NCBI GenBank assembly: GCA_012518595.1 | Contig: JAAYRV010000004.1 | Coordinates: 1 to 50,303 of the forward strand | DNA: 50,303 nucleotides | Direction: 5' to 3' | Origin: Bacillota bacterium | Lineage (GTDB): Bacteria; Bacillota; SHA-98; UBA4971 | Made by a program: the position numbers and the translations under genes | In this document: one piece after another, positions 1 through 50,303 of the stretch | How the letters are laid out: every line of letters begins with the position of its first letter | How positions within the stretch are numbered: position 1 is the first letter of the stretch | The notes under the pieces: model-generated | The model's input: the letters and a program-made list of their open reading frames with translations, nothing else | What the model was told of the DNA's origin: nothing | Database searches by the model: none

Positions 1-1
1 A

Positions 2-739
2 GTATTCGGACGTCCGGAAACACTGACAGATGTTCCCACCCACTACTGCCCTGGATGCACCCACGGCATTATCCACCGACTGATAGCGGAAGTCATCGAT
101 GAGCTCGGTGTTCGTGAGAAAACCATCGGAATCTCGCCTGTGGGATGTGCAGTATTGGCATATGACTATTTCAATTGTGATTTTGTTGAGGCTTCTCACG
201 GTAGGGCGCCTGCAGTAGCTACAGGAATCAAAAGAACCCTCCCTGATTCTGTCGTCTTCTGTTATCAGGGCGACGGAGACCTGGCCTCTATCGGAGCTTG
301 TGAAATAGTCCATGCTGCAACTCGCGGAGAGAAGATTACCGTAATCTTTGTAAATAATGCAATATACGGCATGACCGGCGGACAGATGGCGCCTACAACA
401 TTACCCGGACAGAAGACCACGACTTCTCCTTTTGGCAGAGATGTGGAAAGCGCAGGCCATCCCATAAGAGTCGCAGAGCTTCTGTCGTCATTGTCAGGCG
501 TGGCATACATGGCCCGAGTCTCAGCTACGAGTCCTGCCAATGTTATTAAAGCCAAACGTGCTGTTAGGAAAGCCTTCGAGACACAAATAGAGGGTAAAGG
601 GTTCAGTCTCGTGGAGTTTCTCTCCACCTGTCCAATTAACTGGGGTATGTCTCCGCTTGAAGCAATGAAATGGGTGGATGAGAAGATGAGTCTCTACTAC
701 CCGCTTGGAGACTACACTCGGGTTCCGGAGGTGGGCTAG
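2..739 (+). CDS. 2-oxoacid:ferredoxin oxidoreductase, beta (TPP-binding) subunit; 5' end outside window
   Basis: Frame is open from nt 2 ([27 protein letters not shown]...), upstream of the ORF-track Met at 140. Has the CPGC and YQGDGD thiamine-PP signatures of KorB/PorB-type subunits. Substrate cannot be assigned. Confidence 0.85.
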
Positions 740-741
740 TA

Positions 742-1320
742 ATGCAGGAACAGGTAATCTTTGCAGACTTCGGCGGACAGGGTGTTATGCTCATAGGACA
801 GCTGGTAACATACGCAGGAATGATGGAAGGTGCGAATGTGAGCTGGATGCCTTCATACGGTCCTGAGATGAGGGGCGGCACTGCAAACTGCCAAGTAGTG
901 GTATCCCCCAAAGAGGTATCATCTCCTCTCGTTACTGAGCCTACGAGTCTGATTGCCCTAAACAAGCCGTCCTTGGACAAATTCGCTCCTTGGGTTAGAA
1001 GAGGTGGGCTCATCATCTACAACTCTTCTCTTATTGAATTACCGCCTGAGAGGACGGACGTGAGGGTATTGGCTGTCCCTGCCAACAAGATTGCAAATGA
1101 GCTCGGGGATCTACGTATCGCTAACATGGTGGCACTCGGAGCCTACCTTGCCACAACCAGGGTGGTAGGTTCCGATACCGTGCTTGATGCCATGAAGAAA
1201 GTGCTGCCCGAGAGGCGCCACAACCTAATTCCCCTCAATCGGCAAGCGCTTGCGCGCGGTATTGAAATTGCCTCAATATGGCATTCACGGGATCAGGGGG
1301 AAGTCAGCGGGGCTGAATGA
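742..1320 (+). CDS. 2-oxoacid:ferredoxin oxidoreductase, gamma subunit
   Basis: FGGQGV...SYGPEMRGGTANC motif typical of gamma subunits. Starts 3 nt after the beta-subunit stop. Confidence 0.85.
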   Translation: MQEQVIFADFGGQGVMLIGQLVTYAGMMEGANVSWMPSYGPEMRGGTANCQVVVSPKEVSSPLVTEPTSLIALNKPSLDKFAPWVRRGGLIIYNSSLIELPPERTDVRVLAVPANKIANELGDLRIANMVALGAYLATTRVVGSDTVLDAMKKVLPERRHNLIPLNRQALARGIEIASIWHSRDQGEVSGAE

Positions 1321-1915
1321 GCTCCGCCGCTCTTGCCTGGGGAGTATCGATACCTATGTGGCCTCCGATACTCTCCCGCTTCTCCCCTTCAATCAGTATC
1401 TGGCAACGTGCAATTCCGGTGAACTCTGTAAGAGTATTGACTATAGATCCAACTAGCAGAGCTTCATTCCAGCTGCCTCCTACGAAGTTGGTTGCAATCT
1501 CTTCGCTGAAATCCGCAATTACCAGGTCTCCTTGTACTTCCAGGCTCCTTACCTGTGTGCCTTGGGGGACAGTCCTTTCCAGTCCGCTTTCAGGCCGGGG
1601 TCCTCTCACAAGAAGTTCCAATGCACCTCTCATGGGTTCCGTGCCTTTTGCCACTCTTTGCCGTACAGGGACTAAATGTGACTCAGTCGGTGTGCTTCTC
1701 ACATAATATACTGTTACCTCAGGACCCATCGCGGTTTCTTCCAGAGTCTCGATTTCCGCAACTCGTCTTGCGAGGGCGGCGAGGTCTTCGAACGCTCTGT
1801 CCAAGTCTCTCTCGATTGTAGTAATATCCCGCGATAGTCTTGTTGTGACACCTACTGACCATCCTGCCAAGACCAGCGCCACAAATATGGCTGCCCAAAT
1901 GTGCCATTTTTGCAC
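1304..1915 (-). CDS. gerM: GerMN-domain protein (GerM-like spore germination/sporulation lipoprotein-like)
   Basis: N-terminal TM helix followed by a GerMN-like region (GALELLVRGP..., GGSWNEALLVGSIVNTLTEF). GTG start with GAGGAGG 7 nt upstream. This is the only minus-strand gene, and it overlaps the preceding convergent gene by 17 nt. Confidence 0.7.
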   Translation of the reverse strand: MQKWHIWAAIFVALVLAGWSVGVTTRLSRDITTIERDLDRAFEDLAALARRVAEIETLEETAMGPEVTVYYVRSTPTESHLVPVRQRVAKGTEPMRGALELLVRGPRPESGLERTVPQGTQVRSLEVQGDLVIADFSEEIATNFVGGSWNEALLVGSIVNTLTEFTGIARCQILIEGEKRESIGGHIGIDTPQARAAELIQPR

Positions 1916-2112
1916 TGGAATTCCTCCTCAAATTATCAATGACTATGATATCCCGCATGTGGGAAACATATTCCGGACAAGTTTCGAGCCATACGGCTTT
2001 TCCACCCCTATTCATGACTATACGACAGGATATGTGATTTCCCTGCTAAAAACGCCATCAGTTGCGGCGGAAGCTTCTGCTTCAGGGCAGATCGAGAGGG
2101 GACTTTATCTAC

Positions 2113-3210
2113 ATGATAAGGGCAAGGCGAGGTTCTGTAACAAGAGTTACGAAGCTTTCTTCAGGGGCACTGGAGGCAGAAGTGGTATGTGAAGGGGTAT
2201 ACGGAGTAGCCATATGTTATCCTGAGCTAACAGGCCCTGTGACACCTGGTGATTCGGTAATCCTAAACACCGGCGCCGTTCATCTGGGACTCGGGACGGG
2301 AGGGTATCATTTCGTCATATGGGTGGAAGGAAGGGAAAGCCTGGGCGAGATTCGCGGTCCGGGGCACATAATCAAAGCGCGTTATACTCCGTTTCAGGTA
2401 CGTTGTCTCGCTGTTGAAGAAGAAAGCAGCGGGTATCAGAACACGCTTCAAGAATCTGCTTCCATCCGAGGTTTGCCTATTGTCGCTTGTGAACTACACA
2501 GTATGGTGGCACCTGTAGCAGCAGGCATAAAGGAGACTGCAGGCGATAAGGTGCAAGTTGCCTACGTAATGACGGATGGCGGAGCATTACCCCTTTCGTT
2601 CAGCAGATTGATATCAGACTTACGAGATAAGGCATTGATAGACACTGTCATCACTTGCGGTCATGCATTCGGGGGAGACTTCGAAGCTATTAATATCTAC
2701 TCAGCTTTGTGTGCGGCAAAAGAATGCGCAAATGCAGACGCGGTAGTTGTCGCTATGGGGCCTGGTCAGGCAGGAACAGGCACAAAATACGGGTTCTCCG
2801 GTATTGAACAAGGCCAGGCCATAAACGCAGCCTACTCCCTTGAAGGAACTCCCATTTTGGCGCCGAGAATCAGCTTCTCTGACCTCCGTAGAAGACATCA
2901 GGGAGTGAGCCATCATACCATGACTGTCTTAGAGAAAATAGTGTTAACTCGCTGTATAGTGGTTCTTCCTGAGATGCCGTGGGCTAAATGGAATCTCATA
3001 AGAGCCCGTTTCAATACGGAAAATCTAGACAGACGGCATATTATTATCACCGAATGTGGAGTGTCCGCTCTCCAAAGGCTTCAGCGTGACGAAATTGATG
3101 TTACTACGATGGGGCGGACCATCCAAGAAGACCCGGAGTTTTTTCTTGCTCCCGGAGCTGCCGGCGTCTACGCAGGGAAGCTTGCACTGGAGATGAGGGC
3201 CTGTGTTTAG
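2113..3210 (+). CDS. DUF3866 family protein
   Basis: MIRARRGSVT...AVHLGLGTGGYHFV pattern recalled from DUF3866 proteins of Firmicutes. I prefer the ATG at 2113 (GAGAGGGG upstream) over the ORF-track start at 2062. Confidence 0.65.
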   Translation: MIRARRGSVTRVTKLSSGALEAEVVCEGVYGVAICYPELTGPVTPGDSVILNTGAVHLGLGTGGYHFVIWVEGRESLGEIRGPGHIIKARYTPFQVRCLAVEEESSGYQNTLQESASIRGLPIVACELHSMVAPVAAGIKETAGDKVQVAYVMTDGGALPLSFSRLISDLRDKALIDTVITCGHAFGGDFEAINIYSALCAAKECANADAVVVAMGPGQAGTGTKYGFSGIEQGQAINAAYSLEGTPILAPRISFSDLRRRHQGVSHHTMTVLEKIVLTRCIVVLPEMPWAKWNLIRARFNTENLDRRHIIITECGVSALQRLQRDEIDVTTMGRTIQEDPEFFLAPGAAGVYAGKLALEMRACV

Positions 3211-3452
3211 CTGACGAGATCCAAGAAGGTCGCCAAGGGTTGCATAGGTCTTGCATAGACTTGAAAGAACTTCCAAGACTTCAGCGGGTTTTCCGTAGAT
3301 GTGAACGGAGTTCCTTGAGAATACAATGTCCATAAGAGGACATCCCTCCTTCCGTGGTGTATATGATATGTCGAAGCAGCCAAGGTTATTCCAGTTGGCC
3401 GGAAATCACGGAGACTTGGTAAAGCCGCTTAACAGTGCAGGAGGGAAGACCA

Positions 3453-3998
3453 TTGGATTATTGCGAACTACAGGAGAAGAAAGTGGAGTCAAATACGGTC
3501 TATCAAGGCAAGATAGTAAACCTCCACGTGGACCAGGTAGAATTGCCGTCAGGGAACATAAGGGTCCGGGAAGTAGTGGAACATCCTGGGAGCGCAGGTA
3601 TCATACCTATTGACAATGACGGGAAGGTAATACTAATAAGACAGTTCAGATATCCGGTAGGTGAAGTATTGTGGGAGATCCCTGCAGGCAAGCTGGATCC
3701 GGGAGAGAGTCCAAAAGATTGCGCCAGGCGTGAACTTGAGGAGGAAACATCCTATTTGGCCGGGCGCCTCGAGAAAATAGTGTCGTTCTACACCTCGCCG
3801 GGGTTTTCCAGTGAGATCCTGCATCTGTTCCTTGGGATGGATCTTACACCCGGAACAGGCCGACCGGACGAAGACGAAAATATAAAGACATATCGTCTGT
3901 CGCGGGAGGCTGTTGAAACGCTGATGGAAAACGGTGAAATTCGTGACGCTAAGACACTTCTGGCACTTGTCACGGTTATCTCAAGGGGGCTTTTCTAG
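3453..3998 (+). CDS. nudF: ADP-ribose pyrophosphatase (NUDIX hydrolase)
   Basis: Nudix box GKLDPGESPKDCARRELEEETSY. N-terminal VYQGKIVNLHVDQVELPSG is typical of ADPRase. TTG at 3453 lies 8 nt after AGGAGG; the alternative start is 3435. Confidence 0.8.
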   Translation: MDYCELQEKKVESNTVYQGKIVNLHVDQVELPSGNIRVREVVEHPGSAGIIPIDNDGKVILIRQFRYPVGEVLWEIPAGKLDPGESPKDCARRELEEETSYLAGRLEKIVSFYTSPGFSSEILHLFLGMDLTPGTGRPDEDENIKTYRLSREAVETLMENGEIRDAKTLLALVTVISRGLF

Positions 3999-5192
3999 TT
4001 GACTGAGTTCTATGTTGATTTACATGTTCATATAGGTGCTGACAGCCAAGGACGTCCCGTTAAAGTATCAGGTTCACGAAAACTGACATTTGAGAACATA
4101 GCTAAGGAATGCTTCTCGAGAAAAGGCGTGGACATAGTTGGGATTGTGGATGCAGCTGCTCCAGGAGTAATCAGTGACATAGAGCAGCTAATTGATTCAG
4201 GGGAGATGACTGAGATTCCAGGCGGGGGAATCGGGTATAGAGATCGCGTTGTCATCCTCTTAGCTTCCGAGGTAGAGACCTCAGAGGAAAACAGAGGGCA
4301 TTCCCATCACTTGATTCTCCTTAGGACTCTCGATACGGCGAAAGCCTTTTCTCGCAGCCTCCGAAGGTGTGTCTCTAACATATTCTTCAGTACGCCTGTT
4401 TGCGCAATGCCTGCCAGGGATCTCTATAGGATGGCCATGGACACAGGTGCGATTCCCTTTCCTGCCCATGCTTTTTCGCCACACAAGAGTATTTATGGGA
4501 ACTGTGTGAGAAGGCTTGATGATGCGTTCCCTCTTGAACTTCTGGATTCCATTTTTGCGCTTGAGTTGGGGCTTTCTGCTGATACAGACCTAGCTGATAC
4601 CATTTCTGAACTTAGCGAGTACACGTTTCTTTCTAATTCCGACGCTCATTCGCTGCCTAAGATCGGACGGGAATACAATGTCATGCTTCTTGAAAGCCCG
4701 TCCTTTGATGAGACGATTAAAGCCCTGAGACGGAAAGACGGTAGGCGGGTAGTGGCGAACTATGGATTAGATCCGAAACTTGGAAAATACCACAGGACCT
4801 ACTGTCCTCGGTGCAGCAGAACCTTTCAACATGAGTCCCCGCCGGTTCTTGTATGTCCTGAATGCAACAGTGCATCTGTCGTCCGAGGTGTTCTCGACAG
4901 AATCACGGATATCCAGGATTATTCTGCACCGAAACACCCTGCCCACAGGCCGCCCTACCGGTACCAAATCCCTTTGGAATTCGTCCCTGGGATAGGACCT
5001 AAGTCCATAGACAAGTTAATCTCTAAGTTCGGAAGCGAAATGGCGGTTCTGCACACTGCGCAGGAAGAGGAGTTGCGAGAGGCTGTGGGAAACAAGGCAG
5101 CCCGTTTGATAATCGAAGCACGTGAAGGGACCCTTCCCCTTGTTGCAGGCGGAGGAGGGCATTATGGTAAAGCGCTGATAAATGATGGTTGA
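3999..5192 (+). CDS. Endonuclease Q-like PHP-domain protein (TIGR00375-type)
   Basis: DLHVHIG PHP start; ELGLSADTDLAD, LSNSDAHS, GLDPKLGKYH; zinc ribbon CPRC...CPEC; C-terminal GGGGHYG. This matches my recalled archaeal/Bacillus EndoQ pattern. Confidence 0.7.
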   Translation: MTEFYVDLHVHIGADSQGRPVKVSGSRKLTFENIAKECFSRKGVDIVGIVDAAAPGVISDIEQLIDSGEMTEIPGGGIGYRDRVVILLASEVETSEENRGHSHHLILLRTLDTAKAFSRSLRRCVSNIFFSTPVCAMPARDLYRMAMDTGAIPFPAHAFSPHKSIYGNCVRRLDDAFPLELLDSIFALELGLSADTDLADTISELSEYTFLSNSDAHSLPKIGREYNVMLLESPSFDETIKALRRKDGRRVVANYGLDPKLGKYHRTYCPRCSRTFQHESPPVLVCPECNSASVVRGVLDRITDIQDYSAPKHPAHRPPYRYQIPLEFVPGIGPKSIDKLISKFGSEMAVLHTAQEEELREAVGNKAARLIIEAREGTLPLVAGGGGHYGKALINDG

Positions 5193-5260
5193 AAGGCTGT
5201 TGGTTTGACTCGAAGGTTGCTCAGGTTTGTGGCTGCCTGAACTATGTTTCAACACGTCGG

Positions 5261-5289
5261 GCATAACATGTAAAGGATGGACATACATA
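5261..5289 (+). promoter_or_regulatory. Candidate sigma-E-type promoter of spoIIM
   Basis: GCATAAC, 14-nt spacer, CATACATA, compared with the Bacillus consensus kmATATT-N14-CATACAmT. The match is partial. Confidence 0.35.
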
Positions 5290-5320
5290 TGAAAGGAGGT
5301 CGTTTGGAGGAGGGGCAGGA

Positions 5321-5959
5321 ATGCCTTTACAATTAGGCTCAAATCCGGTGTTAGGCGACTACATGAGGAAGCACATGCCGACATATGCGATTGTTATTGT
5401 AATGTTGCTGATGGGAGTCATCTTCGGCGCGCTGGCAGCAAAAATCCTTCCGGAAAGCCAAAAATCCGTGCTCGCCCAAGATCTTACCGGTTTCTTTCGA
5501 GGTTTTGGTGAAACGATGCAAGAGTCTGCTGTTTCAGCCTCGCGGCAAGGTTTTTACAGTAACCTTAAGACCGTTTTCATCGGGTGGCTCCTGGGCCTCT
5601 CTGTGATAGGTGCCCCGGGAATAGGTATTCTTATGTTCTTACGAGGCTTTATCATCGGATTTACAGTAGGATTCCTTGTCATACAGATGGCTGCCAGAGG
5701 AGTGCTGCTTGCGATTGTGTCTGTGCTCCCTCAAAACATCTTCATAATCCCCGCGCTGATTTTCTCCTGCGAATCTTCCTTGGCGTTTGCGGCGTCAATG
5801 ATCGAAGATCGCTTAAGGAGTAAGCGAGCACCTCTTTACCCTCAGTTTCTGCTCTCTTGCGTCACAATCATAGGAGCTGTGGCATTACTGGGTATTGCCT
5901 TCGTCGTTGAAGGCTTCATAACTCCGGTTTTCATAGAGCTGGTTTCCAGGTACATGTAA
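5321..5959 (+). CDS. spoIIM: Stage II sporulation protein M
   Basis: Polytopic membrane protein of SpoIIM length and pattern. Position upstream of xerD matches Bacillus. GGAGGAGGGG RBS. Confidence 0.8.
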   Translation: MPLQLGSNPVLGDYMRKHMPTYAIVIVMLLMGVIFGALAAKILPESQKSVLAQDLTGFFRGFGETMQESAVSASRQGFYSNLKTVFIGWLLGLSVIGAPGIGILMFLRGFIIGFTVGFLVIQMAARGVLLAIVSVLPQNIFIIPALIFSCESSLAFAASMIEDRLRSKRAPLYPQFLLSCVTIIGAVALLGIAFVVEGFITPVFIELVSRYM

Positions 5960-5988
5960 TTGCAGGCAGACGCAGGTCATGCTATACT
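5960..5988 (+). promoter_or_regulatory. Sigma-A-type promoter upstream of xerD
   Basis: TTGCAG, 17-nt spacer, TATACT. Confidence 0.55.
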
Positions 5989-6080
5989 GGTAAAAACAGC
6001 ATTTCCTGTAGACTAATGGTGCATGTGCCAGGTTAATGGCTGTTTAGTATTTCCGCTGTGTTTCATCGGGGGTAGACGGG

Positions 6081-7001
6081 TTGACGTGGATAGACGAATT
6101 CCTCGCGTATCTTAGTTGTGAGCGAGGCCTTGCCCAAAATACCATAGAGTCATATGGGAGAGATCTCAACCAGTTTGAGGAGTTTATCAATGACACTTAC
6201 GGTATTCAGTTGGAGGACGTAAGCGAAGATGTTATTTTGTCCTATATGAAAGCCATGAGAGATCAGGGGAAAGCGAACTCCAGTATTTCAAGGTCAATTT
6301 CCTCTATTCGGGGATTCTACGGTTTTGCCCGGCATGAAGGTCTAATGGAAGAGGATCCTACAACGAACATCTCGTCTCCTAAACAAGAAAAGACTTTACC
6401 CCAAGTTCTAAATGCCAAGGAAGTAGCTGTTCTCCTGGACGCCCCGTCAACTCACACTCCGTCGGGTATTCGAGACAAAGCTATGTTAGAAACGATGTAC
6501 GCCACGGGAATGCGAGTATCTGAACTGGTTTCACTGAATCTCGGGGATATTGACACCCATATGGGCTATGCCAAGTGTATGGGCAAAGGAGCCAAGGAGA
6601 GAATTATCCCTATGGGCAGTGTCGCTTGCCTATGGGTGGAGACTTATCTTAGGTCAGCAAGAGGCCAACTACTGCATGGCAGAAGAGAGAAAGCTCTGTT
6701 TGTGAATTGCCGTGGGAAGAGGCTTACCCGACAGGGTTTTTGGAAAATCATCAAGGGTTATGCAGGGAAGGCCGGTATCTCTAAAGACGTGACCCCCCAT
6801 ATTCTCCGTCATTGTTTTGCAACACATCTCTTGGAGAACGGCGCGGATTTGCGATCCGTCCAAGAAATGCTGGGGCATTCAGATATTGCTACTACAGAAA
6901 TATATACTCATCTTACCAGAGGAAAACTTAAGGAGATATATGACAGAACCCACCCACGCGCGGTGGGAGAAGAAGAGAGGGATCGACATGAGAGCCTATG
7001 A
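6081..7001 (+). CDS. xerD: Site-specific tyrosine recombinase XerD
   Basis: N-terminal FLAYLSCERGLAQNTIESYGRDL; catalytic-region motifs HILRHCFATHLLENGADLRSVQEMLGHSDIATTEIYTH. Confidence 0.9.
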   Translation: MTWIDEFLAYLSCERGLAQNTIESYGRDLNQFEEFINDTYGIQLEDVSEDVILSYMKAMRDQGKANSSISRSISSIRGFYGFARHEGLMEEDPTTNISSPKQEKTLPQVLNAKEVAVLLDAPSTHTPSGIRDKAMLETMYATGMRVSELVSLNLGDIDTHMGYAKCMGKGAKERIIPMGSVACLWVETYLRSARGQLLHGRREKALFVNCRGKRLTRQGFWKIIKGYAGKAGISKDVTPHILRHCFATHLLENGADLRSVQEMLGHSDIATTEIYTHLTRGKLKEIYDRTHPRAVGEEERDRHESL

Positions 7002-8298
7002 TATTATTCTAAAGAAGCGACGGGGTCATGAATTATCACCGGATGAAATAAACTCCATGATCAATGGGTTTACCTCCGGCGATATTCCGGACTATCAAAT
7101 GTCCGCTTGGTTAATGGCCGTCTTCTTCCGGGGAATGAGTGTTGAGGAAACATGTAATCTGACGATGGCTATGGCTCATTCCGGGGAAACCGTAGATCTC
7201 TCTCGCATTCACGGAGTAAAAGTTGACAAACACAGCACAGGCGGGGTAGGCGATAAGACTACTCTGGTTCTTGTGCCGCTTGTGGCAGCAGCCGGGGTTC
7301 CTGTAGCAAAGATGTCAGGCCGAGGGTTAGGCCATACAGGCGGTACCCTGGATAAACTCGAATCTATCCCCGGTTTTCGGGTTGACCTGTCCAAGGACGA
7401 ATTCATAGAAGCTGTTAACGCAACAGGGCTTGCTGTCATGGGCCAGACTGCATCTCTTGCGCCTGCTGACAAAAAGCTCTACGCGCTTCGGGATGTGACT
7501 GCTACGGTAGATAGCATACCATTAATAGCAGGTAGTGTGTGCAGCAAGAAACTGGCCTGCGGGGCTGACGCTATTGTCTTCGATGTGAAATGCGGCAAAG
7601 GCGCATTTATGAAATCAGAAGATGACGCCTTGCGCCTTGCTGAATTAATGGTGGGCATTGTAAAAGGGTCAGGGAGGAAAGGAGCGGCTATAGTCAGTGA
7701 TATGAATCAGCCTCTGGGATACGCTGTGGGCAATTCCCTTGAAGTCATAGAGGCAATTGACACCCTGCGAGGGGCAGGGCCCGAGGATCTCAGAGAACTG
7801 TGCCTATCCTTGGGGTCTCTCATGCTCACTCTGGCAGGCAAGGCTGAAAGCGCTGAGGAGGCCGGGTCAATCTTGGCGGATGTCTTGGACACCGGCGCTG
7901 CCCTGAACAAGTTTGCTGACCTTGTGTCCCATCAGGGCGGTGATGTAAGGGTTATTGAGGCTCCGGATAGTGTTCTGCCGTCTGCAAGGTGCTTGGAGGC
8001 GGTTCCGAGTGTTCAATCAGGCTACATAAGTGAAATTGACGCTGAGAAGATTGGAATAGCTTCCATGGTTCTGGGCGCCGGGCGCAAAACACAAGACGAC
8101 AGTATAGATCCTGCTGCCGGCATCATCCTTCTAAAGAAAATCGGAGACAAGGTGGAAGAGGGCGAACCGTTGGTGATGCTCCATACGAATAGATGGGACA
8201 CCCTTGAGTCCGCTGCGGATCTTGTAATGGCATCATATGAAGTCTCCCGGGATAAACCCGATATTCCTCAGCTTGTCAGAACGGTTATCCACGGCTGA
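6988..8298 (+). CDS. pdp: Pyrimidine-nucleoside phosphorylase
   Basis: MRAYDIILKKRRGHELSPDEI...DKHSTGGVGDKT signature. The ATG at 6988 overlaps the xerD end by 14 nt. The ORF-track extension to 6817 lies inside xerD. Confidence 0.9.
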   Translation: MRAYDIILKKRRGHELSPDEINSMINGFTSGDIPDYQMSAWLMAVFFRGMSVEETCNLTMAMAHSGETVDLSRIHGVKVDKHSTGGVGDKTTLVLVPLVAAAGVPVAKMSGRGLGHTGGTLDKLESIPGFRVDLSKDEFIEAVNATGLAVMGQTASLAPADKKLYALRDVTATVDSIPLIAGSVCSKKLACGADAIVFDVKCGKGAFMKSEDDALRLAELMVGIVKGSGRKGAAIVSDMNQPLGYAVGNSLEVIEAIDTLRGAGPEDLRELCLSLGSLMLTLAGKAESAEEAGSILADVLDTGAALNKFADLVSHQGGDVRVIEAPDSVLPSARCLEAVPSVQSGYISEIDAEKIGIASMVLGAGRKTQDDSIDPAAGIILLKKIGDKVEEGEPLVMLHTNRWDTLESAADLVMASYEVSRDKPDIPQLVRTVIHG

Positions 8299-8333
8299 AG
8301 GAACAGTTTAGATACTTTATGGACTCCCTTTTT

Positions 8334-8366
8334 CACGTGGGCGGGGTATATCGACCCGCCCACGTG
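8334..8366 (+). other. Perfect 12-bp GC-rich hairpin between pdp and dacF
   Basis: CACGTGGGCGGG, 9-nt loop, CCCGCCCACGTG. A T-run precedes the stem rather than following it. Confidence 0.5.
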
Positions 8367-8423
8367 AATATGTACGTGTACAGATGCGGATCCAGCGCGT
8401 GCTATGACAGGGAGGAAGTAAAA

Positions 8424-9632
8424 GTGGGCACAAGAAGTGTCGTAGCAAGGATATTCCTTGCCGGCGTCAGCGTCATTGTGACTTTATGGGTACTTATCGC
8501 CGGAATATATGAGCCGGCGTGGGCTGAAGCACAGAAGCAGGCGCTTGTGCCAAGTATTCCTATTACTGCTGAGTCTGCTTTGATCATGGAGTGCACCTCA
8601 GGAAGGATCCTGTTTGAGAAGAACCCTGACAAACGACTCCCTCCTGCCAGTATCACTAAGATCATGACAATGCTTTTGGTTATGGAGCAAGTATCCCTTG
8701 GTAAAGTCCGATTCAGTGATATGGTGGTCACCAGTGAGAGAGCTATGAGAATGGGTGGCTCTCAAATCTGGTTAGAAGTCGGGGAAGAAATGTCGTTAGA
8801 GGATCTTATGAAAGCAATTGCCATTGTTTCTGCGAATGATGCCAGCGTTGCAGTGGCAGAGCATATTGCCGGTAGTGAAGAAGCTTTTGTGGATATGATG
8901 AATAAGCGCGGACAGGAACTGGGGATGACAGGAACCAATTTTGTTAACGCCTCAGGGCTGCCTCATCCGGATCACTACTCAACTGCGAAGGATATTGCCC
9001 TTATGTCCAGGGCATTATTACGGTATCCTAAGGTGCATGAATGGTTTACCACTTGGATCGACTATGTTCGTGACGGAAAAAACATCCTTGTGAACACAAA
9101 CCGTCTCATCAAGTCGTATGAAGGTGTTGACGGGCTCAAAACCGGGTTTACGGAAGAAGCAGGTTATTGCCTTGCAGCGACCGCCGAGAAGGGCAGCCTC
9201 AGGTTAGTCTCTGTTGTACTCAAGGTCCCGGATTCAACCACCCGATTTAATGAAGCATCAGCTCTGCTTAATCTTGGATTCAGACACTTCGCCGGGGTTG
9301 AATTGGCCAAGGAAGGTCAGGTTATTGCTGAGGTAGAAGTCACCAGAGGCGTTGTGGATAAAGTGGACATAATTTGCAAAGACCGGTTAGTCGGTGTTGT
9401 GCCGCGAGGAGAAGAAGACAAGGTAAGACACGAAATTGCGCTGCCGAGGAAGGTTGACGCACCTGTGGCAAAAGGCCAGAAGATCGGTGAGATGCTTGCC
9501 GTAACGGAGGATGGCTCGAATTTGGGCAGGATTGACCTGATAGCTTCAGAAGAGGTAAAGAGGGGCAACATTCTTAGGGTAATTTTTCGCACTACTCAGA
9601 ATCTCCTCCGTGCCTTGTTTAAGAACAATTGA
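8424..9632 (+). CDS. dacF: D-alanyl-D-alanine carboxypeptidase (sporulation-type PBP5 family)
   Basis: SITK (SxxK) and SAND (SxN) motifs. Sits directly upstream of spoIIAA as dacF does in Bacillus. GTG at 8424 lies 8 nt after GGGAGG. Confidence 0.85.
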   Translation: MGTRSVVARIFLAGVSVIVTLWVLIAGIYEPAWAEAQKQALVPSIPITAESALIMECTSGRILFEKNPDKRLPPASITKIMTMLLVMEQVSLGKVRFSDMVVTSERAMRMGGSQIWLEVGEEMSLEDLMKAIAIVSANDASVAVAEHIAGSEEAFVDMMNKRGQELGMTGTNFVNASGLPHPDHYSTAKDIALMSRALLRYPKVHEWFTTWIDYVRDGKNILVNTNRLIKSYEGVDGLKTGFTEEAGYCLAATAEKGSLRLVSVVLKVPDSTTRFNEASALLNLGFRHFAGVELAKEGQVIAEVEVTRGVVDKVDIICKDRLVGVVPRGEEDKVRHEIALPRKVDAPVAKGQKIGEMLAVTEDGSNLGRIDLIASEEVKRGNILRVIFRTTQNLLRALFKNN

Positions 9633-9660
9633 GCATAAGCCTGTGAATCCGCGTCCTCCT

Positions 9661-9689
9661 ACAGCCTCACGAGGCTGTTTTTCTTTTTT
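9661..9689 (+). terminator. Rho-independent terminator after dacF
   Basis: ACAGCCT-cacg-AGGCTGT (7-bp stem) followed by TTTTCTTTTTT. Confidence 0.75.
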
Positions 9690-9700
9690 ATGAGTCAAAG

Positions 9701-9728
9701 GAGGACTAATTATTTGGCCGGAGAATAG
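9701..9728 (+). promoter_or_regulatory. Candidate sigma-H-type promoter of the spoIIA operon
   Basis: gAGGActa (9702-9705), 17 nt, GAAT (9723-9726). This fits the RnAGGAwww-N11-12-RnnGAATww spacing. Confidence 0.3.
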
Positions 9729-9761
9729 GAAGGGGACTGGACGAGAAAAGGAGGATTGTGA

Positions 9762-10109
9762 ATGAAGACAGAGGTCAGGGTCATTGGCCGTGTTCTGGTA
9801 GTCGGAATCTGGGGCGAACTTGACCTGAATACGGTACCGAGCTTCCGCAGCGCAGTTGAAGAGCAGCTCGATGCGAATCCTGATGTAATCGACATCCTTC
9901 TTATGATGAGTAATGTTACCTTTATTGATAGCTCAGGGTTGGGAGTAATTCTAGGCAGACACAAAAGACTCAATGCCCATGGCGGGAATGTCATAGTAGC
10001 ATCCCCCTCTCTGCAAGCAAGAAAAGCCCTTGAATTATCAGGCTTGGCAGGCGTCATTCCTATTTGCGACACGGAAGATGAGGCATGGGCCAAGGCTCGG
10101 GGGGTGTGA
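9762..10109 (+). CDS. spoIIAA: Anti-sigma F factor antagonist SpoIIAA (STAS domain)
   Basis: 115-aa STAS protein with the FIDSSGLGVILG phosphoserine motif, upstream of spoIIAB-sigF. Confidence 0.92.
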   Translation: MKTEVRVIGRVLVVGIWGELDLNTVPSFRSAVEEQLDANPDVIDILLMMSNVTFIDSSGLGVILGRHKRLNAHGGNVIVASPSLQARKALELSGLAGVIPICDTEDEAWAKARGV

Positions 10110-10113
10110 CCTG

Positions 10114-10566
10114 ATGAGCGTGACAAACTATGTAACTCTGGAGTTTCCCGCGGTTCCGGAAAACGTGGAGTTTGCCAGAGTCGCAGTTGCGTGTTTCGCG
10201 TCGCAAATTAACTCTTTCACGTTGGAGGAAATTGATGATGTAAAACTAGTGGTGTCAGAAGCTATATCCAACACTGTGCTCCACAGCTACGATGTTTCCG
10301 GAGGACTTGTTCGATTATCGGCAGTAAGAAACGGTGATACTCTAACTGTCATAATCGAGGACTTTGGGAAGGGAATAGCAGACGTAGATCAGGCGAAGGC
10401 GCCGGCATTTACAACGGATCCCGATAGGATGGGTATGGGGTTCACAATAATGGAAGCATTGTCAGACGAACTCCGTGTATCTTCAGTCCCTGGAAAAGGG
10501 GTTAAGGTTGAGATGAGAAAGTCACCTCATGGGGCGGCGAAGGACAGTGATGAACCGGAAGCTTAG
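10114..10566 (+). CDS. spoIIAB: Anti-sigma F factor SpoIIAB (serine kinase)
   Basis: HATPase_c-type motifs (EAISNTVLH, DFGKGI, GMGF). ATG at 10114. About 150 aa, as expected. Confidence 0.92.
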   Translation: MSVTNYVTLEFPAVPENVEFARVAVACFASQINSFTLEEIDDVKLVVSEAISNTVLHSYDVSGGLVRLSAVRNGDTLTVIIEDFGKGIADVDQAKAPAFTTDPDRMGMGFTIMEALSDELRVSSVPGKGVKVEMRKSPHGAAKDSDEPEA

Positions 10567-11314
10567 TCAAATTCAATTTCCCACCGGGCCCCTCCTCACC
10601 GATGAAGAGGTGCATGAGCTAAAGAGGCGTATCCGCGCCGGGGATGGAGATGCACGCGAGGAATTAGTCTCGCGAAATCTTCGCCTAGTTATGAGTATAG
10701 TGAATAGGTTTTCCCTTGACGTAGATGACAAGGAAGACCTGTTCCAGGTAGGATGTATCGGGCTTCTGAAAGCAGCGGACCGATTTGACGAATCATGCGG
10801 GACTCGCTTCTCTACGTATGCTGTGCCGGTTATCCTCGGAACAATTCGGGAACACCTTCGCTCCCTGGGGCGGCTTAAGATTGGAAGAACGCTTCGTGAC
10901 AGAGCTGCCAAGGTTGAAGAATCATTAGATGCTCTCAGGGCTGAATTAGGAAGGGAGCCCAGCATTGATGAAATCGCCAAGAAAACCGGACTGCGTAACG
11001 AAGAGATAGTTGAGGCCCAAGAAGTCTTGAGGCCCATAGTATCTCTTTCCCAACCTGTCTCCTCCGATGATTCTCTGAATATTGAGGATAGAATTGCCTC
11101 CTTTTCCTTTGCAGACGAGAAAATAGAGTCTATTGCCCTTCAACAAGCTATAACGCTTCTCGATCCCACTGAACGCGCTATAGTCGAGATGCGGTTCTTT
11201 GCTGAACTAAGGCAGGTGCAAGTCGCTGAGCGACTTGGTATCTCCCAACCACAAGTAAGCAAAATTGAGAAAAGCGCACTGAAACGCTTGCGACAAGAGC
11301 TCGATGTCATGTAG
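10550..11314 (+). CDS. sigF: RNA polymerase sporulation sigma factor SigF
   Basis: Sigma-70 regions 2-4 (NLRLVMSIVNRF, FSTYAVPVILG, ISQPQVSKIEKSAL). Third gene of the spoIIA operon. Confidence 0.92.
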   Translation: MNRKLSQIQFPTGPLLTDEEVHELKRRIRAGDGDAREELVSRNLRLVMSIVNRFSLDVDDKEDLFQVGCIGLLKAADRFDESCGTRFSTYAVPVILGTIREHLRSLGRLKIGRTLRDRAAKVEESLDALRAELGREPSIDEIAKKTGLRNEEIVEAQEVLRPIVSLSQPVSSDDSLNIEDRIASFSFADEKIESIALQQAITLLDPTERAIVEMRFFAELRQVQVAERLGISQPQVSKIEKSALKRLRQELDVM

Positions 11315-11460
11315 CAGGCGAATGTATTTTCTTGCTGTATCTTCATTTCCCTCAAGCCTTATTTGCCTCTCTTCCGCATGCCACCGAATCCCTTGAATTG
11401 CGGGAGAATTAAACCCTTATCACATGCGCATAATTAGAAAAGAGAAAGGGGGCACAGCAG

Positions 11461-11667
11461 GTGTCAGTAGTCAAAGTTGTGGAATTACTTGGTGAGTCAA
11501 CGACAAGCTGGGAGCACGCGATACAGGAGGCTGTAGGCGCAGCGTCCAAGACTATTCGGAATATCACAGGCGTCGAAGTATTGAATATGACCGCCTCCAT
11601 AGAAAATGGCAAGATCGCAAAATACAAAGCCAATGTCAATGTGGCTTTCTCCGTGGACGGTACCTAA
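11461..11667 (+). CDS. Dodecin family (small flavin-binding) protein
   Basis: 68 aa. VVKVVELLGESTTSWEHAIQEAVGAASKTIRNITGVEV...GKIAKYKANVNVAF matches the recalled dodecin pattern. GTG start after AAAGGGGG. Confidence 0.7.
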   Translation: MSVVKVVELLGESTTSWEHAIQEAVGAASKTIRNITGVEVLNMTASIENGKIAKYKANVNVAFSVDGT

Positions 11668-11768
11668 GTATGAGTTCATTAGTTTTCGCTCGTTTTCCAA
11701 GGTCTTGGGTGGTCCCGCACGGTACGTACACTTTCTAGAACCAGCGATCACTTATGGTGGTCTACTGA
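11665..11768 (+). repeat. Mosaic interspersed repeat, copy A (minimal ~104-bp form)
   Basis: TAAGTATGAGTTCATTAGTTTTCGCTCGTTTTCCAAGGTCTTGGGTGGTCCCGCACGGTACGTACAC...GATCACTTATGGTGGTCTACTGA. Shares its left module, core and right module with copies B-E. Confidence 0.85.
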
Positions 11769-11812
11769 GTAATAGCTCATTTCGGATGCATTAGTCAGGG
11801 GGTATATCGAAG

Positions 11813-12319
11813 GTGCCGTCTGAGAAGGCTAAGAAGCAGATAACAAAGATGCCTGAGACTACTCAGAAGGCCCAAGAGCAAAAGCGAAGGCAAGAGGTTT
11901 ATAAGCAACTGGTGGCCGAAAGGAAACCAAAGCCTCCGTATCTCCGAAATTTTCTTGTTGCGTTTGTGACAGGCGGCGCCATTTGTTTAATAGGCCAAGT
12001 TGTCTTAGGCATCTTTATGCGGCGGGGAATGGATATCAATGCAGCGTCTGCGCCTACTCTTGCGGTCATGATTCTCTTGGGCATCGCCCTGACTGCATTC
12101 GGGGTTTATGATGAGTTCGCAGAGTTCGCCGGGGCCGGAGCTGCAGTGCCTATCACAGGGTTCGCTAACACAATCGCTGCGTCTGCCATTGATTTCAAGC
12201 ATGAAGGTTGGGTTTTGGGCATGGGGGCTAAGATGTTTATCATTGCAGGTCCTGTCATCGTCTATGGTATTTTAAGCGGAGTCTTTGCCGCTTTCATAAA
12301 GTTCATTACCAGGTTGTAA
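11813..12319 (+). CDS. spoVAC: Stage V sporulation protein AC
   Basis: Membrane protein with VPITGFANTIA...GPVIVYG motifs, followed by spoVAD and spoVAE. Confidence 0.88.
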   Translation: MPSEKAKKQITKMPETTQKAQEQKRRQEVYKQLVAERKPKPPYLRNFLVAFVTGGAICLIGQVVLGIFMRRGMDINAASAPTLAVMILLGIALTAFGVYDEFAEFAGAGAAVPITGFANTIAASAIDFKHEGWVLGMGAKMFIIAGPVIVYGILSGVFAAFIKFITRL

Positions 12320-12340
12320 CCTGAAGGGGCATACGGCGCT

Positions 12341-13351
12341 GTGGCATCAAAGAAGATTGGAAAGGCAACTGTCAAGTTCATAAATCCCCCGGTTATCATT
12401 GGGACAGGCACTGTAGTAGGACCTATGGAGGGACGTGGACCCCTTGCCGAGGATTTCGACGTGATATTGCCTGACCTGACTTGCGGGGAGAAGACCGCGG
12501 AAAGAAGTGAGCGGAAAATCCTGGAGCAAGCTGCCCAGATTGCTATAGAACGTTCAGGGATTGCAAAGAGCATGATCGATTACTACATTGCAGGCGATCT
12601 TTTGAATCAAATCATCTCAGCAAGCTTCTCCGCAAGGCAGCTGGCCATACCTTTTCTTGGCGTTTATGGGGCGTGCTCCACGTGTGCTATGGGAACGGCC
12701 CTCGGAGGCATGATCATTGACGGTGGGTTCGCTGATTACGTTCTGATTGCGTGCTCAAGTCATTATCAGACAGCGGAACGCCAATTTCGGTACCCGATAG
12801 AATTAAATGTTCAACACAAGCCTACGTCCCAGTATACTGTGACCGGCGCCGGGGCTTTGGTTCTCGCATCTTCCGGGAACGGGGCAAGGGTTACTTGGGC
12901 CACTACCGGTAAGGTCATAGATCTTGGGATTAAAGACCCATACAACTTAGGCGCTGCCATGGCACCTGCTGCTGCCGACACCTTGCTTCGGCATGTAGCT
13001 GACACCGGACATGGTCCGGATGCGTATGACTTAATCCTCACAGGTGATCTCGGGCGCCTTGGATCCGAGCTCTTCCGAGAGTTGACAAAAGACGCAGGTT
13101 GTGACTGTGGGAATAATCACAATGATTGTGGCCTTATGATCTTTGACACAAAGACCCAACGGGTAGGGGCCGGGGCGAGTGGATGTGCGTGTCCGGCCGT
13201 CATTACACTGGGCCATGTACTAAGGGAAATGGAAAGGGGAAAACTGAAGCGCGTTTTGCTCATAGCTACCGGCGCCTTGCTAAGTCCGTTAAGCTCGCAA
13301 CAAGGAGAGACTATTCCCGGAGTTGGCCATGCTATTGTAATTGAGTGGTAG
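12341..13351 (+). CDS. spoVAD: Stage V sporulation protein AD (thiolase-like fold)
   Basis: 336 aa. N-terminal GKATVKF.NPPVIIGTGTVVGPMEG is typical of SpoVAD. Operon context supports the call. Confidence 0.9.
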   Translation: MASKKIGKATVKFINPPVIIGTGTVVGPMEGRGPLAEDFDVILPDLTCGEKTAERSERKILEQAAQIAIERSGIAKSMIDYYIAGDLLNQIISASFSARQLAIPFLGVYGACSTCAMGTALGGMIIDGGFADYVLIACSSHYQTAERQFRYPIELNVQHKPTSQYTVTGAGALVLASSGNGARVTWATTGKVIDLGIKDPYNLGAAMAPAAADTLLRHVADTGHGPDAYDLILTGDLGRLGSELFRELTKDAGCDCGNNHNDCGLMIFDTKTQRVGAGASGCACPAVITLGHVLREMERGKLKRVLLIATGALLSPLSSQQGETIPGVGHAIVIEW

Positions 13352-13367
13352 AAAGAAGGTATGACCT

Positions 13368-13718
13368 GTGGACTACATAGTTGCATTTCTCATAGGAGGG
13401 CTAATCTGCGGTTTAGGCCAATTGGTATTAGATCTGACAACTCTTCTGCCCGGACATATGCTTGTGCTGTTTACAGTGCTCGGAGCTATTACAGGTGGTT
13501 TAGGTCTTTACCAGCCTTTTCTCAAATTTGCAAAAGCAGGCGCGCTGGTGCCGGTCACGGGATTCGGGGCTTCGATTGCCAAGGGATCTCTTTTAGAGGC
13601 AGAACGAACCGGGATTATCGGCTTGTTTACAGGGGCATTTGAATTTACCGGGCAGGGGCTGGCAATAGCCGTATTCTTCAGTGCTATAGCTGCCCTTTTC
13701 TTCAGCCCACGATCTTAA
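13368..13718 (+). CDS. spoVAE: Stage V sporulation protein AE (SpoVAEB-type)
   Basis: 116-aa membrane protein paralogous to SpoVAC (VPVTGFGASIAKG). Confidence 0.88.
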   Translation: MDYIVAFLIGGLICGLGQLVLDLTTLLPGHMLVLFTVLGAITGGLGLYQPFLKFAKAGALVPVTGFGASIAKGSLLEAERTGIIGLFTGAFEFTGQGLAIAVFFSAIAALFFSPRS

Positions 13719-13747
13719 GGACCGCCGGACGTAGGCATTCATTGCCT

Positions 13748-13955
13748 GAGCATGAGTTCATTAGTTTTCGCTCGTTCTCCGAGATCCTGGGTTGCCGGTA
13801 ATTGCGACGAGGGGTGTCAAACTTCGGCCATTAGCCTACAGGCCGGATTTTGTCAAGGAGACCCGCTTGGGGAGCCGTCCCCGAGTGCAACACCGGCAAT
13901 TCCGCACAGTAGGTACACTTTCTGGAACCGGCGATTACTTATGGTGATCTACTTA
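13748..13955 (+). repeat. Mosaic interspersed repeat, copy B (with ~90-nt central block)
   Basis: Same left and right modules as copy A. The central block AATTGCGACGAGGGGTGTCA...CCGTCCCCGAGTGC is shared with copy D. Confidence 0.85.
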
Positions 13956-14035
13956 CTGTATGTCTTCGTACCAAATAACAATTAAAGTAGATGGAAGGCA
14001 TATTGCACATGGACAAAGGATGGTGACAATCCTCT

Positions 14036-15058
14036 GTGAAAGAGACTATAGGGTTCCCTCGGGCTCTTCTATTCTATTATTATTATCCGGCTTGGAAGAC
14101 GTTTTTTGAATCCCTTGGCCAGACTTGCCAAGTCTCAGGCAAGACCACAAAGGCAATGATCGATTCAGGGATCAAGGTTACAGTAGACGAGGCGTGTCTG
14201 CCGGTAAAAGCTTTCCATGGCCATGTGCAGAGTCTTTCCGGTGAATGTGACAGAGTGTTCGTTCCGAGACTGGTATCTGTTGAAAAAAAGGCATACATAT
14301 GTCCGAAACTAATGGGCCTTCCTGATATGGTAAGACATAATTGCACCGGTATCCGGCAAATACTGGACCCATGTATTGATATGAGTAGAAACCGAAAAGC
14401 CTTCGCAAAAGAAGTGTATACGACAGGTAGGCTTTTCACACGAAATCCGCTGAAGATATCTGCTGCGAGACAAAAGGCTGAGTATACATATGAAATGTTT
14501 ACTCGGCTCCTCCAGGCAGGGCTTGCACCTATTGAAGCTATGACAAAGATGAACTTGCACGATGCCCCGGATTCTTGGAACTCCGGCACGTCCCATAATG
14601 CTCCGGCTTTCGAAAAAGCGGTGGGAGCTCGGCCCCTCGTCATAGGCCTTCTGGGGCATCCTTATATTATTTATGATTCGTTTCTCGGAATGAACGTTTT
14701 AGATAGGCTTAAGCTGATGCGTGCAAACGTAGTGACTATGGATATGCTGCCGCCTACGATGATTGAAAGGGAGGCAGCGAAGTCGCGTAAGCGGGTATTC
14801 TGGACCATGGGGAGAAAGCTGCTTGGAGCAGGCTACTACTTTCTGAGACCGGGAACTGTAGACGGTTGCCTCCAAATGAGCGCGTTTGCCTGTGGTCCCG
14901 ACTCTTTCATCAGCGAGCTTCTACAACAAGAGTCAGCCAGAAGTCAGCGGAAGGTTCCATTCATGACGATCATAGTTGACGAACACACAGGAGAAGCCGG
15001 CGTCCACACGAGACTTGAGGCTTTCCTGGATATTGCGGAGAGGTCGCGTCCAGGGTGA
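14036..15058 (+). CDS. Acyl-CoA dehydratase activase-related protein (DUF2229-type)
   Basis: IGFPRALLFYYYYPAWKTFFESLG...VDEACLPVKAFHGHV is typical of the non-ATPase partner of BcrAD/BadFG-type activases. Confidence 0.7.
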   Translation: MKETIGFPRALLFYYYYPAWKTFFESLGQTCQVSGKTTKAMIDSGIKVTVDEACLPVKAFHGHVQSLSGECDRVFVPRLVSVEKKAYICPKLMGLPDMVRHNCTGIRQILDPCIDMSRNRKAFAKEVYTTGRLFTRNPLKISAARQKAEYTYEMFTRLLQAGLAPIEAMTKMNLHDAPDSWNSGTSHNAPAFEKAVGARPLVIGLLGHPYIIYDSFLGMNVLDRLKLMRANVVTMDMLPPTMIEREAAKSRKRVFWTMGRKLLGAGYYFLRPGTVDGCLQMSAFACGPDSFISELLQQESARSQRKVPFMTIIVDEHTGEAGVHTRLEAFLDIAERSRPG

Positions 15059-16143
15059 AACTGACCTTTGCGCGTCTGGGCAATATGCACATAGCAGGGA
15101 AAGCTCTTTTCGAAGCGCTGGGAATTGACGTAGTGCTTCCTCCACCTCCCACGAAACGCACAATGTCTCTGGGCTCCCTCTACTCGCCTGAGTTCGCATG
15201 TCTTCCGCTGAAAGTGAATATCGGGAACTACCTGGAAGCTTTGGAGAAAGGAGCGGATACAATTGTAATGGTAGGAGGCATAGGCCCATGCCGCCTTGGG
15301 TTATATGGCGAGATCCAACGTCAAATCTTGGAAGGGCTCAGGTGCGATTTCAAGATGATTGTGGTGGAGCCGCCGCAAGGGAGACTCGACCGTGTTGTCA
15401 GGCAATTGCGGGAGATTATCGGACCTCAACCTATCACACGGTACATTCGCGCTCTGCATCTCGGCTGGAGTAAACTAGCGAGTATAGACACTTTGGAGAA
15501 ACTTGCTCTTGAGCTTCGTCCGTTTGAAAATTCAAAGGGTGAAGTCTCATTTGCCTTCGAGGCCGCTTTGAAGTGTATAGAAGAGGCGGGTACGCCGAAA
15601 GAGGTAACTTCTGCCGCAGAAAACGGACAAACGGCGATGAAGTCCGTCTGCAAGAAGACAGACTCAGATAAACCTCGAATCGGTATTGTGGGAGAAGTAT
15701 TCATGGTCCTCGAACCTTTTGTCAACTGTGAGATTGAGAAACGCCTGGGCGAGATGGGAGTGGTAGTACTGAGATCAATCTACCTCAGTGATTGGATAGT
15801 GGAGCATGTGGTAAAGGACGTGTTTCGCATTCTTCGGAAGTCCAAGCTTCCATATGAATTGGCCAAGCCTTACTTATGTCACTTCGTCGGGGGCCACGGC
15901 GTGGAAACGATAGCGTCTACTGTGGACTATGCAAAGCAGGGTTTGGACGGCGTAATTCAGGTGGCTCCTTTCACATGTATGCCGGAAATCATAGCTCAAG
16001 ACATACTACCTACCGTTTCGAAGGAGCTCGGGATTCCCGTAATGACTCTTGTTCTTGATGAGCATTCGTCGGGCACAGGGGTCTTGACGCGTCTCGAAGC
16101 TTTTGTTGACTTAGTCCGGATGTCACGCCGCGCAAGGAGATGA
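15055..16143 (+). CDS. Acyl-CoA dehydratase activase-related protein (second DUF2229-like subunit)
   Basis: SPEFACLPLKVNIGNY...GGIGPCRLGLYG and C-terminal VLDEHSSGTGVLTRLEAFVD, which parallels the C-terminus of the previous gene. Overlaps that gene's stop by 4 nt. Confidence 0.65.
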   Translation: MKLTFARLGNMHIAGKALFEALGIDVVLPPPPTKRTMSLGSLYSPEFACLPLKVNIGNYLEALEKGADTIVMVGGIGPCRLGLYGEIQRQILEGLRCDFKMIVVEPPQGRLDRVVRQLREIIGPQPITRYIRALHLGWSKLASIDTLEKLALELRPFENSKGEVSFAFEAALKCIEEAGTPKEVTSAAENGQTAMKSVCKKTDSDKPRIGIVGEVFMVLEPFVNCEIEKRLGEMGVVVLRSIYLSDWIVEHVVKDVFRILRKSKLPYELAKPYLCHFVGGHGVETIASTVDYAKQGLDGVIQVAPFTCMPEIIAQDILPTVSKELGIPVMTLVLDEHSSGTGVLTRLEAFVDLVRMSRRARR

Positions 16144-16149
16144 TTTCCG

Positions 16150-17109
16150 GTGGCAGGGTCAGGATATCTCGGAGTGGATGTGGGTTCTGTCAGCACTAAC
16201 TTAGTGCTGATCGATGAGGCAGGAGTGTTACTGGAGAAGATCTATCTGAGGACTCAGGGAGATCCGATAGGCGCTGTAAAGGAAGGAATGCGGCAACTTG
16301 CCGCTGTTGCCGGTGATATGAAGATTCTCGGAGTAGGAACATCAGGAAGCGGCCGGAAGTTGGCAGGAGTGATCCTCGGCGCTGATTGCGTCAAGAATGA
16401 GATTACCGCTCATGCAGTAGCTGCCAACCATAAGGTGCCAGGTGCCCAAACGGTAATTGAAATCGGCGGCCAAGACTCAAAAATCATCATTCTCAGGCAG
16501 GGGGTGGTTATTGACTTCGCCATGAATACTGTGTGCGCAGCAGGCACAGGGTCTTTCTTGGAGCAACAAGCTGCCAGGCTCGGTATTGCCATAGATAAAT
16601 TCGGCAAACTTGCGCTTGGGGCTGTAACTCCTGTGAGAATCGCAGGCAGATGTGCAGTATTTGCTGAGTCAGATATGATACATAAGCAGCAAATGGGACA
16701 CAGGATTGAAGACATAATTTCCGGTTTGTGTGAGGCGCTTGTCCGAAACTACTTGAATAATGTAGGGAAGGGGAAAGCTATTGAACCGCCTGTAGTTTTC
16801 CAGGGCGGCGTTGCTGCCAATGCCGGCATGAAAGCTGCTTTTGAAAAAGAACTAGTCACACAAGTCATCGTGCCGGAACATTATGATGTAATGGGTGCCT
16901 TAGGCGCTGCACTGGTGGCTGCCGAGGAGAAAAGCAGAAAAGACGGGCAATCCACATTTCGTGGATTCAAGGCGCTTAACAGAGACTATGCTACCAGGAC
17001 CTTCGAATGTAGCGGCTGTCCGAACCTTTGTGAAATCGTAAATATTACTATGGATAATGAGGTTATTGCCAGATGGGGTTCCAGGTGCGGCAGGTGGGAT
17101 TCACTGTGA
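16150..17109 (+). CDS. BadF/BadG/BcrA/BcrD-type ATPase (CoA-substrate-specific enzyme activase)
   Basis: ASKHA-fold motifs (LGVDVGSVSTN, EIGGQDSK, CAAGTGSF). C-terminal Cys cluster CSGCPNLC...RCGRW. Confidence 0.75.
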   Translation: MAGSGYLGVDVGSVSTNLVLIDEAGVLLEKIYLRTQGDPIGAVKEGMRQLAAVAGDMKILGVGTSGSGRKLAGVILGADCVKNEITAHAVAANHKVPGAQTVIEIGGQDSKIIILRQGVVIDFAMNTVCAAGTGSFLEQQAARLGIAIDKFGKLALGAVTPVRIAGRCAVFAESDMIHKQQMGHRIEDIISGLCEALVRNYLNNVGKGKAIEPPVVFQGGVAANAGMKAAFEKELVTQVIVPEHYDVMGALGAALVAAEEKSRKDGQSTFRGFKALNRDYATRTFECSGCPNLCEIVNITMDNEVIARWGSRCGRWDSL

Positions 17110-17159
17110 CGATGCTGACAAAGGCCGCAGTCAAAGCGGACACAAAGCGGAGAACTCTC

Positions 17160-17188
17160 TTGACCGCAGATAGCTTGCATGCTATTAT
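17160..17188 (+). promoter_or_regulatory. Sigma-A-type promoter upstream of lysA
   Basis: TTGACC, 17-nt spacer, TATTAT. An AGCTTG/CAAGCT inverted repeat (17173-17200) brackets the -10. Confidence 0.55.
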
Positions 17189-17272
17189 GTGAAACAAGCT
17201 ATCACTTGGATTAGAACGGAATTGATGGTGCAGGGAAGATTAACTGGGACTAATATCAAGAGACACGAACTT

Positions 17273-17302
17273 GCGGACAAGGTAAGCCGGTCCGCTGTTT
17301 TT
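17273..17302 (+). terminator. Terminator-like hairpin inside the lysA leader (possible attenuator)
   Basis: GCGGAC, 11-nt loop, GTCCGC, then TGTTTTT. It ends 2 nt before ATG 17305 and just upstream of the GGGAGAGG RBS of the alternative TTG start. Confidence 0.35.
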
Positions 17303-17304
17303 GG

Positions 17305-18687
17305 ATGGGAGAGGCGAAATTGGAGCTACACAGGTCTATACAGATTACAAGTGACGGAGAATTAGAAATAGCCGGTTGCCGTGCCACTCGCCTTGCAAGA
17401 GACTTTGGCACCCCTCTTCATGCCTTTGACGAAGAGATGATGCGCACCAAATGCCGGGAAATAAGAACGTCGCTCATGAGACACTATCCCAAGGTTTTCG
17501 TTGCATACGCAAGCAAGGCTTTTTGCTCTCTTGCCATGTGCAGGCTTATCCATGAAGAGTCCTTAGGCCTTGATGTGTGTTCCGGGGGAGAGTTGTTCAC
17601 AGCTCTTGAGGCAGGAATTCCCACGGAGAATATTCTGTTTCATGGAAACTCCAAGACCTCCCAGGAAATCGAAATGGGCGTAAGGGTCGGTGTGGGGAGA
17701 TTCGTCATAGATAACCTTGACGAGCTTGACTTGCTTTCTGACATATCGCGGAAATTTAGAAGAAGAACGCATGTCGAGATTCGTCTCAATCCGGGAGTGG
17801 AAGCGCATACACATGACTATATCAAGACCGGCCTCATAGACTCCAAGTTCGGGCTCGGGATAACTGATGGGCAGGCTATGAAAGCAGTGGAACGAGTGCT
17901 GGCTTCGGATTATCTCGTTCTTGAGGGAATCCATAGCCATATCGGGTCTCAAATACTTAACGTAGAACCCTACGTCCTGGCGGCCCAGGTTGTCATGGAC
18001 TTTGTAGGAGATGTGAAAGAAAAATACGGGTATAGTTTGCGTGAAGTCAATCTCGGAGGCGGATTCGGTGTTAGGTACAAGGCAACAGACACACCGATAT
18101 CCCTTGATGAATACAGCAGGAGAATATCCCAGGTCATTCGGGAATCCTGTCATGTGCAACGTCTGGATCTCCCATGTGTCGTGGTAGAACCGGGGCGTTA
18201 CATCGTAGGTGAGGCAGGAACCACATTATACACTGTTTGCGCAATCAAGGACATACCCGGAATCCGAAAATACATCATGGTAGACGGTGGGATGTCGGAG
18301 AATCCCAGAGTTACGCTATACCAAGCTGAGTACGAGGCTATCTTAGCCAACAGAGCATTGGAAGAGCCTGCTGAGACCGTCTCCATAGCGGGTAAGCACT
18401 GTGAAGAAGGAGATATGCTGGTTATCGATGGCAAGATGCCACAGATTCAACCCGGTGATCTCTTGGCAATCCCTACTACAGGGGCTTACCATTACTCAAT
18501 GGCAAGTAATTATAACAGATATCCCAGGCCTGCGGTGATATTCGTAAAGGCGGGTTTGGCTGACATCGTTGTGGAGAGGGAGAGCTACGCGAATCTAGTA
18601 GCAAGAGACCGGATACCCAGACGGTTGGCTCAAGCCGGCGCAAAGGAGATTCGCCCTCATTTGCCTGCAGCGGGCAATCCAGGCTAG
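17305..18687 (+). CDS. lysA: Diaminopimelate decarboxylase
   Basis: Type III PLP decarboxylase motifs (AYASKAF, HSHIGSQ, EPGRYIVGEAG). Position after spoVA matches Bacillus. An alternative TTG start at 17320 lies 5 nt after GGGAGAGG. Confidence 0.9.
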   Translation: MGEAKLELHRSIQITSDGELEIAGCRATRLARDFGTPLHAFDEEMMRTKCREIRTSLMRHYPKVFVAYASKAFCSLAMCRLIHEESLGLDVCSGGELFTALEAGIPTENILFHGNSKTSQEIEMGVRVGVGRFVIDNLDELDLLSDISRKFRRRTHVEIRLNPGVEAHTHDYIKTGLIDSKFGLGITDGQAMKAVERVLASDYLVLEGIHSHIGSQILNVEPYVLAAQVVMDFVGDVKEKYGYSLREVNLGGGFGVRYKATDTPISLDEYSRRISQVIRESCHVQRLDLPCVVVEPGRYIVGEAGTTLYTVCAIKDIPGIRKYIMVDGGMSENPRVTLYQAEYEAILANRALEEPAETVSIAGKHCEEGDMLVIDGKMPQIQPGDLLAIPTTGAYHYSMASNYNRYPRPAVIFVKAGLADIVVERESYANLVARDRIPRRLAQAGAKEIRPHLPAAGNPG

Positions 18688-18719
18688 AGTGGCTCAAGGA
18701 TTAATGCGGAGGGAGATAT

Positions 18720-19325
18720 ATGGCTGGTTTGTCTTCGATGCTTTTGACTCTGCCCATAATATTGCTGTCGCTTACAGTTCATGAGTTTGCTCATGCTGCA
18801 ACTGCTGACGCACTGGGAGATCCTACTCCTCGTTGGGAAGGCCGTCTGACCCTTAATCCTTTAGCCCATCTGGATGTTTTTGGTACTCTTGCTTTGATAA
18901 TTACCCGCAGATTCGGCTGGGCAAAACCTGTGCCGGTAAATCCCGCGTATTTCAAGAATTGGCGCAAGGGAATGGCTCTGGTAGGGGTGGCAGGCCCTCT
19001 TGCTAACGTGGTTTTAGCTTTTTTATTCACACTTCCGTACAGATTAGGTATACGTGTACCGTATTATATCGATCTTATTTGTTATTTTGCAATTATCATA
19101 AATCTAGGCCTTGCGTCATTCAATCTCATTCCGATACCGCCTTTAGACGGCTCCAGGTTGCTTCTTATATTCCTAAGAGGCAAGAACCTCTATGTTTATC
19201 AGCAACTGGAGCAATATGGCCAATTCATTCTGCTGCTTCTGATTTTTACAGGGGCTACATCCACCATAATGCTGCCTATCATGAGATTCTTGGCCTTCCT
19301 CATTTCGGGTCGAAGAATTCTCTAG
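18720..19325 (+). CDS. Site-2 protease family (peptidase M50) membrane protein
   Basis: HEFAHA zinc motif in the first TM region; NLIPIPPLDGS motif. Confidence 0.8.
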   Translation: MAGLSSMLLTLPIILLSLTVHEFAHAATADALGDPTPRWEGRLTLNPLAHLDVFGTLALIITRRFGWAKPVPVNPAYFKNWRKGMALVGVAGPLANVVLAFLFTLPYRLGIRVPYYIDLICYFAIIINLGLASFNLIPIPPLDGSRLLLIFLRGKNLYVYQQLEQYGQFILLLLIFTGATSTIMLPIMRFLAFLISGRRIL

Positions 19326-19343
19326 AGAAAGGGAGATAACTGT

Positions 19344-20324
19344 ATGTCAAAACCGAGAATATTCAGTGGCATGAGACCTACCGGAAGACTCCATCTCGGG
19401 AACCTCTTGGGAGCTCTTGACAACTGGGTTAAGCTTCAAGACGATTATGACTGTGTCTTCGCGGTTGTAGACTGGCATGCCCTCACTACGGGGTATGAAG
19501 ATACATCTGAAATTCGGAAAAACATCAGAGATTTGGTTATTGACTATTTATCTGCCGGAATAGATCCAAGTAGGAGCTTAGTAATCAAGCAATCTGATGT
19601 TAAGCAGCATGCTGAGTTATCTCTGCTTCTATCTATGATTACCCCACTGTCGTGGCTGGAAAGATGTCCCACCTACAAAGAGCAGCTTAGAGAGCTTGAG
19701 GGAAGGGAGATTATGACCCACGGATTCTTGGGGTACCCTGTGCTCATGGCTGCTGATATCTTGGTGTACAAAGCTCAGTTTGTGCCGGTAGGAGAGGATC
19801 AACTGCCTCACATAGAACTTGCAAGAGAAATCGCAAGACGATTCAACTTCCTCTATGAGCCTGTTTTCCCCGAACCTAAGGAACGTCTTAATGAGGTTGT
19901 TTTGCTTCCCGGTACTGACGGAAGGAAGATGAGCAAGAGTTACCGAAACATCATTGAGATGTCGGCAAGCCCCGACGAAGTTGAGAGCATTGTAGCAAAC
20001 ATGGTTACAGACCCCAAAAGGATACGCCGGCGGGATCCCGGCGACCCCGATGTTTGTTCCGTATATGCATTTCATAAGGTCTTTTCAAAGCTGGGTCTCG
20101 ACGATATCCACGAGGGATGTAAAAGCGCAGGCATAGGGTGTGTTGAGTGTAAACGGAAGTTGGCACGCGCGCTCAATGGGTACTTAGAGCCAATTCGTGA
20201 CAGACGAGCGGCTATTGAAAGAGATCCCGGGATCATTCATGACGTTTTGGAAGAAGGAGCAAGAAAGGCCAGGGTTATTGCAGAGGCGACTCTGGAAGAT
20301 GTTAGGCAGGCGATGAGGATTTGA
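19344..20324 (+). CDS. trpS: Tryptophan--tRNA ligase
   Basis: Class I HIGH-like GRLHLGN and KMSKS motifs. 326 aa. Confidence 0.92.
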   Translation: MSKPRIFSGMRPTGRLHLGNLLGALDNWVKLQDDYDCVFAVVDWHALTTGYEDTSEIRKNIRDLVIDYLSAGIDPSRSLVIKQSDVKQHAELSLLLSMITPLSWLERCPTYKEQLRELEGREIMTHGFLGYPVLMAADILVYKAQFVPVGEDQLPHIELAREIARRFNFLYEPVFPEPKERLNEVVLLPGTDGRKMSKSYRNIIEMSASPDEVESIVANMVTDPKRIRRRDPGDPDVCSVYAFHKVFSKLGLDDIHEGCKSAGIGCVECKRKLARALNGYLEPIRDRRAAIERDPGIIHDVLEEGARKARVIAEATLEDVRQAMRI

Positions 20325-21085
20325 GGGATGCGCCTAATGAGCGCGTGCAACCTATCACAGCCCTTGAAGATCTAACTCGGAGCTTGGAGAAGGGCGAGGT
20401 AGATCCTTCGTCTGTCTCGGTTCATGATACACTCGACGAGACAATGCGCGAGATAAAGCGCGTCATGGGGACGCCTGATTTAGATTACATAGGGGACTTC
20501 CTGAAAGCTGCCAGCGCTCTGATAAAGGCAAAGGCGGAGAAGCTCTTACCTCCTGAGGAAGATACCGACAGTGAGGTTGACGATGAGAACGAGCAGGAAG
20601 ATGACTTCCTCTATGATTCTGAAAGCGAATGGTCTAATGAAGCGCTCTTGGCGCACTTAATGGAATACCGGGTATTTCAGGATGCGGTTGCGGAATTAGC
20701 CAGGCGCGACACGACCTGGCGCGGTGTCTTTCCGAGGAGCCGTCCTGTTGAAATTACCCAGGAAATACCTCTGACATCCACGGAAATAGGACTGACACAT
20801 CTGCTCTCAGCCCTACAGGATATTCTGAAAGAAGCCCCTCGTGAAGAGTTTTCTCATGTTCCCCAAGATGATCTTTTTCTTGAAAGAGGCATGGATCATA
20901 TTCGTGCCTGTATTCGGGAGAAGGAAAAGGTTGTTTTCCGCGAACTTTTTTTTGAGCCTGTCACACGTTCCGGAGTGATAGCAGTTTTTCTGGCGCTTCT
21001 CGAACTTATTCGGCTCAGAGAGGTGATTGTCCGGCAAGATTATCATTTTGGTGAGATTGTCATAGCTTTTGTGCCAGGGGGATAA
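20321..21085 (+). CDS. scpA: Segregation and condensation protein A (kleisin)
   Basis: Central DFLKAASALIKAKAEKLLP and C-terminal winged-helix VIAVFLALLELIRLREVIV motifs, upstream of scpB. The N-terminus is divergent (see findings). Confidence 0.75.
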   Translation: MRDAPNERVQPITALEDLTRSLEKGEVDPSSVSVHDTLDETMREIKRVMGTPDLDYIGDFLKAASALIKAKAEKLLPPEEDTDSEVDDENEQEDDFLYDSESEWSNEALLAHLMEYRVFQDAVAELARRDTTWRGVFPRSRPVEITQEIPLTSTEIGLTHLLSALQDILKEAPREEFSHVPQDDLFLERGMDHIRACIREKEKVVFRELFFEPVTRSGVIAVFLALLELIRLREVIVRQDYHFGEIVIAFVPGG

Positions 21086-21089
21086 ACCT

Positions 21090-21635
21090 ATGGAGTACAA
21101 TGAGGCCAGAGCAATAATCGAGGCCTTGATTTTTGCGTCACCGAGTCCGATTTCGGCAAAACGGATAGGAGAGATCACAGGTCTGGACTCAAAGACTGTG
21201 CAATCTATGGTAAAAGACGTCCAGGATAAGTATAGACGAGACGACTCAGGAATTCAGATAGTGTTTGTAGCAGGCGGTTATGAGATGGCCACAAAACCTC
21301 AGTTTGCTGATTATGTTTCCTGCCTCAATATAGAAGTCAGGCAAAGTCTGTCACGCCCCGCCCTGGAGACCCTTGCAATAATAGCGTACAGACAGCCTGT
21401 TACCAAGCCGGAGTTAGAGACTATCCGTGGTGTTCGGGTAGACAGTGTCTTGAATACCCTCATGGAACGATGTCTCGTGCGCGTGTCCGGGAGAAAAAAG
21501 GCGCCTGGGCGTCCTGCCCTGTATTGTACCACATCAACATTTCTCAGGTGGTTCGGTCTTGCGTCCCTTGACGAGCTTCCACCGCTTACGGAGGACTCCG
21601 ACTCTCTCCTTGGAATACTAAGTAGATCACAATGA
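21090..21635 (+). CDS. scpB: Segregation and condensation protein B
   Basis: IIEALIFASPSPIS...LETLAIIAYRQPVTKPELETIRGV motifs. ATG at 21090 follows AGGGGGA. The last 5 codons and the stop lie in repeat copy C. Confidence 0.88.
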   Translation: MEYNEARAIIEALIFASPSPISAKRIGEITGLDSKTVQSMVKDVQDKYRRDDSGIQIVFVAGGYEMATKPQFADYVSCLNIEVRQSLSRPALETLAIIAYRQPVTKPELETIRGVRVDSVLNTLMERCLVRVSGRKKAPGRPALYCTTSTFLRWFGLASLDELPPLTEDSDSLLGILSRSQ

Positions 21636-21904
21636 GACCGTTGTTCTCTTCCACATTATGTTAACGCAGCTCGCTTGAATCGCAAAAACCGGTCGCCGTC
21701 TTCAGCGAAACCGGCAGCTACTGGAGAAGTTCAACGATCTCCACCATAAGTAATCGCGGGTTCCAGAGAGTGTGCGTACCGTGCCGGGTTGCCGGTGTTG
21801 CACTCGGGGACTGTATATAGGTCACCGGCTTCAGAAAACGTACGTACCGTGCGGGGCCACCCAAGACGTCGGAAAACGAACGCAAACTAATGAACTCATA
21901 CTTA
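21619..21904 (-). repeat. Mosaic interspersed repeat, copy C (two cores, short central block, 108-bp cassette)
   Basis: The reverse complement aligns with copies A, B and D from TAAGTATGAGTTCATTAG to GATCTACTTA. Confidence 0.85.
21634..21741 (+). mobile_element. 108-bp MITE-like cassette with terminal inverted repeats, nested in repeat copy C
   Basis: Termini are GAGACCGTTG...CAACGATCTC. Flanked by CACAAT (21628-21633) and CACCAT (21742-21747). Matches the reverse complement of 30032-30139 at 102/108 positions. Confidence 0.75.
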
Positions 21905-21956
21905 GGTTTAGATCAGGGAAAAATACCTGCATGATCTGTCGGAGTGAGACCTTTCG

Positions 21957-22610
21957 ATGAAATGGGTTTTTCCGTTTCTCACTCTTAGCATAGCAGCATT
22001 TGCCTTAGCTGTGTTTGCTACGCATGTACATGTCCGTATCCAACTCACTCTTAATCGAAGTCAGACACTTGCCTCAGTTAGCTTCGGGATCCTAAATGGG
22101 CTGATATGGTTCACTGTGTATAGAACTGAACACATACAGCAGTTGGATGAAGACGGTCAGGGAGAATTGATAATCAGCGCTCTCGAGGAGCTCATTACCC
22201 ATCCTGAGAATGTCCCTGAACTGCTAAGCCGGTTTATAGTCAGGATAATCACGAATAAGCCGAGGCAAGATGTCAAGGAAGATAAACTTGGAGAAACCCA
22301 AACACCACGGGACAGGTTCATCCGGCCTATCATTGTCCAGACTCTCAAGAGAGGCCTTCATATAGTCCGTCTCCGAGTTCAGCTGTACTTTGGCACCGGT
22401 GACGCGGCGACTACCGGCATAGCCGTGGGGTCCATCTATACTCTGATTGGCACTGCCATGGCTGTCTTATCCAGGAGATTACGATTTCCACACAACCCAC
22501 CGGAAATTACCGTCGTGCCCTGTTACAACAGAGTCTGTGTTGACCTGGATTTCGATAGTATTGTGCTATTGCGGCCGAGCGATATTGTTTTCCAAGCCAT
22601 CTTTGGGTAA
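21957..22610 (+). CDS. ytfI: DUF2953-like sporulation-associated protein (YtfI-like)
   Basis: N-terminal TM helix. About 217 aa and located immediately upstream of a YtfJ/GerW homologue, as in Bacillus. The assignment rests mostly on synteny. Confidence 0.55.
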   Translation: MKWVFPFLTLSIAAFALAVFATHVHVRIQLTLNRSQTLASVSFGILNGLIWFTVYRTEHIQQLDEDGQGELIISALEELITHPENVPELLSRFIVRIITNKPRQDVKEDKLGETQTPRDRFIRPIIVQTLKRGLHIVRLRVQLYFGTGDAATTGIAVGSIYTLIGTAMAVLSRRLRFPHNPPEITVVPCYNRVCVDLDFDSIVLLRPSDIVFQAIFG

Positions 22611-22652
22611 AACTAGCGGTAGGTTCAGCCTAGTTTGAAAGGAGAAATTCTT

Positions 22653-23108
22653 ATGACGGATCACCCAATTGATGTCCTGATGAAGACAACCATGGACAAC
22701 ATAAAAGAAATGATTGACGTCAATACCATTTTAGGAGATCCTGTTGAGACCGCCGACGGAACTGTAATTTTGCCGGTATCCCGAGTATCTGTTGGGTTTG
22801 CTGCAGGGGGCAGTGAGTTTCAGACCCAAGGAGACCGGCAAGGGGGGAAAGCCCGCCCTGATGGCGCCGCAGACCAAGCCGAATTCCCTTTCGGGGGAGG
22901 AGCGGGCGCAGGACTCACCATCCATCCTGTAGCTTTTCTTGTCGTCAGCATGGGCCAGGTCAGGGTTATGCCTGTGGAAGGCATCGGCCCCTTAGACAAA
23001 CTGATTGACTTTGTACCGTCTTTCTTGGCAAAAGGGGTCGCGGGAGGGAAACAGAAAAATATAGGAGACGTGGCCTGTAAGCAGAACATACAAGGGGACG
23101 CTCGCTGA
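22653..23108 (+). CDS. ytfJ: GerW/YtfJ family sporulation protein
   Basis: ILGDPVETADGTVILPVSRVSVGFAAGGSEF...GGGAGAGLTIHPVAFLVV pattern. ATG at 22653 follows AAAGGAGA. Confidence 0.8.
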   Translation: MTDHPIDVLMKTTMDNIKEMIDVNTILGDPVETADGTVILPVSRVSVGFAAGGSEFQTQGDRQGGKARPDGAADQAEFPFGGGAGAGLTIHPVAFLVVSMGQVRVMPVEGIGPLDKLIDFVPSFLAKGVAGGKQKNIGDVACKQNIQGDAR

Positions 23109-23230
23109 CACTCGCTAACCTCGAAATGCCAGGTTGCATTGGCATAAATAATGTCGTAAGATCGTCTGGAACCTTAGGTTGCCACATGTGGTCTTTTGTG
23201 CCTGTGGATAATGCCTTTGTGGGAGATGGT

Positions 23231-23887
23231 ATGATGCGACAGTTTGCAGTCATCGGTCTGGGCAAGTTTGGGGCCAGTGTTGCCTGTACGCTGGCAGGGC
23301 TAGGGTACCAAGTGCTGGCCGTCGATATAGATGAAGACAAGGTTCAACGTGTGGCTGACGAAGTAACCCATGCGGTTCAGGCAGACGCGACAGATGAAGA
23401 CATTCTCAAGGCAATTGGCATCCGCAACTTTGACGTGGTCGTTGTTACCATCGGCCATGATGTGTTGTCCAGCATACTTACATGTTTGATTCTCAAAGAC
23501 CTGGGGGTAGCTTTCGTTGTGGGAAAGGCCACTGACGAATTGCACGGCAAGTTGCTTGAGAAAATCGGGGTGGAGAAAGTCGTCTATCCTGAACGGGATA
23601 TGGGTGTAAGATTGGCTAATACCCTTACGTCTTCGAATATCCTTGAGATTATTGAACTTTCCCCGGATTACGGTGTCGCTGAAATCTCGGCTTCCTCAGA
23701 GCTTATCGGCAAGACTCTTCGTGACTTGAATCTGCGTGCCAGATTTGGTGTAAATATTGTTGCCATTCGCCGCACTGACAATGAAGTCCAAGTATCACCC
23801 GGGCCTGATGATATCATTAAAGAAGGTGATGTCCTGTTAGCTCTCGGCGCCACCGACAGTCTGGGCAGGTTGGAAAACGCGAAGTAG
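23231..23887 (+). CDS. ktrA: TrkA/KtrA-type potassium uptake regulatory protein (RCK N+C domains)
   Basis: FAVIGLGKFGASVA Rossmann motif followed by a TrkA-C domain. The start is ATG 23231 or 23234; the ORF-track extension to 23126 is unsupported. Confidence 0.85.
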   Translation: MMRQFAVIGLGKFGASVACTLAGLGYQVLAVDIDEDKVQRVADEVTHAVQADATDEDILKAIGIRNFDVVVVTIGHDVLSSILTCLILKDLGVAFVVGKATDELHGKLLEKIGVEKVVYPERDMGVRLANTLTSSNILEIIELSPDYGVAEISASSELIGKTLRDLNLRARFGVNIVAIRRTDNEVQVSPGPDDIIKEGDVLLALGATDSLGRLENAK

Positions 23888-23912
23888 TGCTGTTTTGATT
23901 GGTGGTTTCATA

Positions 23913-24671
23913 ATGGAAAGGCTGCAAAAGATTCTTGCAAATGCGGATGTCGCGTCACGTAGGGCGAGCGGGGAAATTATCAAAGAAGGCCGTGTTACTG
24001 TTAATGGAAAGATCATACGCGAACCAGGCGCTAAGTTTAATTCTTTCGCCTGTGAGATAAGAGTTGACGGCCAACTTATTCATGTTCATGACAAGAAAAT
24101 TTACATCATGCTCAATAAACCTAAAGGCTATATTTCTACTGTATACGATCCTCAAGGAAGACGCACAATACTGGACCTTGTCCCGCCTATGGGCGTACGG
24201 CTCTTCCCTGTAGGCAGATTGGATCAGGATACCGAAGGACTCCTTCTTCTGACTAACGACGGCGACGCGACCCACGTCTTGACCCATCCCAAATTTGAAA
24301 TATATAAGACCTATCTGGCAGTTGTCAAAGGGGTTCCCGGTGAAGACAGACTTGATCTATTGCGTGACGGGGTGAGATTACCATCCGGGCATACATCGTC
24401 TCCGGCTGTCGTAAGACTGATTAAGGCCTCCGGAAGCTGTGCTCTGGTTGAAATCAAAATTGGTGAAGGCAGGAAGCGTCAAGTTCGTGAGATGTTTGAT
24501 ATCATCGGTCATCCGGTGACGAGTCTTACCAGGACCCGTCTTGGCGAATTGGTTATGGGAGACTTGGAAGTCGGTTCATGGAGACACCTCACTCAAGCCG
24601 AGGAGAGCTGGATTCAGAGGATGGCAGCAAGGTCAGGAGAAGGGATAACGTCTTGCAAAAAGATATTATAG
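23913..24671 (+). CDS. rluB: RsuA/RluB-family pseudouridine synthase
   Basis: S4 domain (RLQKILANADVASRRASGEIIKEGRVTVNG) and catalytic GRLDQDTEGLLLLTNDG. Confidence 0.88.
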   Translation: MERLQKILANADVASRRASGEIIKEGRVTVNGKIIREPGAKFNSFACEIRVDGQLIHVHDKKIYIMLNKPKGYISTVYDPQGRRTILDLVPPMGVRLFPVGRLDQDTEGLLLLTNDGDATHVLTHPKFEIYKTYLAVVKGVPGEDRLDLLRDGVRLPSGHTSSPAVVRLIKASGSCALVEIKIGEGRKRQVREMFDIIGHPVTSLTRTRLGELVMGDLEVGSWRHLTQAEESWIQRMAARSGEGITSCKKIL

Positions 24672-25912
24672 TAATAGGAGCAGGACCTGCAGGCTTCATA
24701 GCTGCAGGAAGAGGTGCATCGCAAGGAGCATCTGTGACTCTCTTGGAACGGAACAGCAGACCGGGTCGGAAACTCCTTATCACAGGGAAGGGCAGATGCA
24801 ACTTTACCAATGATACAGATGTGGACGGATTGGTAGCCGGTATGCCGGGAAACGGAAAGTTCTTATATTCCGCTTTCTCAAGGTTTGATTCTTATGACCT
24901 CAGGGCGTTTTTCCGGGAACTCGGAGTCGAGAGTAAAACAGAAAGAGGCAAAAGGGTGTTTCCTGCGTCCGGAATATCCATGGACGTGCTTCGGGCTTTG
25001 GTGATGTATGCAAAAAAGAGCGGGGCCCGACTGAAGTGCAATTCCACGGTGAAACATGTTGTGGCGCGAGACGGCAAGGTTCAGGGAGTAATCGTGAGCG
25101 CAGTTAACGGGCAGGCTCAGTTTTTGCGGTGCGATGCAGTAATAATTGCGACCGGGGGAATTACCTATAAGGCTACAGGTTCTACAGGGGATGGCTTCAG
25201 AATGGCCAAAGAGCTGGGGCATAATATTGTCCCACCCAGGGCTTCTCTCATCCCGCTTGAGACAATTGAGTCATGGCCTCGAGATGTGGCAGGGTTGACA
25301 TTGCGTAATGTTCAGGCGACCTTGATGGTAGATGGGTGTGAAGTCGGGTCAGAGTTCGGAGAAATGCTCTTCACTCACTTCGGAGTATCAGGTCCCATTA
25401 TCCTATCACTTTCACGGGCGGCTGCGTCCGCTATGATTCATGCAAGTCCCAAAATAGCGCTGGAGATCGATGTTAAGCCTGCTCTCTCCCATGAACAACT
25501 GGATGCCAGGATTTTGAGGGATTTCCAAAAACACGGAGGACAAACCATATACAATTCTCTGGTTGACCTTGTGCCTAAACATCTAATTGCCATAATTGTG
25601 CAGGAAGCCGGCATATCTCCGGCGAAACATGTATCTCAGGTAACCAGGGAGGAAAGACTTCTCATCGGCAGAACCCTGAAAAAGCTTACCTTCCATGTAG
25701 CCGGATTAAGGCCGACAGATGAAGGGATTGTAACCGCAGGTGGGGTAGACGTTGATGAAATTGATCCTAGCAGAATGGAATCACGACTCGTCAAAGGACT
25801 GTTCTTTGCAGGAGAGGTAATTGACATTGACGGTATGACCGGCGGGTTCAATCTACAGGCTGCGTTTTCCACAGGTTACATTGCAGGTGAATCCGCGGCT
25901 GAAGTAAGGTAG
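24653..25912 (+). CDS. HI0933/BaiN-like NAD(P)/FAD-dependent oxidoreductase
   Basis: DIIVIGAGPAG dinucleotide motif and C-terminal GLFFAGEVIDIDGMTGGFNLQ. TTG at 24653. The ORF-track start at 24578 lies inside rluB. Confidence 0.8.
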   Translation: MQKDIIVIGAGPAGFIAAGRGASQGASVTLLERNSRPGRKLLITGKGRCNFTNDTDVDGLVAGMPGNGKFLYSAFSRFDSYDLRAFFRELGVESKTERGKRVFPASGISMDVLRALVMYAKKSGARLKCNSTVKHVVARDGKVQGVIVSAVNGQAQFLRCDAVIIATGGITYKATGSTGDGFRMAKELGHNIVPPRASLIPLETIESWPRDVAGLTLRNVQATLMVDGCEVGSEFGEMLFTHFGVSGPIILSLSRAAASAMIHASPKIALEIDVKPALSHEQLDARILRDFQKHGGQTIYNSLVDLVPKHLIAIIVQEAGISPAKHVSQVTREERLLIGRTLKKLTFHVAGLRPTDEGIVTAGGVDVDEIDPSRMESRLVKGLFFAGEVIDIDGMTGGFNLQAAFSTGYIAGESAAEVR

Positions 25913-25923
25913 AGGAGGGCGCT

Positions 25924-26142
25924 ATGAGCCTGGTCTCCAATGAAGGAAAAGAAGGCATTGACAGAGTGTTATGTATCCTTGAGAGAGTGTTCGGCATAGC
26001 ATTATGCATGTTCTTGGTTCTTACGCTGTTGGGACAAGTCATTTTGAGCACGCCGAAAGGAAGATCCGGTTTCAGCAGGATTGAGCGGCTTGAGGGTATA
26101 AGACTGGATGTGGATGCCGGTTACTACAACGATTCAAACTGA
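25924..26142 (+). CDS. Small membrane protein, possibly YpfB/DUF5359-like (by position upstream of cmk)
   Basis: 72 aa with one TM helix and a GAGGAGGG RBS. The family assignment is a guess from synteny only. Confidence 0.45.
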   Translation: MSLVSNEGKEGIDRVLCILERVFGIALCMFLVLTLLGQVILSTPKGRSGFSRIERLEGIRLDVDAGYYNDSN

Positions 26143-26210
26143 ATATTCTAACAACCATACGATTTAAGCGCATTACTGAGAGATTTATTTGAGGAGAAGA
26201 GGAATCTGCG

Positions 26211-26975
26211 ATGTATACGTCGAATAACGTAAGAGCGAACAGAAATCGTTCAGGGCCGGTTGTTGCCATTGATGGGCCTGCAGGTTCAGGGAAGAGTACA
26301 GTAGCAAAGGCCATAGCAAAAATGTTTGATATGGCTTATGTCAGTACAGGCCTTATTTACCGGGCTCTGACCTTAAAGGCATTACGCCTCGGAGTCAACG
26401 TTCGAGAGCCTCAATCGGTAGTCAGATTGGCCGAGACTACTGAAGTTGCGGTTTTACCCGATGAAGGTGAATGCCGTGTTCTCCTTGACGGTGAGGATGT
26501 AACAGGTGAGCTGACATCTCCGCAGGTGGGCGCTTATGTATCGGAAGTAGCGGAGATTCCGGGAGTGAGGACTGCTCTTTTGGACATACAACGAGCAATA
26601 GGAAATAAGGGCAGCGTAGTAATGGACGGAAGGGATATTGGAACTGTTGTTATGCCTGACGCAGACGTAAAGATATTCCTTGTGGCGGATTTTGACGAGC
26701 GTGTGCGTAGACGGGTAATTCAAGCCCGCGAGCGAGGATATGACGTGGTAGAAGAGACTATTATCAACGAAATCATGCATAGAGACAAAATTGACAGTGG
26801 ACGGACGGTAGCTCCCCTTAAACCGGCGCCTGATTCCATTGCCATTGACACCACGGGAAAAACTCCTGAAGAAACCATCAGCGAAGTGGCAGGTGTCATT
26901 CACTCGATACTTTCCAAGGATAAGAATATCAGGAATGTGTCCGGGGGCAAGGAGGAAGCGCCTTGTTTTATGTAA
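26211..26975 (+). CDS. cmk: Cytidylate kinase
   Basis: VVAIDGPAGSGKST P-loop; DGRDIGTVV. Has a roughly 25-aa C-terminal extension relative to my expectation. Confidence 0.9.
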   Translation: MYTSNNVRANRNRSGPVVAIDGPAGSGKSTVAKAIAKMFDMAYVSTGLIYRALTLKALRLGVNVREPQSVVRLAETTEVAVLPDEGECRVLLDGEDVTGELTSPQVGAYVSEVAEIPGVRTALLDIQRAIGNKGSVVMDGRDIGTVVMPDADVKIFLVADFDERVRRRVIQARERGYDVVEETIINEIMHRDKIDSGRTVAPLKPAPDSIAIDTTGKTPEETISEVAGVIHSILSKDKNIRNVSGGKEEAPCFM

Positions 26976-27601
26976 TCATTAGGGCAATTCTCAGATTCGT
27001 CATGAGAATTGCCTTTAGTATGCAAGTAGAAGGTAAGGCTAACATTCCGGAAGAAGGCGGCGTGATCTTGGCTGCCAACCACTCAAGCATGCTCGACCCT
27101 GTGGTGGTGGGGTGTGCCATAGATCGGCCCATTCGATTCATGGCAAAGCGTGAGTTATTTGATAACCCTTTTCTTGGGATAATAGCGCGCGGTCTAGGCG
27201 CTTTTCCCGTTCAGCGCGGAAAAGATGATAAGGACGCATTCCGTCAAGCTCTCGAAGTGCTTAGGAACGGTCAAGTATTGGGAATGTTTCCCGAAGGAAC
27301 CAGGAGCGTCGACGGCAGGCTGCAGAAAGCATATTCCGGGGCAGCCGTGCTGGCGGAGAAAACCGATGCCTATCTGGTACCGGTGGGGATAGTCGGCACA
27401 AATAGGGTTATGCGTAAAGGTGCTGTCCTTCCCAGAGGGGGACGCATTTATGTGAGATTTGGCAAGCCGATTATTCCTGCTGAAGTATGCTCCATGATTT
27501 CCCTGGATGAGTGCTCAGTCAGGCCGAAAGATGCTATTACAAATCTCATGATGGAGGAGATCAAGAGATTGGTCGGGAGCTTTAGTGAGTCGCCATGTTA
27601 A
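26963..27601 (+). CDS. plsC: 1-acyl-sn-glycerol-3-phosphate acyltransferase family protein
   Basis: NHSSMLD (HX4D) and FPEGTRS motifs. Confidence 0.85.
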   Translation: MFYVIIRAILRFVMRIAFSMQVEGKANIPEEGGVILAANHSSMLDPVVVGCAIDRPIRFMAKRELFDNPFLGIIARGLGAFPVQRGKDDKDAFRQALEVLRNGQVLGMFPEGTRSVDGRLQKAYSGAAVLAEKTDAYLVPVGIVGTNRVMRKGAVLPRGGRIYVRFGKPIIPAEVCSMISLDECSVRPKDAITNLMMEEIKRLVGSFSESPC

Positions 27602-27648
27602 GTTTAGTGTGATGTTGGGAGATAATAGGGAAGAAGGTAGAACGGGTA

Positions 27649-29919
27649 TTGCAGGTTATGATTGGTGAACACAGCGGGTTCTGCTTTGGGGTTAAGCGAG
27701 CGGTTGAAATTGCTGAAGCGGCAGGCGCCGAAGGCACAGCCTTCACCCTCGGTCCCCTGGTTCATAACCCTCAGGTTGTCGCCAAACTAAGAGAAATAGG
27801 AATTATTCCGGTATCGGGTTTAAGTGAGATTTTAGATGGTTGTATGATAGTACCGTCCCACGGGCTACCGCCTTCTATTATTGATGAGGCCTTGACGAGA
27901 GGGCTGAGAGTCGTTAATGCCACTTGTCCGTACGTCAGGCGTATACAAGAGCGGGTAGCTGAGTTAGACAGTAAGGGCTATCAGGTGTTTATTGTTGGTG
28001 ACGAAGGACATACAGAAGTAGTCGGGCTGGTGGATTGGGCCGGAGGTAATGCAAGGGTTGTCAAAACCAGTGAGGACGTGGCATCCGGTTCCGTCGAGCC
28101 CAAGGTCGGTGTTGTTTGCCAGACCACCCAGACAATTGAGGCTTTTCGCCGGGTTCTAGCTGCCCTTGCCTTGAGGGCTAAAGAGCTTGTGGCCTACAAT
28201 ACAATATGTAATGCTACTTGTAAAAGGCAGGATGCTGCACGCAAGCTGGCACAATCAGTTGATGCCGTGATTGTGGTCGGCGGGCGAGCCAGCGCGAATA
28301 CGCGAAGGCTTGTAGAAATATGTCAGGCGGAAGGCGCTAGGGTCTACTGGGTGGAAGGGCCGGAAGACCTAAATGCCCTGGACTTTTCCGGACTCGAAAG
28401 GGTGGGGTTAACGGCGGGGGCATCAACGCCAAATTGGGTTATCGAGGAGGTCGTTGAGAGGATGAGCGCACTGGATGAAGAGAAGATAAATGAGTTGGGG
28501 GTAACAGAGATTACTGAGGACAAAATTGAGAACGAAGTTGAATGCGTTGATCTAAGTGAAGAGGCAAGCGAAAAGGAAATGCAGGAAATTCCTGAGGATT
28601 CAGTTGAATGCGCCGACAGTGAAGGGGAAGATAAGGACACACCGCAAGGAGAGCCTGAGACTTCGCAGGTGGACGAAGAAGAGCCTGAAACTTCACAGGT
28701 AGAGGAAGAGGAGCCTGAAACTTCACCGGTAGAAGAAGAGCCGGATCTTACAGGACCTGAAGAGGAGGAACCGGTGACTGTGGATATGCCGCTCCAACCA
28801 GCGTTTGTAGAGGGCGACATAGTCCAAGGTGCGGTTGTCATGGTTGAACCTGAGCGGGTCCTTGTCGATATTGGACTGAAGTCCGAAGGCGTAGTGCCGA
28901 GAAATGAAATTGCCAGAAGACAGGTAGAATCATGCGAAGGTATAGTCAATGTAGGTGACAAGATAGATGTTTTAGTCGAGAAACTGGAATCCAGCAGCGG
29001 TGAGCCACTGCTATCTAAGCGGAAGGCTGATATTGCCAAGGCATGGGATGCAATTTTTGACGCTCTTGAGAATGACGGTATAGTCGAAGGGGAAGTCACA
29101 GACGTAGTCAAAGGCGGTATCGTTGTAGATGTCGGCCTGAGGGGTTTTGTCCCTGCCTCACATGCAGGTATCCGTCCTATTCAGGATCTGGGAACTCTTG
29201 TCGGAAAGACTCTTCGAATGAAGGTTCTGGAAGCTGACAGGGATAAGAAAAACGTGGTTCTCTCCGCACGGCGAGTGCTTGAAGAAGAGCTGGCTGAAGC
29301 CAGGAAACGTGTGTTCGAATCTCTAAACGAAGGCATAATTGTCGAAGGTATCGTAAGACGTGTCGTTAATTTTGGGGCGTTTATCGACATAGGCGACGGA
29401 GTGGAAGGTCTTCTTCACGTTTCGGACATGGCCTGGACGAGAACGGAAGATCCCAAAGATGTGGTCTCAGAAGGAGAACGAATAAGAGTAAAGGTTCTGG
29501 GTGTAGACAGGGAGCGCGAGCGAATTTCATTGGGTCTCAAACAAACCCTTCCGGATCCATGGGATGACGTGACCACAAGATACCCAGTAGGTGACATTGT
29601 CAAAGGCACAGTCACCAAAACAGTGGATTTTGGCGCTTTTGTTCAGTTGGAACCTGGGATTGAAGGCCTTGTGCATATCTCGCAATTAGCTGATAGACGA
29701 GTGGAGAGGCCTGATGATATAGTCAGTCCCGGAGATGAGATTGCGGTAAAGGTCATCAGTGTAAGGCCCAGAGACCACAGGATCGGCTTGAGTCTGAAAG
29801 AAGCTCAATCCGAAGAGGAGAAGCGCGTCTATAAGAAGTACGCGGATAGATCCGATAGCCAAGGGCCTACTATTGGTGATGTTTTTGGCGATATTCTCAA
29901 GAACTCACAGGAAGAATAG
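27649..29919 (+). CDS. ispH: Fusion protein: 4-hydroxy-3-methylbut-2-enyl diphosphate reductase (IspH) joined to 30S ribosomal protein S1 (four S1 domains)
   Basis: N-terminal SGFCFGVKRAV...CPYV...GDEGHTEV...ASANTRRL IspH motifs. An acidic repeat linker follows, then four S1 repeats (GxVxxVxxFGAFVxL-like). The alternative start is ATG 27658. Confidence 0.88.
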   Translation: MQVMIGEHSGFCFGVKRAVEIAEAAGAEGTAFTLGPLVHNPQVVAKLREIGIIPVSGLSEILDGCMIVPSHGLPPSIIDEALTRGLRVVNATCPYVRRIQERVAELDSKGYQVFIVGDEGHTEVVGLVDWAGGNARVVKTSEDVASGSVEPKVGVVCQTTQTIEAFRRVLAALALRAKELVAYNTICNATCKRQDAARKLAQSVDAVIVVGGRASANTRRLVEICQAEGARVYWVEGPEDLNALDFSGLERVGLTAGASTPNWVIEEVVERMSALDEEKINELGVTEITEDKIENEVECVDLSEEASEKEMQEIPEDSVECADSEGEDKDTPQGEPETSQVDEEEPETSQVEEEEPETSPVEEEPDLTGPEEEEPVTVDMPLQPAFVEGDIVQGAVVMVEPERVLVDIGLKSEGVVPRNEIARRQVESCEGIVNVGDKIDVLVEKLESSSGEPLLSKRKADIAKAWDAIFDALENDGIVEGEVTDVVKGGIVVDVGLRGFVPASHAGIRPIQDLGTLVGKTLRMKVLEADRDKKNVVLSARRVLEEELAEARKRVFESLNEGIIVEGIVRRVVNFGAFIDIGDGVEGLLHVSDMAWTRTEDPKDVVSEGERIRVKVLGVDRERERISLGLKQTLPDPWDDVTTRYPVGDIVKGTVTKTVDFGAFVQLEPGIEGLVHISQLADRRVERPDDIVSPGDEIAVKVISVRPRDHRIGLSLKEAQSEEEKRVYKKYADRSDSQGPTIGDVFGDILKNSQEE
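28651..28740 (+). repeat. In-frame 30-bp tandem repeat x3 in the IspH-S1 linker
   Basis: Units are gagcctgaRacttcRcaggtRgaSgaagaR at 28651, 28681 and 28711. They encode (EPETSQV[D/E]EE)-like decapeptides. Confidence 0.9.
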
Positions 29920-29977
29920 AGCACCTGGGTTTCCAGACAGCATCTATATTTGAGTAAGCATGAATGCAAGCTGACAT

Positions 29978-30010
29978 AGCGCCGATGGTTCTCGACCATC
30001 GGCGCTTTCA
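29978..30010 (+). terminator. Terminator-like hairpin after ispH::rpsA
   Basis: AGCGCCGATGGT-tctcg-ACCATCGGCGCT (12-bp perfect stem) followed by TTCATCTCT, a weak U tract. Confidence 0.6.
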
Positions 30011-30016
30011 TCTCTC

Positions 30017-30366
30017 TAGGTAGATTACCATGAAACCGTTGAACTTCTCCAGTAGTTGCCAGTTTCGCCGAAGACGGCGACCGGTTTTTGCGATTCAAGC
30101 GAGCTGCGTTAACATAATGTGGGAGAGAACAACGGTCTCCTCCATAAGTAATCGCCGGTTCCAGTGAGTGTACGTACCGTGCGGGTTTCCGGTCCCGCAC
30201 TCGGGGACGGCACCCCAAGCGGGTCGCCTTGACAAAATCCCGCCCGTAGGCTGGTGGCCGAATTCTGACACCCCTCGTTGCAATTACCGGCTTCAGAAAA
30301 TGTACGTACCGTGCGGGACCACCCAAGACCTCGGAAAACGAGCGAAAACCAATGAACTCATACTCA
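30017..30366 (-). repeat. Mosaic interspersed repeat, copy D (longest: two cores, ~90-nt block, 108-bp cassette)
   Basis: The reverse complement aligns with copy B over the central block (roughly 85-90% by eye) and with copy C elsewhere. Confidence 0.85.
30032..30139 (-). mobile_element. 108-bp MITE-like cassette, nested in repeat copy D in the opposite orientation
   Basis: Termini are GAAACCGTTG...CAACGGTCTC. Flanked by TACCAT (30026-30031) and CTCCAT (30140-30145). The host repeat flanks have the same orientation as in copy C. Confidence 0.75.
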
Positions 30367-30449
30367 GGAATAACCCTTCTGAGATAGGGAAAAGCTATTT
30401 TCCAGGGTGTGGAAGAGAGTCTGTTTCCACGGATGAAGGGGGCTTTGGT

Positions 30450-31145
30450 ATGACAGTCGGACTCATTCTGCTGCTCGTAGTAAGTGTTGTCATTTTTCTC
30501 GGACTTGCTCACAGGGTTCTTGATCGGATGCGTCTCAATGACAAACAAGCCCTGGTGGCTGTTTTGCTGATTCTAGTCGGAGGATTCGTTGATATTCCTA
30601 TATATCGCGGTATTCAGACGGTTAGCATCAATCTTGGGGGCTCAGTAGTCCCTGTGTTCCTAGCCATATACGTATTGGCCCGTGCTGACACGCCCGCTGA
30701 AACCAGACGAGGTATCTTTTCTGCAGTAGCTACAGGAGCAGCTCTTGTAGCCATATCAAAGATATTCACGTTCGAAGAAGGCAGAACGATAATTGACTCA
30801 GTATACGTTTTCGGACTGGTAGCAGGGGCTATAGCATACCTGCTCGGTAGATCCAGGCGTGCAGCGTTTTCAGGCGCAGTCTTAGGTGTTGTGATCCTGG
30901 ATATTGCCCATCTGGTGGAAGTCGTAATCAAACGGCTCCCGTCTACTGTAAATCTGGGTGGAGCAGGAGCCTTTGATGCAGTAGTCATCGCCGGCGTCAT
31001 TGCTGTAGGTCTTACCGAATTGTTCGGCGAAACCATGGAGCGACTGCAAGGGGGGCACATACCGGAGAGTCGAGGCGGAGCTGACGTTGTTTCGAAATCC
31101 ATAGACCATGAACAGGACATACCAGGCGATGAGTCTGACGAATAA
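30450..31145 (+). CDS. DUF1614-like integral membrane protein
   Basis: 231-aa polytopic protein (INLGGSVVPV, NLGGAGAFDAVV). ATG at 30450 lies 7 nt after GAAGGGGG. The ORF-track N-terminal 94 aa are translated repeat DNA. Confidence 0.65.
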   Translation: MTVGLILLLVVSVVIFLGLAHRVLDRMRLNDKQALVAVLLILVGGFVDIPIYRGIQTVSINLGGSVVPVFLAIYVLARADTPAETRRGIFSAVATGAALVAISKIFTFEEGRTIIDSVYVFGLVAGAIAYLLGRSRRAAFSGAVLGVVILDIAHLVEVVIKRLPSTVNLGGAGAFDAVVIAGVIAVGLTELFGETMERLQGGHIPESRGGADVVSKSIDHEQDIPGDESDE

Positions 31146-31163
31146 GCGGGGGGGTATCAGCAT

Positions 31164-32252
31164 ATGACCGGCACTGGGCACGAATATCATAGCATTCGAA
31201 GAAGCCGCGTGTTACGCGTAGCACTCATAGTAGCTATTGTCTCTCTGGCTTGCGGATTGCTCTTTCAAGGGACTCTATTTGCCGAAGATGAACTGTCCGA
31301 AGGTTACTACACTCTGGTTGACGAGGATGAAAATGCAGTTTTTCACACTGCTCTTGTGCTTTCTCCCGGCGATATGTTCATTAATGAAGACAACAGAACT
31401 TATGAAGTTGTTAGAATCCACGAGCAGACTGCGTACGCGCGCTTTACGGAGACAACCACTTTAGACGAGGGCCACGAGGCTTTTGGAGATGGCATAACAT
31501 CGCTTTTATCCGGTGTCGCAAGGAGCTTAAGTCAGATGTTTTTTGCCGAACAGAAGCCGGCAGAAAGAACTGTGGTGCTATATAACACCCATAGTGATGA
31601 GTCCTATGAACCTTCAAGCGGTTCATCCACAAAGGATTGGGGCGATGTTTACAAGGTTGCAGCTGCGTTTGAGCAAGCCCTTAAGAAACAGGGATTTGAT
31701 GTGGTAAGAGCTACTGATAATCACAATCCCCATGACGGCGGTGCATATGCTCGTTCAAGGCGGACTTTAGCCAAGCTACTGAAGCAACAACCTACCGCAG
31801 CCTTCGACATTCACAGAGATGCTGTGCCTCCCGAGGCTTATAGGGCTACTGTCCTAGGAGAAGAAGTGACCAAAATAACGCTGGTCATAGGTCAGCAAAA
31901 CCAGACCAGGGGTCAGAATCTTCGCTTCGCAAAGCAACTGAAGTCAGCTACTGATTCCAAGGCGCCGGGTCTCATAAAGGGAATTCTGTGGGCTCAAGGG
32001 AATTACAATCAAGACATGTTGCCCAGAGCAGCGTTATTGGAAGTAGGCGCCCACACTAACAATCTTGAGGAGGCAGAAAGGGCTGTTGGAATTCTCGCGT
32101 CTGCCATTGCGCCGGTAGTATCCACACCCGGAGCTGCAAAGGGTTTAGACCGGGGTTCTCCGGCAAGGTCCATTGCATGGATTATTGGAATAGTGATTGT
32201 GGCAGGTGTAGGCTACGTCCTAGTCAACTCCAGGAGACTCCGGAGGCAGTGA
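31164..32252 (+). CDS. spoIIP: Stage II sporulation protein P
   Basis: VVLYNTHSDESY...FDIHRDA...ITLVIGQQN motifs of the SpoIIP amidase/endopeptidase family. Confidence 0.88.
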   Translation: MTGTGHEYHSIRRSRVLRVALIVAIVSLACGLLFQGTLFAEDELSEGYYTLVDEDENAVFHTALVLSPGDMFINEDNRTYEVVRIHEQTAYARFTETTTLDEGHEAFGDGITSLLSGVARSLSQMFFAEQKPAERTVVLYNTHSDESYEPSSGSSTKDWGDVYKVAAAFEQALKKQGFDVVRATDNHNPHDGGAYARSRRTLAKLLKQQPTAAFDIHRDAVPPEAYRATVLGEEVTKITLVIGQQNQTRGQNLRFAKQLKSATDSKAPGLIKGILWAQGNYNQDMLPRAALLEVGAHTNNLEEAERAVGILASAIAPVVSTPGAAKGLDRGSPARSIAWIIGIVIVAGVGYVLVNSRRLRRQ

Positions 32253-32317
32253 GTTCCTCGATTGATCCACAGTTTGCAAGGCCTGGTCCGAGCCGGTAGC
32301 GTGGGGGTCCGAAAAGA

Positions 32318-32815
32318 GTGAAGGTAATATACTGCTGCTATGGCAGCTCCCACTCTTCTGTGGTGGCTGCAGCCATCCACCTTGGAAATCTGCCTACCGA
32401 CACCATACCGCACCCACGGGATATCCTGAACCTGCCTTACTATGATAGAGTAACCATGGACGAGGTCGGAGCTTGCATACATATGGGACGTGATGATATC
32501 GGATGCGACGTGTATATCCTAGGTATGGGGCCTGGAAGAAGGATTGTGAAACGTGCCGTGGAAAGCATTTTTCAAGTCTGTGGGGTTTCAAGAGATTCAT
32601 ATATGCTTGTGGACACCTTAACGTCAATAGGGGTCATTACGAAAATAGGAGGGTTCCTATCCAGAAGAATAGGTCTTACGCGAATCGGCCGACCGATGGC
32701 TACTTGGGGTATACGGCGAGCTTATCCCAGGCTGGTATCTATTGTTGCCCGGGTTAAGTCAGATCCTCGCTACCTCAGTTTCCGTTCGTTTTCCGAGGCC
32801 TTGGGTTACCGGTGA
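32318..32815 (+). CDS. DUF3189 family protein
   Basis: MKVIYCCYGSSHSSVVAAAIHLG matches the recalled DUF3189 N-terminus. The last 13 codons and the stop are encoded by repeat copy E. Confidence 0.65.
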   Translation: MKVIYCCYGSSHSSVVAAAIHLGNLPTDTIPHPRDILNLPYYDRVTMDEVGACIHMGRDDIGCDVYILGMGPGRRIVKRAVESIFQVCGVSRDSYMLVDTLTSIGVITKIGGFLSRRIGLTRIGRPMATWGIRRAYPRLVSIVARVKSDPRYLSFRSFSEALGYR

Positions 32816-32933
32816 CCTATATGCAGTCCCCGAGTGCAACACCGGCCTCAGAAAACGTACATACCTTGCGGGGCCACCCCGCACGGCACGTACACCTTTT
32901 TGGAACGGTCGAACACTTATGGCGATCTACTTA
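32775..32933 (+). repeat. Mosaic interspersed repeat, copy E (5'-truncated; contains an inverted plus a direct core)
   Basis: TCAGTTTCCGTTCGTTTTCCGAGGCCTTGGGT..., the short central block shared with copy C, and ...CTTATGGCGATCTACTTA. Confidence 0.75.
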
Positions 32934-33136
32934 GGTGAGCCCATCGACCACTGAGAGACCTTCAGATCCGCCAAAGTGGATCTCAGGAAGAGCCAGTCGA
33001 CCCCATGGAAGCCATCAGATCCCCCTGATTGGCTTACTGGGTGAGCCATTCAGCCACTGAGAAACTATCAGATCAGTCTGAATGGCTCTCCAAACGAGCC
33101 CTGTTCGACTAACACCCTGCAATGGGACCATATATG
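32931..33136 (+). repeat. Diverged ~102-nt tandem duplication directly following repeat copy E
   Basis: Unit starts are TTAGGTGAGCCCATCGACCACTGAGAGACCTTCAGATC (32931) and CTTACTGGGTGAGCCATTCAGCCACTGAGAAACTATCAGATC (33033). The first ~40 nt are about 80% identical by eye; the rest is weaker (GAGCC..GT.CGAC). Confidence 0.6.
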
Positions 33137-33248
33137 CTTTTGCATAGATGGGCAAGACTTCCATCCAATTGGCAGCCACAATCAGGGTGCTAGTTGGAAC
33201 GCATATCCGGGAAATACGGCGTCTGCGGAATTCCTGGTTCATGCGCTT

Positions 33249-33316
33249 GTGTGGTTCATGTGCTGGTGTAGTTACTGCGCCAGTGTGGTTCCTGCGTTGG
33301 TGTTTCCTACGTCGGT
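33249..33316 (+). repeat. Two tandem ~34-nt units
   Basis: GTGTGGTTCATGTGCTGGTGTAGTTACTGCGCCA followed by GTGTGGTTCCTGCGTTGGTGTTTCCTACGTCGGT. Confidence 0.6.
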
Positions 33317-33442
33317 AGTGTAAAGTTGTAGTAGGTGATCGGGGGTTAGATCTAGAATGAGACCCCCGGCGGCATTAAAGCCGTACCCGCGCCGAAAGGA
33401 GAAGAGGTCTCGCCATGTTCAAAGTTCGACAGATAGTGAGGG

Positions 33443-33503
33443 TAGTCCTTTTGGTGTTAGTCCTTTTGGTGTGGTTGACACTGGATACTCGGTATGGTAC
33501 ACT
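33443..33503 (+). promoter_or_regulatory. Perfect 15-bp direct repeat abutting a sigma-A-type promoter of the prsA-like gene
   Basis: TAGTCCTTTTGGTGT x2 (33443-33472), then GG, TTGACA (33475-33480), a 17-nt spacer and TACACT (33498-33503). Confidence 0.6.
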
Positions 33504-33545
33504 AAACGCGTTCTTGTGCAGCGTGTGAAAAGGGAGGAACCAAGG

Positions 33546-34451
33546 GTGAAGAGCAAGAGCTCACTTAGAGTAATCATTATCATTGTAGTTATAGGCCTTG
33601 TTGTTATTGGTGCCTTGTGGACTGTTAATGACCTGAAAGCCGTTGCCAGAGTAAACTCAACTGACATTACATGGAAGCAATTTAATGATGCTCTGAAGAA
33701 ACAAGGTGGCAACCAGATGCTTGCCGTCATGTTACGGGATGAACTCATTCGGCAAGGGGCCAAGCAGTATGATATCACAGTCACTGATGAAGACGTTGAA
33801 GCTGAAATGGACAAGCTGGCCAGTCAGTTTGGATCGTTGGTCGGTCTTGAACAAGCCCTATCTCAATACGGAATGACTCTTGATGATCTTAAAGGACAGA
33901 TTGAGACTACGTTACTGCTTGACGGTATAGCAGCACGCGACGTCACAGTGGAAGAGGAAGAGCTAAAGACCTACTATGATGAAAACAAAGAGCGGTATAC
34001 AGAACCTGAACAGGTTAAAGCCAGGCACATCCTGGTGGAAGATGAAGCGACTGCAAAGAGTATCTTGAAACAGCTTGATACTGGCGAAGATTTTGCCGAG
34101 ATTGCAAAAGAAAAATCACAGGATCCGGGCTCGAAAGACAAAGGCGGTGACCTTGGCTTTTTCGGTAGAGGCGTGATGGATCCGTCATTTGAAGAAGCTG
34201 CTTTCAGCCTTGATATCGGTGAGACCAGCCCTCCGGTTGGGTCCATGTTCGGTTATCATATAATCAGAGTGGAGGACAAGAAACCTGAGAGGGTTGCGCC
34301 TTTTGAAGAAGTCCGCGATGACATTGTAAGGCAAGTTACGAAGCAAAAGGCACAGCCCACATCAACAGTGCTCATGGAACTTAGAGATGCAGCACAGATT
34401 AAGATTAATGATAAAGACTTGGAAGACGCTGTTCATAGCATAATATATTAA
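33546..34451 (+). CDS. prsA: PpiC-type peptidyl-prolyl isomerase (PrsA/SurA-N-like foldase)
   Basis: Signal-anchor helix and parvulin motifs (ARHILV, GGDLGFFGRGVM, FGYHIIRV). GTG at 33546 lies 8 nt after GGGAGG. The ORF-track extension to 33357 runs through the promoter. Confidence 0.85.
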   Translation: MKSKSSLRVIIIIVVIGLVVIGALWTVNDLKAVARVNSTDITWKQFNDALKKQGGNQMLAVMLRDELIRQGAKQYDITVTDEDVEAEMDKLASQFGSLVGLEQALSQYGMTLDDLKGQIETTLLLDGIAARDVTVEEEELKTYYDENKERYTEPEQVKARHILVEDEATAKSILKQLDTGEDFAEIAKEKSQDPGSKDKGGDLGFFGRGVMDPSFEEAAFSLDIGETSPPVGSMFGYHIIRVEDKKPERVAPFEEVRDDIVRQVTKQKAQPTSTVLMELRDAAQIKINDKDLEDAVHSIIY

Positions 34452-34531
34452 GTTACTACGCTAAGTCAGGCGCTGTCATTGGAAAAGATGAATTGTGTCT
34501 GGCTTTTAGGAACTCTGTTGTTTATTATGGA

Positions 34532-34560
34532 GAGGAGGGCTGGTCCCTCCTCTTGTTATC
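34532..34560 (+). terminator. Terminator-like hairpin after the prsA-like gene
   Basis: GAGGAGGG-ctggt-CCCTCCTC followed by TTGTTATC. Confidence 0.55.
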
Positions 34561-34613
34561 AGAATGTACATGGGACACTCAGCATAACGTCTATGCAAGA
34601 GGGGTGACTTTTC

Positions 34614-35939
34614 ATGTATGGTCCCATAGTGGCTATTGTGGGTAGGCCTAACGTAGGCAAGTCTGCGCTGTTTAATAGGATCCTAGGCTCACGCCATGCT
34701 ATTGTTGAGGAAACCCCCGGGGTTACAAGGGATAGAGTCTATGCCCATGCTGAGTGGCGGGGAAGAGTGTTCTCTATTGTAGATACAGGCGGTATCTATG
34801 CAGGACCTGCGTCGTCTTCAATGGAAGAAATGACAATTGCCCAGACTGACATGGCAATCGGTGAAGCTGATGTAGTTTGGTTTGTGGTGGACACAGCTTC
34901 AGGCTTGATGCCCCATGACCATGATGTTGCTGACATTCTACGAAGATCCGGGCGTAAGGTAATAGTTGTCGCCAACAAAGCAGAAGGCGCCCGTTACGAT
35001 CACCACATAGAATTCTATGCTTTAGGCCTCGGCTCGCCGCATCCTGTTTCAGCAATTCACGGAATAGGTATAGGAGACCTTCTCGACAAAACTTTGGACC
35101 TCTTACCCGAGACCCCTTCGCTCCCAGAGAAACATGAGATTGAGGACGACGTGATAAATCTGGCGGTTCTCGGCCGTCCTAACGTCGGCAAATCATCCTT
35201 GGTAAACTGTATCCTAGGGGAAGAGCGGGCGATCGTGACACCGATACCCGGTACCACGAGAGACGCCCTGGACACGCCTTTTGTGTGGAACGACAAACGT
35301 TTTGTGATAATCGACACTGCAGGGATTCGGCGGATGGCGAAAATTGACAGCCCCGTGGAACGCTACAGCGTATTCCGTGCGCTTCGCGCGGCAGATAGGT
35401 GTGATGTCGCTCTCATTGTCTTGGATGCCCAAGACGCACCTGCATCACAAGACGCAAGAATTGCGGGCTATGTGGAAGAAGCAGGTCAAGCCATGATCAT
35501 TGTAGCTAACAAAAGCGATCTCATTGCCCACGGCAAACAGGGGAGGGCCCATTTCGAGCAGCGTACAAGGAGAGAAATGCCATTCATATCATATGCACCT
35601 CTCTTATTCGTATCCGCCCTAAAAAACCAAGGCATCTCTGAGTTAATGGAAGTCATAGAGAAAGTAGTTGCGAACCACAGAAGACGCATTGAGACTTCCG
35701 TTCTGAATGAGGTATTGGAGGAAGCCCAATTCAGGGTGACCCCACCCCAGGACAAAGGCAAACAGCTGAAAATATACTATGGTACCCAGGTATCAACAAG
35801 TCCGCCGTCTTTTGCTCTTTTCATGAATTACCCTAATCTGATGAATTTCTCCTATAGACGCTATCTGGAAAACACCTTCAGGCAGTCTTTTGATTTTCAA
35901 GGAGTTCCACTGAGAATCCTGCTCCGGAAAAGAGGATAG
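34614..35939 (+). CDS. der: Ribosome biogenesis GTPase Der (EngA)
   Basis: Two GTPase domains (GRPNVGKSALFN and GRPNVGKSSLVN) plus a KH-like C-terminus. Confidence 0.93.
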   Translation: MYGPIVAIVGRPNVGKSALFNRILGSRHAIVEETPGVTRDRVYAHAEWRGRVFSIVDTGGIYAGPASSSMEEMTIAQTDMAIGEADVVWFVVDTASGLMPHDHDVADILRRSGRKVIVVANKAEGARYDHHIEFYALGLGSPHPVSAIHGIGIGDLLDKTLDLLPETPSLPEKHEIEDDVINLAVLGRPNVGKSSLVNCILGEERAIVTPIPGTTRDALDTPFVWNDKRFVIIDTAGIRRMAKIDSPVERYSVFRALRAADRCDVALIVLDAQDAPASQDARIAGYVEEAGQAMIIVANKSDLIAHGKQGRAHFEQRTRREMPFISYAPLLFVSALKNQGISELMEVIEKVVANHRRRIETSVLNEVLEEAQFRVTPPQDKGKQLKIYYGTQVSTSPPSFALFMNYPNLMNFSYRRYLENTFRQSFDFQGVPLRILLRKRG

Positions 35940-35959
35940 ATACGAACGGAGGAGAAACC

Positions 35960-36559
35960 ATGAAGTATGTATGGCTTCTTGCAGCTATAGGTTCCAGTTA
36001 CATCTTGGGGTCCATTCCTTTCGGGTATGTCATAGGCAAACTATGGAAAGGTGTAGACGTGCGGACTAAAGGCAGTGGCAACATAGGAGCCACCAACGTT
36101 CTTAGAGTGCTGGGATTAGGGCCGGCGCTGCTTGTTCTATGTTGTGATCTTGGCAAAGGGGCACTGAGCGTATATTTAGGTGTCTTGGCTAACGGGACAT
36201 GGGGTGGCGCATTGTGTGGGATCGCAGCTGCGTTAGGGGGAGCATACTCCATATTCTTGAGGTTTCGAGGAGGCAAAGGCATTGGGGTGGGAGGCGGGAT
36301 TGTCATTGCCTCGATGCCTATGGTTGCTGCTGTACTTGCACCGGTTTGGGTAGGTGTGGTATGGCTTACAAGATATGTGTCTCTCGGGTCAATTATTGTA
36401 GCAGGTCTTGCGCCTGTCGCAGCTTATGCATTACATTATCCTCCCGAATATGTGATTCTTGCTGCTACTGTAGGTATATTGGCCATAATAAAGCATTATT
36501 CCAACATTACAAGACTCATTTCCGGGAAGGAACGGAAGTTAGGAGAGAAAGCTGAGTGA
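35960..36559 (+). CDS. plsY: Glycerol-3-phosphate acyltransferase PlsY
   Basis: GSGNIGATNV motif. 199-aa membrane protein upstream of gpsA. Confidence 0.9.
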   Translation: MKYVWLLAAIGSSYILGSIPFGYVIGKLWKGVDVRTKGSGNIGATNVLRVLGLGPALLVLCCDLGKGALSVYLGVLANGTWGGALCGIAAALGGAYSIFLRFRGGKGIGVGGGIVIASMPMVAAVLAPVWVGVVWLTRYVSLGSIIVAGLAPVAAYALHYPPEYVILAATVGILAIIKHYSNITRLISGKERKLGEKAE

Positions 36560-37584
36560 GAGTGGGAATTATCGGTGCAGGGGGCTGGGGAACAGCCCTA
36601 GCGGTACTCATGGCTGAAGAAGGCTATACGGTAGATCTGTGGGCAAGGGAACAAGAGGTGAGTGATGAAATAAGCACCTGCTGCACAAACCGCACGTTTC
36701 TGGAAGGAATCTCCATACCGAAGAACGTCCTTGCCACTTGTGACATGGAAAAAGTTATCAAGATGAACCGGTTTCTTTTGATACCGGTGCCTGCTCAGCA
36801 CATGCGCAGCGTGATTAGACTGGCCAAGCCATATATCACAAAAGAGCATATTCTGATTCATGCAGCCAAAGGTATTGAGCAAGGAACCTTGATGCGGATG
36901 TCAGAAGTCTTAGCACAAGAACTTCCTCGCGAATTTACTGATAACATAGGTGTCATTTCCGGTCCGAGTCATGCTGAAGAAGTCGCGCGTAAGGTTCCTA
37001 CTGCAATTGTCGCTGCATCTTCCCATATACCCGTTGCAGAGCTTGCTCAAGAGATTCTAATGTGTTCGACTTTGAGGGTCTATACCAGTAAGGATATGAC
37101 CGGTGTGGAACTCGGAGGCGCTTTGAAGAACGTAATTGCCCTGGGCACCGGGGTTTCTGACGGGCTTGGATTTGGGGATAATACGCGAGCTGCCCTTATG
37201 ACCAGGGGCATTGCAGAGATGGTAAGGCTCGGCACGGCTCTCGGAGCAAATCCCATGACTTTTGCAGGCCTTTCAGGGATGGGCGATGTAATTGTGACCT
37301 GTATGAGCATGTTATCGAGGAACAGGAGAGCAGGAATGGCAATAGCTGAAGGACAGAGCGTGGACAAGATCGTAAGTTCCACAAGCATGGTGGTGGAAGG
37401 GATTACGACTACTAAGGCTGCAGTGGCTTTGTCGAAACGTTTCAATGTGGAGATGCCTATTGCCTCTAAGTTATACTCCGTCCTTTTCAAAGGGTTGGAT
37501 CCGAGAAAAGCAGTGGAAGACTTAATGCTCAGAATGCCTGTTCCGGAAACAAGACTCAAGTTTAGGCACATCCGGGATTCGTGA
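36556..37584 (+). CDS. gpsA: NAD(P)H-dependent glycerol-3-phosphate dehydrogenase
   Basis: IGAGGWGTALA Rossmann motif; GALKNVIALG. Confidence 0.92.
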   Translation: MRVGIIGAGGWGTALAVLMAEEGYTVDLWAREQEVSDEISTCCTNRTFLEGISIPKNVLATCDMEKVIKMNRFLLIPVPAQHMRSVIRLAKPYITKEHILIHAAKGIEQGTLMRMSEVLAQELPREFTDNIGVISGPSHAEEVARKVPTAIVAASSHIPVAELAQEILMCSTLRVYTSKDMTGVELGGALKNVIALGTGVSDGLGFGDNTRAALMTRGIAEMVRLGTALGANPMTFAGLSGMGDVIVTCMSMLSRNRRAGMAIAEGQSVDKIVSSTSMVVEGITTTKAAVALSKRFNVEMPIASKLYSVLFKGLDPRKAVEDLMLRMPVPETRLKFRHIRDS

Positions 37585-37679
37585 GGCTCATACCTAAGAT
37601 GACTGTAATAATATGATGTGATAGGGGAGGGAGCTGGAGTCATAAGGGCGTCAAGATACGTCTTTCCAGCGGATGGAAT

Positions 37680-38051
37680 ATGGAATCTGGTGGAACGAAC
37701 TGGCCGATTTTAATCGGAACGATAGCAACAGGATTAGTGTCTGCTTGGTGGGTTTTCAGGGATGCCCGCGGACGGGATCATAACCCTGTGATTTGGGCAG
37801 TAGCCTGTGTTTTTTCAGCTCTGACAGTAGGTATTTTGGGACCACTGGCTGTGGTAGCCGGGTATCTTCTTTTACGCCCCCGTGGGGCGCTTCTAATATG
37901 TCCCCATTGCTCCAAGAAGTACATTCATAATTTGGCGTATTGTCCTCATTGCGGAAAGCCTGTAAAAAAGGACTGTTTGAAGTGTCATGATCTCATGGAT
38001 CTTGACGCGGAAGTATGCCCCCATTGCGGAATGAGAACCAGTCAGATATGA
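37680..38051 (+). CDS. Membrane protein with C-terminal double zinc ribbon
   Basis: Two TM helices followed by CPHC-x13-CPHC and CLKC-x12-CPHC. Confidence 0.55.
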   Translation: MESGGTNWPILIGTIATGLVSAWWVFRDARGRDHNPVIWAVACVFSALTVGILGPLAVVAGYLLLRPRGALLICPHCSKKYIHNLAYCPHCGKPVKKDCLKCHDLMDLDAEVCPHCGMRTSQI

Positions 38052-38122
38052 TACAAAATACCGGCAGACTGAGACAGAGCGGGGAGGAATAGATTCCCCG
38101 GCGTCGAACAATTAATGTGCTG

Positions 38123-38170
38123 TCGCCGGGCTGTACTCAGCTCTCCGGCGAGACATATTTTCCCCTTTTT
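38123..38170 (+). terminator. Possible terminator after the zinc-ribbon membrane protein gene
   Basis: TCGCCGG, 15-nt loop, CCGGCGA, then gacatATTTTCCCCTTTTT. Confidence 0.4.
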
Positions 38171-38235
38171 GCTGATTCTCAGGTGGCGGAATACGCTGTG
38201 AAATTTGGTTGCTGCCAGGGGATGGGGGGCTTCAC

Positions 38236-39123
38236 ATGGTCGATGGCATCGACAAAATTGACATCTTAATTCACCAGTTGTCTCAACTCGAAGAAGATTT
38301 AGATAAACTCGACAGTGACAGACAGGACCGGGCTAAGGCTGAGGTTAAGGGCGTAAGGCGCGAGATTGTCAATCTCCTGATTCAAGCCCTTGATGAAGGA
38401 GATATCTTCACAAGGCGCGGAGCAGCCTATGGCCTCAGTAAGCTACCTGACAAGGAAGCTGTGGGAGTCCTGATTCGCGCTCTCGAGGATGAAGATGACT
38501 CAGTTAGAAGTTGGGCTTCAGAAGCGCTTGGGGAAATTCAGGATGAGTCGTCGTTAGAAGATCTTGTAAAAACACTTAAAGAAGAGAATCCATATGTCGC
38601 TTACAATATCACCAGAGCGATAATGAAGTTTCCCAAGGTGGAAGTAGTTGAGGCTCTCAGCTGCGCGCTGGAGATGGCTGACAGGAACATCAGGCGCAGA
38701 GCAGCAAAGCTTCTGGGAGAACTCAGACACAAGAAATCTGTCTCGCGCCTGTCAGCTCTCTTAAGTGATCCTGACTCTACAGTGAGATACGAAGCAGTTG
38801 AAGCCCTTAGAAAAATCGGCGATATTAAGGTATTGGGACGCCTCATCTCCGCGCTTGAGGATGAGTCCACTGATGTTCGCTATGGAGCAATTCAGGCGCT
38901 CCAGGCACTCGGGGATAAGCGGGCAGTTGAGCCTTTGGTGAGGATATGCCTTGAAAACGAAGACCTTAGATCTTGTGCTTTGGAAGCTATCAAAGAGTTG
39001 TGCGGAGATGTGGCCGTAATGCCGGTACTGGAAGCCCTGGACCAGATACAAGGACTTGTCCGTCAAGTCTCCCACCACATCTTGACCTTGCGAGAAAAAC
39101 CCACCCAAAGGGCAAGCAGTTGA
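38236..39123 (+). CDS. HEAT-repeat (PBS-lyase-type) protein
   Basis: Repeated ~31-aa units (VRxxAxxALGxIxDxxAVxxLIxALxDxD). ATG at 38236 follows a G-rich RBS. Confidence 0.7.
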   Translation: MVDGIDKIDILIHQLSQLEEDLDKLDSDRQDRAKAEVKGVRREIVNLLIQALDEGDIFTRRGAAYGLSKLPDKEAVGVLIRALEDEDDSVRSWASEALGEIQDESSLEDLVKTLKEENPYVAYNITRAIMKFPKVEVVEALSCALEMADRNIRRRAAKLLGELRHKKSVSRLSALLSDPDSTVRYEAVEALRKIGDIKVLGRLISALEDESTDVRYGAIQALQALGDKRAVEPLVRICLENEDLRSCALEAIKELCGDVAVMPVLEALDQIQGLVRQVSHHILTLREKPTQRASS

Positions 39124-39191
39124 TACAACTCAGTTTCGCCTGTCTCATTGTCCTGAACTAGCTTGCGCTTGCGCTTTTCGCCGGATCTTTG

Positions 39192-39200
39192 TGTTATAAT
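39192..39200 (+). promoter_or_regulatory. Extended -10 element upstream of mgtC-like gene
   Basis: TGtTATAAT. No good -35 element. Confidence 0.35.
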
Positions 39201-39250
39201 TAGCTTTGACTGAAAAGCCTGTAATTGTTTAATGATGGTGAGGTGAGCGC

Positions 39251-39916
39251 GTGATCTCCCATGGCGAGGTGATTCTAAGACTTGTCGTTGCTACCGCATT
39301 CGGCGGACTGATTGGGCTTGAACGGGAGAGCCATAAACGGCCTGCAGGCTTTAGAACGCACATTCTTGTATGTATCGGCTCAGCTCTCACAATGATAATT
39401 TCTCAGTACGCATTCTTGGAGTTCTCAGGCAAACTAGGATACGATCCAGGGCGAATCGCAGCTCAAGTCATAAGTGGGATCGGCTTTCTCGGGGCCGGTA
39501 CCATTCTTCGGGAAGGCTCAACGGTTAAAGGGCTGACCACTGCAGCGAGCCTCTGGGTAGTTGCAGGGATAGGATTAGCTGTAGGCACAGGGTTTTATAT
39601 CTCAGGCGCAGTAACTACCGGCCTTGTCGTTGTAGTGCTTGTAGTATTTGATCGTTTTGAAAGAAGATTCATGTTATCCAAACGTGACCGCCTTTTCGTT
39701 CAAGTAAGCGATAGGCCGGGTCAGTTAGGCTCTATCGCATCCATATTAGGCAGATACGGCGTTAGTATAAAAGAAGTTGATATGGAAACCCTGGGGAAAG
39801 GACATGAGGCTGCCATACATCTCAGCCTGGAAGTTCCATTCTCAGTGCCCAAGGACAGATTACTGGATGAAATTACTGAAGTTGACGGTGTAATTCACGT
39901 AGGTTATGAGGAGTGA
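39251..39916 (+). CDS. mgtC: MgtC/SapB family membrane protein with C-terminal ACT-like domain
   Basis: RLVVATAFGGLIGLERE...AGFRTH MgtC signature. Confidence 0.85.
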   Translation: MISHGEVILRLVVATAFGGLIGLERESHKRPAGFRTHILVCIGSALTMIISQYAFLEFSGKLGYDPGRIAAQVISGIGFLGAGTILREGSTVKGLTTAASLWVVAGIGLAVGTGFYISGAVTTGLVVVVLVVFDRFERRFMLSKRDRLFVQVSDRPGQLGSIASILGRYGVSIKEVDMETLGKGHEAAIHLSLEVPFSVPKDRLLDEITEVDGVIHVGYEE

Positions 39917-39925
39917 GCGCTCTTC

Positions 39926-40699
39926 ATGAGAATATTGGTCACTAACGATGACGGCATCTTCGCTGACGGGATACGCATATTAGCGCAGGACCTCTTAAAT
40001 CTCGGTGAAGTCAGAGTTGTGGCCCCGGACAGAGAGAGAAGCGCCACCGGGCATGCTATCACAGTGCTTAGGCCGCTCAGGATAGAAAGCGTAAAGTTCC
40101 CCGATTCCCGAATTCGGGCATGGGCTGTTGACGGCACTCCTTCAGACTGTGTCAAGTTGGCTATCGAAGACCTTCTGGAGTGGAAGCCTGATGTATTGGT
40201 TTCCGGCATTAACCGCGGTCCGAACCTAGGAACTGACGTGTTATATTCAGGTACCGTCTCCGCTGCTATTGAAGGGGCGATTTATGAAATTCCTTCTGTG
40301 GCCATATCTGTGGCAGCATTTGAGAATTGCAACTACCCTGTGGCAGCCGAGTTCGGAAAACAATTGGTGTCAATAGTGGCAAAGATGGGGCTGCCTCCTA
40401 AGACATTGCTAAACGTCAATGTTCCGTCTGTGGAGAGGCGGGACCTGGCAGGGGTGTCCATTACACGACTGGGCGCAAGGGTATGGAAAGACGTCTTCGA
40501 CAGGCGAGTCGATCCCAGGGGTAGGGCATACTACTGGATGGCAGGGAGTGTCGAAGAGTCCGACGGTGATCTTGACATCGATTCTGTAGCTGTCAGGCAT
40601 AACATGATCTCCATTACCCCGATTCATCTCGATCTTACAGGATATGATCTAATAGATCAGCTCAAAACTTGGGATATCAAGTTTGGCGATGGATTTTAA
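39926..40699 (+). CDS. surE: 5'/3'-nucleotidase SurE
   Basis: MRILVTNDDGI...GINRGPNLG...YSGTVSAA motifs. Confidence 0.92.
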   Translation: MRILVTNDDGIFADGIRILAQDLLNLGEVRVVAPDRERSATGHAITVLRPLRIESVKFPDSRIRAWAVDGTPSDCVKLAIEDLLEWKPDVLVSGINRGPNLGTDVLYSGTVSAAIEGAIYEIPSVAISVAAFENCNYPVAAEFGKQLVSIVAKMGLPPKTLLNVNVPSVERRDLAGVSITRLGARVWKDVFDRRVDPRGRAYYWMAGSVEESDGDLDIDSVAVRHNMISITPIHLDLTGYDLIDQLKTWDIKFGDGF

Positions 40700-40744
40700 T
40701 CTCAAACCCCCGGCAAGAGACATAGAATATTAAAGAGTCTTTCT

Positions 40745-40978
40745 TTGTCCGGGGGTGCAGTTGTGGGACTAATCTCAATCCTGAAATGCGCAGCCATTTT
40801 GTCTCTTGTAATAATTCTTGAGATGATATGGGTAATCTCTGCAAGACGATGTGGAGCAATGTCAGGAGAAGTCATCTCTCTTTCCATAACGATTGTTGTG
40901 GCTACGATAGCCATATATGTTTTTCTCGTCACGATTATTGCATCAAGGGTCATGGCACCGCTGTTTTATCAGCTATAA
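40745..40978 (+). CDS. Hypothetical small two-TM membrane protein
   Basis: Has two hydrophobic helices. There is no convincing RBS and no family is recognised. It is the only ORF that fits the 355-nt gap. Confidence 0.3.
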   Translation: MSGGAVVGLISILKCAAILSLVIILEMIWVISARRCGAMSGEVISLSITIVVATIAIYVFLVTIIASRVMAPLFYQL

Positions 40979-41053
40979 TTCTAGAAGCTATATTCAGAAA
41001 GGAGCAGAGGCAAGTCCTGGCAGTTGCTGCACCAGGATTGCCCGGGGATTACT

Positions 41054-41995
41054 ATGAAAAAGAAAGTTGCGCTAATTTACGGTGGAAAATCCGCAGAAAG
41101 AGAAATATCACTACGTACAGGACAGCAAGTCAGTAGCGCTCTGGTAGAGAAGGGCTTCAGCGTCACAGCTTTGGATCTGGATGACAATCTTGTATCTGCC
41201 TTGAAAGAAGCCAAGCCTGACGTCGTTTTCATCGCATTGCACGGAAAGTATGGGGAAGACGGATGCCTTCAGGGTCTTTTGGATATACTTGGATTTCCGT
41301 ATGTAGGATCCGGGGTTCTTGCCAGCGCCTTAGCTATGAACAAAGCGATTTCAAAGAAACTGTTCCGGCTCGAAGGGATTCTGTGTCCCAAGGATGTCTT
41401 AATATCCCGTCATGCATTGCAGCAACCCGGGCTTGAAGGTGTGATGAAACAAATAGAAAGGGAACTGCCCTATCCACTGGTGGTGAAGCCGAATAAGCAA
41501 GGCTCAACCATAGGATTGACTGTTGTTCGCGCCTCACAGGACCTGAAAAACTCTATCTTGCATGCATTGAAGTATGATGATGAAGTCTTGGTTGAAGAGT
41601 ATATCTCCGGCACGGAGATTACCGTAGGCGTATTGGGCAATAATGAACCTCAAGTATTGCCGGTAATTGAGATTCGTTCTGTCACAGGCCTCTATGACTA
41701 CGAAGCCAAGTACACTCCTGGGATGAGTGAGCATATCATCCCCGCAGAAATAAGTGAAGTTGCTTATAGGGCAGCTCAAGACGGGGCACTAAAGGCCCAC
41801 AGAGCCCTCGGGTGTCGAGGTATCTCCCGATCTGATTTCATTGTTACAAAGACAGACGAGACTTACATTCTGGAAGTGAACACAATACCCGGTATGACCC
41901 GGACCAGCCTAATCCCTGATGCTGCCAATGCTGCAGGGATTAAGTTTTCTGATCTTATCGCTCTTCTTGTCGAGCTTGCCCTTGACAATCAGTAG
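41054..41995 (+). CDS. ddl: D-alanine--D-alanine ligase
   Basis: MKKKVALIYGGKSAEREISL...FIALHGKYGEDG...EVNTIPGMT motifs. Confidence 0.92.
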   Translation: MKKKVALIYGGKSAEREISLRTGQQVSSALVEKGFSVTALDLDDNLVSALKEAKPDVVFIALHGKYGEDGCLQGLLDILGFPYVGSGVLASALAMNKAISKKLFRLEGILCPKDVLISRHALQQPGLEGVMKQIERELPYPLVVKPNKQGSTIGLTVVRASQDLKNSILHALKYDDEVLVEEYISGTEITVGVLGNNEPQVLPVIEIRSVTGLYDYEAKYTPGMSEHIIPAEISEVAYRAAQDGALKAHRALGCRGISRSDFIVTKTDETYILEVNTIPGMTRTSLIPDAANAAGIKFSDLIALLVELALDNQ

Positions 41996-42121
41996 CAGTT
42001 CTTTCTGTGATATTTCGGCACGAAAAAAACTTAATGAGCATTGAAGGAAACCAGGAATTCCTCCAGAAGAGTACAACTAGGACGCCCAAAGTTCAGCGGT
42101 TGTGCCTGAGGAGTGATGCTC

Positions 42122-43600
42122 ATGGATGCAACAAGCCCGAGACCGTCCAATTTGAATATAGAGAATGACTCCACTGAGCTCCTTCAAAACTTTCATCTGA
42201 TTCTTGATTCCATTGATGAAGGAATTCAAGTAGTGGACAGGAGCGGTGTGACAGTTTTCTATAACAGAGCAGCTGCAAATCTGGATAATCTGAAACCAGA
42301 AGAGGTCGTTGGTAAACACATACTGGAGGTATTTCCTTCCTTATGCCGAGAAACCAGCACCTTGCTTCAGGTGCTCAAAACTGGGCAACCTGTGTCTAAC
42401 AGGGAACAAACCTTCATGAATTACAAAGGAGATACGATAACTACAATAAACTCCACTTTGCCTGTAACGGTAGGGGGTAGGCTTATAGGCGCTGTGGAGG
42501 TCTCCCGGGACATAACACTCATACAGGAGATGGCCCACCGTATCGTCGATCTTCAGATGGAGTTGTTTGCTAAACGTGAAGGCAGGAGAGATATAGGTTC
42601 AGACCGTGCCCGGTATACCTTCAAAGACATAATCGGCGAGAGTGAATGTATACTGGATCTGAAGCGAAAAGCTGCAAGAGCTGCGGGAAGCATGTCGGCT
42701 GTCCTGGTTCACGGTGAGACGGGAACCGGGAAGGAGCTATTTGTGCAGGCGATTCACAATGCCGGTCCCAGGGGAAAAGGACCGTTTATTGCGCAAAATT
42801 GCGCAGCGTTTCCCGAAGGATTGCTCGAAGGAATACTGTTCGGAACGACAAAAGGAGGGTTTACAGGCGCTTGCGACCGGCCGGGCCTTTTTGAATTGGC
42901 AGATTCAGGTACGATGTTTCTTGATGAAATCGACTCCATGCCTTCCAGCCTGCAAGCAAAATTGCTGCGAGTCCTATCAGAGAAACGCTTGCGTCGCGTA
43001 GGTGACATAAAAGAACGCATTGTTGATGTGCGGGTTGTAGCAGCCATGACCCGATTGCCTGAGGAAGCGGTTTCCTTGGGATTACTGAGGAATGATTTAT
43101 ACTATAGGTTAAACGTTATCTGCCTGGGAATCCCACCCCTTAGAGAAAGACGCAGGGATATACCGCTTTTGATAAAGCACTTTATTGATAAATTCAACAG
43201 CCAGCTAATAATGAGTGTTAAAGGCGTCTCTCAAGAGGTTTTTCAAATATTTTTCACCTATGATTGGCCCGGCAATGTCCGTGAACTGGAGCATGCCATT
43301 GAAGGCGCCATGCATATGCTGGACGGAGACATGATTCTCCTGGAGCATCTGCCGGATCACATAAAGAAGTCAGTATCTCGCTGGGAAGACACGTCGCATC
43401 AATTCGATGATATTATTCAAGGCATAGAATTAGAAGGCGACTTTCGCGAGACTGTCCGAGAATTGGAAAACAATCTTATTCGCAGGGCTTTCGCTAAGGC
43501 GGAAGGTAATATTTCAGAGACTGCTCGTCTCCTGGGCATACCTCGCCAGACGCTTCAGTACCGCTTGAAGCGACTCGACATGCAACCGGGCAATCAGTAA
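42122..43600 (+). CDS. Sigma-54-dependent transcriptional activator (PAS sensor, AAA+ domain, Fis-type HTH)
   Basis: PAS-like N-terminus; Walker A GETGTGKE; GGFTGA (variant of GAFTGA); Walker B MFLDEID; WPGNVRELE; C-terminal ETARLLGIPRQTLQYRLK. ATG at 42122 lies 8 nt after GAGGAG, while the ORF-track start at 42113 overlaps that RBS. Confidence 0.88.
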   Translation: MDATSPRPSNLNIENDSTELLQNFHLILDSIDEGIQVVDRSGVTVFYNRAAANLDNLKPEEVVGKHILEVFPSLCRETSTLLQVLKTGQPVSNREQTFMNYKGDTITTINSTLPVTVGGRLIGAVEVSRDITLIQEMAHRIVDLQMELFAKREGRRDIGSDRARYTFKDIIGESECILDLKRKAARAAGSMSAVLVHGETGTGKELFVQAIHNAGPRGKGPFIAQNCAAFPEGLLEGILFGTTKGGFTGACDRPGLFELADSGTMFLDEIDSMPSSLQAKLLRVLSEKRLRRVGDIKERIVDVRVVAAMTRLPEEAVSLGLLRNDLYYRLNVICLGIPPLRERRRDIPLLIKHFIDKFNSQLIMSVKGVSQEVFQIFFTYDWPGNVRELEHAIEGAMHMLDGDMILLEHLPDHIKKSVSRWEDTSHQFDDIIQGIELEGDFRETVRELENNLIRRAFAKAEGNISETARLLGIPRQTLQYRLKRLDMQPGNQ

Positions 43601-43635
43601 GAGAAAATTACATTAGTTACATCTTTGGGAAATGA

Positions 43636-43651
43636 GGGCACTTCTTTTGCG
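43636..43651 (+). promoter_or_regulatory. Sigma-54 (-24/-12) promoter upstream of the ChlI-like/VWA gene pair
   Basis: GGGCAC-ttctt-TTGCG has the canonical GG-N10-GC spacing. It lies 36 nt after the stop of the sigma-54 activator gene and ~80 nt before the ATPase start. Confidence 0.6.
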
Positions 43652-43728
43652 GTATGCGCTGATTATGGCAAGGCCATAATATCAGTAGCTGCCCACCGAT
43701 GCCGCGTTATACTCAGGAGGTGCCCATA

Positions 43729-45150
43729 TTGAAAGAATATCGAGACCTTGTGGTACATGAAGGCAATCAACCACTGGTTGACGCCTTGGAAATGTCTATC
43801 CTGTCGCTCCTTACAGGCAAGCCGATTCACGTTCATGTAGAAGGTCTTCGTGGCACAGGCAAGACTACCGTTGTCAGGGCCATGAAGAGTATTCTTCCTT
43901 GTATAGAAAGAATTGCGGGATGCTCCTATAACTGTGAACCAACGAGTCCCCACTGTCCCGTTCATCGGAATCTGGGTCCTGAGGACCTGTCTCTCTTAGG
44001 CACTGAGTCAGTCTCCATTCCATTTCTTGAAATATCCCATGCTGCAAAACTCGGAACCGTTGTAGGCAGCATAGATTTGGCGAAAGTAGTTGATCCGAAC
44101 CGGCCTGAGGTAGCCCTGTTACCGGGAGTAATCCCCAGGGCGTATCGAGGCATTATTTTTGTGGATGAGATAAATCGGTTGGCAGACACCTCCCCTGAGC
44201 TCACAGACGTCCTTCTTGACGTCATGGGGACAAAACCAGGGCGCCTTCAGGTAGAAGAAACAGGCTTGCCCACTTTTACGCTTCCGGTCATGTGTTGTGT
44301 TTGGGCTGCCAGCAATCCTGATGAAGAACCGGGAGCGCTTGAAGATATCAGAAGACAATTGTCTGACAGATTCGACTTCGTAATAAACATGGGACGACCA
44401 CAAAACCATGACACAGTAAAGAGAATCCTCTCCGGTTCCAAGACTTCCTATGATTCCACATGGCTTCAACATGGGAGTTCTGTTCCTCAAAAAGCCGGTT
44501 TGCTACGGAAGATCTTCTTACCCGATGAGTTGGCATCACTCTTAGCTGAACTCTACGTTAGTTTCGGAATTGAGAGTCTAAGGGCTGTAGAGGCAATTTC
44601 TCTCGGCGCACGAGCCAGAGCCGCGTTAAACTCCAGAACCAATGTGTTGCTTGATGACATAAGAGGCGTATTGGCAATTACCCTTCGCCACCGCGTTGAC
44701 GGCGCAACACTCATTAACATAAGCAAGTTTCTTGACGAGTACGAATCCAGGCGTGGCGGGCATAGGGAACGAGACAGGCAGCCTGAAAACTCCGGAGATG
44801 ACAGAGAAGACGGACAAGCCGCGTCAGAGAATTCGAGAGCGCTGGCAAGAAGCGGTGATAATGTGGCAAGACCCGACTCTCTTTGGGACAGGCTTATGAG
44901 AGGAATGGGGTTGATTCGTCCTGATCCATTACGAAAACCTGGTCTGTCGCAGCAAAGAGGGGTTACGTCTGCAACCGGGGAATCCGCAAGACAAAGAGGA
45001 CATGGACGGCATTATGCAGCAGGTGGAGGGACAAGTATAGCCGATCCCAGGGATGTTGACGTATGCGCGCCGCCCGGTAAGGCCAAATCCCTTTTCCAAC
45101 TTTCAGGGGGGGATATTCTGTTTACTGAGGAGGATCTCAGGACAAGATGA
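43729..45150 (+). CDS. ChlI/BchI-like (Mg-chelatase subunit I family) AAA+ ATPase with low-complexity C-terminal tail
   Basis: Walker A GLRGTGKTT; ChlI-type Cys insert CIERIAGCSYNCEPTSPHC; Walker B IIFVDEINRL; ASNPDE; SDRFDF. TTG at 43729 lies 8 nt after AGGAGG; the alternative is ATG 43699. Confidence 0.75.
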   Translation: MKEYRDLVVHEGNQPLVDALEMSILSLLTGKPIHVHVEGLRGTGKTTVVRAMKSILPCIERIAGCSYNCEPTSPHCPVHRNLGPEDLSLLGTESVSIPFLEISHAAKLGTVVGSIDLAKVVDPNRPEVALLPGVIPRAYRGIIFVDEINRLADTSPELTDVLLDVMGTKPGRLQVEETGLPTFTLPVMCCVWAASNPDEEPGALEDIRRQLSDRFDFVINMGRPQNHDTVKRILSGSKTSYDSTWLQHGSSVPQKAGLLRKIFLPDELASLLAELYVSFGIESLRAVEAISLGARARAALNSRTNVLLDDIRGVLAITLRHRVDGATLINISKFLDEYESRRGGHRERDRQPENSGDDREDGQAASENSRALARSGDNVARPDSLWDRLMRGMGLIRPDPLRKPGLSQQRGVTSATGESARQRGHGRHYAAGGGTSIADPRDVDVCAPPGKAKSLFQLSGGDILFTEEDLRTR

Positions 45151-46919
45151 ATGATTTTCGTCACTTGGCCTTCTTGCGGTATGACAGTCATCGCCTGGTT
45201 AAATTGATGCTGACTGAGTTCCGGATGGGACGGGGCCTCAGGATTGGCGAAACTACGGTAATCAGCCGTAGAGTACATGTAATCTATCCAACTGAGCCTG
45301 ATGAGGTGAAAATTGTCATAAATCAGGATGCAGGTTGCGCGTTTTACTCAAGGCTGAAGAAAAACGAAATACTTCATATAGATGTCTTCCATGAAATTGG
45401 CGAAATTGACCACAGAAGAATCGCAGAAGTAATTAAGCAGGCTATACATGAGTATTTTCGCAATCCAATGCTGCACCATGCCAGAGGGCTTCTATTTCCC
45501 ACTGCAAGCGAGCTTTTGGATCTCATTGACATGCAGACAGGGAGCGGCGGGGGTCGAGTCAGCGGGTCCTTGAATTACGGCAGAAAGTTCTCTCTCAGAA
45601 AAGCCCACTACAATCACGTACATCTGGCTGCAATGTTACCTGACAATTGCCTGGCAGCGGTTTTTTATATTGTCAGCGCCATAGAAGCGGAGCTTTCACG
45701 TCAAGGGGTTGAGATTCGCAAAGTGGAGCGTATCTCCCATTTGGAGGGGAAAGGAAAGGCAGATCTCTCCCCGTATTCCAGTATCTTCGACTCACACCTG
45801 AATGAAGCAGGTCGAAGGCCTGCTGACCGCGACTGGAATTCATTGAATCAAGAATCCCGGGTGGACGCAGTGGCGTCAATGGCAGAGGAATTCGGCGGAA
45901 GAGTCAACATGGCAAAACTCCTTGAAAGCCTTACACTATCAGGGAGTATTCCTCCGGATATTCGCTCAGATGTCGGGGATCTTGATGAGGTTATAGAAAG
46001 GCTCACCTTCTTTCAACTCATAGGACGCGACATGGGCAAGTTTACTCTAACCCCGAAAGGCACTGAAGTGAGAAGCATCCTGACTTCATATGCTTCAGAA
46101 ATTGAAGCCGCAATCAGACGTCTTATCAGAAAAATGCCGATAGTGAAGAAGTTTCCTCGATATGAGGAAGGTAATTTTCGTAAGAAAGCCCGGGGTGAGA
46201 CACCGAAGATCGCAAAAACCGCAAGAGCGTTGAGTGAAGGAGAATGGTGTGACACTATCGCTGTCCCTGAGACGATCCTTACTTCCCTGGTGAGACGTGA
46301 GATGGAAGGTGTTGACTCGTCTCGGTTTTTGCGCGGGGACATACAGGTTTACAGACGTCGTCCCACACATCCTCCTGAAGTCTGCCTTTTGATAGACGCC
46401 AGCGCAAGTATGGTGGGAAGACGGATTCGAGCTGCTAAGTATCTGATACGCCACTTGACTATGGCGTGCCGGGTGAAGATCAGTGTGTTGACATTTCAAG
46501 AACGTGATGTGAAAATTCACATTGCGTCTACGAGAAGTAAAAAGGCAATTGAAGAAGGAGTAAAAAGAATCCAACCTCAAGGCCTGACTCCGCTTGCCGC
46601 AGGTATTGCTGATACACTGGATTTCATTAAAGCAAGGAAGCTAAAAGACGTCCTTCTTATCCTGATAACCGACGGTATTCCCACAATGAATCGCTGGACT
46701 GCGGATCCTGCACGAGATGCCCTCACAGCTGCAAAACGCATAGCAGACAGCAAAATCACATTTATGTGCGTAGGTCTTCAGCCTAACCGTGATTTCCTTT
46801 CTCGCCTTGTTGATGTGGCTCATGGTAAACTATATATAGTTGACGAGTTCGACAAAGACATTCTGGTGAATCTGGTAAGGGCGGGAAGACGGGAAAGCGC
46901 CAAGGGCAGAAACCGCTAG
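45147..46919 (+). CDS. VWA-domain protein (complete MIDAS) with ~400-aa N-terminal region of unknown family
   Basis: C-terminal LLIDASASM...TPLAAGI...LILITDGIPT (DxSxS..T..D MIDAS). The ATGA start/stop overlap with the upstream ATPase implies translational coupling. Confidence 0.75.
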   Translation: MNDFRHLAFLRYDSHRLVKLMLTEFRMGRGLRIGETTVISRRVHVIYPTEPDEVKIVINQDAGCAFYSRLKKNEILHIDVFHEIGEIDHRRIAEVIKQAIHEYFRNPMLHHARGLLFPTASELLDLIDMQTGSGGGRVSGSLNYGRKFSLRKAHYNHVHLAAMLPDNCLAAVFYIVSAIEAELSRQGVEIRKVERISHLEGKGKADLSPYSSIFDSHLNEAGRRPADRDWNSLNQESRVDAVASMAEEFGGRVNMAKLLESLTLSGSIPPDIRSDVGDLDEVIERLTFFQLIGRDMGKFTLTPKGTEVRSILTSYASEIEAAIRRLIRKMPIVKKFPRYEEGNFRKKARGETPKIAKTARALSEGEWCDTIAVPETILTSLVRREMEGVDSSRFLRGDIQVYRRRPTHPPEVCLLIDASASMVGRRIRAAKYLIRHLTMACRVKISVLTFQERDVKIHIASTRSKKAIEEGVKRIQPQGLTPLAAGIADTLDFIKARKLKDVLLILITDGIPTMNRWTADPARDALTAAKRIADSKITFMCVGLQPNRDFLSRLVDVAHGKLYIVDEFDKDILVNLVRAGRRESAKGRNR

Positions 46920-47005
46920 AGGCAGGATTTCCTCTGCTGTTTGGCGAATATCCCCAAAACACATATCCGGCCATTCTTATACTCTTAAAGTTAGGAGATG
47001 ATACC

Positions 47006-47455
47006 GTGCTTGCCATTGCCATAGTAGCGTTGGCATTTGCTGTTCTTGTGGCAATGTTTGCCATTCAGAACTCTGCTTTGGTTTCTGTCTCATTTTTTAA
47101 GTGGCAGCTCAAAGATATTTCTTTGGCAGTAGTAATTCTGGGCTCGGCTGCAGCAGGCGCTCTGGCTGTCGGCCTTTTTACTCTCGTTAGGGAAATCGGC
47201 CTCAGGCTTTCCCTTAGGTCATGCAACGCAAAATTGGATGCAACTACGAAAGAGCTGGATGAAACGCAAGAAAGCAGTATTCGCTTAGAGCAGGATCTGG
47301 AAAGGCTGAAAGGCGAACTTGATGTCAAGACAAGAGAGATCGAAACCGAGAAACGCCTTGTAGAAGCCCTTGAAGTTGAACTGGAAGCCACGCGGGCCAT
47401 GGAGATCCTTCCTCAGCAGGAAGAAGGTAAAGATACGCCTGATGAGCCTGTGTAA
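47006..47455 (+). CDS. LapA-domain (DUF1049-like) membrane protein with coiled-coil tail
   Basis: Two TM helices (FAIQNSALVSVSFF...) followed by an E/L/K-rich heptad-like C-terminus. Confidence 0.6.
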   Translation: MLAIAIVALAFAVLVAMFAIQNSALVSVSFFKWQLKDISLAVVILGSAAAGALAVGLFTLVREIGLRLSLRSCNAKLDATTKELDETQESSIRLEQDLERLKGELDVKTREIETEKRLVEALEVELEATRAMEILPQQEEGKDTPDEPV

Positions 47456-47502
47456 CATATATTGCTGAAATAGATAGGATGAAGTAGTTGGGGAGTGAGA
47501 GA

Positions 47503-49242
47503 TTGACCAATTGCGTATGGAAAGTATCAGAAGTACATGAAGAGACCCGAGCAAAGGGCAAGATTATCAGTAATGCTTTGGGCCTTCCTCCTCTTGTCGC
47601 AGACTTGATGGCTCAAAGAGGAATCACGGACGCAAGTTGTGCGGATGCGTTTTTGCGGGCGGATCTTACGGATCTTGAAGACCCGTACCTCCTTACTGAT
47701 ATGGATAAGGCAGTTGCAAGACTGATTCGAGGGATAGAAAATGAAGAGAAGATTCGGGTGTACGGTGACTATGATGTAGACGGCATTACATCCATATGCG
47801 TCCTCATGGATGCCCTGGGCAGTCTGGGGGCAGACATTGACTATTATATTCCTGACCGTGTTGACGAAGGGTACGGAATGAACCCTGAGGCAGTCACCGA
47901 CATAGCAAGAGACGGTACATCCTTATTGATTACGGTGGATTGCGGTATTACAGCATCATCTGAAATTGAGTTGGCCGAAAGTCTTGGGATGGACGTGATC
48001 GTTACGGATCACCATGAACCTCACGGAGAGATTCCGTCTGCTGTTGCAGTTATCAATCCCAAGCGTTGCGACGATGAATACCCCTTCCGAGATCTTGCAG
48101 GGGTAGGTGTCGCCTATAAGTTGGTTCACGCCCTTCTAATGCGCGTCAAAGGCACATCCAATGTCTTCGATCCGCCTGATCGCCTTCTCGACCTCGTGGC
48201 GCTGGGCACTATTGCTGACGTGTCTCCGCTTACCGGAGAGAACAGGATATTTGCAAAGCAGGGTTTGGCAAAGATGAACCGGACCGAAAATTTGGGGCTT
48301 AAGTGTCTGATTGAAGTTTGCGGCCTTAGCAATCGTAGAATTACAGCGGGAACTGTAGGTTTCGTAATCGCTCCGCGCCTTAATGCAGCAGGCAGGATTC
48401 GCGATGCGTCACTGTGCGCAGAACTTCTGTTGACTGATTCACCCAAGGAGGCTATGGACATAGCCAGGTTTTTAGACCGGGTCAACTCGGAGAGGCAAGA
48501 TCTGCAGCAGCTGATATTCGATGAAGCGTCATCTATGGTGGAAACCTCTGACGGCCGGGCTGTTGACAGTGTCCTTGTCTTGGCAAATGAAGGATGGCAC
48601 CCGGGGGTAATCGGGATCGTCGCGTCCAGGCTTGTAGAGGAATTCAATCGCCCTACGATCATGATATCTCTTGACGGTGATGAAGGTAGAGGTTCAGGGA
48701 GAAGCATCCCTGAATTTGACTTGTACAGAGCGCTCTGTGAATGCCAAGGATCTCTTCTTCGTTTCGGAGGACATAAGCATGCTGCAGGAATTGCAGTATC
48801 CCGCGATGCAATTGACGAATTCCGCCAGGAAATAAACGAAGTCGGGCGAAGCGTTCTCAGCGAAGATGATTTTCTACCGAAAATCATCTTAGATCGTGAG
48901 CTGACCCTGGATGAGATTGACTTGGAAGTCGCAAAGGGTATTGCAATGCTTGCGCCGTTTGGCGTCGCGAACCCGACACCTATGTTTCTGTCAACCGGAG
49001 TTAGCCTCAAAGAATATAGAGGTGTCGGGGCAGGCGGCAAGCACTTGAAACTGAAACTCTCCCAAAGCGGTACCGCCCATGACGGCATAGGGTTCGGCCT
49101 GGGCTATTTGACAGCTGAACTTTACTCGCATCGTGCAAAGGATGTTGATCTAATCTATAGAATTGAGGTTAACGAATGGAATGGAACAATTCAGCCGCAA
49201 CTTAATGTAAAAGGTTTGAGAGTCGCTGAAAATCAGACTTAA
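47503..49242 (+). CDS. recJ: Single-stranded-DNA-specific exonuclease RecJ
   Basis: DHH motifs (GDYDVDGITS, TVDCG, VTDHH) and DHHA1 (GGHKHAAG). TTG at 47503 lies 7 nt after GGGAG; the alternative is 47488. Confidence 0.9.
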   Translation: MTNCVWKVSEVHEETRAKGKIISNALGLPPLVADLMAQRGITDASCADAFLRADLTDLEDPYLLTDMDKAVARLIRGIENEEKIRVYGDYDVDGITSICVLMDALGSLGADIDYYIPDRVDEGYGMNPEAVTDIARDGTSLLITVDCGITASSEIELAESLGMDVIVTDHHEPHGEIPSAVAVINPKRCDDEYPFRDLAGVGVAYKLVHALLMRVKGTSNVFDPPDRLLDLVALGTIADVSPLTGENRIFAKQGLAKMNRTENLGLKCLIEVCGLSNRRITAGTVGFVIAPRLNAAGRIRDASLCAELLLTDSPKEAMDIARFLDRVNSERQDLQQLIFDEASSMVETSDGRAVDSVLVLANEGWHPGVIGIVASRLVEEFNRPTIMISLDGDEGRGSGRSIPEFDLYRALCECQGSLLRFGGHKHAAGIAVSRDAIDEFRQEINEVGRSVLSEDDFLPKIILDRELTLDEIDLEVAKGIAMLAPFGVANPTPMFLSTGVSLKEYRGVGAGGKHLKLKLSQSGTAHDGIGFGLGYLTAELYSHRAKDVDLIYRIEVNEWNGTIQPQLNVKGLRVAENQT

Positions 49243-49337
49243 TTGATGTATAATTGATAGAAAGTATACAAGCCGGAAGACGGCTGATTAAGTCATCCGG
49301 CCAAAGACAATTCCGGGCCGGGATATAGGTGGTATCT

Positions 49338-50303
49338 ATGGGAGTTGCCATCGAGGATGTGCTTGACAAGGTAAAGCAATATGCTCCTAACGCGCGTCTG
49401 GACATTGTGACACAGGCTTATGATTTTGCGTCACGGGCACACGCAGGGCAGCGGCGTGACTCAGGAGATTGGTATATTTTTCACCCCCTCGAGGTTGCGC
49501 TTATCCTTGCCGAACTTGAAATGGACGTTACAACAATAGCCGCAGGGTTACTCCATGATGTAATTGAAGATACTGACATCACTTTGGATGAGATTAAGGC
49601 GACATTCGGAGACGAAATCGGCCTTCTGGTTGACGGAGTCACCAAACTCGGCAGAGTTCCGCTTATGTCAAGAGAAGAGCAACAGGCTGAAAACTTGAGG
49701 AAAATGTTTCTGGCAATGGCTCAGGACATCCGGGTAGTCCTTATCAAGTTGGCTGACAGGCTTCACAATATGCGGACTCTGGGACATCTTCCCTGGGACA
49801 GGCAGGCAAGAATAGCCAAGGAGACTTTGGAGATTTATGCACCCCTTGCCCACAGGCTAGGAATGTGGCGAATTAAGTGGGAGCTTGAGGACCTTGCTCT
49901 GAGATACTTGGAGCCGGGTGAGTATTACAAGCTTGTGGAGAGGGTCGCAAGGAAACGCAAAGAACGGGAAAGCCTCATTGAAGAAGCGAAAGAGATCCTC
50001 AGGAAAAGCCTTAATGAAGGAAATATTGCCTGTGAACTGCAGGGAAGGGCTAAACACTTCTACAGCATATTCGAGAAGATGAGAGCAAGAGGCAGGACTT
50101 TTGATGAGATTTACGATCTTATCGCAGTTCGAATCATCGTCAACAACGTGAGGGATTGCTACGCAGCCCTTGGCACGGTTCACTCTATCTGGAAGCCGAT
50201 GCCCGGCCGGTTTAAGGACTACATAGCGATGCCTAAATCGAATATGTATCAATCTCTTCATACTACGGTGATAGGTCCTAAGGGAGAACCCTTGGAAATT
50301 CAG
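49338..50303 (+). CDS. relA: Bifunctional (p)ppGpp synthetase/hydrolase RelA/SpoT homologue; 3' end outside window
   Basis: Not in the ORF track because the frame runs off the window end. My translation from ATG 49338 (AGGTGG RBS) gives ...HAGQRRDSGDWYIFHPLEVALILAE...LLHDVIEDT (HD domain) and then ...DYIAMPKSNMYQSLHTTV (synthetase domain). Confidence 0.9.
   Translation, partial: MGVAIEDVLDKVKQYAPNARLDIVTQAYDFASRAHAGQRRDSGDWYIFHPLEVALILAELEMDVTTIAAGLLHDVIEDTDITLDEIKATFGDEIGLLVDGVTKLGRVPLMSREEQQAENLRKMFLAMAQDIRVVLIKLADRLHNMRTLGHLPWDRQARIAKETLEIYAPLAHRLGMWRIKWELEDLALRYLEPGEYYKLVERVARKRKERESLIEEAKEILRKSLNEGNIACELQGRAKHFYSIFEKMRARGRTFDEIYDLIAVRIIVNNVRDCYAALGTVHSIWKPMPGRFKDYIAMPKSNMYQSLHTTVIGPKGEPLEIQ

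Follow-up and report, generated by a model that had tools for sequence, protein, structure and literature searches.

Positions 11665-32933 of a 50,303-nt stretch of DNA from a Bacillota bacterium (contig JAAYRV010000004.1; this whole stretch is called the window) carry five copies of a repeat that differ from each other by entire blocks. The original prediction, made from the letters alone, described shuffled modules with a BIME/REP-like organisation that fitted no known class, and the question is what kind of element builds such a mosaic. We here conclude that the five copies probably represent a family of non-autonomous DNA transposons (MITEs) with IS630/Tc1-mariner-type insertion, and that the mosaic is secondary.

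A modular repeat family within and beyond the window

Sequence comparison of the window finds all five copies, A-E, where they had been placed. The core CCGCACGGTACGTACA has eight matches at ≤3 mismatches against 0.13 expected, one of them inverted, in E, and the left and right modules have five and four matches against 0.00 and 0.01 expected by chance. A genuine dispersed modular repeat family is thus present, with modules far above chance. The block-wise differences are also confirmed: B and D have a block of ~105 nt in common (88% identity), C and E one of 38 nt (97% identity), and the core is paired directly in C and D and inversely in E. However, a 108-nt insert of C and D, which is a separate nested element, had gone undescribed, and E is 5'-truncated and replaces the end of the upstream gene. 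The features are as follows.

11665-11768 (element 11667-11766), + strand: copy A, basic outer element of 100 nt, empty site in a relative
13747-13955 (element 13749-13953), + strand: copy B, 205-nt form, flanks TG...TA
21619-21904 (element 21621-21902), - strand: copy C, 282 nt, two direct cores, short block and nested element
21634-21741, - strand: nested inner element in the right arm of C, 108 nt, GAGACCGTTG-type terminal inverted repeats
30017-30366 (element 30019-30364), - strand: copy D, 346 nt, two direct cores, full block and nested element
30032-30139, + strand: nested inner element in D, inverted relative to its counterpart in C
32773-32933, + strand: copy E, 5'-truncated, with short block, inverted core pair, right arm and TA

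The flanks of copy A are TA (11665-11666) on the left and a mutated GA (11767-11768) on the right. The order in B is left arm, ~105-nt block (13794-13897), one core and right arm, an architecture that recurs in seven copies of 203-206 nt at other loci. The direct cores of C (21771-21786 and 21839-21854) lie on either side of its short block (21791-21828), and D, inserted just 3' of the ispH-S1 terminator hairpin, has direct cores at 30169-30184 and 30301-30316 and a full block at ~30186-30291. Copy E takes the place of the last ~10 codons, the 3' end, of the upstream DUF3189 gene and contains a short block (32809-32846), an inverted core (32856-32871, - strand) beside a forward core (32879-32894), and a TA flank on the right (32932-32933). 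In a relative with 92% SpoIIP identity (L092), the end of the DUF3189 gene is intact and copy E is absent.

The family is not confined to this locus: 14 further copies were found in four MAGs, representing four other MAG species, and more at 58 metagenome loci. The family amounts to 45 complete copies, all non-redundant, with truncated ones in addition, from at least five genomes at species level and numerous metagenomes. Its host, a sporulating Bacillota lineage that is uncultured, has turned up in metagenomes, among them some from biogas fermenters. Copies measure 99-349 nt, with 11 basic copies of 99-101 nt and eight copies of 203-206 nt, and the outer copies are ~81-95% identical in pairwise comparison and hence not very young. 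No conserved ORF was found in the outer-family copies; the similar peptides in the ORF track are merely translations of the repeat, as had been supposed. Searches of phage, plasmid and viral collections gave no match to the repeat family, and a covariance-model scan of the whole window against Rfam gave none at the gathering threshold, in line with the expected absence from that database. When E-values up to 5 were allowed for 11500-33100, a single hit overlapped a copy, far below gathering (RF02865 at 29973-30088, inside D; 22 bits against a gathering score of 58, E = 5), and the remaining two hits fell outside the copies. The family is previously uncatalogued, but it is an ordinary kind of mobile DNA and no new class of element.

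The same searches bear on whether the copies could be structured non-coding RNA genes or cis-regulatory RNAs (terminators, processing sites), with the blocks as expansion segments. The basic form folds into a long hairpin (-31 kcal/mol), the nested element has a terminator-like hairpin, and copies are located at gene ends within operons. However, the fold z-scores are only -1.7 (basic form) and -2.25, and the proposed covariation check on the 11 basic copies found a compensatory change in 0 of 36 pairs. No Rfam family matches even at the relaxed threshold, the copies occur in both orientations relative to genes that are all on the plus strand and co-directional, and the insertion signatures described below account for the distribution. 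We therefore regard an RNA function as very improbable; RNA effects of the copies, if any, would be incidental, as in Correia or ERIC elements (PMC10969869).

Ends, target sites and empty sites

The basic outer element of 100 nt consists of a short core between imperfect terminal inverted repeats of ~25 bp (AGTATGAGTTCATTAGTTTTCGC.../...GCGATTACTTATGGTGATCTACT). When the right arm is reverse-complemented (TAAGTAGATCACCATAAGTAATCGC), 16 of 25 positions agree with the left arm (TAAGTATGAGTTCATTAGTTTTCGC), and the whole element is self-complementary and folds back. The element proper starts with AGTATGAG and ends with ATCTACT, the ends being AGTATGAGTTCATTAG-like; in the 'TAAGTA/TACTTA' ends that had been described, the outer TA is duplicated target and lies outside the element. 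Among the 45 non-redundant complete copies, 39 have C at position -3, 37-43 have the flanking TA and 37 have G at position +3, which gives a consensus flank of C-TA...TA-G and no conservation further out. CTAG is the rarest palindromic tetramer in the genome, with 40 occurrences in the window (194 expected), whereas the window has 2460 TA dinucleotides.

The proposed search for empty sites in relatives was successful, as sites A-D, all filled in the window, are empty there. Site A reads CC-TA-GTAATAG when empty (in L019, GGCACC-TA-GTAATAGC) and CC-TA-[element]-GA-GTAATAG when filled, and site C reads GGAATAT-TA-GGTTT when empty and GGAATAC-TA-[element]-TA-GGTTT when filled. Empty site D is CTC-TA-AGGAATAACC, and in L090 and L091 CTTCTC-TA-AGGAATAACCC. 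At sites A, C and D, the relatives thus have a single TA where the filled sites of the window have two, around the element, and the empty sites A and C read C-TA-G or T-TA-G.

The outer copies are small, non-coding and present in many copies at unrelated loci, and they insert at TA with a 2-bp TA duplication. Despite the earlier view that the repeat fits no known class, these features define a MITE of the IS630/Tc1-mariner insertion type. IS630-family elements insert at TA and duplicate it (PMC2170065), and IS630 is stated there, with reference to Tenzen & Ohtsubo 1991, to prefer TA within 5'-CTAG-3'. A 3-bp TNA duplication was also considered and is excluded because the left TAA/TGA and the right TTA/TGA do not match as direct repeats.

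The BIME/REP-like organisation originally proposed is not supported by these observations. REPs are short extragenic palindromes of 20-40 nt that form mosaics, lack target duplications and are spread by RAYTs (IS200/IS605-like Y1 enzymes). The family shares with them a modular organisation with modules both ways round, an intergenic location and hairpin potential, but it has a clean TA duplication, a CTAG target and empty sites, and its 100-nt unit is bounded by terminal inverted repeats of 25 bp. The copies are solitary and do not form clustered arrays, one of the 'modules' is itself an element that has terminal repeats and a 6-bp duplication, and a non-exhaustive look saw no RAYT near any copy. 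We consider an origin of this kind extremely improbable.

Insertion as an IS630-type MITE also bears on the location of the copies. Since the element starts with AG from either end, a C-TAG stop codon that receives an insertion is restored as a TAA stop. At copy A, where a TAG stop lay within the CTAG target, the TAA stop of the dodecin gene is made up of the TA flank and the first A of the copy. Together with the rarity of CTAG, this regeneration would explain copies at gene ends. The claim that copies start at or near a stop codon is exact for A alone, given that C is located within the last 5 codons of scpB, B starts 30 nt beyond a stop codon and D lies ~100 nt past one.

A second element nested in the outer arms

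The 108-nt inserts of C and D are 94% identical and lie in opposite orientations. The insert in C is bordered by the 6-bp duplication CACAAT/CACCAT (21628-21633, 21742-21747) and has a terminator-like hairpin on the - strand (21708-21693); the insert in D is bordered by TACCAT/CTCCAT (30026-30031, 30140-30145) and has its hairpin on the + strand (30065-30080). Across loci, this inner element is 95-167 nt long (size variants of 95, 108 and 167 nt), with GAGACCGTTG terminal repeats (full repeat GAGACCGTTGnnnTCTCC, up to 20/20 matching in L036), a 6-bp target duplication and the internal terminator-like hairpin, which is followed by a T-run. The 6-bp direct repeats are perfect in 6/9 scorable insertions, plus L009, and occur as five sequences that track the local arm variant (ATGGTG, GTGGCG, CGCCAT, ATAGTG and GTTCAT). 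With its own terminal repeats, target duplication and size variants at independent sites, the inner element is a MITE in its own right, unrelated to the outer one.

Insertion hits the same stretch, nt 11-16, in either outer arm and occurs in both orientations. In 672 kb, the inner terminal repeat gave 20 pattern hits, one apparently due to chance; 17 of the other 19 adjoin outer-arm sequence at the arm site, one adjoins the outer right end (L051) and one lies at an assembly gap (L047). In these 672 kb the inner element is essentially absent away from outer arms, and this arm-specific nesting is the most unusual feature of the family. Tentatively, and with considerable doubt, the inner element can be seen as a 'hyperparasitic' MITE with the terminal inverted repeat of another MITE as its obligatory target. 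Use of one position in both arms would imply a transposase with sequence-specific capture of the outer arm or, alternatively, targeting of DNA that the transposase of the outer element itself binds or bends. Given the hairpin inside, a hyperparasitic inner MITE would turn neutral MITE copies into orientation-dependent transcription stops.

The 'shuffled modules' are hence better explained by a nested second MITE together with deletions and inversions between short repeats, and the mosaic would have three sources. The first is the repeated insertion of the inner MITE into outer arms. The second would be a ~90-nt block bounded by GCCGGTG/CACCGGC and present in either orientation, which has internal-deletion variants, the 25-nt form of C and E among them; the block showed no clean target duplication and may be either a MITE of its own or an ancestral component of the element. 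Thirdly, deletions and inversions between duplicated cores and short inverted repeats would generate the remaining variants, and some composites (the ~205-nt and ~215-nt forms) have been amplified as units. Rearrangement in situ is seen at site C, where the L015 allele lacks the 68 bp between two direct cores (the block and one core are gone) and L007 and L044 have other architectures at the same site.

Mobilisation, related systems and use

A DDE transposase of the IS630/Tc1-mariner type would move the outer MITE in trans, presumably by binding the inverted repeats and cutting the element out, after which the element would be pasted into the TA of CTAG with duplication of TA. Some transposases of the IS5 family (IS427 group) might likewise duplicate TA inside CTAG, and the assignment to IS630/Tc1-mariner is thus probable, not proven. 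In ~750 kb of collected loci, we found no IS630-like autonomous partner: no transposase lies between paired outer ends spaced by 700-2600 bp, and no segment of ≥500 bp recurs in multiple copies; tblastn with an approximate IS630 transposase query, a search of low sensitivity, gave no match. Of the five window sites, each one that the examined same-species contigs cover is occupied (A-C in L013-L015, A also in L016), so recent within-species mobility is not supported by these contigs. The missing partner, the occupied sites and the age of the copies would all suit the same MITE with another mobiliser, either an IS5-family enzyme (IS427-group, PIF/Harbinger-like) or one since lost, leaving an orphan like Correia. 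We think this unlikely, though it deserves more weight than the REP or RNA readings, as the strict 2-bp TA duplication at CTAG is a textbook IS630 signature and the 3-bp TNA duplication is excluded.

The IS630-type MITE reading has a close parallel in RUP (Repeat Unit of Pneumococcus, 107 bp), another Bacillota MITE of ~100 bp with terminal inverted repeats, an IS630-type TA target duplication and tens of intergenic copies, which is reportedly linked to a presumed partner, IS630-Spn1, in Streptococcus pneumoniae (Oggioni & Claverys 1999). No sequence relationship to RUP is evident, and the family here differs in its uncultured sporulating host, its strong CTAG preference, the absence of a detected partner insertion sequence and a nested element that targets one defined arm position. 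BOX elements of S. pneumoniae (boxA-boxB(n)-boxC) are likewise modular intergenic Bacillota repeats that vary by whole modules, but they vary by tandem boxB number, whereas here nested insertion, inversion and deletion are at work. Correia elements (CREE/NEMIS) of Neisseria carry a TA duplication as well, and to our knowledge they are not riddled with a second nested MITE. They are MITEs of ~104-157 bp with ~26-bp inverted repeats, have internal-deletion length variants and inversions, have no known autonomous partner and can alter transcription and mRNA processing (PMC10969869, PMC3184786). However, they belong to another phylum and have another sequence, and no promoter-like sites were detected in the copies examined here. 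IS630 and ISY100 of the IS630-Tc1-mariner superfamily share the TA insertion and 2-bp duplication (PMC2170065), but they are autonomous, ~1-1.2 kb long and encode a transposase, whereas only non-coding derivatives of 100-350 nt are found here. Pneumococcal repeats have been found inserted into one another (review PMC10969869; table in PMC3184786). BIME/REP mosaics look similar, and the specific insertion of IS1397 and IS621 into REPs (PMC3184786) parallels the targeting of outer arms, although those are full insertion sequences and the targeting element here is a MITE.

As an IS630-type MITE that targets CTAG/TA and restores stop codons through its end sequence, the family is a clean example from bacteria. 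It is also a clear instance of MITE arms being specifically colonised by a second MITE family, which could be used for studying target choice by small DNA transposons. The family further accounts for breaks in assemblies and for spurious ORFs and peptides in MAGs of this lineage, and sites that are filled or empty between relatives can serve as strain and species markers. The SpoIIP contigs of relatives are ~3 kb, near the D-E spacing, which suggests breaks at D and E, and one of them, L092 (3,058 bp), demonstrably starts inside copy D.

Structure and spread of the repeat family

The five intergenic repeat copies put forward in the original prediction were all recovered, by direct reading of the stretches and by an unbiased repeat search:

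A, 11665-11768, + strand, repeat copy
B, 13747-13955, + strand, copy with a ~105-nt block in common with D
C, 21619-21904, - strand, copy with two direct cores, a 38-nt block in common with E and a nested inner element (21634-21741)
D, 30017-30366, - strand, copy with two direct cores, the block in common with B and a nested inner element (30032-30139)
E, 32773-32933, + strand, copy with an inverted pair of cores and the block in common with C

Within the window, the 16-nt core has eight matches at three or fewer mismatches against 0.13 expected, the left module five against 0.00 and the right module four against 0.01. The copies differ block by block, as predicted, in the sequences common to B and D and to C and E and in the core duplications. 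The prediction had missed the 108-nt segment that C and D have in common at 94% identity (21634-21741 and 30032-30139) and whose orientation, relative to the remainder of the element, is reversed between the two. The basic unit is 100 nt long, with imperfect terminal inverted repeats (arms) of about 25 bp around the core. We conclude that the family is a real, uncatalogued MITE that targets TA/CTAG and has nested and rearranged derivatives; it belongs to an ordinary class, comparable to RUP and Correia elements. The earlier reading as REP/BIME-like sequences is contradicted by the terminal inverted repeats, the target duplication, the 100-nt unit and the solitary copies.

Spread beyond this locus, a point raised by the original prediction, was found in both genomes and metagenomes. 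Among 185,579 species genomes, a degenerate left-module pattern located 12 loci, spread over four MAGs of uncultured Bacillota and together holding 14 copies with the same mosaic as the window. In metagenomes, a 23-nt left-end pattern located 58 loci. Distant blastn of the longest copy gave no match in plasmid and phage collections, and a scan of viral contigs gave none to the outer end and seven to the inner terminal repeat, all unpaired and attributable to chance.

Size classes of complete copies (n = 45, orthologous duplicates removed)
Basic form: 99-101 nt, 11 of 45
B-type form: 203-206 nt, 8 of 45
Basic form with nested element: 214-215 nt, 3 of 45
Other forms: up to 349 nt, remainder of the 45

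That the 203-206-nt and 214-215-nt classes are uniform across unrelated loci shows that composites, too, have moved by transposition as units. We rejected a structured-RNA reading: the fold of the basic form is a long imperfect hairpin (-31 kcal/mol) whose z-score is just -1.7, and compensatory changes are absent from all 36 pairs among the 11 basic copies. The Rfam search called for in the original prediction returned nothing relevant at gathering thresholds or at E-values up to 5, and a promoter scan found no promoter-like sites inside any copy.

Insertion at CTAG with duplication of TA

In relatives at 81-90% SpoVAD identity the gene order is conserved and copies A-C are absent, which allows empty and filled sites to be compared (L numbers are fetched related contigs or metagenome loci).

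Empty and filled insertion sites
Site A, empty (L019): GGCACC-TA-GTAATAGC
Site A, filled (window): GGTACC-TA-(AGTATGAG...GGTCTACT)-GA-GTAATAGC
Site B: empty in relatives, right flank conserved
Site C, empty (L023): GGAATAT-TA-GGTTTAAA
Site C, filled (window): GGAATAC-TA-(element)-TA-GGTTTAGA
Site D, empty (L090/L091): CTTCTC-TA-AGGAATAACCC
Ends that an autonomous partner would be expected to carry, with TA flanks: AGTATGAGTTCATTAG...GATCTACT

In the set of 45 complete copies, a flanking TA is found in 37-43, C precedes the left TA in 39 and G follows the right TA in 37, with no conservation at the remaining flank positions. Taken together, flanks and empty sites show that the element proper is AGTATGAG...ATCTACT and that it inserts at CTAG with duplication of TA. 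No other palindromic tetramer is as depleted in the window as CTAG (40 found where 194 are expected, ratio 0.21), and TA dinucleotides number 2,460, so the preferred target is CTAG rather than TA alone. GTAC is also depleted in the window (ratio 0.45), and several of the remaining CTAG sites fall at ORF ends, where a TAG stop follows a C. Left and right triplets of the element are complementary rather than identical, which led us to reject a 3-bp TNA duplication. Because both element ends start with AG, a C-TAG stop codon that receives an insertion becomes TAA, as in the dodecin gene at site A, where copy A turned the TAG stop to TAA; this explains why copies had seemed to begin at stop codons.

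Insertion at TA with TA duplication is known for the IS630 family (PMC2170065), and the same source, referring to Tenzen & Ohtsubo 1991, records TA within 5'-CTAG-3' as preferred by IS630 itself. The fetched loci, about 750 kb in all, yielded no autonomous partner. Eight loci with a left end but no near right end are 3'-truncated copies without a partner, and facing outer ends 700-2600 bp apart enclose ordinary genes (spoVA, nrdG) and no transposases. An all-against-all comparison for multi-copy internal segments of at least 500 bp gave nothing beyond orthologous regions and scaffold gaps (NN), and tblastn with an IS630 transposase query, a weak test, gave nothing below E = 5. It is by its insertion signature that the element is assigned to a putative IS630-type transposase; less probably, the enzyme is of IS5/IS427 type or the partner is extinct.

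Copies A and B have the same orientation (11665-13955), and their ends, 2290 bp apart, bracket the spoVAC-spoVAD-spoVAEB operon. A composite transposon carrying spoVA was rejected: relatives without the repeats have the operon at the same place, and the bracketing is thus a coincidence.

The nested element and rearranged copies

In the inner MITE the terminal inverted repeats are GAGACCGTTGnnnTCTCC, with agreement at up to 20 of 20 positions; the element occurs in versions of 95, 108 and 167 nt. It is inserted at nt 11-16 of either outer arm, in both orientations (C against D; L047 against L063), at TAAGTAGAT-CACCAT-AAGTA in the right arm and TAAGTATGA-GTTCAT-TAGTT in the left. Its flanking 6-bp direct repeats have five sequences (ATGGTG, GTGGCG, CGCCAT, ATAGTG and GTTCAT), each following the local outer-arm variant, so the insertions are independent. 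The inner terminal-repeat pattern has 20 matches in 672 kb, one apparently by chance; 17 of the remaining 19 adjoin outer-arm sequence at the arm site, and the other two are at L051, next to the outer right end, and at L047, at an assembly gap. Pairs of inner terminal repeats 400-3000 bp apart included no parent insertion sequence. Repeats inserted into one another are already known from pneumococcus (PMC10969869), as are insertion sequences that target REPs (PMC3184786); only one feature merits follow-up, namely that the inner MITE targets the outer arms strictly and symmetrically. The inner MITE also holds a terminator-like hairpin, TCGCCGAAGACGGCGA, followed by a T-run, CCGGTTTTTG:

30065-30080, + strand, hairpin in D, in the direction of the genes, between ispH-S1 and DUF1614
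21708-21693, - strand, hairpin in C, against the direction of the genes

The ~90-nt block has GCCGGTG/CACCGGC boundaries and an internal 15-bp hairpin. It is found in either orientation (inverted in L004b) and has several internal-deletion derivatives, one of them the 25-nt form of C and E. Its ends, GAGGCCGGTG, resemble the inner-MITE terminal repeat (8 of 10 positions) and also the outer core-flank. The block may be either a third MITE or an ancestral part of the outer element. Rearrangement is seen at site C in strain L015, which is 97.5-99.9% identical around the site and lacks precisely the 68-bp stretch that separates the two direct cores, and between L007 and L044, which differ in architecture at one orthologous site. 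An inversion of core plus block across the short inverted repeats GGGTKGCC/GGCAACCC would produce the inverted core of E, and we infer this origin.

Copy E is itself 5'-truncated (DUF3189 region, 32318-32815), and element-derived codons stand where the DUF3189 gene would have its final ~10 codons. Relatives L090-L092 have those final codons, and the truncation looks like an adjacent deletion at the left end of the element.

Host, history and neighbouring repeats

The window (GC 49%) belongs to a spore-former of the Bacillota and contains, among other genes, sigF, spoVAC/AD/AEB, scpA/B, an ispH-S1 fusion and spoIIP; all identified genes are on the + strand. SpoVAD identity to the closest named organisms is at most 63%, and related contigs include biogas-fermenter metagenomes. 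A scan detected no tRNA or tmRNA. The ispH-S1 fusion ORF has three tandem, in-frame 30-nt units (28646-28735, 77-100% identical) in the linker before the S1 domains.

Same-species contigs that cover sites A-C have them filled (L013-L015; A also in L016). Copies D and E are missing from relatives at 72-75% SpoIIP identity, and a relative at 92% has D and lacks E. This history points to bursts after species divergence, followed by decay and rearrangement. L019, at 90% SpoVAD identity and without A-C, has a degenerate copy of its own (6738-6797) between a PBP5-like gene and spoIIAA, and the matching site in the window is empty. No copies occur in the 6.6 kb past the 3' end of the window.

Public assemblies break or misjoin at the repeats (the ends of L016 and L018, the start of L092 and the ~3 kb SpoIIP contigs of relatives): contigs end within B or D, and L017 (1760-1800) passes from mid-B to a different, unrelated locus. 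MAGs therefore give too low a count of the family.

A second unrecognised repeat family lies immediately to the right of E (32934-33110), as about three 53-nt units, each with a hairpin inside (GATTGGCTCT...AGAGCCAATC). At L078:10392-10721 this unit is repeated 6.2 times in tandem with 85% matches; it is also present at L008:1080-1600, L032, L035, L046, L009 and L082, with pieces adjoining MITE copies at several loci. A 17-nt tandem repeat, TGGTTCATGCGCTGGTG (4.1 copies, 33235-33303), lies in the enlarged spacer between E and a ppiC-like gene, a spacer of only 36-84 nt in relatives.

Follow-up and report, generated by a model that had tools for sequence, protein, structure and literature searches.

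Two adjacent genes in the window (the whole stretch of DNA analysed, 50,303 nt), one coding for a ChlI/BchI-like AAA+ ATPase and the other for a VWA protein, are situated directly downstream of a gene coding for a sigma-54 enhancer-binding protein (EBP), which raises the question of whether the pair is a sigma-54-controlled module, as an earlier note made from the sequence had proposed, and what it acts on. Since spore-forming Bacillota have kept the pair with a forespore-type promoter in front of it, it probably represents a sporulation factor not described before, and not a module under sigma-54 control. The four elements that had been described in series, namely the activator, GGGCAC-N5-TTGCG, the ATPase and the VWA protein, are all present in the sequence, and the features of the locus are as follows.

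42113/42122–43600, + strand: sigma-54 enhancer-binding protein with PAS, AAA+ and Fis-type HTH domains and the loop GGFTGA
43636–43651, + strand: sigma-54-like −24/−12 match GGGCAC-N5-TTGCG, probably no conserved promoter
43652–43681, + strand: sigmaF/sigmaG-type promoter, with −35 GTATG (43652–43656), a 15-nt spacer and −10 GGCCATAATA (43672–43681)
43662–43680: palindrome ATTATGGC-N3-GCCATAAT, overlapping the sigmaF/sigmaG-type promoter
43716–43722, + strand: ribosome-binding site (RBS) GGAGGTG, 6 nt before the TTG start and conserved in all relatives
43729–45150, + strand: ChlI/BchI-derived AAA+ ATPase of 473 aa with a Cys4/His site, a low-complexity tail and an acidic C-terminal peptide
45147–46919, + strand: VWA protein of 590 aa, its start overlapping the ATPase stop by ATGA
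45147–45791, + strand: orphan His/Asp-rich N-terminal domain (N-domain, aa 1–215; AF2 pLDDT 89.5, pTM 0.88)
45850–46140, + strand: helical, winged-helix-like middle region (about aa 235–330; AF2 secondary structure)
46359–46919, + strand: VWA domain with a complete MIDAS (Pfam VWA_2, VWA, VWA_3)
47006–47455, + strand: LapA-domain membrane protein, YrvD-like (Pfam LapA_dom 8.7e-15)

The ATPase starts with TTG at 43729, where one relative has ATG. The motifs GTGKTT, VDEINRL and SDRFDF and the Cys-rich segment agree with the 473-aa ChlI/BchI-like protein described in the earlier note; the tail, rich in Arg, Gly and Asp, measures about 130 aa. The alignment with ChlI extends across about 300 residues including Walker A/B, the LPxIE segment, the sensor and the Arg-finger. 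Its best matches are TIGR02442 (1e-42), BchI/ChlI TIGR02030 (4.6e-31) and PDB ChlI (1e-21), and since all the scores are under the curated cut-offs (146 vs 779 bits) it is considered a divergent relative of ChlI/BchI; the MoxR-type profile AAA_3 matches only at 4e-4 (20.7 bits, cut-off 27). Across 36 homologues, conservation reaches 95% or more in Walker A/B, around the sensor and the Arg-finger, and in the Cys motif. The tail is disordered and closes with a conserved acidic peptide, whose motif is APPxxARxLxxL...TEEEL. Judged by its sequence, the protein derives from ChlI within the AAA+ ATPases and has kept its catalytic motifs intact. The Cys-rich insert had been listed among the ChlI hallmarks, which is right for the segment itself, being homologous to ChlI, but not for its four Cys, which are family-specific.

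The coordinates and length of the VWA protein, the ATGA overlap and the complete MIDAS were likewise as previously read, the residues D417-x-S419-x-S421, T481 and D509 being invariant in 20 homologues. The VWA domain matches BchD (2x31) by sequence at 6e-9, and among its top Foldseek matches are the VWA domain of NorD, from NorQD complexes, and domains of the integrin type. The middle region gives weak profile matches to the winged-helix proteins Sso10a, SloR and CggR (E 0.007–0.55). The N-terminus, which the earlier note had left without a known family, indeed has no Pfam match across 28 members and no fold match in the PDB (best E 0.014) or BFVD. This N-domain is found in 168 cluster representatives among 1.84 billion proteins, and in the full-length matches it is N-terminal in proteins of about 550–650 aa, no other architecture containing it. 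H44, D61, H77, H82 and H157 are invariant and D79, H154, H159 and E180 nearly so; the domain is an orphan fold and probably binds metal.

If the pair were switched on from GGGCAC-N5-TTGCG by sigma-54 and the PAS-containing activator, in response to a signal that the activator senses, this site would be either the sole promoter or, in this family, a vegetative one beside the forespore one, a possibility that we consider unlikely although several observations speak for it. The PAS-AAA+-HTH architecture and the GGFTGA loop were confirmed (Pfam Sigma54_activat 3.7e-57, PAS_4, AAA_lid_14, HTH_8), and rpoN is present in the genome (Sigma54_DBD 3.2e-63). The EBP gene adjoins the pair in all ten genomes of its GTDB family even though the genes farther upstream vary, EBP genes in this genome usually adjoin their promoters, and no other sigma-54 site was found next to the EBP orthologues. 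The exact −24/−12 spacing and the position 36 nt after the EBP stop are also as had been claimed, and GG-N10-GC is retained in five of the ten family genomes, three of which keep TTGCG.

The site itself, however, has two mismatches to the consensus TGGCAC-N5-TTGCA and is no more frequent than expected by chance: 16 such two-mismatch matches occur in the window vs 14.6 expected, and genome-wide degraded sites with the N5 spacer (34) hardly outnumber those with spacers of other lengths (15–33). The 36-nt gap leaves no intergenic space for an upstream activator site (UAS), the distance being 224–322 nt at three strict EBP-promoter pairs of the same genome, and a scan of the surroundings for UAS palindromes found no conserved one, the sole palindrome nearby lacking conservation across relatives. 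The other five family genomes (G235, G204, G053, G288, G171) have lost the GG or the GC, while the abutting sigmaF/sigmaG boxes are intact in all ten. The loop reads GGFTGA or GSFTGA in the EBP orthologues instead of GAFTGA, which is present in 12 of the 13 further EBP central-domain matches in the genome (the aligned stretch of the remaining one contains no loop). Furthermore, among the orthologous neighbourhoods compared no EBP accompanies the pair outside this GTDB family, so the linkage stands within the family only and the EBP is a lineage-specific neighbour of the pair. Sigma-54 operons are recognized by a conserved near-consensus −24 GG/−12 GC element with an upstream activator site, and neither was found for the pair. 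The −24/−12-like match has most likely arisen by coincidence, any sigma-54 input being at best secondary and limited to this one family, and the sigma-54 regulon proposed in the earlier note is not upheld.

The sigmaF/sigmaG-type promoter directly abuts the −24/−12 match and lies about 40 nt upstream of the RBS. GTATG-N15-GGCCATAATA is a perfect fit to both GYWTR-N14-16-GGnnAnAnTR and GHATR-N17-18-CATnHTA, and double sites of this kind, matching both forespore patterns and followed by an RBS-linked ORF, number only two in the genome. Beyond the family, GGnnAnAnTA is found 28–60 nt upstream of the ATPase start at 25 of 40 loci vs 1.1 expected from shuffles (maximum 6 in 1000), an exact −10 match being missing at 15, with a GnATr-like −35 placed 15 nt upstream of the recurring −10; the opposite strand gave 0 and other genes 2.6%. 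The same forespore consensus precedes lonB (870 bits), a sleB-like gene and the gene for an M23 protein that is membrane-anchored and weakly matches SpoIIQ in this genome, which validates the consensus for this organism. Two metatranscriptome contigs, 43565–43745 and 43612–43763, span the EBP-ATPase junction; they are sparse and undirected and fit read-through or DNA carry-over, neither promoter specifically.

The surroundings and the distribution of the pair point to sporulation as well. The window contains dacF, spoIIAB, sigF and spoVAC/AD, and spo0A and spoIVA are present in the genome. The N-domain was detected in 115 of 401 genomes of the phylum (about 29% of those sampled), with carriers including Thermosediminibacteria, Symbiobacteriia, Negativicutes, Syntrophomonadia and digester lineages. 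SpoIVA is found in 111 of these 115 genomes and in 213 of the 286 without the N-domain (odds ratio 9.5, p = 4e-8), a co-occurrence test of limited power because 324 of the 401 sampled genomes (81%) have SpoIVA and the genomes are phylogenetically related. The four exceptions are three metagenome-assembled genomes 75–94% complete and one genome 98.8% complete. A diverged paralogous subfamily located near gerM-racE-rph shows no forespore-type promoter, and one complete genome without a SpoIVA match (E <= 1e-20) carries this paralogue. No Bacillus or Paenibacillus homologue was seen, only weak VWA-only matches; Bacillus subtilis and Clostridioides difficile are absent among the homologues found, neither genome having been a direct query target. 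No mention of the pair family was found in published sporulation gene lists.

It might be argued that the pair is a housekeeping or stress module outside sporulation, transcribed for instance from a SigB-like or sigma-A promoter, and that the link to sporulation merely reflects shared ancestry. Promoters of the SigB/F/G family resemble one another, most of the phylum sporulates anyway given the SpoIVA frequency above, and RNA fragments of the pair genes are found in bulk digester metatranscriptomes. The pair is moreover situated between secDF and recJ-relA, in the block secDF / (yrvD)-recJ-apt-relA-dtd, and this synteny would suit a housekeeping role. Against this, the recurring GGnnAnAnTA extends beyond GGG-A- and its 20-fold enrichment is strand- and position-specific, GTATG and GGCCATAATA fit sigmaF/G and not GTTTAA/GGGTAT, no sigma-70-type promoter was found in the EBP-ATPase intergenic region, and the N-domain occurs in only 4 of the 77 genomes lacking SpoIVA. 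We therefore regard a role outside sporulation as rather improbable.

The two genes are tightly coupled, the ATPase-VWA junction being a 4-nt overlap at 24 of 34 loci and a gap of no more than 1 nt at 33. The earlier note had described the pair as lacking an H/CobN subunit and any encoded client, and the neighbourhood comparison bears this out, no conserved third gene accompanying the pair across the orthologous neighbourhoods. The next gene does code for a LapA-domain protein as had been stated; it lies between the pair and recJ at 13 loci, is missing at many others, and is part of the conserved block before recJ rather than specific to the pair. An anti-phage AAA+/VWA defence system was also considered, but none of the PADLOC defence models matched the ATPase, its VWA partner or the LapA-domain protein. 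It is hardly credible that the two proteins are simply the motor of a class I chelatase (cobalt, nickel, magnesium) with its CobN/BchH subunit encoded elsewhere or missed in an incomplete assembly, for although the families matched best are those of chelatase subunits (TIGR02442 putative cobaltochelatase, BchI/ChlI, BchD) and public sources label the homologues 'magnesium chelatase subunit D', CobN-Mg_chel (PF02514) has no match in this 92%-complete genome while control genomes scored, no CobN/BchH-type gene lies near the pair in about 45 orthologous neighbourhoods, the scores are far under the curated cut-offs, and an orphan domain stands where the D subunit has its AAA-like N-half.

With moderate confidence we thus consider the pair to be a vertically inherited, translationally coupled two-gene operon of endospore-forming Bacillota, transcribed mainly from the sigmaF/sigmaG-type promoter and coding for an AAA+/MIDAS machine; the best reading of the sequence data is that the pair is expressed in the forespore, as predicted from its promoter, and its client would be encoded elsewhere. 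The sigmaF/sigmaG-type promoter would drive the main transcription inside the developing spore. If the pair works like BchI-BchD and NorQ-NorD, its ATPase would assemble as a ring, on which the VWA protein may dock via its MIDAS, plausibly at the acidic peptide that closes the ATPase tail. The energy of ATP hydrolysis would then drive the His-rich N-domain, which could either hold a metal ion for delivery or itself be the effector, and the outcome would be the metal-dependent maturation or remodelling of a forespore protein encoded elsewhere.

A bolder proposal, which is conceivable though doubtful, makes the pair a self-contained forespore metal machine in which a ChlI-type ring bearing a Cys4 metal site of its own drives a MIDAS partner with a novel metal-centre N-domain. 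The His/Asp-rich N-domain would here replace the chelatase H subunit, and a metal ion would be inserted into or extracted from a spore-core protein or a small molecule; alternatively, the winged-helix region could let the machine do so at the forespore chromosome. If this were true, the Bacillus and Clostridium models would lack a step of endospore maturation.

What is known of sporulation comes almost wholly from B. subtilis and C. difficile, and since both are absent among the homologues found, the pair, if it is the sporulation factor suggested here, would mark a step that the models lack. It would also take the ChlI/BchD chelatase motor to a role outside tetrapyrrole chemistry and adds an orphan fold that is probably metal-binding. 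As regards annotation, the labels 'magnesium chelatase subunit D' are misleading for these proteins, and a two-mismatch −24/−12 match beside an activator gene should not be equated with a sigma-54 regulon unless its conservation has been checked.

Among known systems, the magnesium chelatase subunits BchI/ChlI and BchD/ChlD (PDB 1G8P, 2X31, 6L8D, 8OSF) are the closest, the ATPase being alike across the ChlI-aligned residues and the VWA/MIDAS domain matching both BchD and the C-terminal third of TIGR02442, a fused ChlI-ChlD 'putative cobaltochelatase'. Like the chelatase D subunits, the pair has a low-complexity linker between the AAA+ and VWA parts, but here it forms a tail on the ATPase rather than on the VWA protein, and unlike the fused ChlI-ChlD the pair is split into two genes. 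Compared to the D subunit, the VWA protein has the orphan His-rich domain and the winged-helix-like region with no AAA similarity, and compared to ChlI the ATPase bears a Cys4/His site that the ChlI sequences aligned with it lack. Of the I-D-H composition of class I chelatases only the I-type AAA+ protein is found, the D-subunit layout and the H/CobN subunit being absent, and the forespore-type promoter and the sporulation-linked distribution set the pair further apart from the chelatases. The two-gene AAA+/VWA-MIDAS logic is shared with NorQ/NorD, CbbQ/CbbO and RavA/ViaA, with NorD ranking among the structures most similar to the VWA domain, and the common principle expected from these MoxR-class pairs would be ATP-driven client remodelling or metal insertion. 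In contrast to them, the ATPase belongs to the ChlI clade, as its AAA_3 score below the cut-off indicates, there is no adjacent client gene (nor, cbb), and the N-terminal domain of the partner is unrelated. With the sigma-54 operons of the PrdR, AtoC and RocR type the locus shares rpoN and a full-domain activator directly upstream, but the promoter match is degraded, unconserved and too near the activator gene, and the loop is not GAFTGA. The promoter architecture of the pair is instead the same as that of the sigmaF/sigmaG forespore genes of B. subtilis (lonB, spoIIQ, sleB).

We are inclined to read the pair, an AAA+ ATPase gene and the overlapping gene for a 590-aa VWA/MIDAS protein, as an AAA+/MIDAS machine, derived from ChlI and expressed in the forespore of endospore-forming bacteria, that would serve the metal-dependent maturation or remodelling of an unlinked client. 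On the plus strand four genes follow one another (activator, ATPase, VWA and LapA-domain genes), with the following features:

42113/42122-43600, plus strand: sigma-54 enhancer-binding protein (EBP) with PAS, Sigma54_activat (3.7e-57), AAA_lid_14 and HTH_8 domains, loop GGFTGA
43652-43681, plus strand: promoter of the sigmaF/sigmaG type, GTATG (43652-43656), 15 nt and GGCCATAATA (43672-43681), directly abutting the -12-like box
43729 (conserved TTG start), plus strand: ATPase, 473 aa, with the RBS GGAGGTG 6 nt before the start
45147-46919, plus strand: VWA protein, start overlapping the ATPase stop by ATGA, MIDAS residues D417, S419, S421, T481 and D509 invariant
After the VWA gene, plus strand for the LapA-domain gene: LapA-domain protein, then RecJ and RelA/SpoT

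The domain matches bear out the PAS/AAA+/HTH set attributed to the EBP, its loop is indeed GGFTGA, and both the ATGA overlap and the complete MIDAS were seen again. The longest ATPase ORF starts at ATG 43699, and the claimed length of 473 aa is obtained with the conserved TTG 43729, the RBS/start arrangement being kept in all relatives, one of which has ATG at the TTG position. In 24 of 34 loci the ATPase and VWA genes share a 4-nt overlap, and 33 of the 34 have a gap of no more than 1 nt.

In most loci the pair lies between secD/secF, with queA-tgt-yajC further upstream, and (yrvD/LapA)-recJ-apt-relA-dtd. Since the surroundings differ in Fermentithermobacillaceae, the pair moves as a two-gene unit. 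No conserved third partner gene was found across the orthologous neighbourhoods, the neighbours being the standard secDF / yrvD-recJ-apt-relA-dtd block or, for paralogues, gerM-racE-rph. The paralogous subfamily (about 31% identity) has one ChlI-like ATPase gene with one, two or three N-domain/VWA genes in tandem behind it, adjoining gerM (Germane), glutamate racemase (racE), RNase PH (rph) and Ham1/rdgB (loci L074, 5170-12343; L075, 6901-11925; L077-L079), and no sigmaF-type motif was detected at its loci. Elsewhere in the window (27649-29919), one 756-aa ORF encodes IspH (LytB) and ribosomal protein S1 as a single fusion, a bifunctional type already known as family NF000907 (match of 741 bits).

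In B. subtilis the consensus strings are GYATR-N15-GGnnAnAnTA for sigmaF and GHATR-N18-CATnHTA for sigmaG, and the element at 43652-43681 fits both. Only two sites in the genome meet both patterns and are followed by an RBS-linked ORF; the other one, outside the window (contig position C61:111373), precedes the gene for a 170-aa ClpP-related protein, possibly TepA-like. Both the -35 and the -10 box are intact in all ten genomes of the source organism's GTDB family. Of 40 orthologous loci, drawn from many Bacillota lineages and mostly devoid of an EBP, 25 have GGnnAnAnTA at a distance of 28-60 nt before the ATPase start, compared with 1.1 expected from shuffles (maximum 6 in 1000 shuffles), none on the opposite strand and 2.6% for other genes in the same loci, and a GnATr-like -35 is found 15 nt upstream of this pattern. 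Family-wide the -10 box is sigmaF-like (GG...A.A.TA), the window version fitting sigmaG too. As a control, further consensus matches in the source genome precede lonB (870 bits), a sleB-like cortex hydrolase gene and the gene for a membrane-anchored M23 protein (weak SpoIIQ match) and, by eye, YetF/DUF421-like and DUF1657-like genes. No sigma-70 promoter was found in the EBP-ATPase intergenic region. A perfect 8-bp palindrome, ATTATGGC-N3-GCCATAAT (43662-43680), which overlaps the spacer and the -10 box and is imperfect in relatives, could act as an operator or be due to chance. The idea that the conserved leader harbours a known RNA element was rejected, as Rfam gave no match beyond noise in 41900-47600 at E <= 10.

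Control of the pair by sigma-54 and the EBP, which the earlier note proposed, appears rather doubtful, whether alone or in addition and in this one family. The element GGGCAC-N5-TTGCG does lie at 43636-43651, with N5 spacing and 36 nt past the EBP stop, rpoN is present in the source genome (92% complete), and an EBP orthologue (63-84% identity) is found directly upstream of the pair in 10/10 family genomes, being absent there in every other lineage. The element has two mismatches to TGGCAC-N5-TTGCA, and such matches occur in the window at chance level (16 vs 14.6 expected from shuffles). Genome-wide, strict TGGCAY-N5-TTGCW sites are enriched (17 at the N5 spacer vs 2-8 at other spacers), with no clear enrichment of degraded sites of the GGGCAC-N5-TTGCG type (34 vs 15-33). 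The GG-N10-GC core is kept in five of the ten family genomes (three with TTGCG, two with CCGCA) and broken in the other five, and no other sigma-54-like site was found beside the EBP orthologues, divergent targets included. The UAS looked for upstream of the -24/-12 element did not emerge either: the sole nearby palindrome (43548-43575) falls within the stretch that encodes the HTH, and relatives do not keep it as a palindrome. The EBP orthologues carry GSFTGA or GGFTGA loops; among the 13 other EBP central-domain matches in the genome, 12 have GAFTGA and one is without the loop in the aligned stretch. For three other EBPs a strict-consensus promoter is found 224-322 nt past the stop, as against 36 nt at the pair.

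Strict sites adjoin five other EBP genes in all (contig positions C135:6048, C226:21592, C163:1659, C155:611 and C273:16228), with gaps of 224-322 nt from the EBP stop for the three on the EBP strand, and offer a useful yardstick for genuine sigma-54 promoters in this organism. Just upstream of the forespore-type -35, a block TCTGGGAAA-N2-3-GGG(G/A)CA(C/T) (43620-43641, and relatives at loci L002-L004 and L080-L088) is conserved across both family genera, including sequences that have lost the sigma-54 GG; a forespore regulator or the EBP could bind there.

In public digester metatranscriptomes (Logan contigs) the region is covered by short, sparse, undirected contigs only, which for that reason decide nothing on promoter 5' ends. 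Two of them, 43565-43745 and 43612-43763 (runs X30 and X31), take in the EBP stop and the ATPase start with the two candidate promoters between them and are compatible with read-through transcription or DNA carry-over.

Expression of the pair in the forespore compartment would suit its genomic setting. The genome encodes spo0A and spoIVA, and the window encodes dacF, spoIIAB, sigF, spoVAC and spoVAD. The last five form a classical forespore cluster at 8319-13351, with a dacF-like carboxypeptidase, an anti-sigma factor (spoIIAB, 155 bits) and a SigF/SigG-family sigma factor; a second SigF/G-family gene, on contig C131, scores above that of the window. Among 401 evenly sampled genomes of the phylum, 115 carry the orphan N-domain (residues 1-215 of the VWA protein), and SpoIVA is found in 111 of these vs 213 of the 286 non-carriers (odds ratio 9.5, Fisher p = 3.8e-8), a test weakened by shared ancestry and a high background of sporulators. 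Three of the four carriers without SpoIVA are MAGs of 75-94% completeness; the fourth, genome G063 (98.8% complete; no SpoIVA match at E <= 1e-20), has a diverged paralogue only. A housekeeping or stress module carrying a look-alike promoter seems improbable given the motif controls and this phyletic link.

The best ATPase matches are TIGR02442 'putative cobaltochelatase' (1e-42), BchI/ChlI TIGR02030 (4.6e-31) and solved ChlI structures (1e-21), all family scores being far under curated cut-offs. Among 36 homologues, conservation reaches 95% or more in the Walker A/B, sensor and Arg-finger regions, and likewise in the Cys4/His motif C-x6-C-x3-C-x5-HCP-x-H (C68-H89 numbered from ATG 43699; window 43903-43965). 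The Cys-rich insert had been taken for a ChlI hallmark; its aligned counterpart in ChlI is LPEIEVVANDPFNSxPSDP, which has no Cys, and the motif is thus a feature of the pair's family that may form a Zn or Fe-S site in the motor. The low-complexity tail, a variable linker, closes with the conserved peptide DP..V...APPxxARxLxxL....E.V.TEEEL (45040-45147), which might serve for docking or, if the acidic MIDAS ligands of integrin-type VWA domains are a guide, as the MIDAS ligand.

The full-length VWA-protein model (pLDDT 79.5) matches VWA domains only, NorD in NorQD complexes among the best, and weak winged-helix matches were obtained for the middle region. Modelled alone, the His/Asp-rich N-domain reaches pLDDT 89.5 and pTM 0.88. 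A match of this N-terminus to a known family, which would have counted against the earlier note, was not found: 0/28 members match Pfam, and Foldseek gave no match in PDB (best E 0.014, TM <=0.3) or BFVD. A profile search of 1.84 billion cluster representatives retrieved only 168 proteins, the domain being N-terminal in proteins of about 550-650 aa among full-length matches, and no other architecture. H44, D61, H77, H82 and H157 are invariant and D79, H154, H159 and E180 nearly so; they form HxDxxH and HxxHxH on predicted neighbouring strands, a layout suggestive of a putative metal site. A LAS/M23-type metallopeptidase reading of these HxD...HxH motifs was dropped, Foldseek having given no such match, and an anti-phage defence system was rejected, PADLOC giving no defence match for the pair. 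In the proposed forespore machine the motor ATPase, presumably assembled into a ring, would dock on its VWA partner, and ATP hydrolysis would drive the His-rich N-domain, the outcome being a metal-dependent maturation or remodelling step on a client encoded elsewhere.

An ordinary chelatase with its H subunit missing is scarcely tenable: despite the ATPase matches, the D-subunit architecture and the H subunit that define class I chelatases are both wanting in the pair, and a CobN/BchH homologue, not seen in the window by the earlier note, is absent from the 92%-complete genome as well. No published description of the pair was found, nor any paper connecting an ATPase/VWA pair of chelatase-like type with the forespore. 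In outline its working resembles that of its nearest known counterparts, which are BchI/BchD, the TIGR02442 fusion proteins and pairs of the NorQ/NorD type; the AAA+/VWA-MIDAS pairing is already known, and what is new is the orphan domain together with the unexpected developmental setting.
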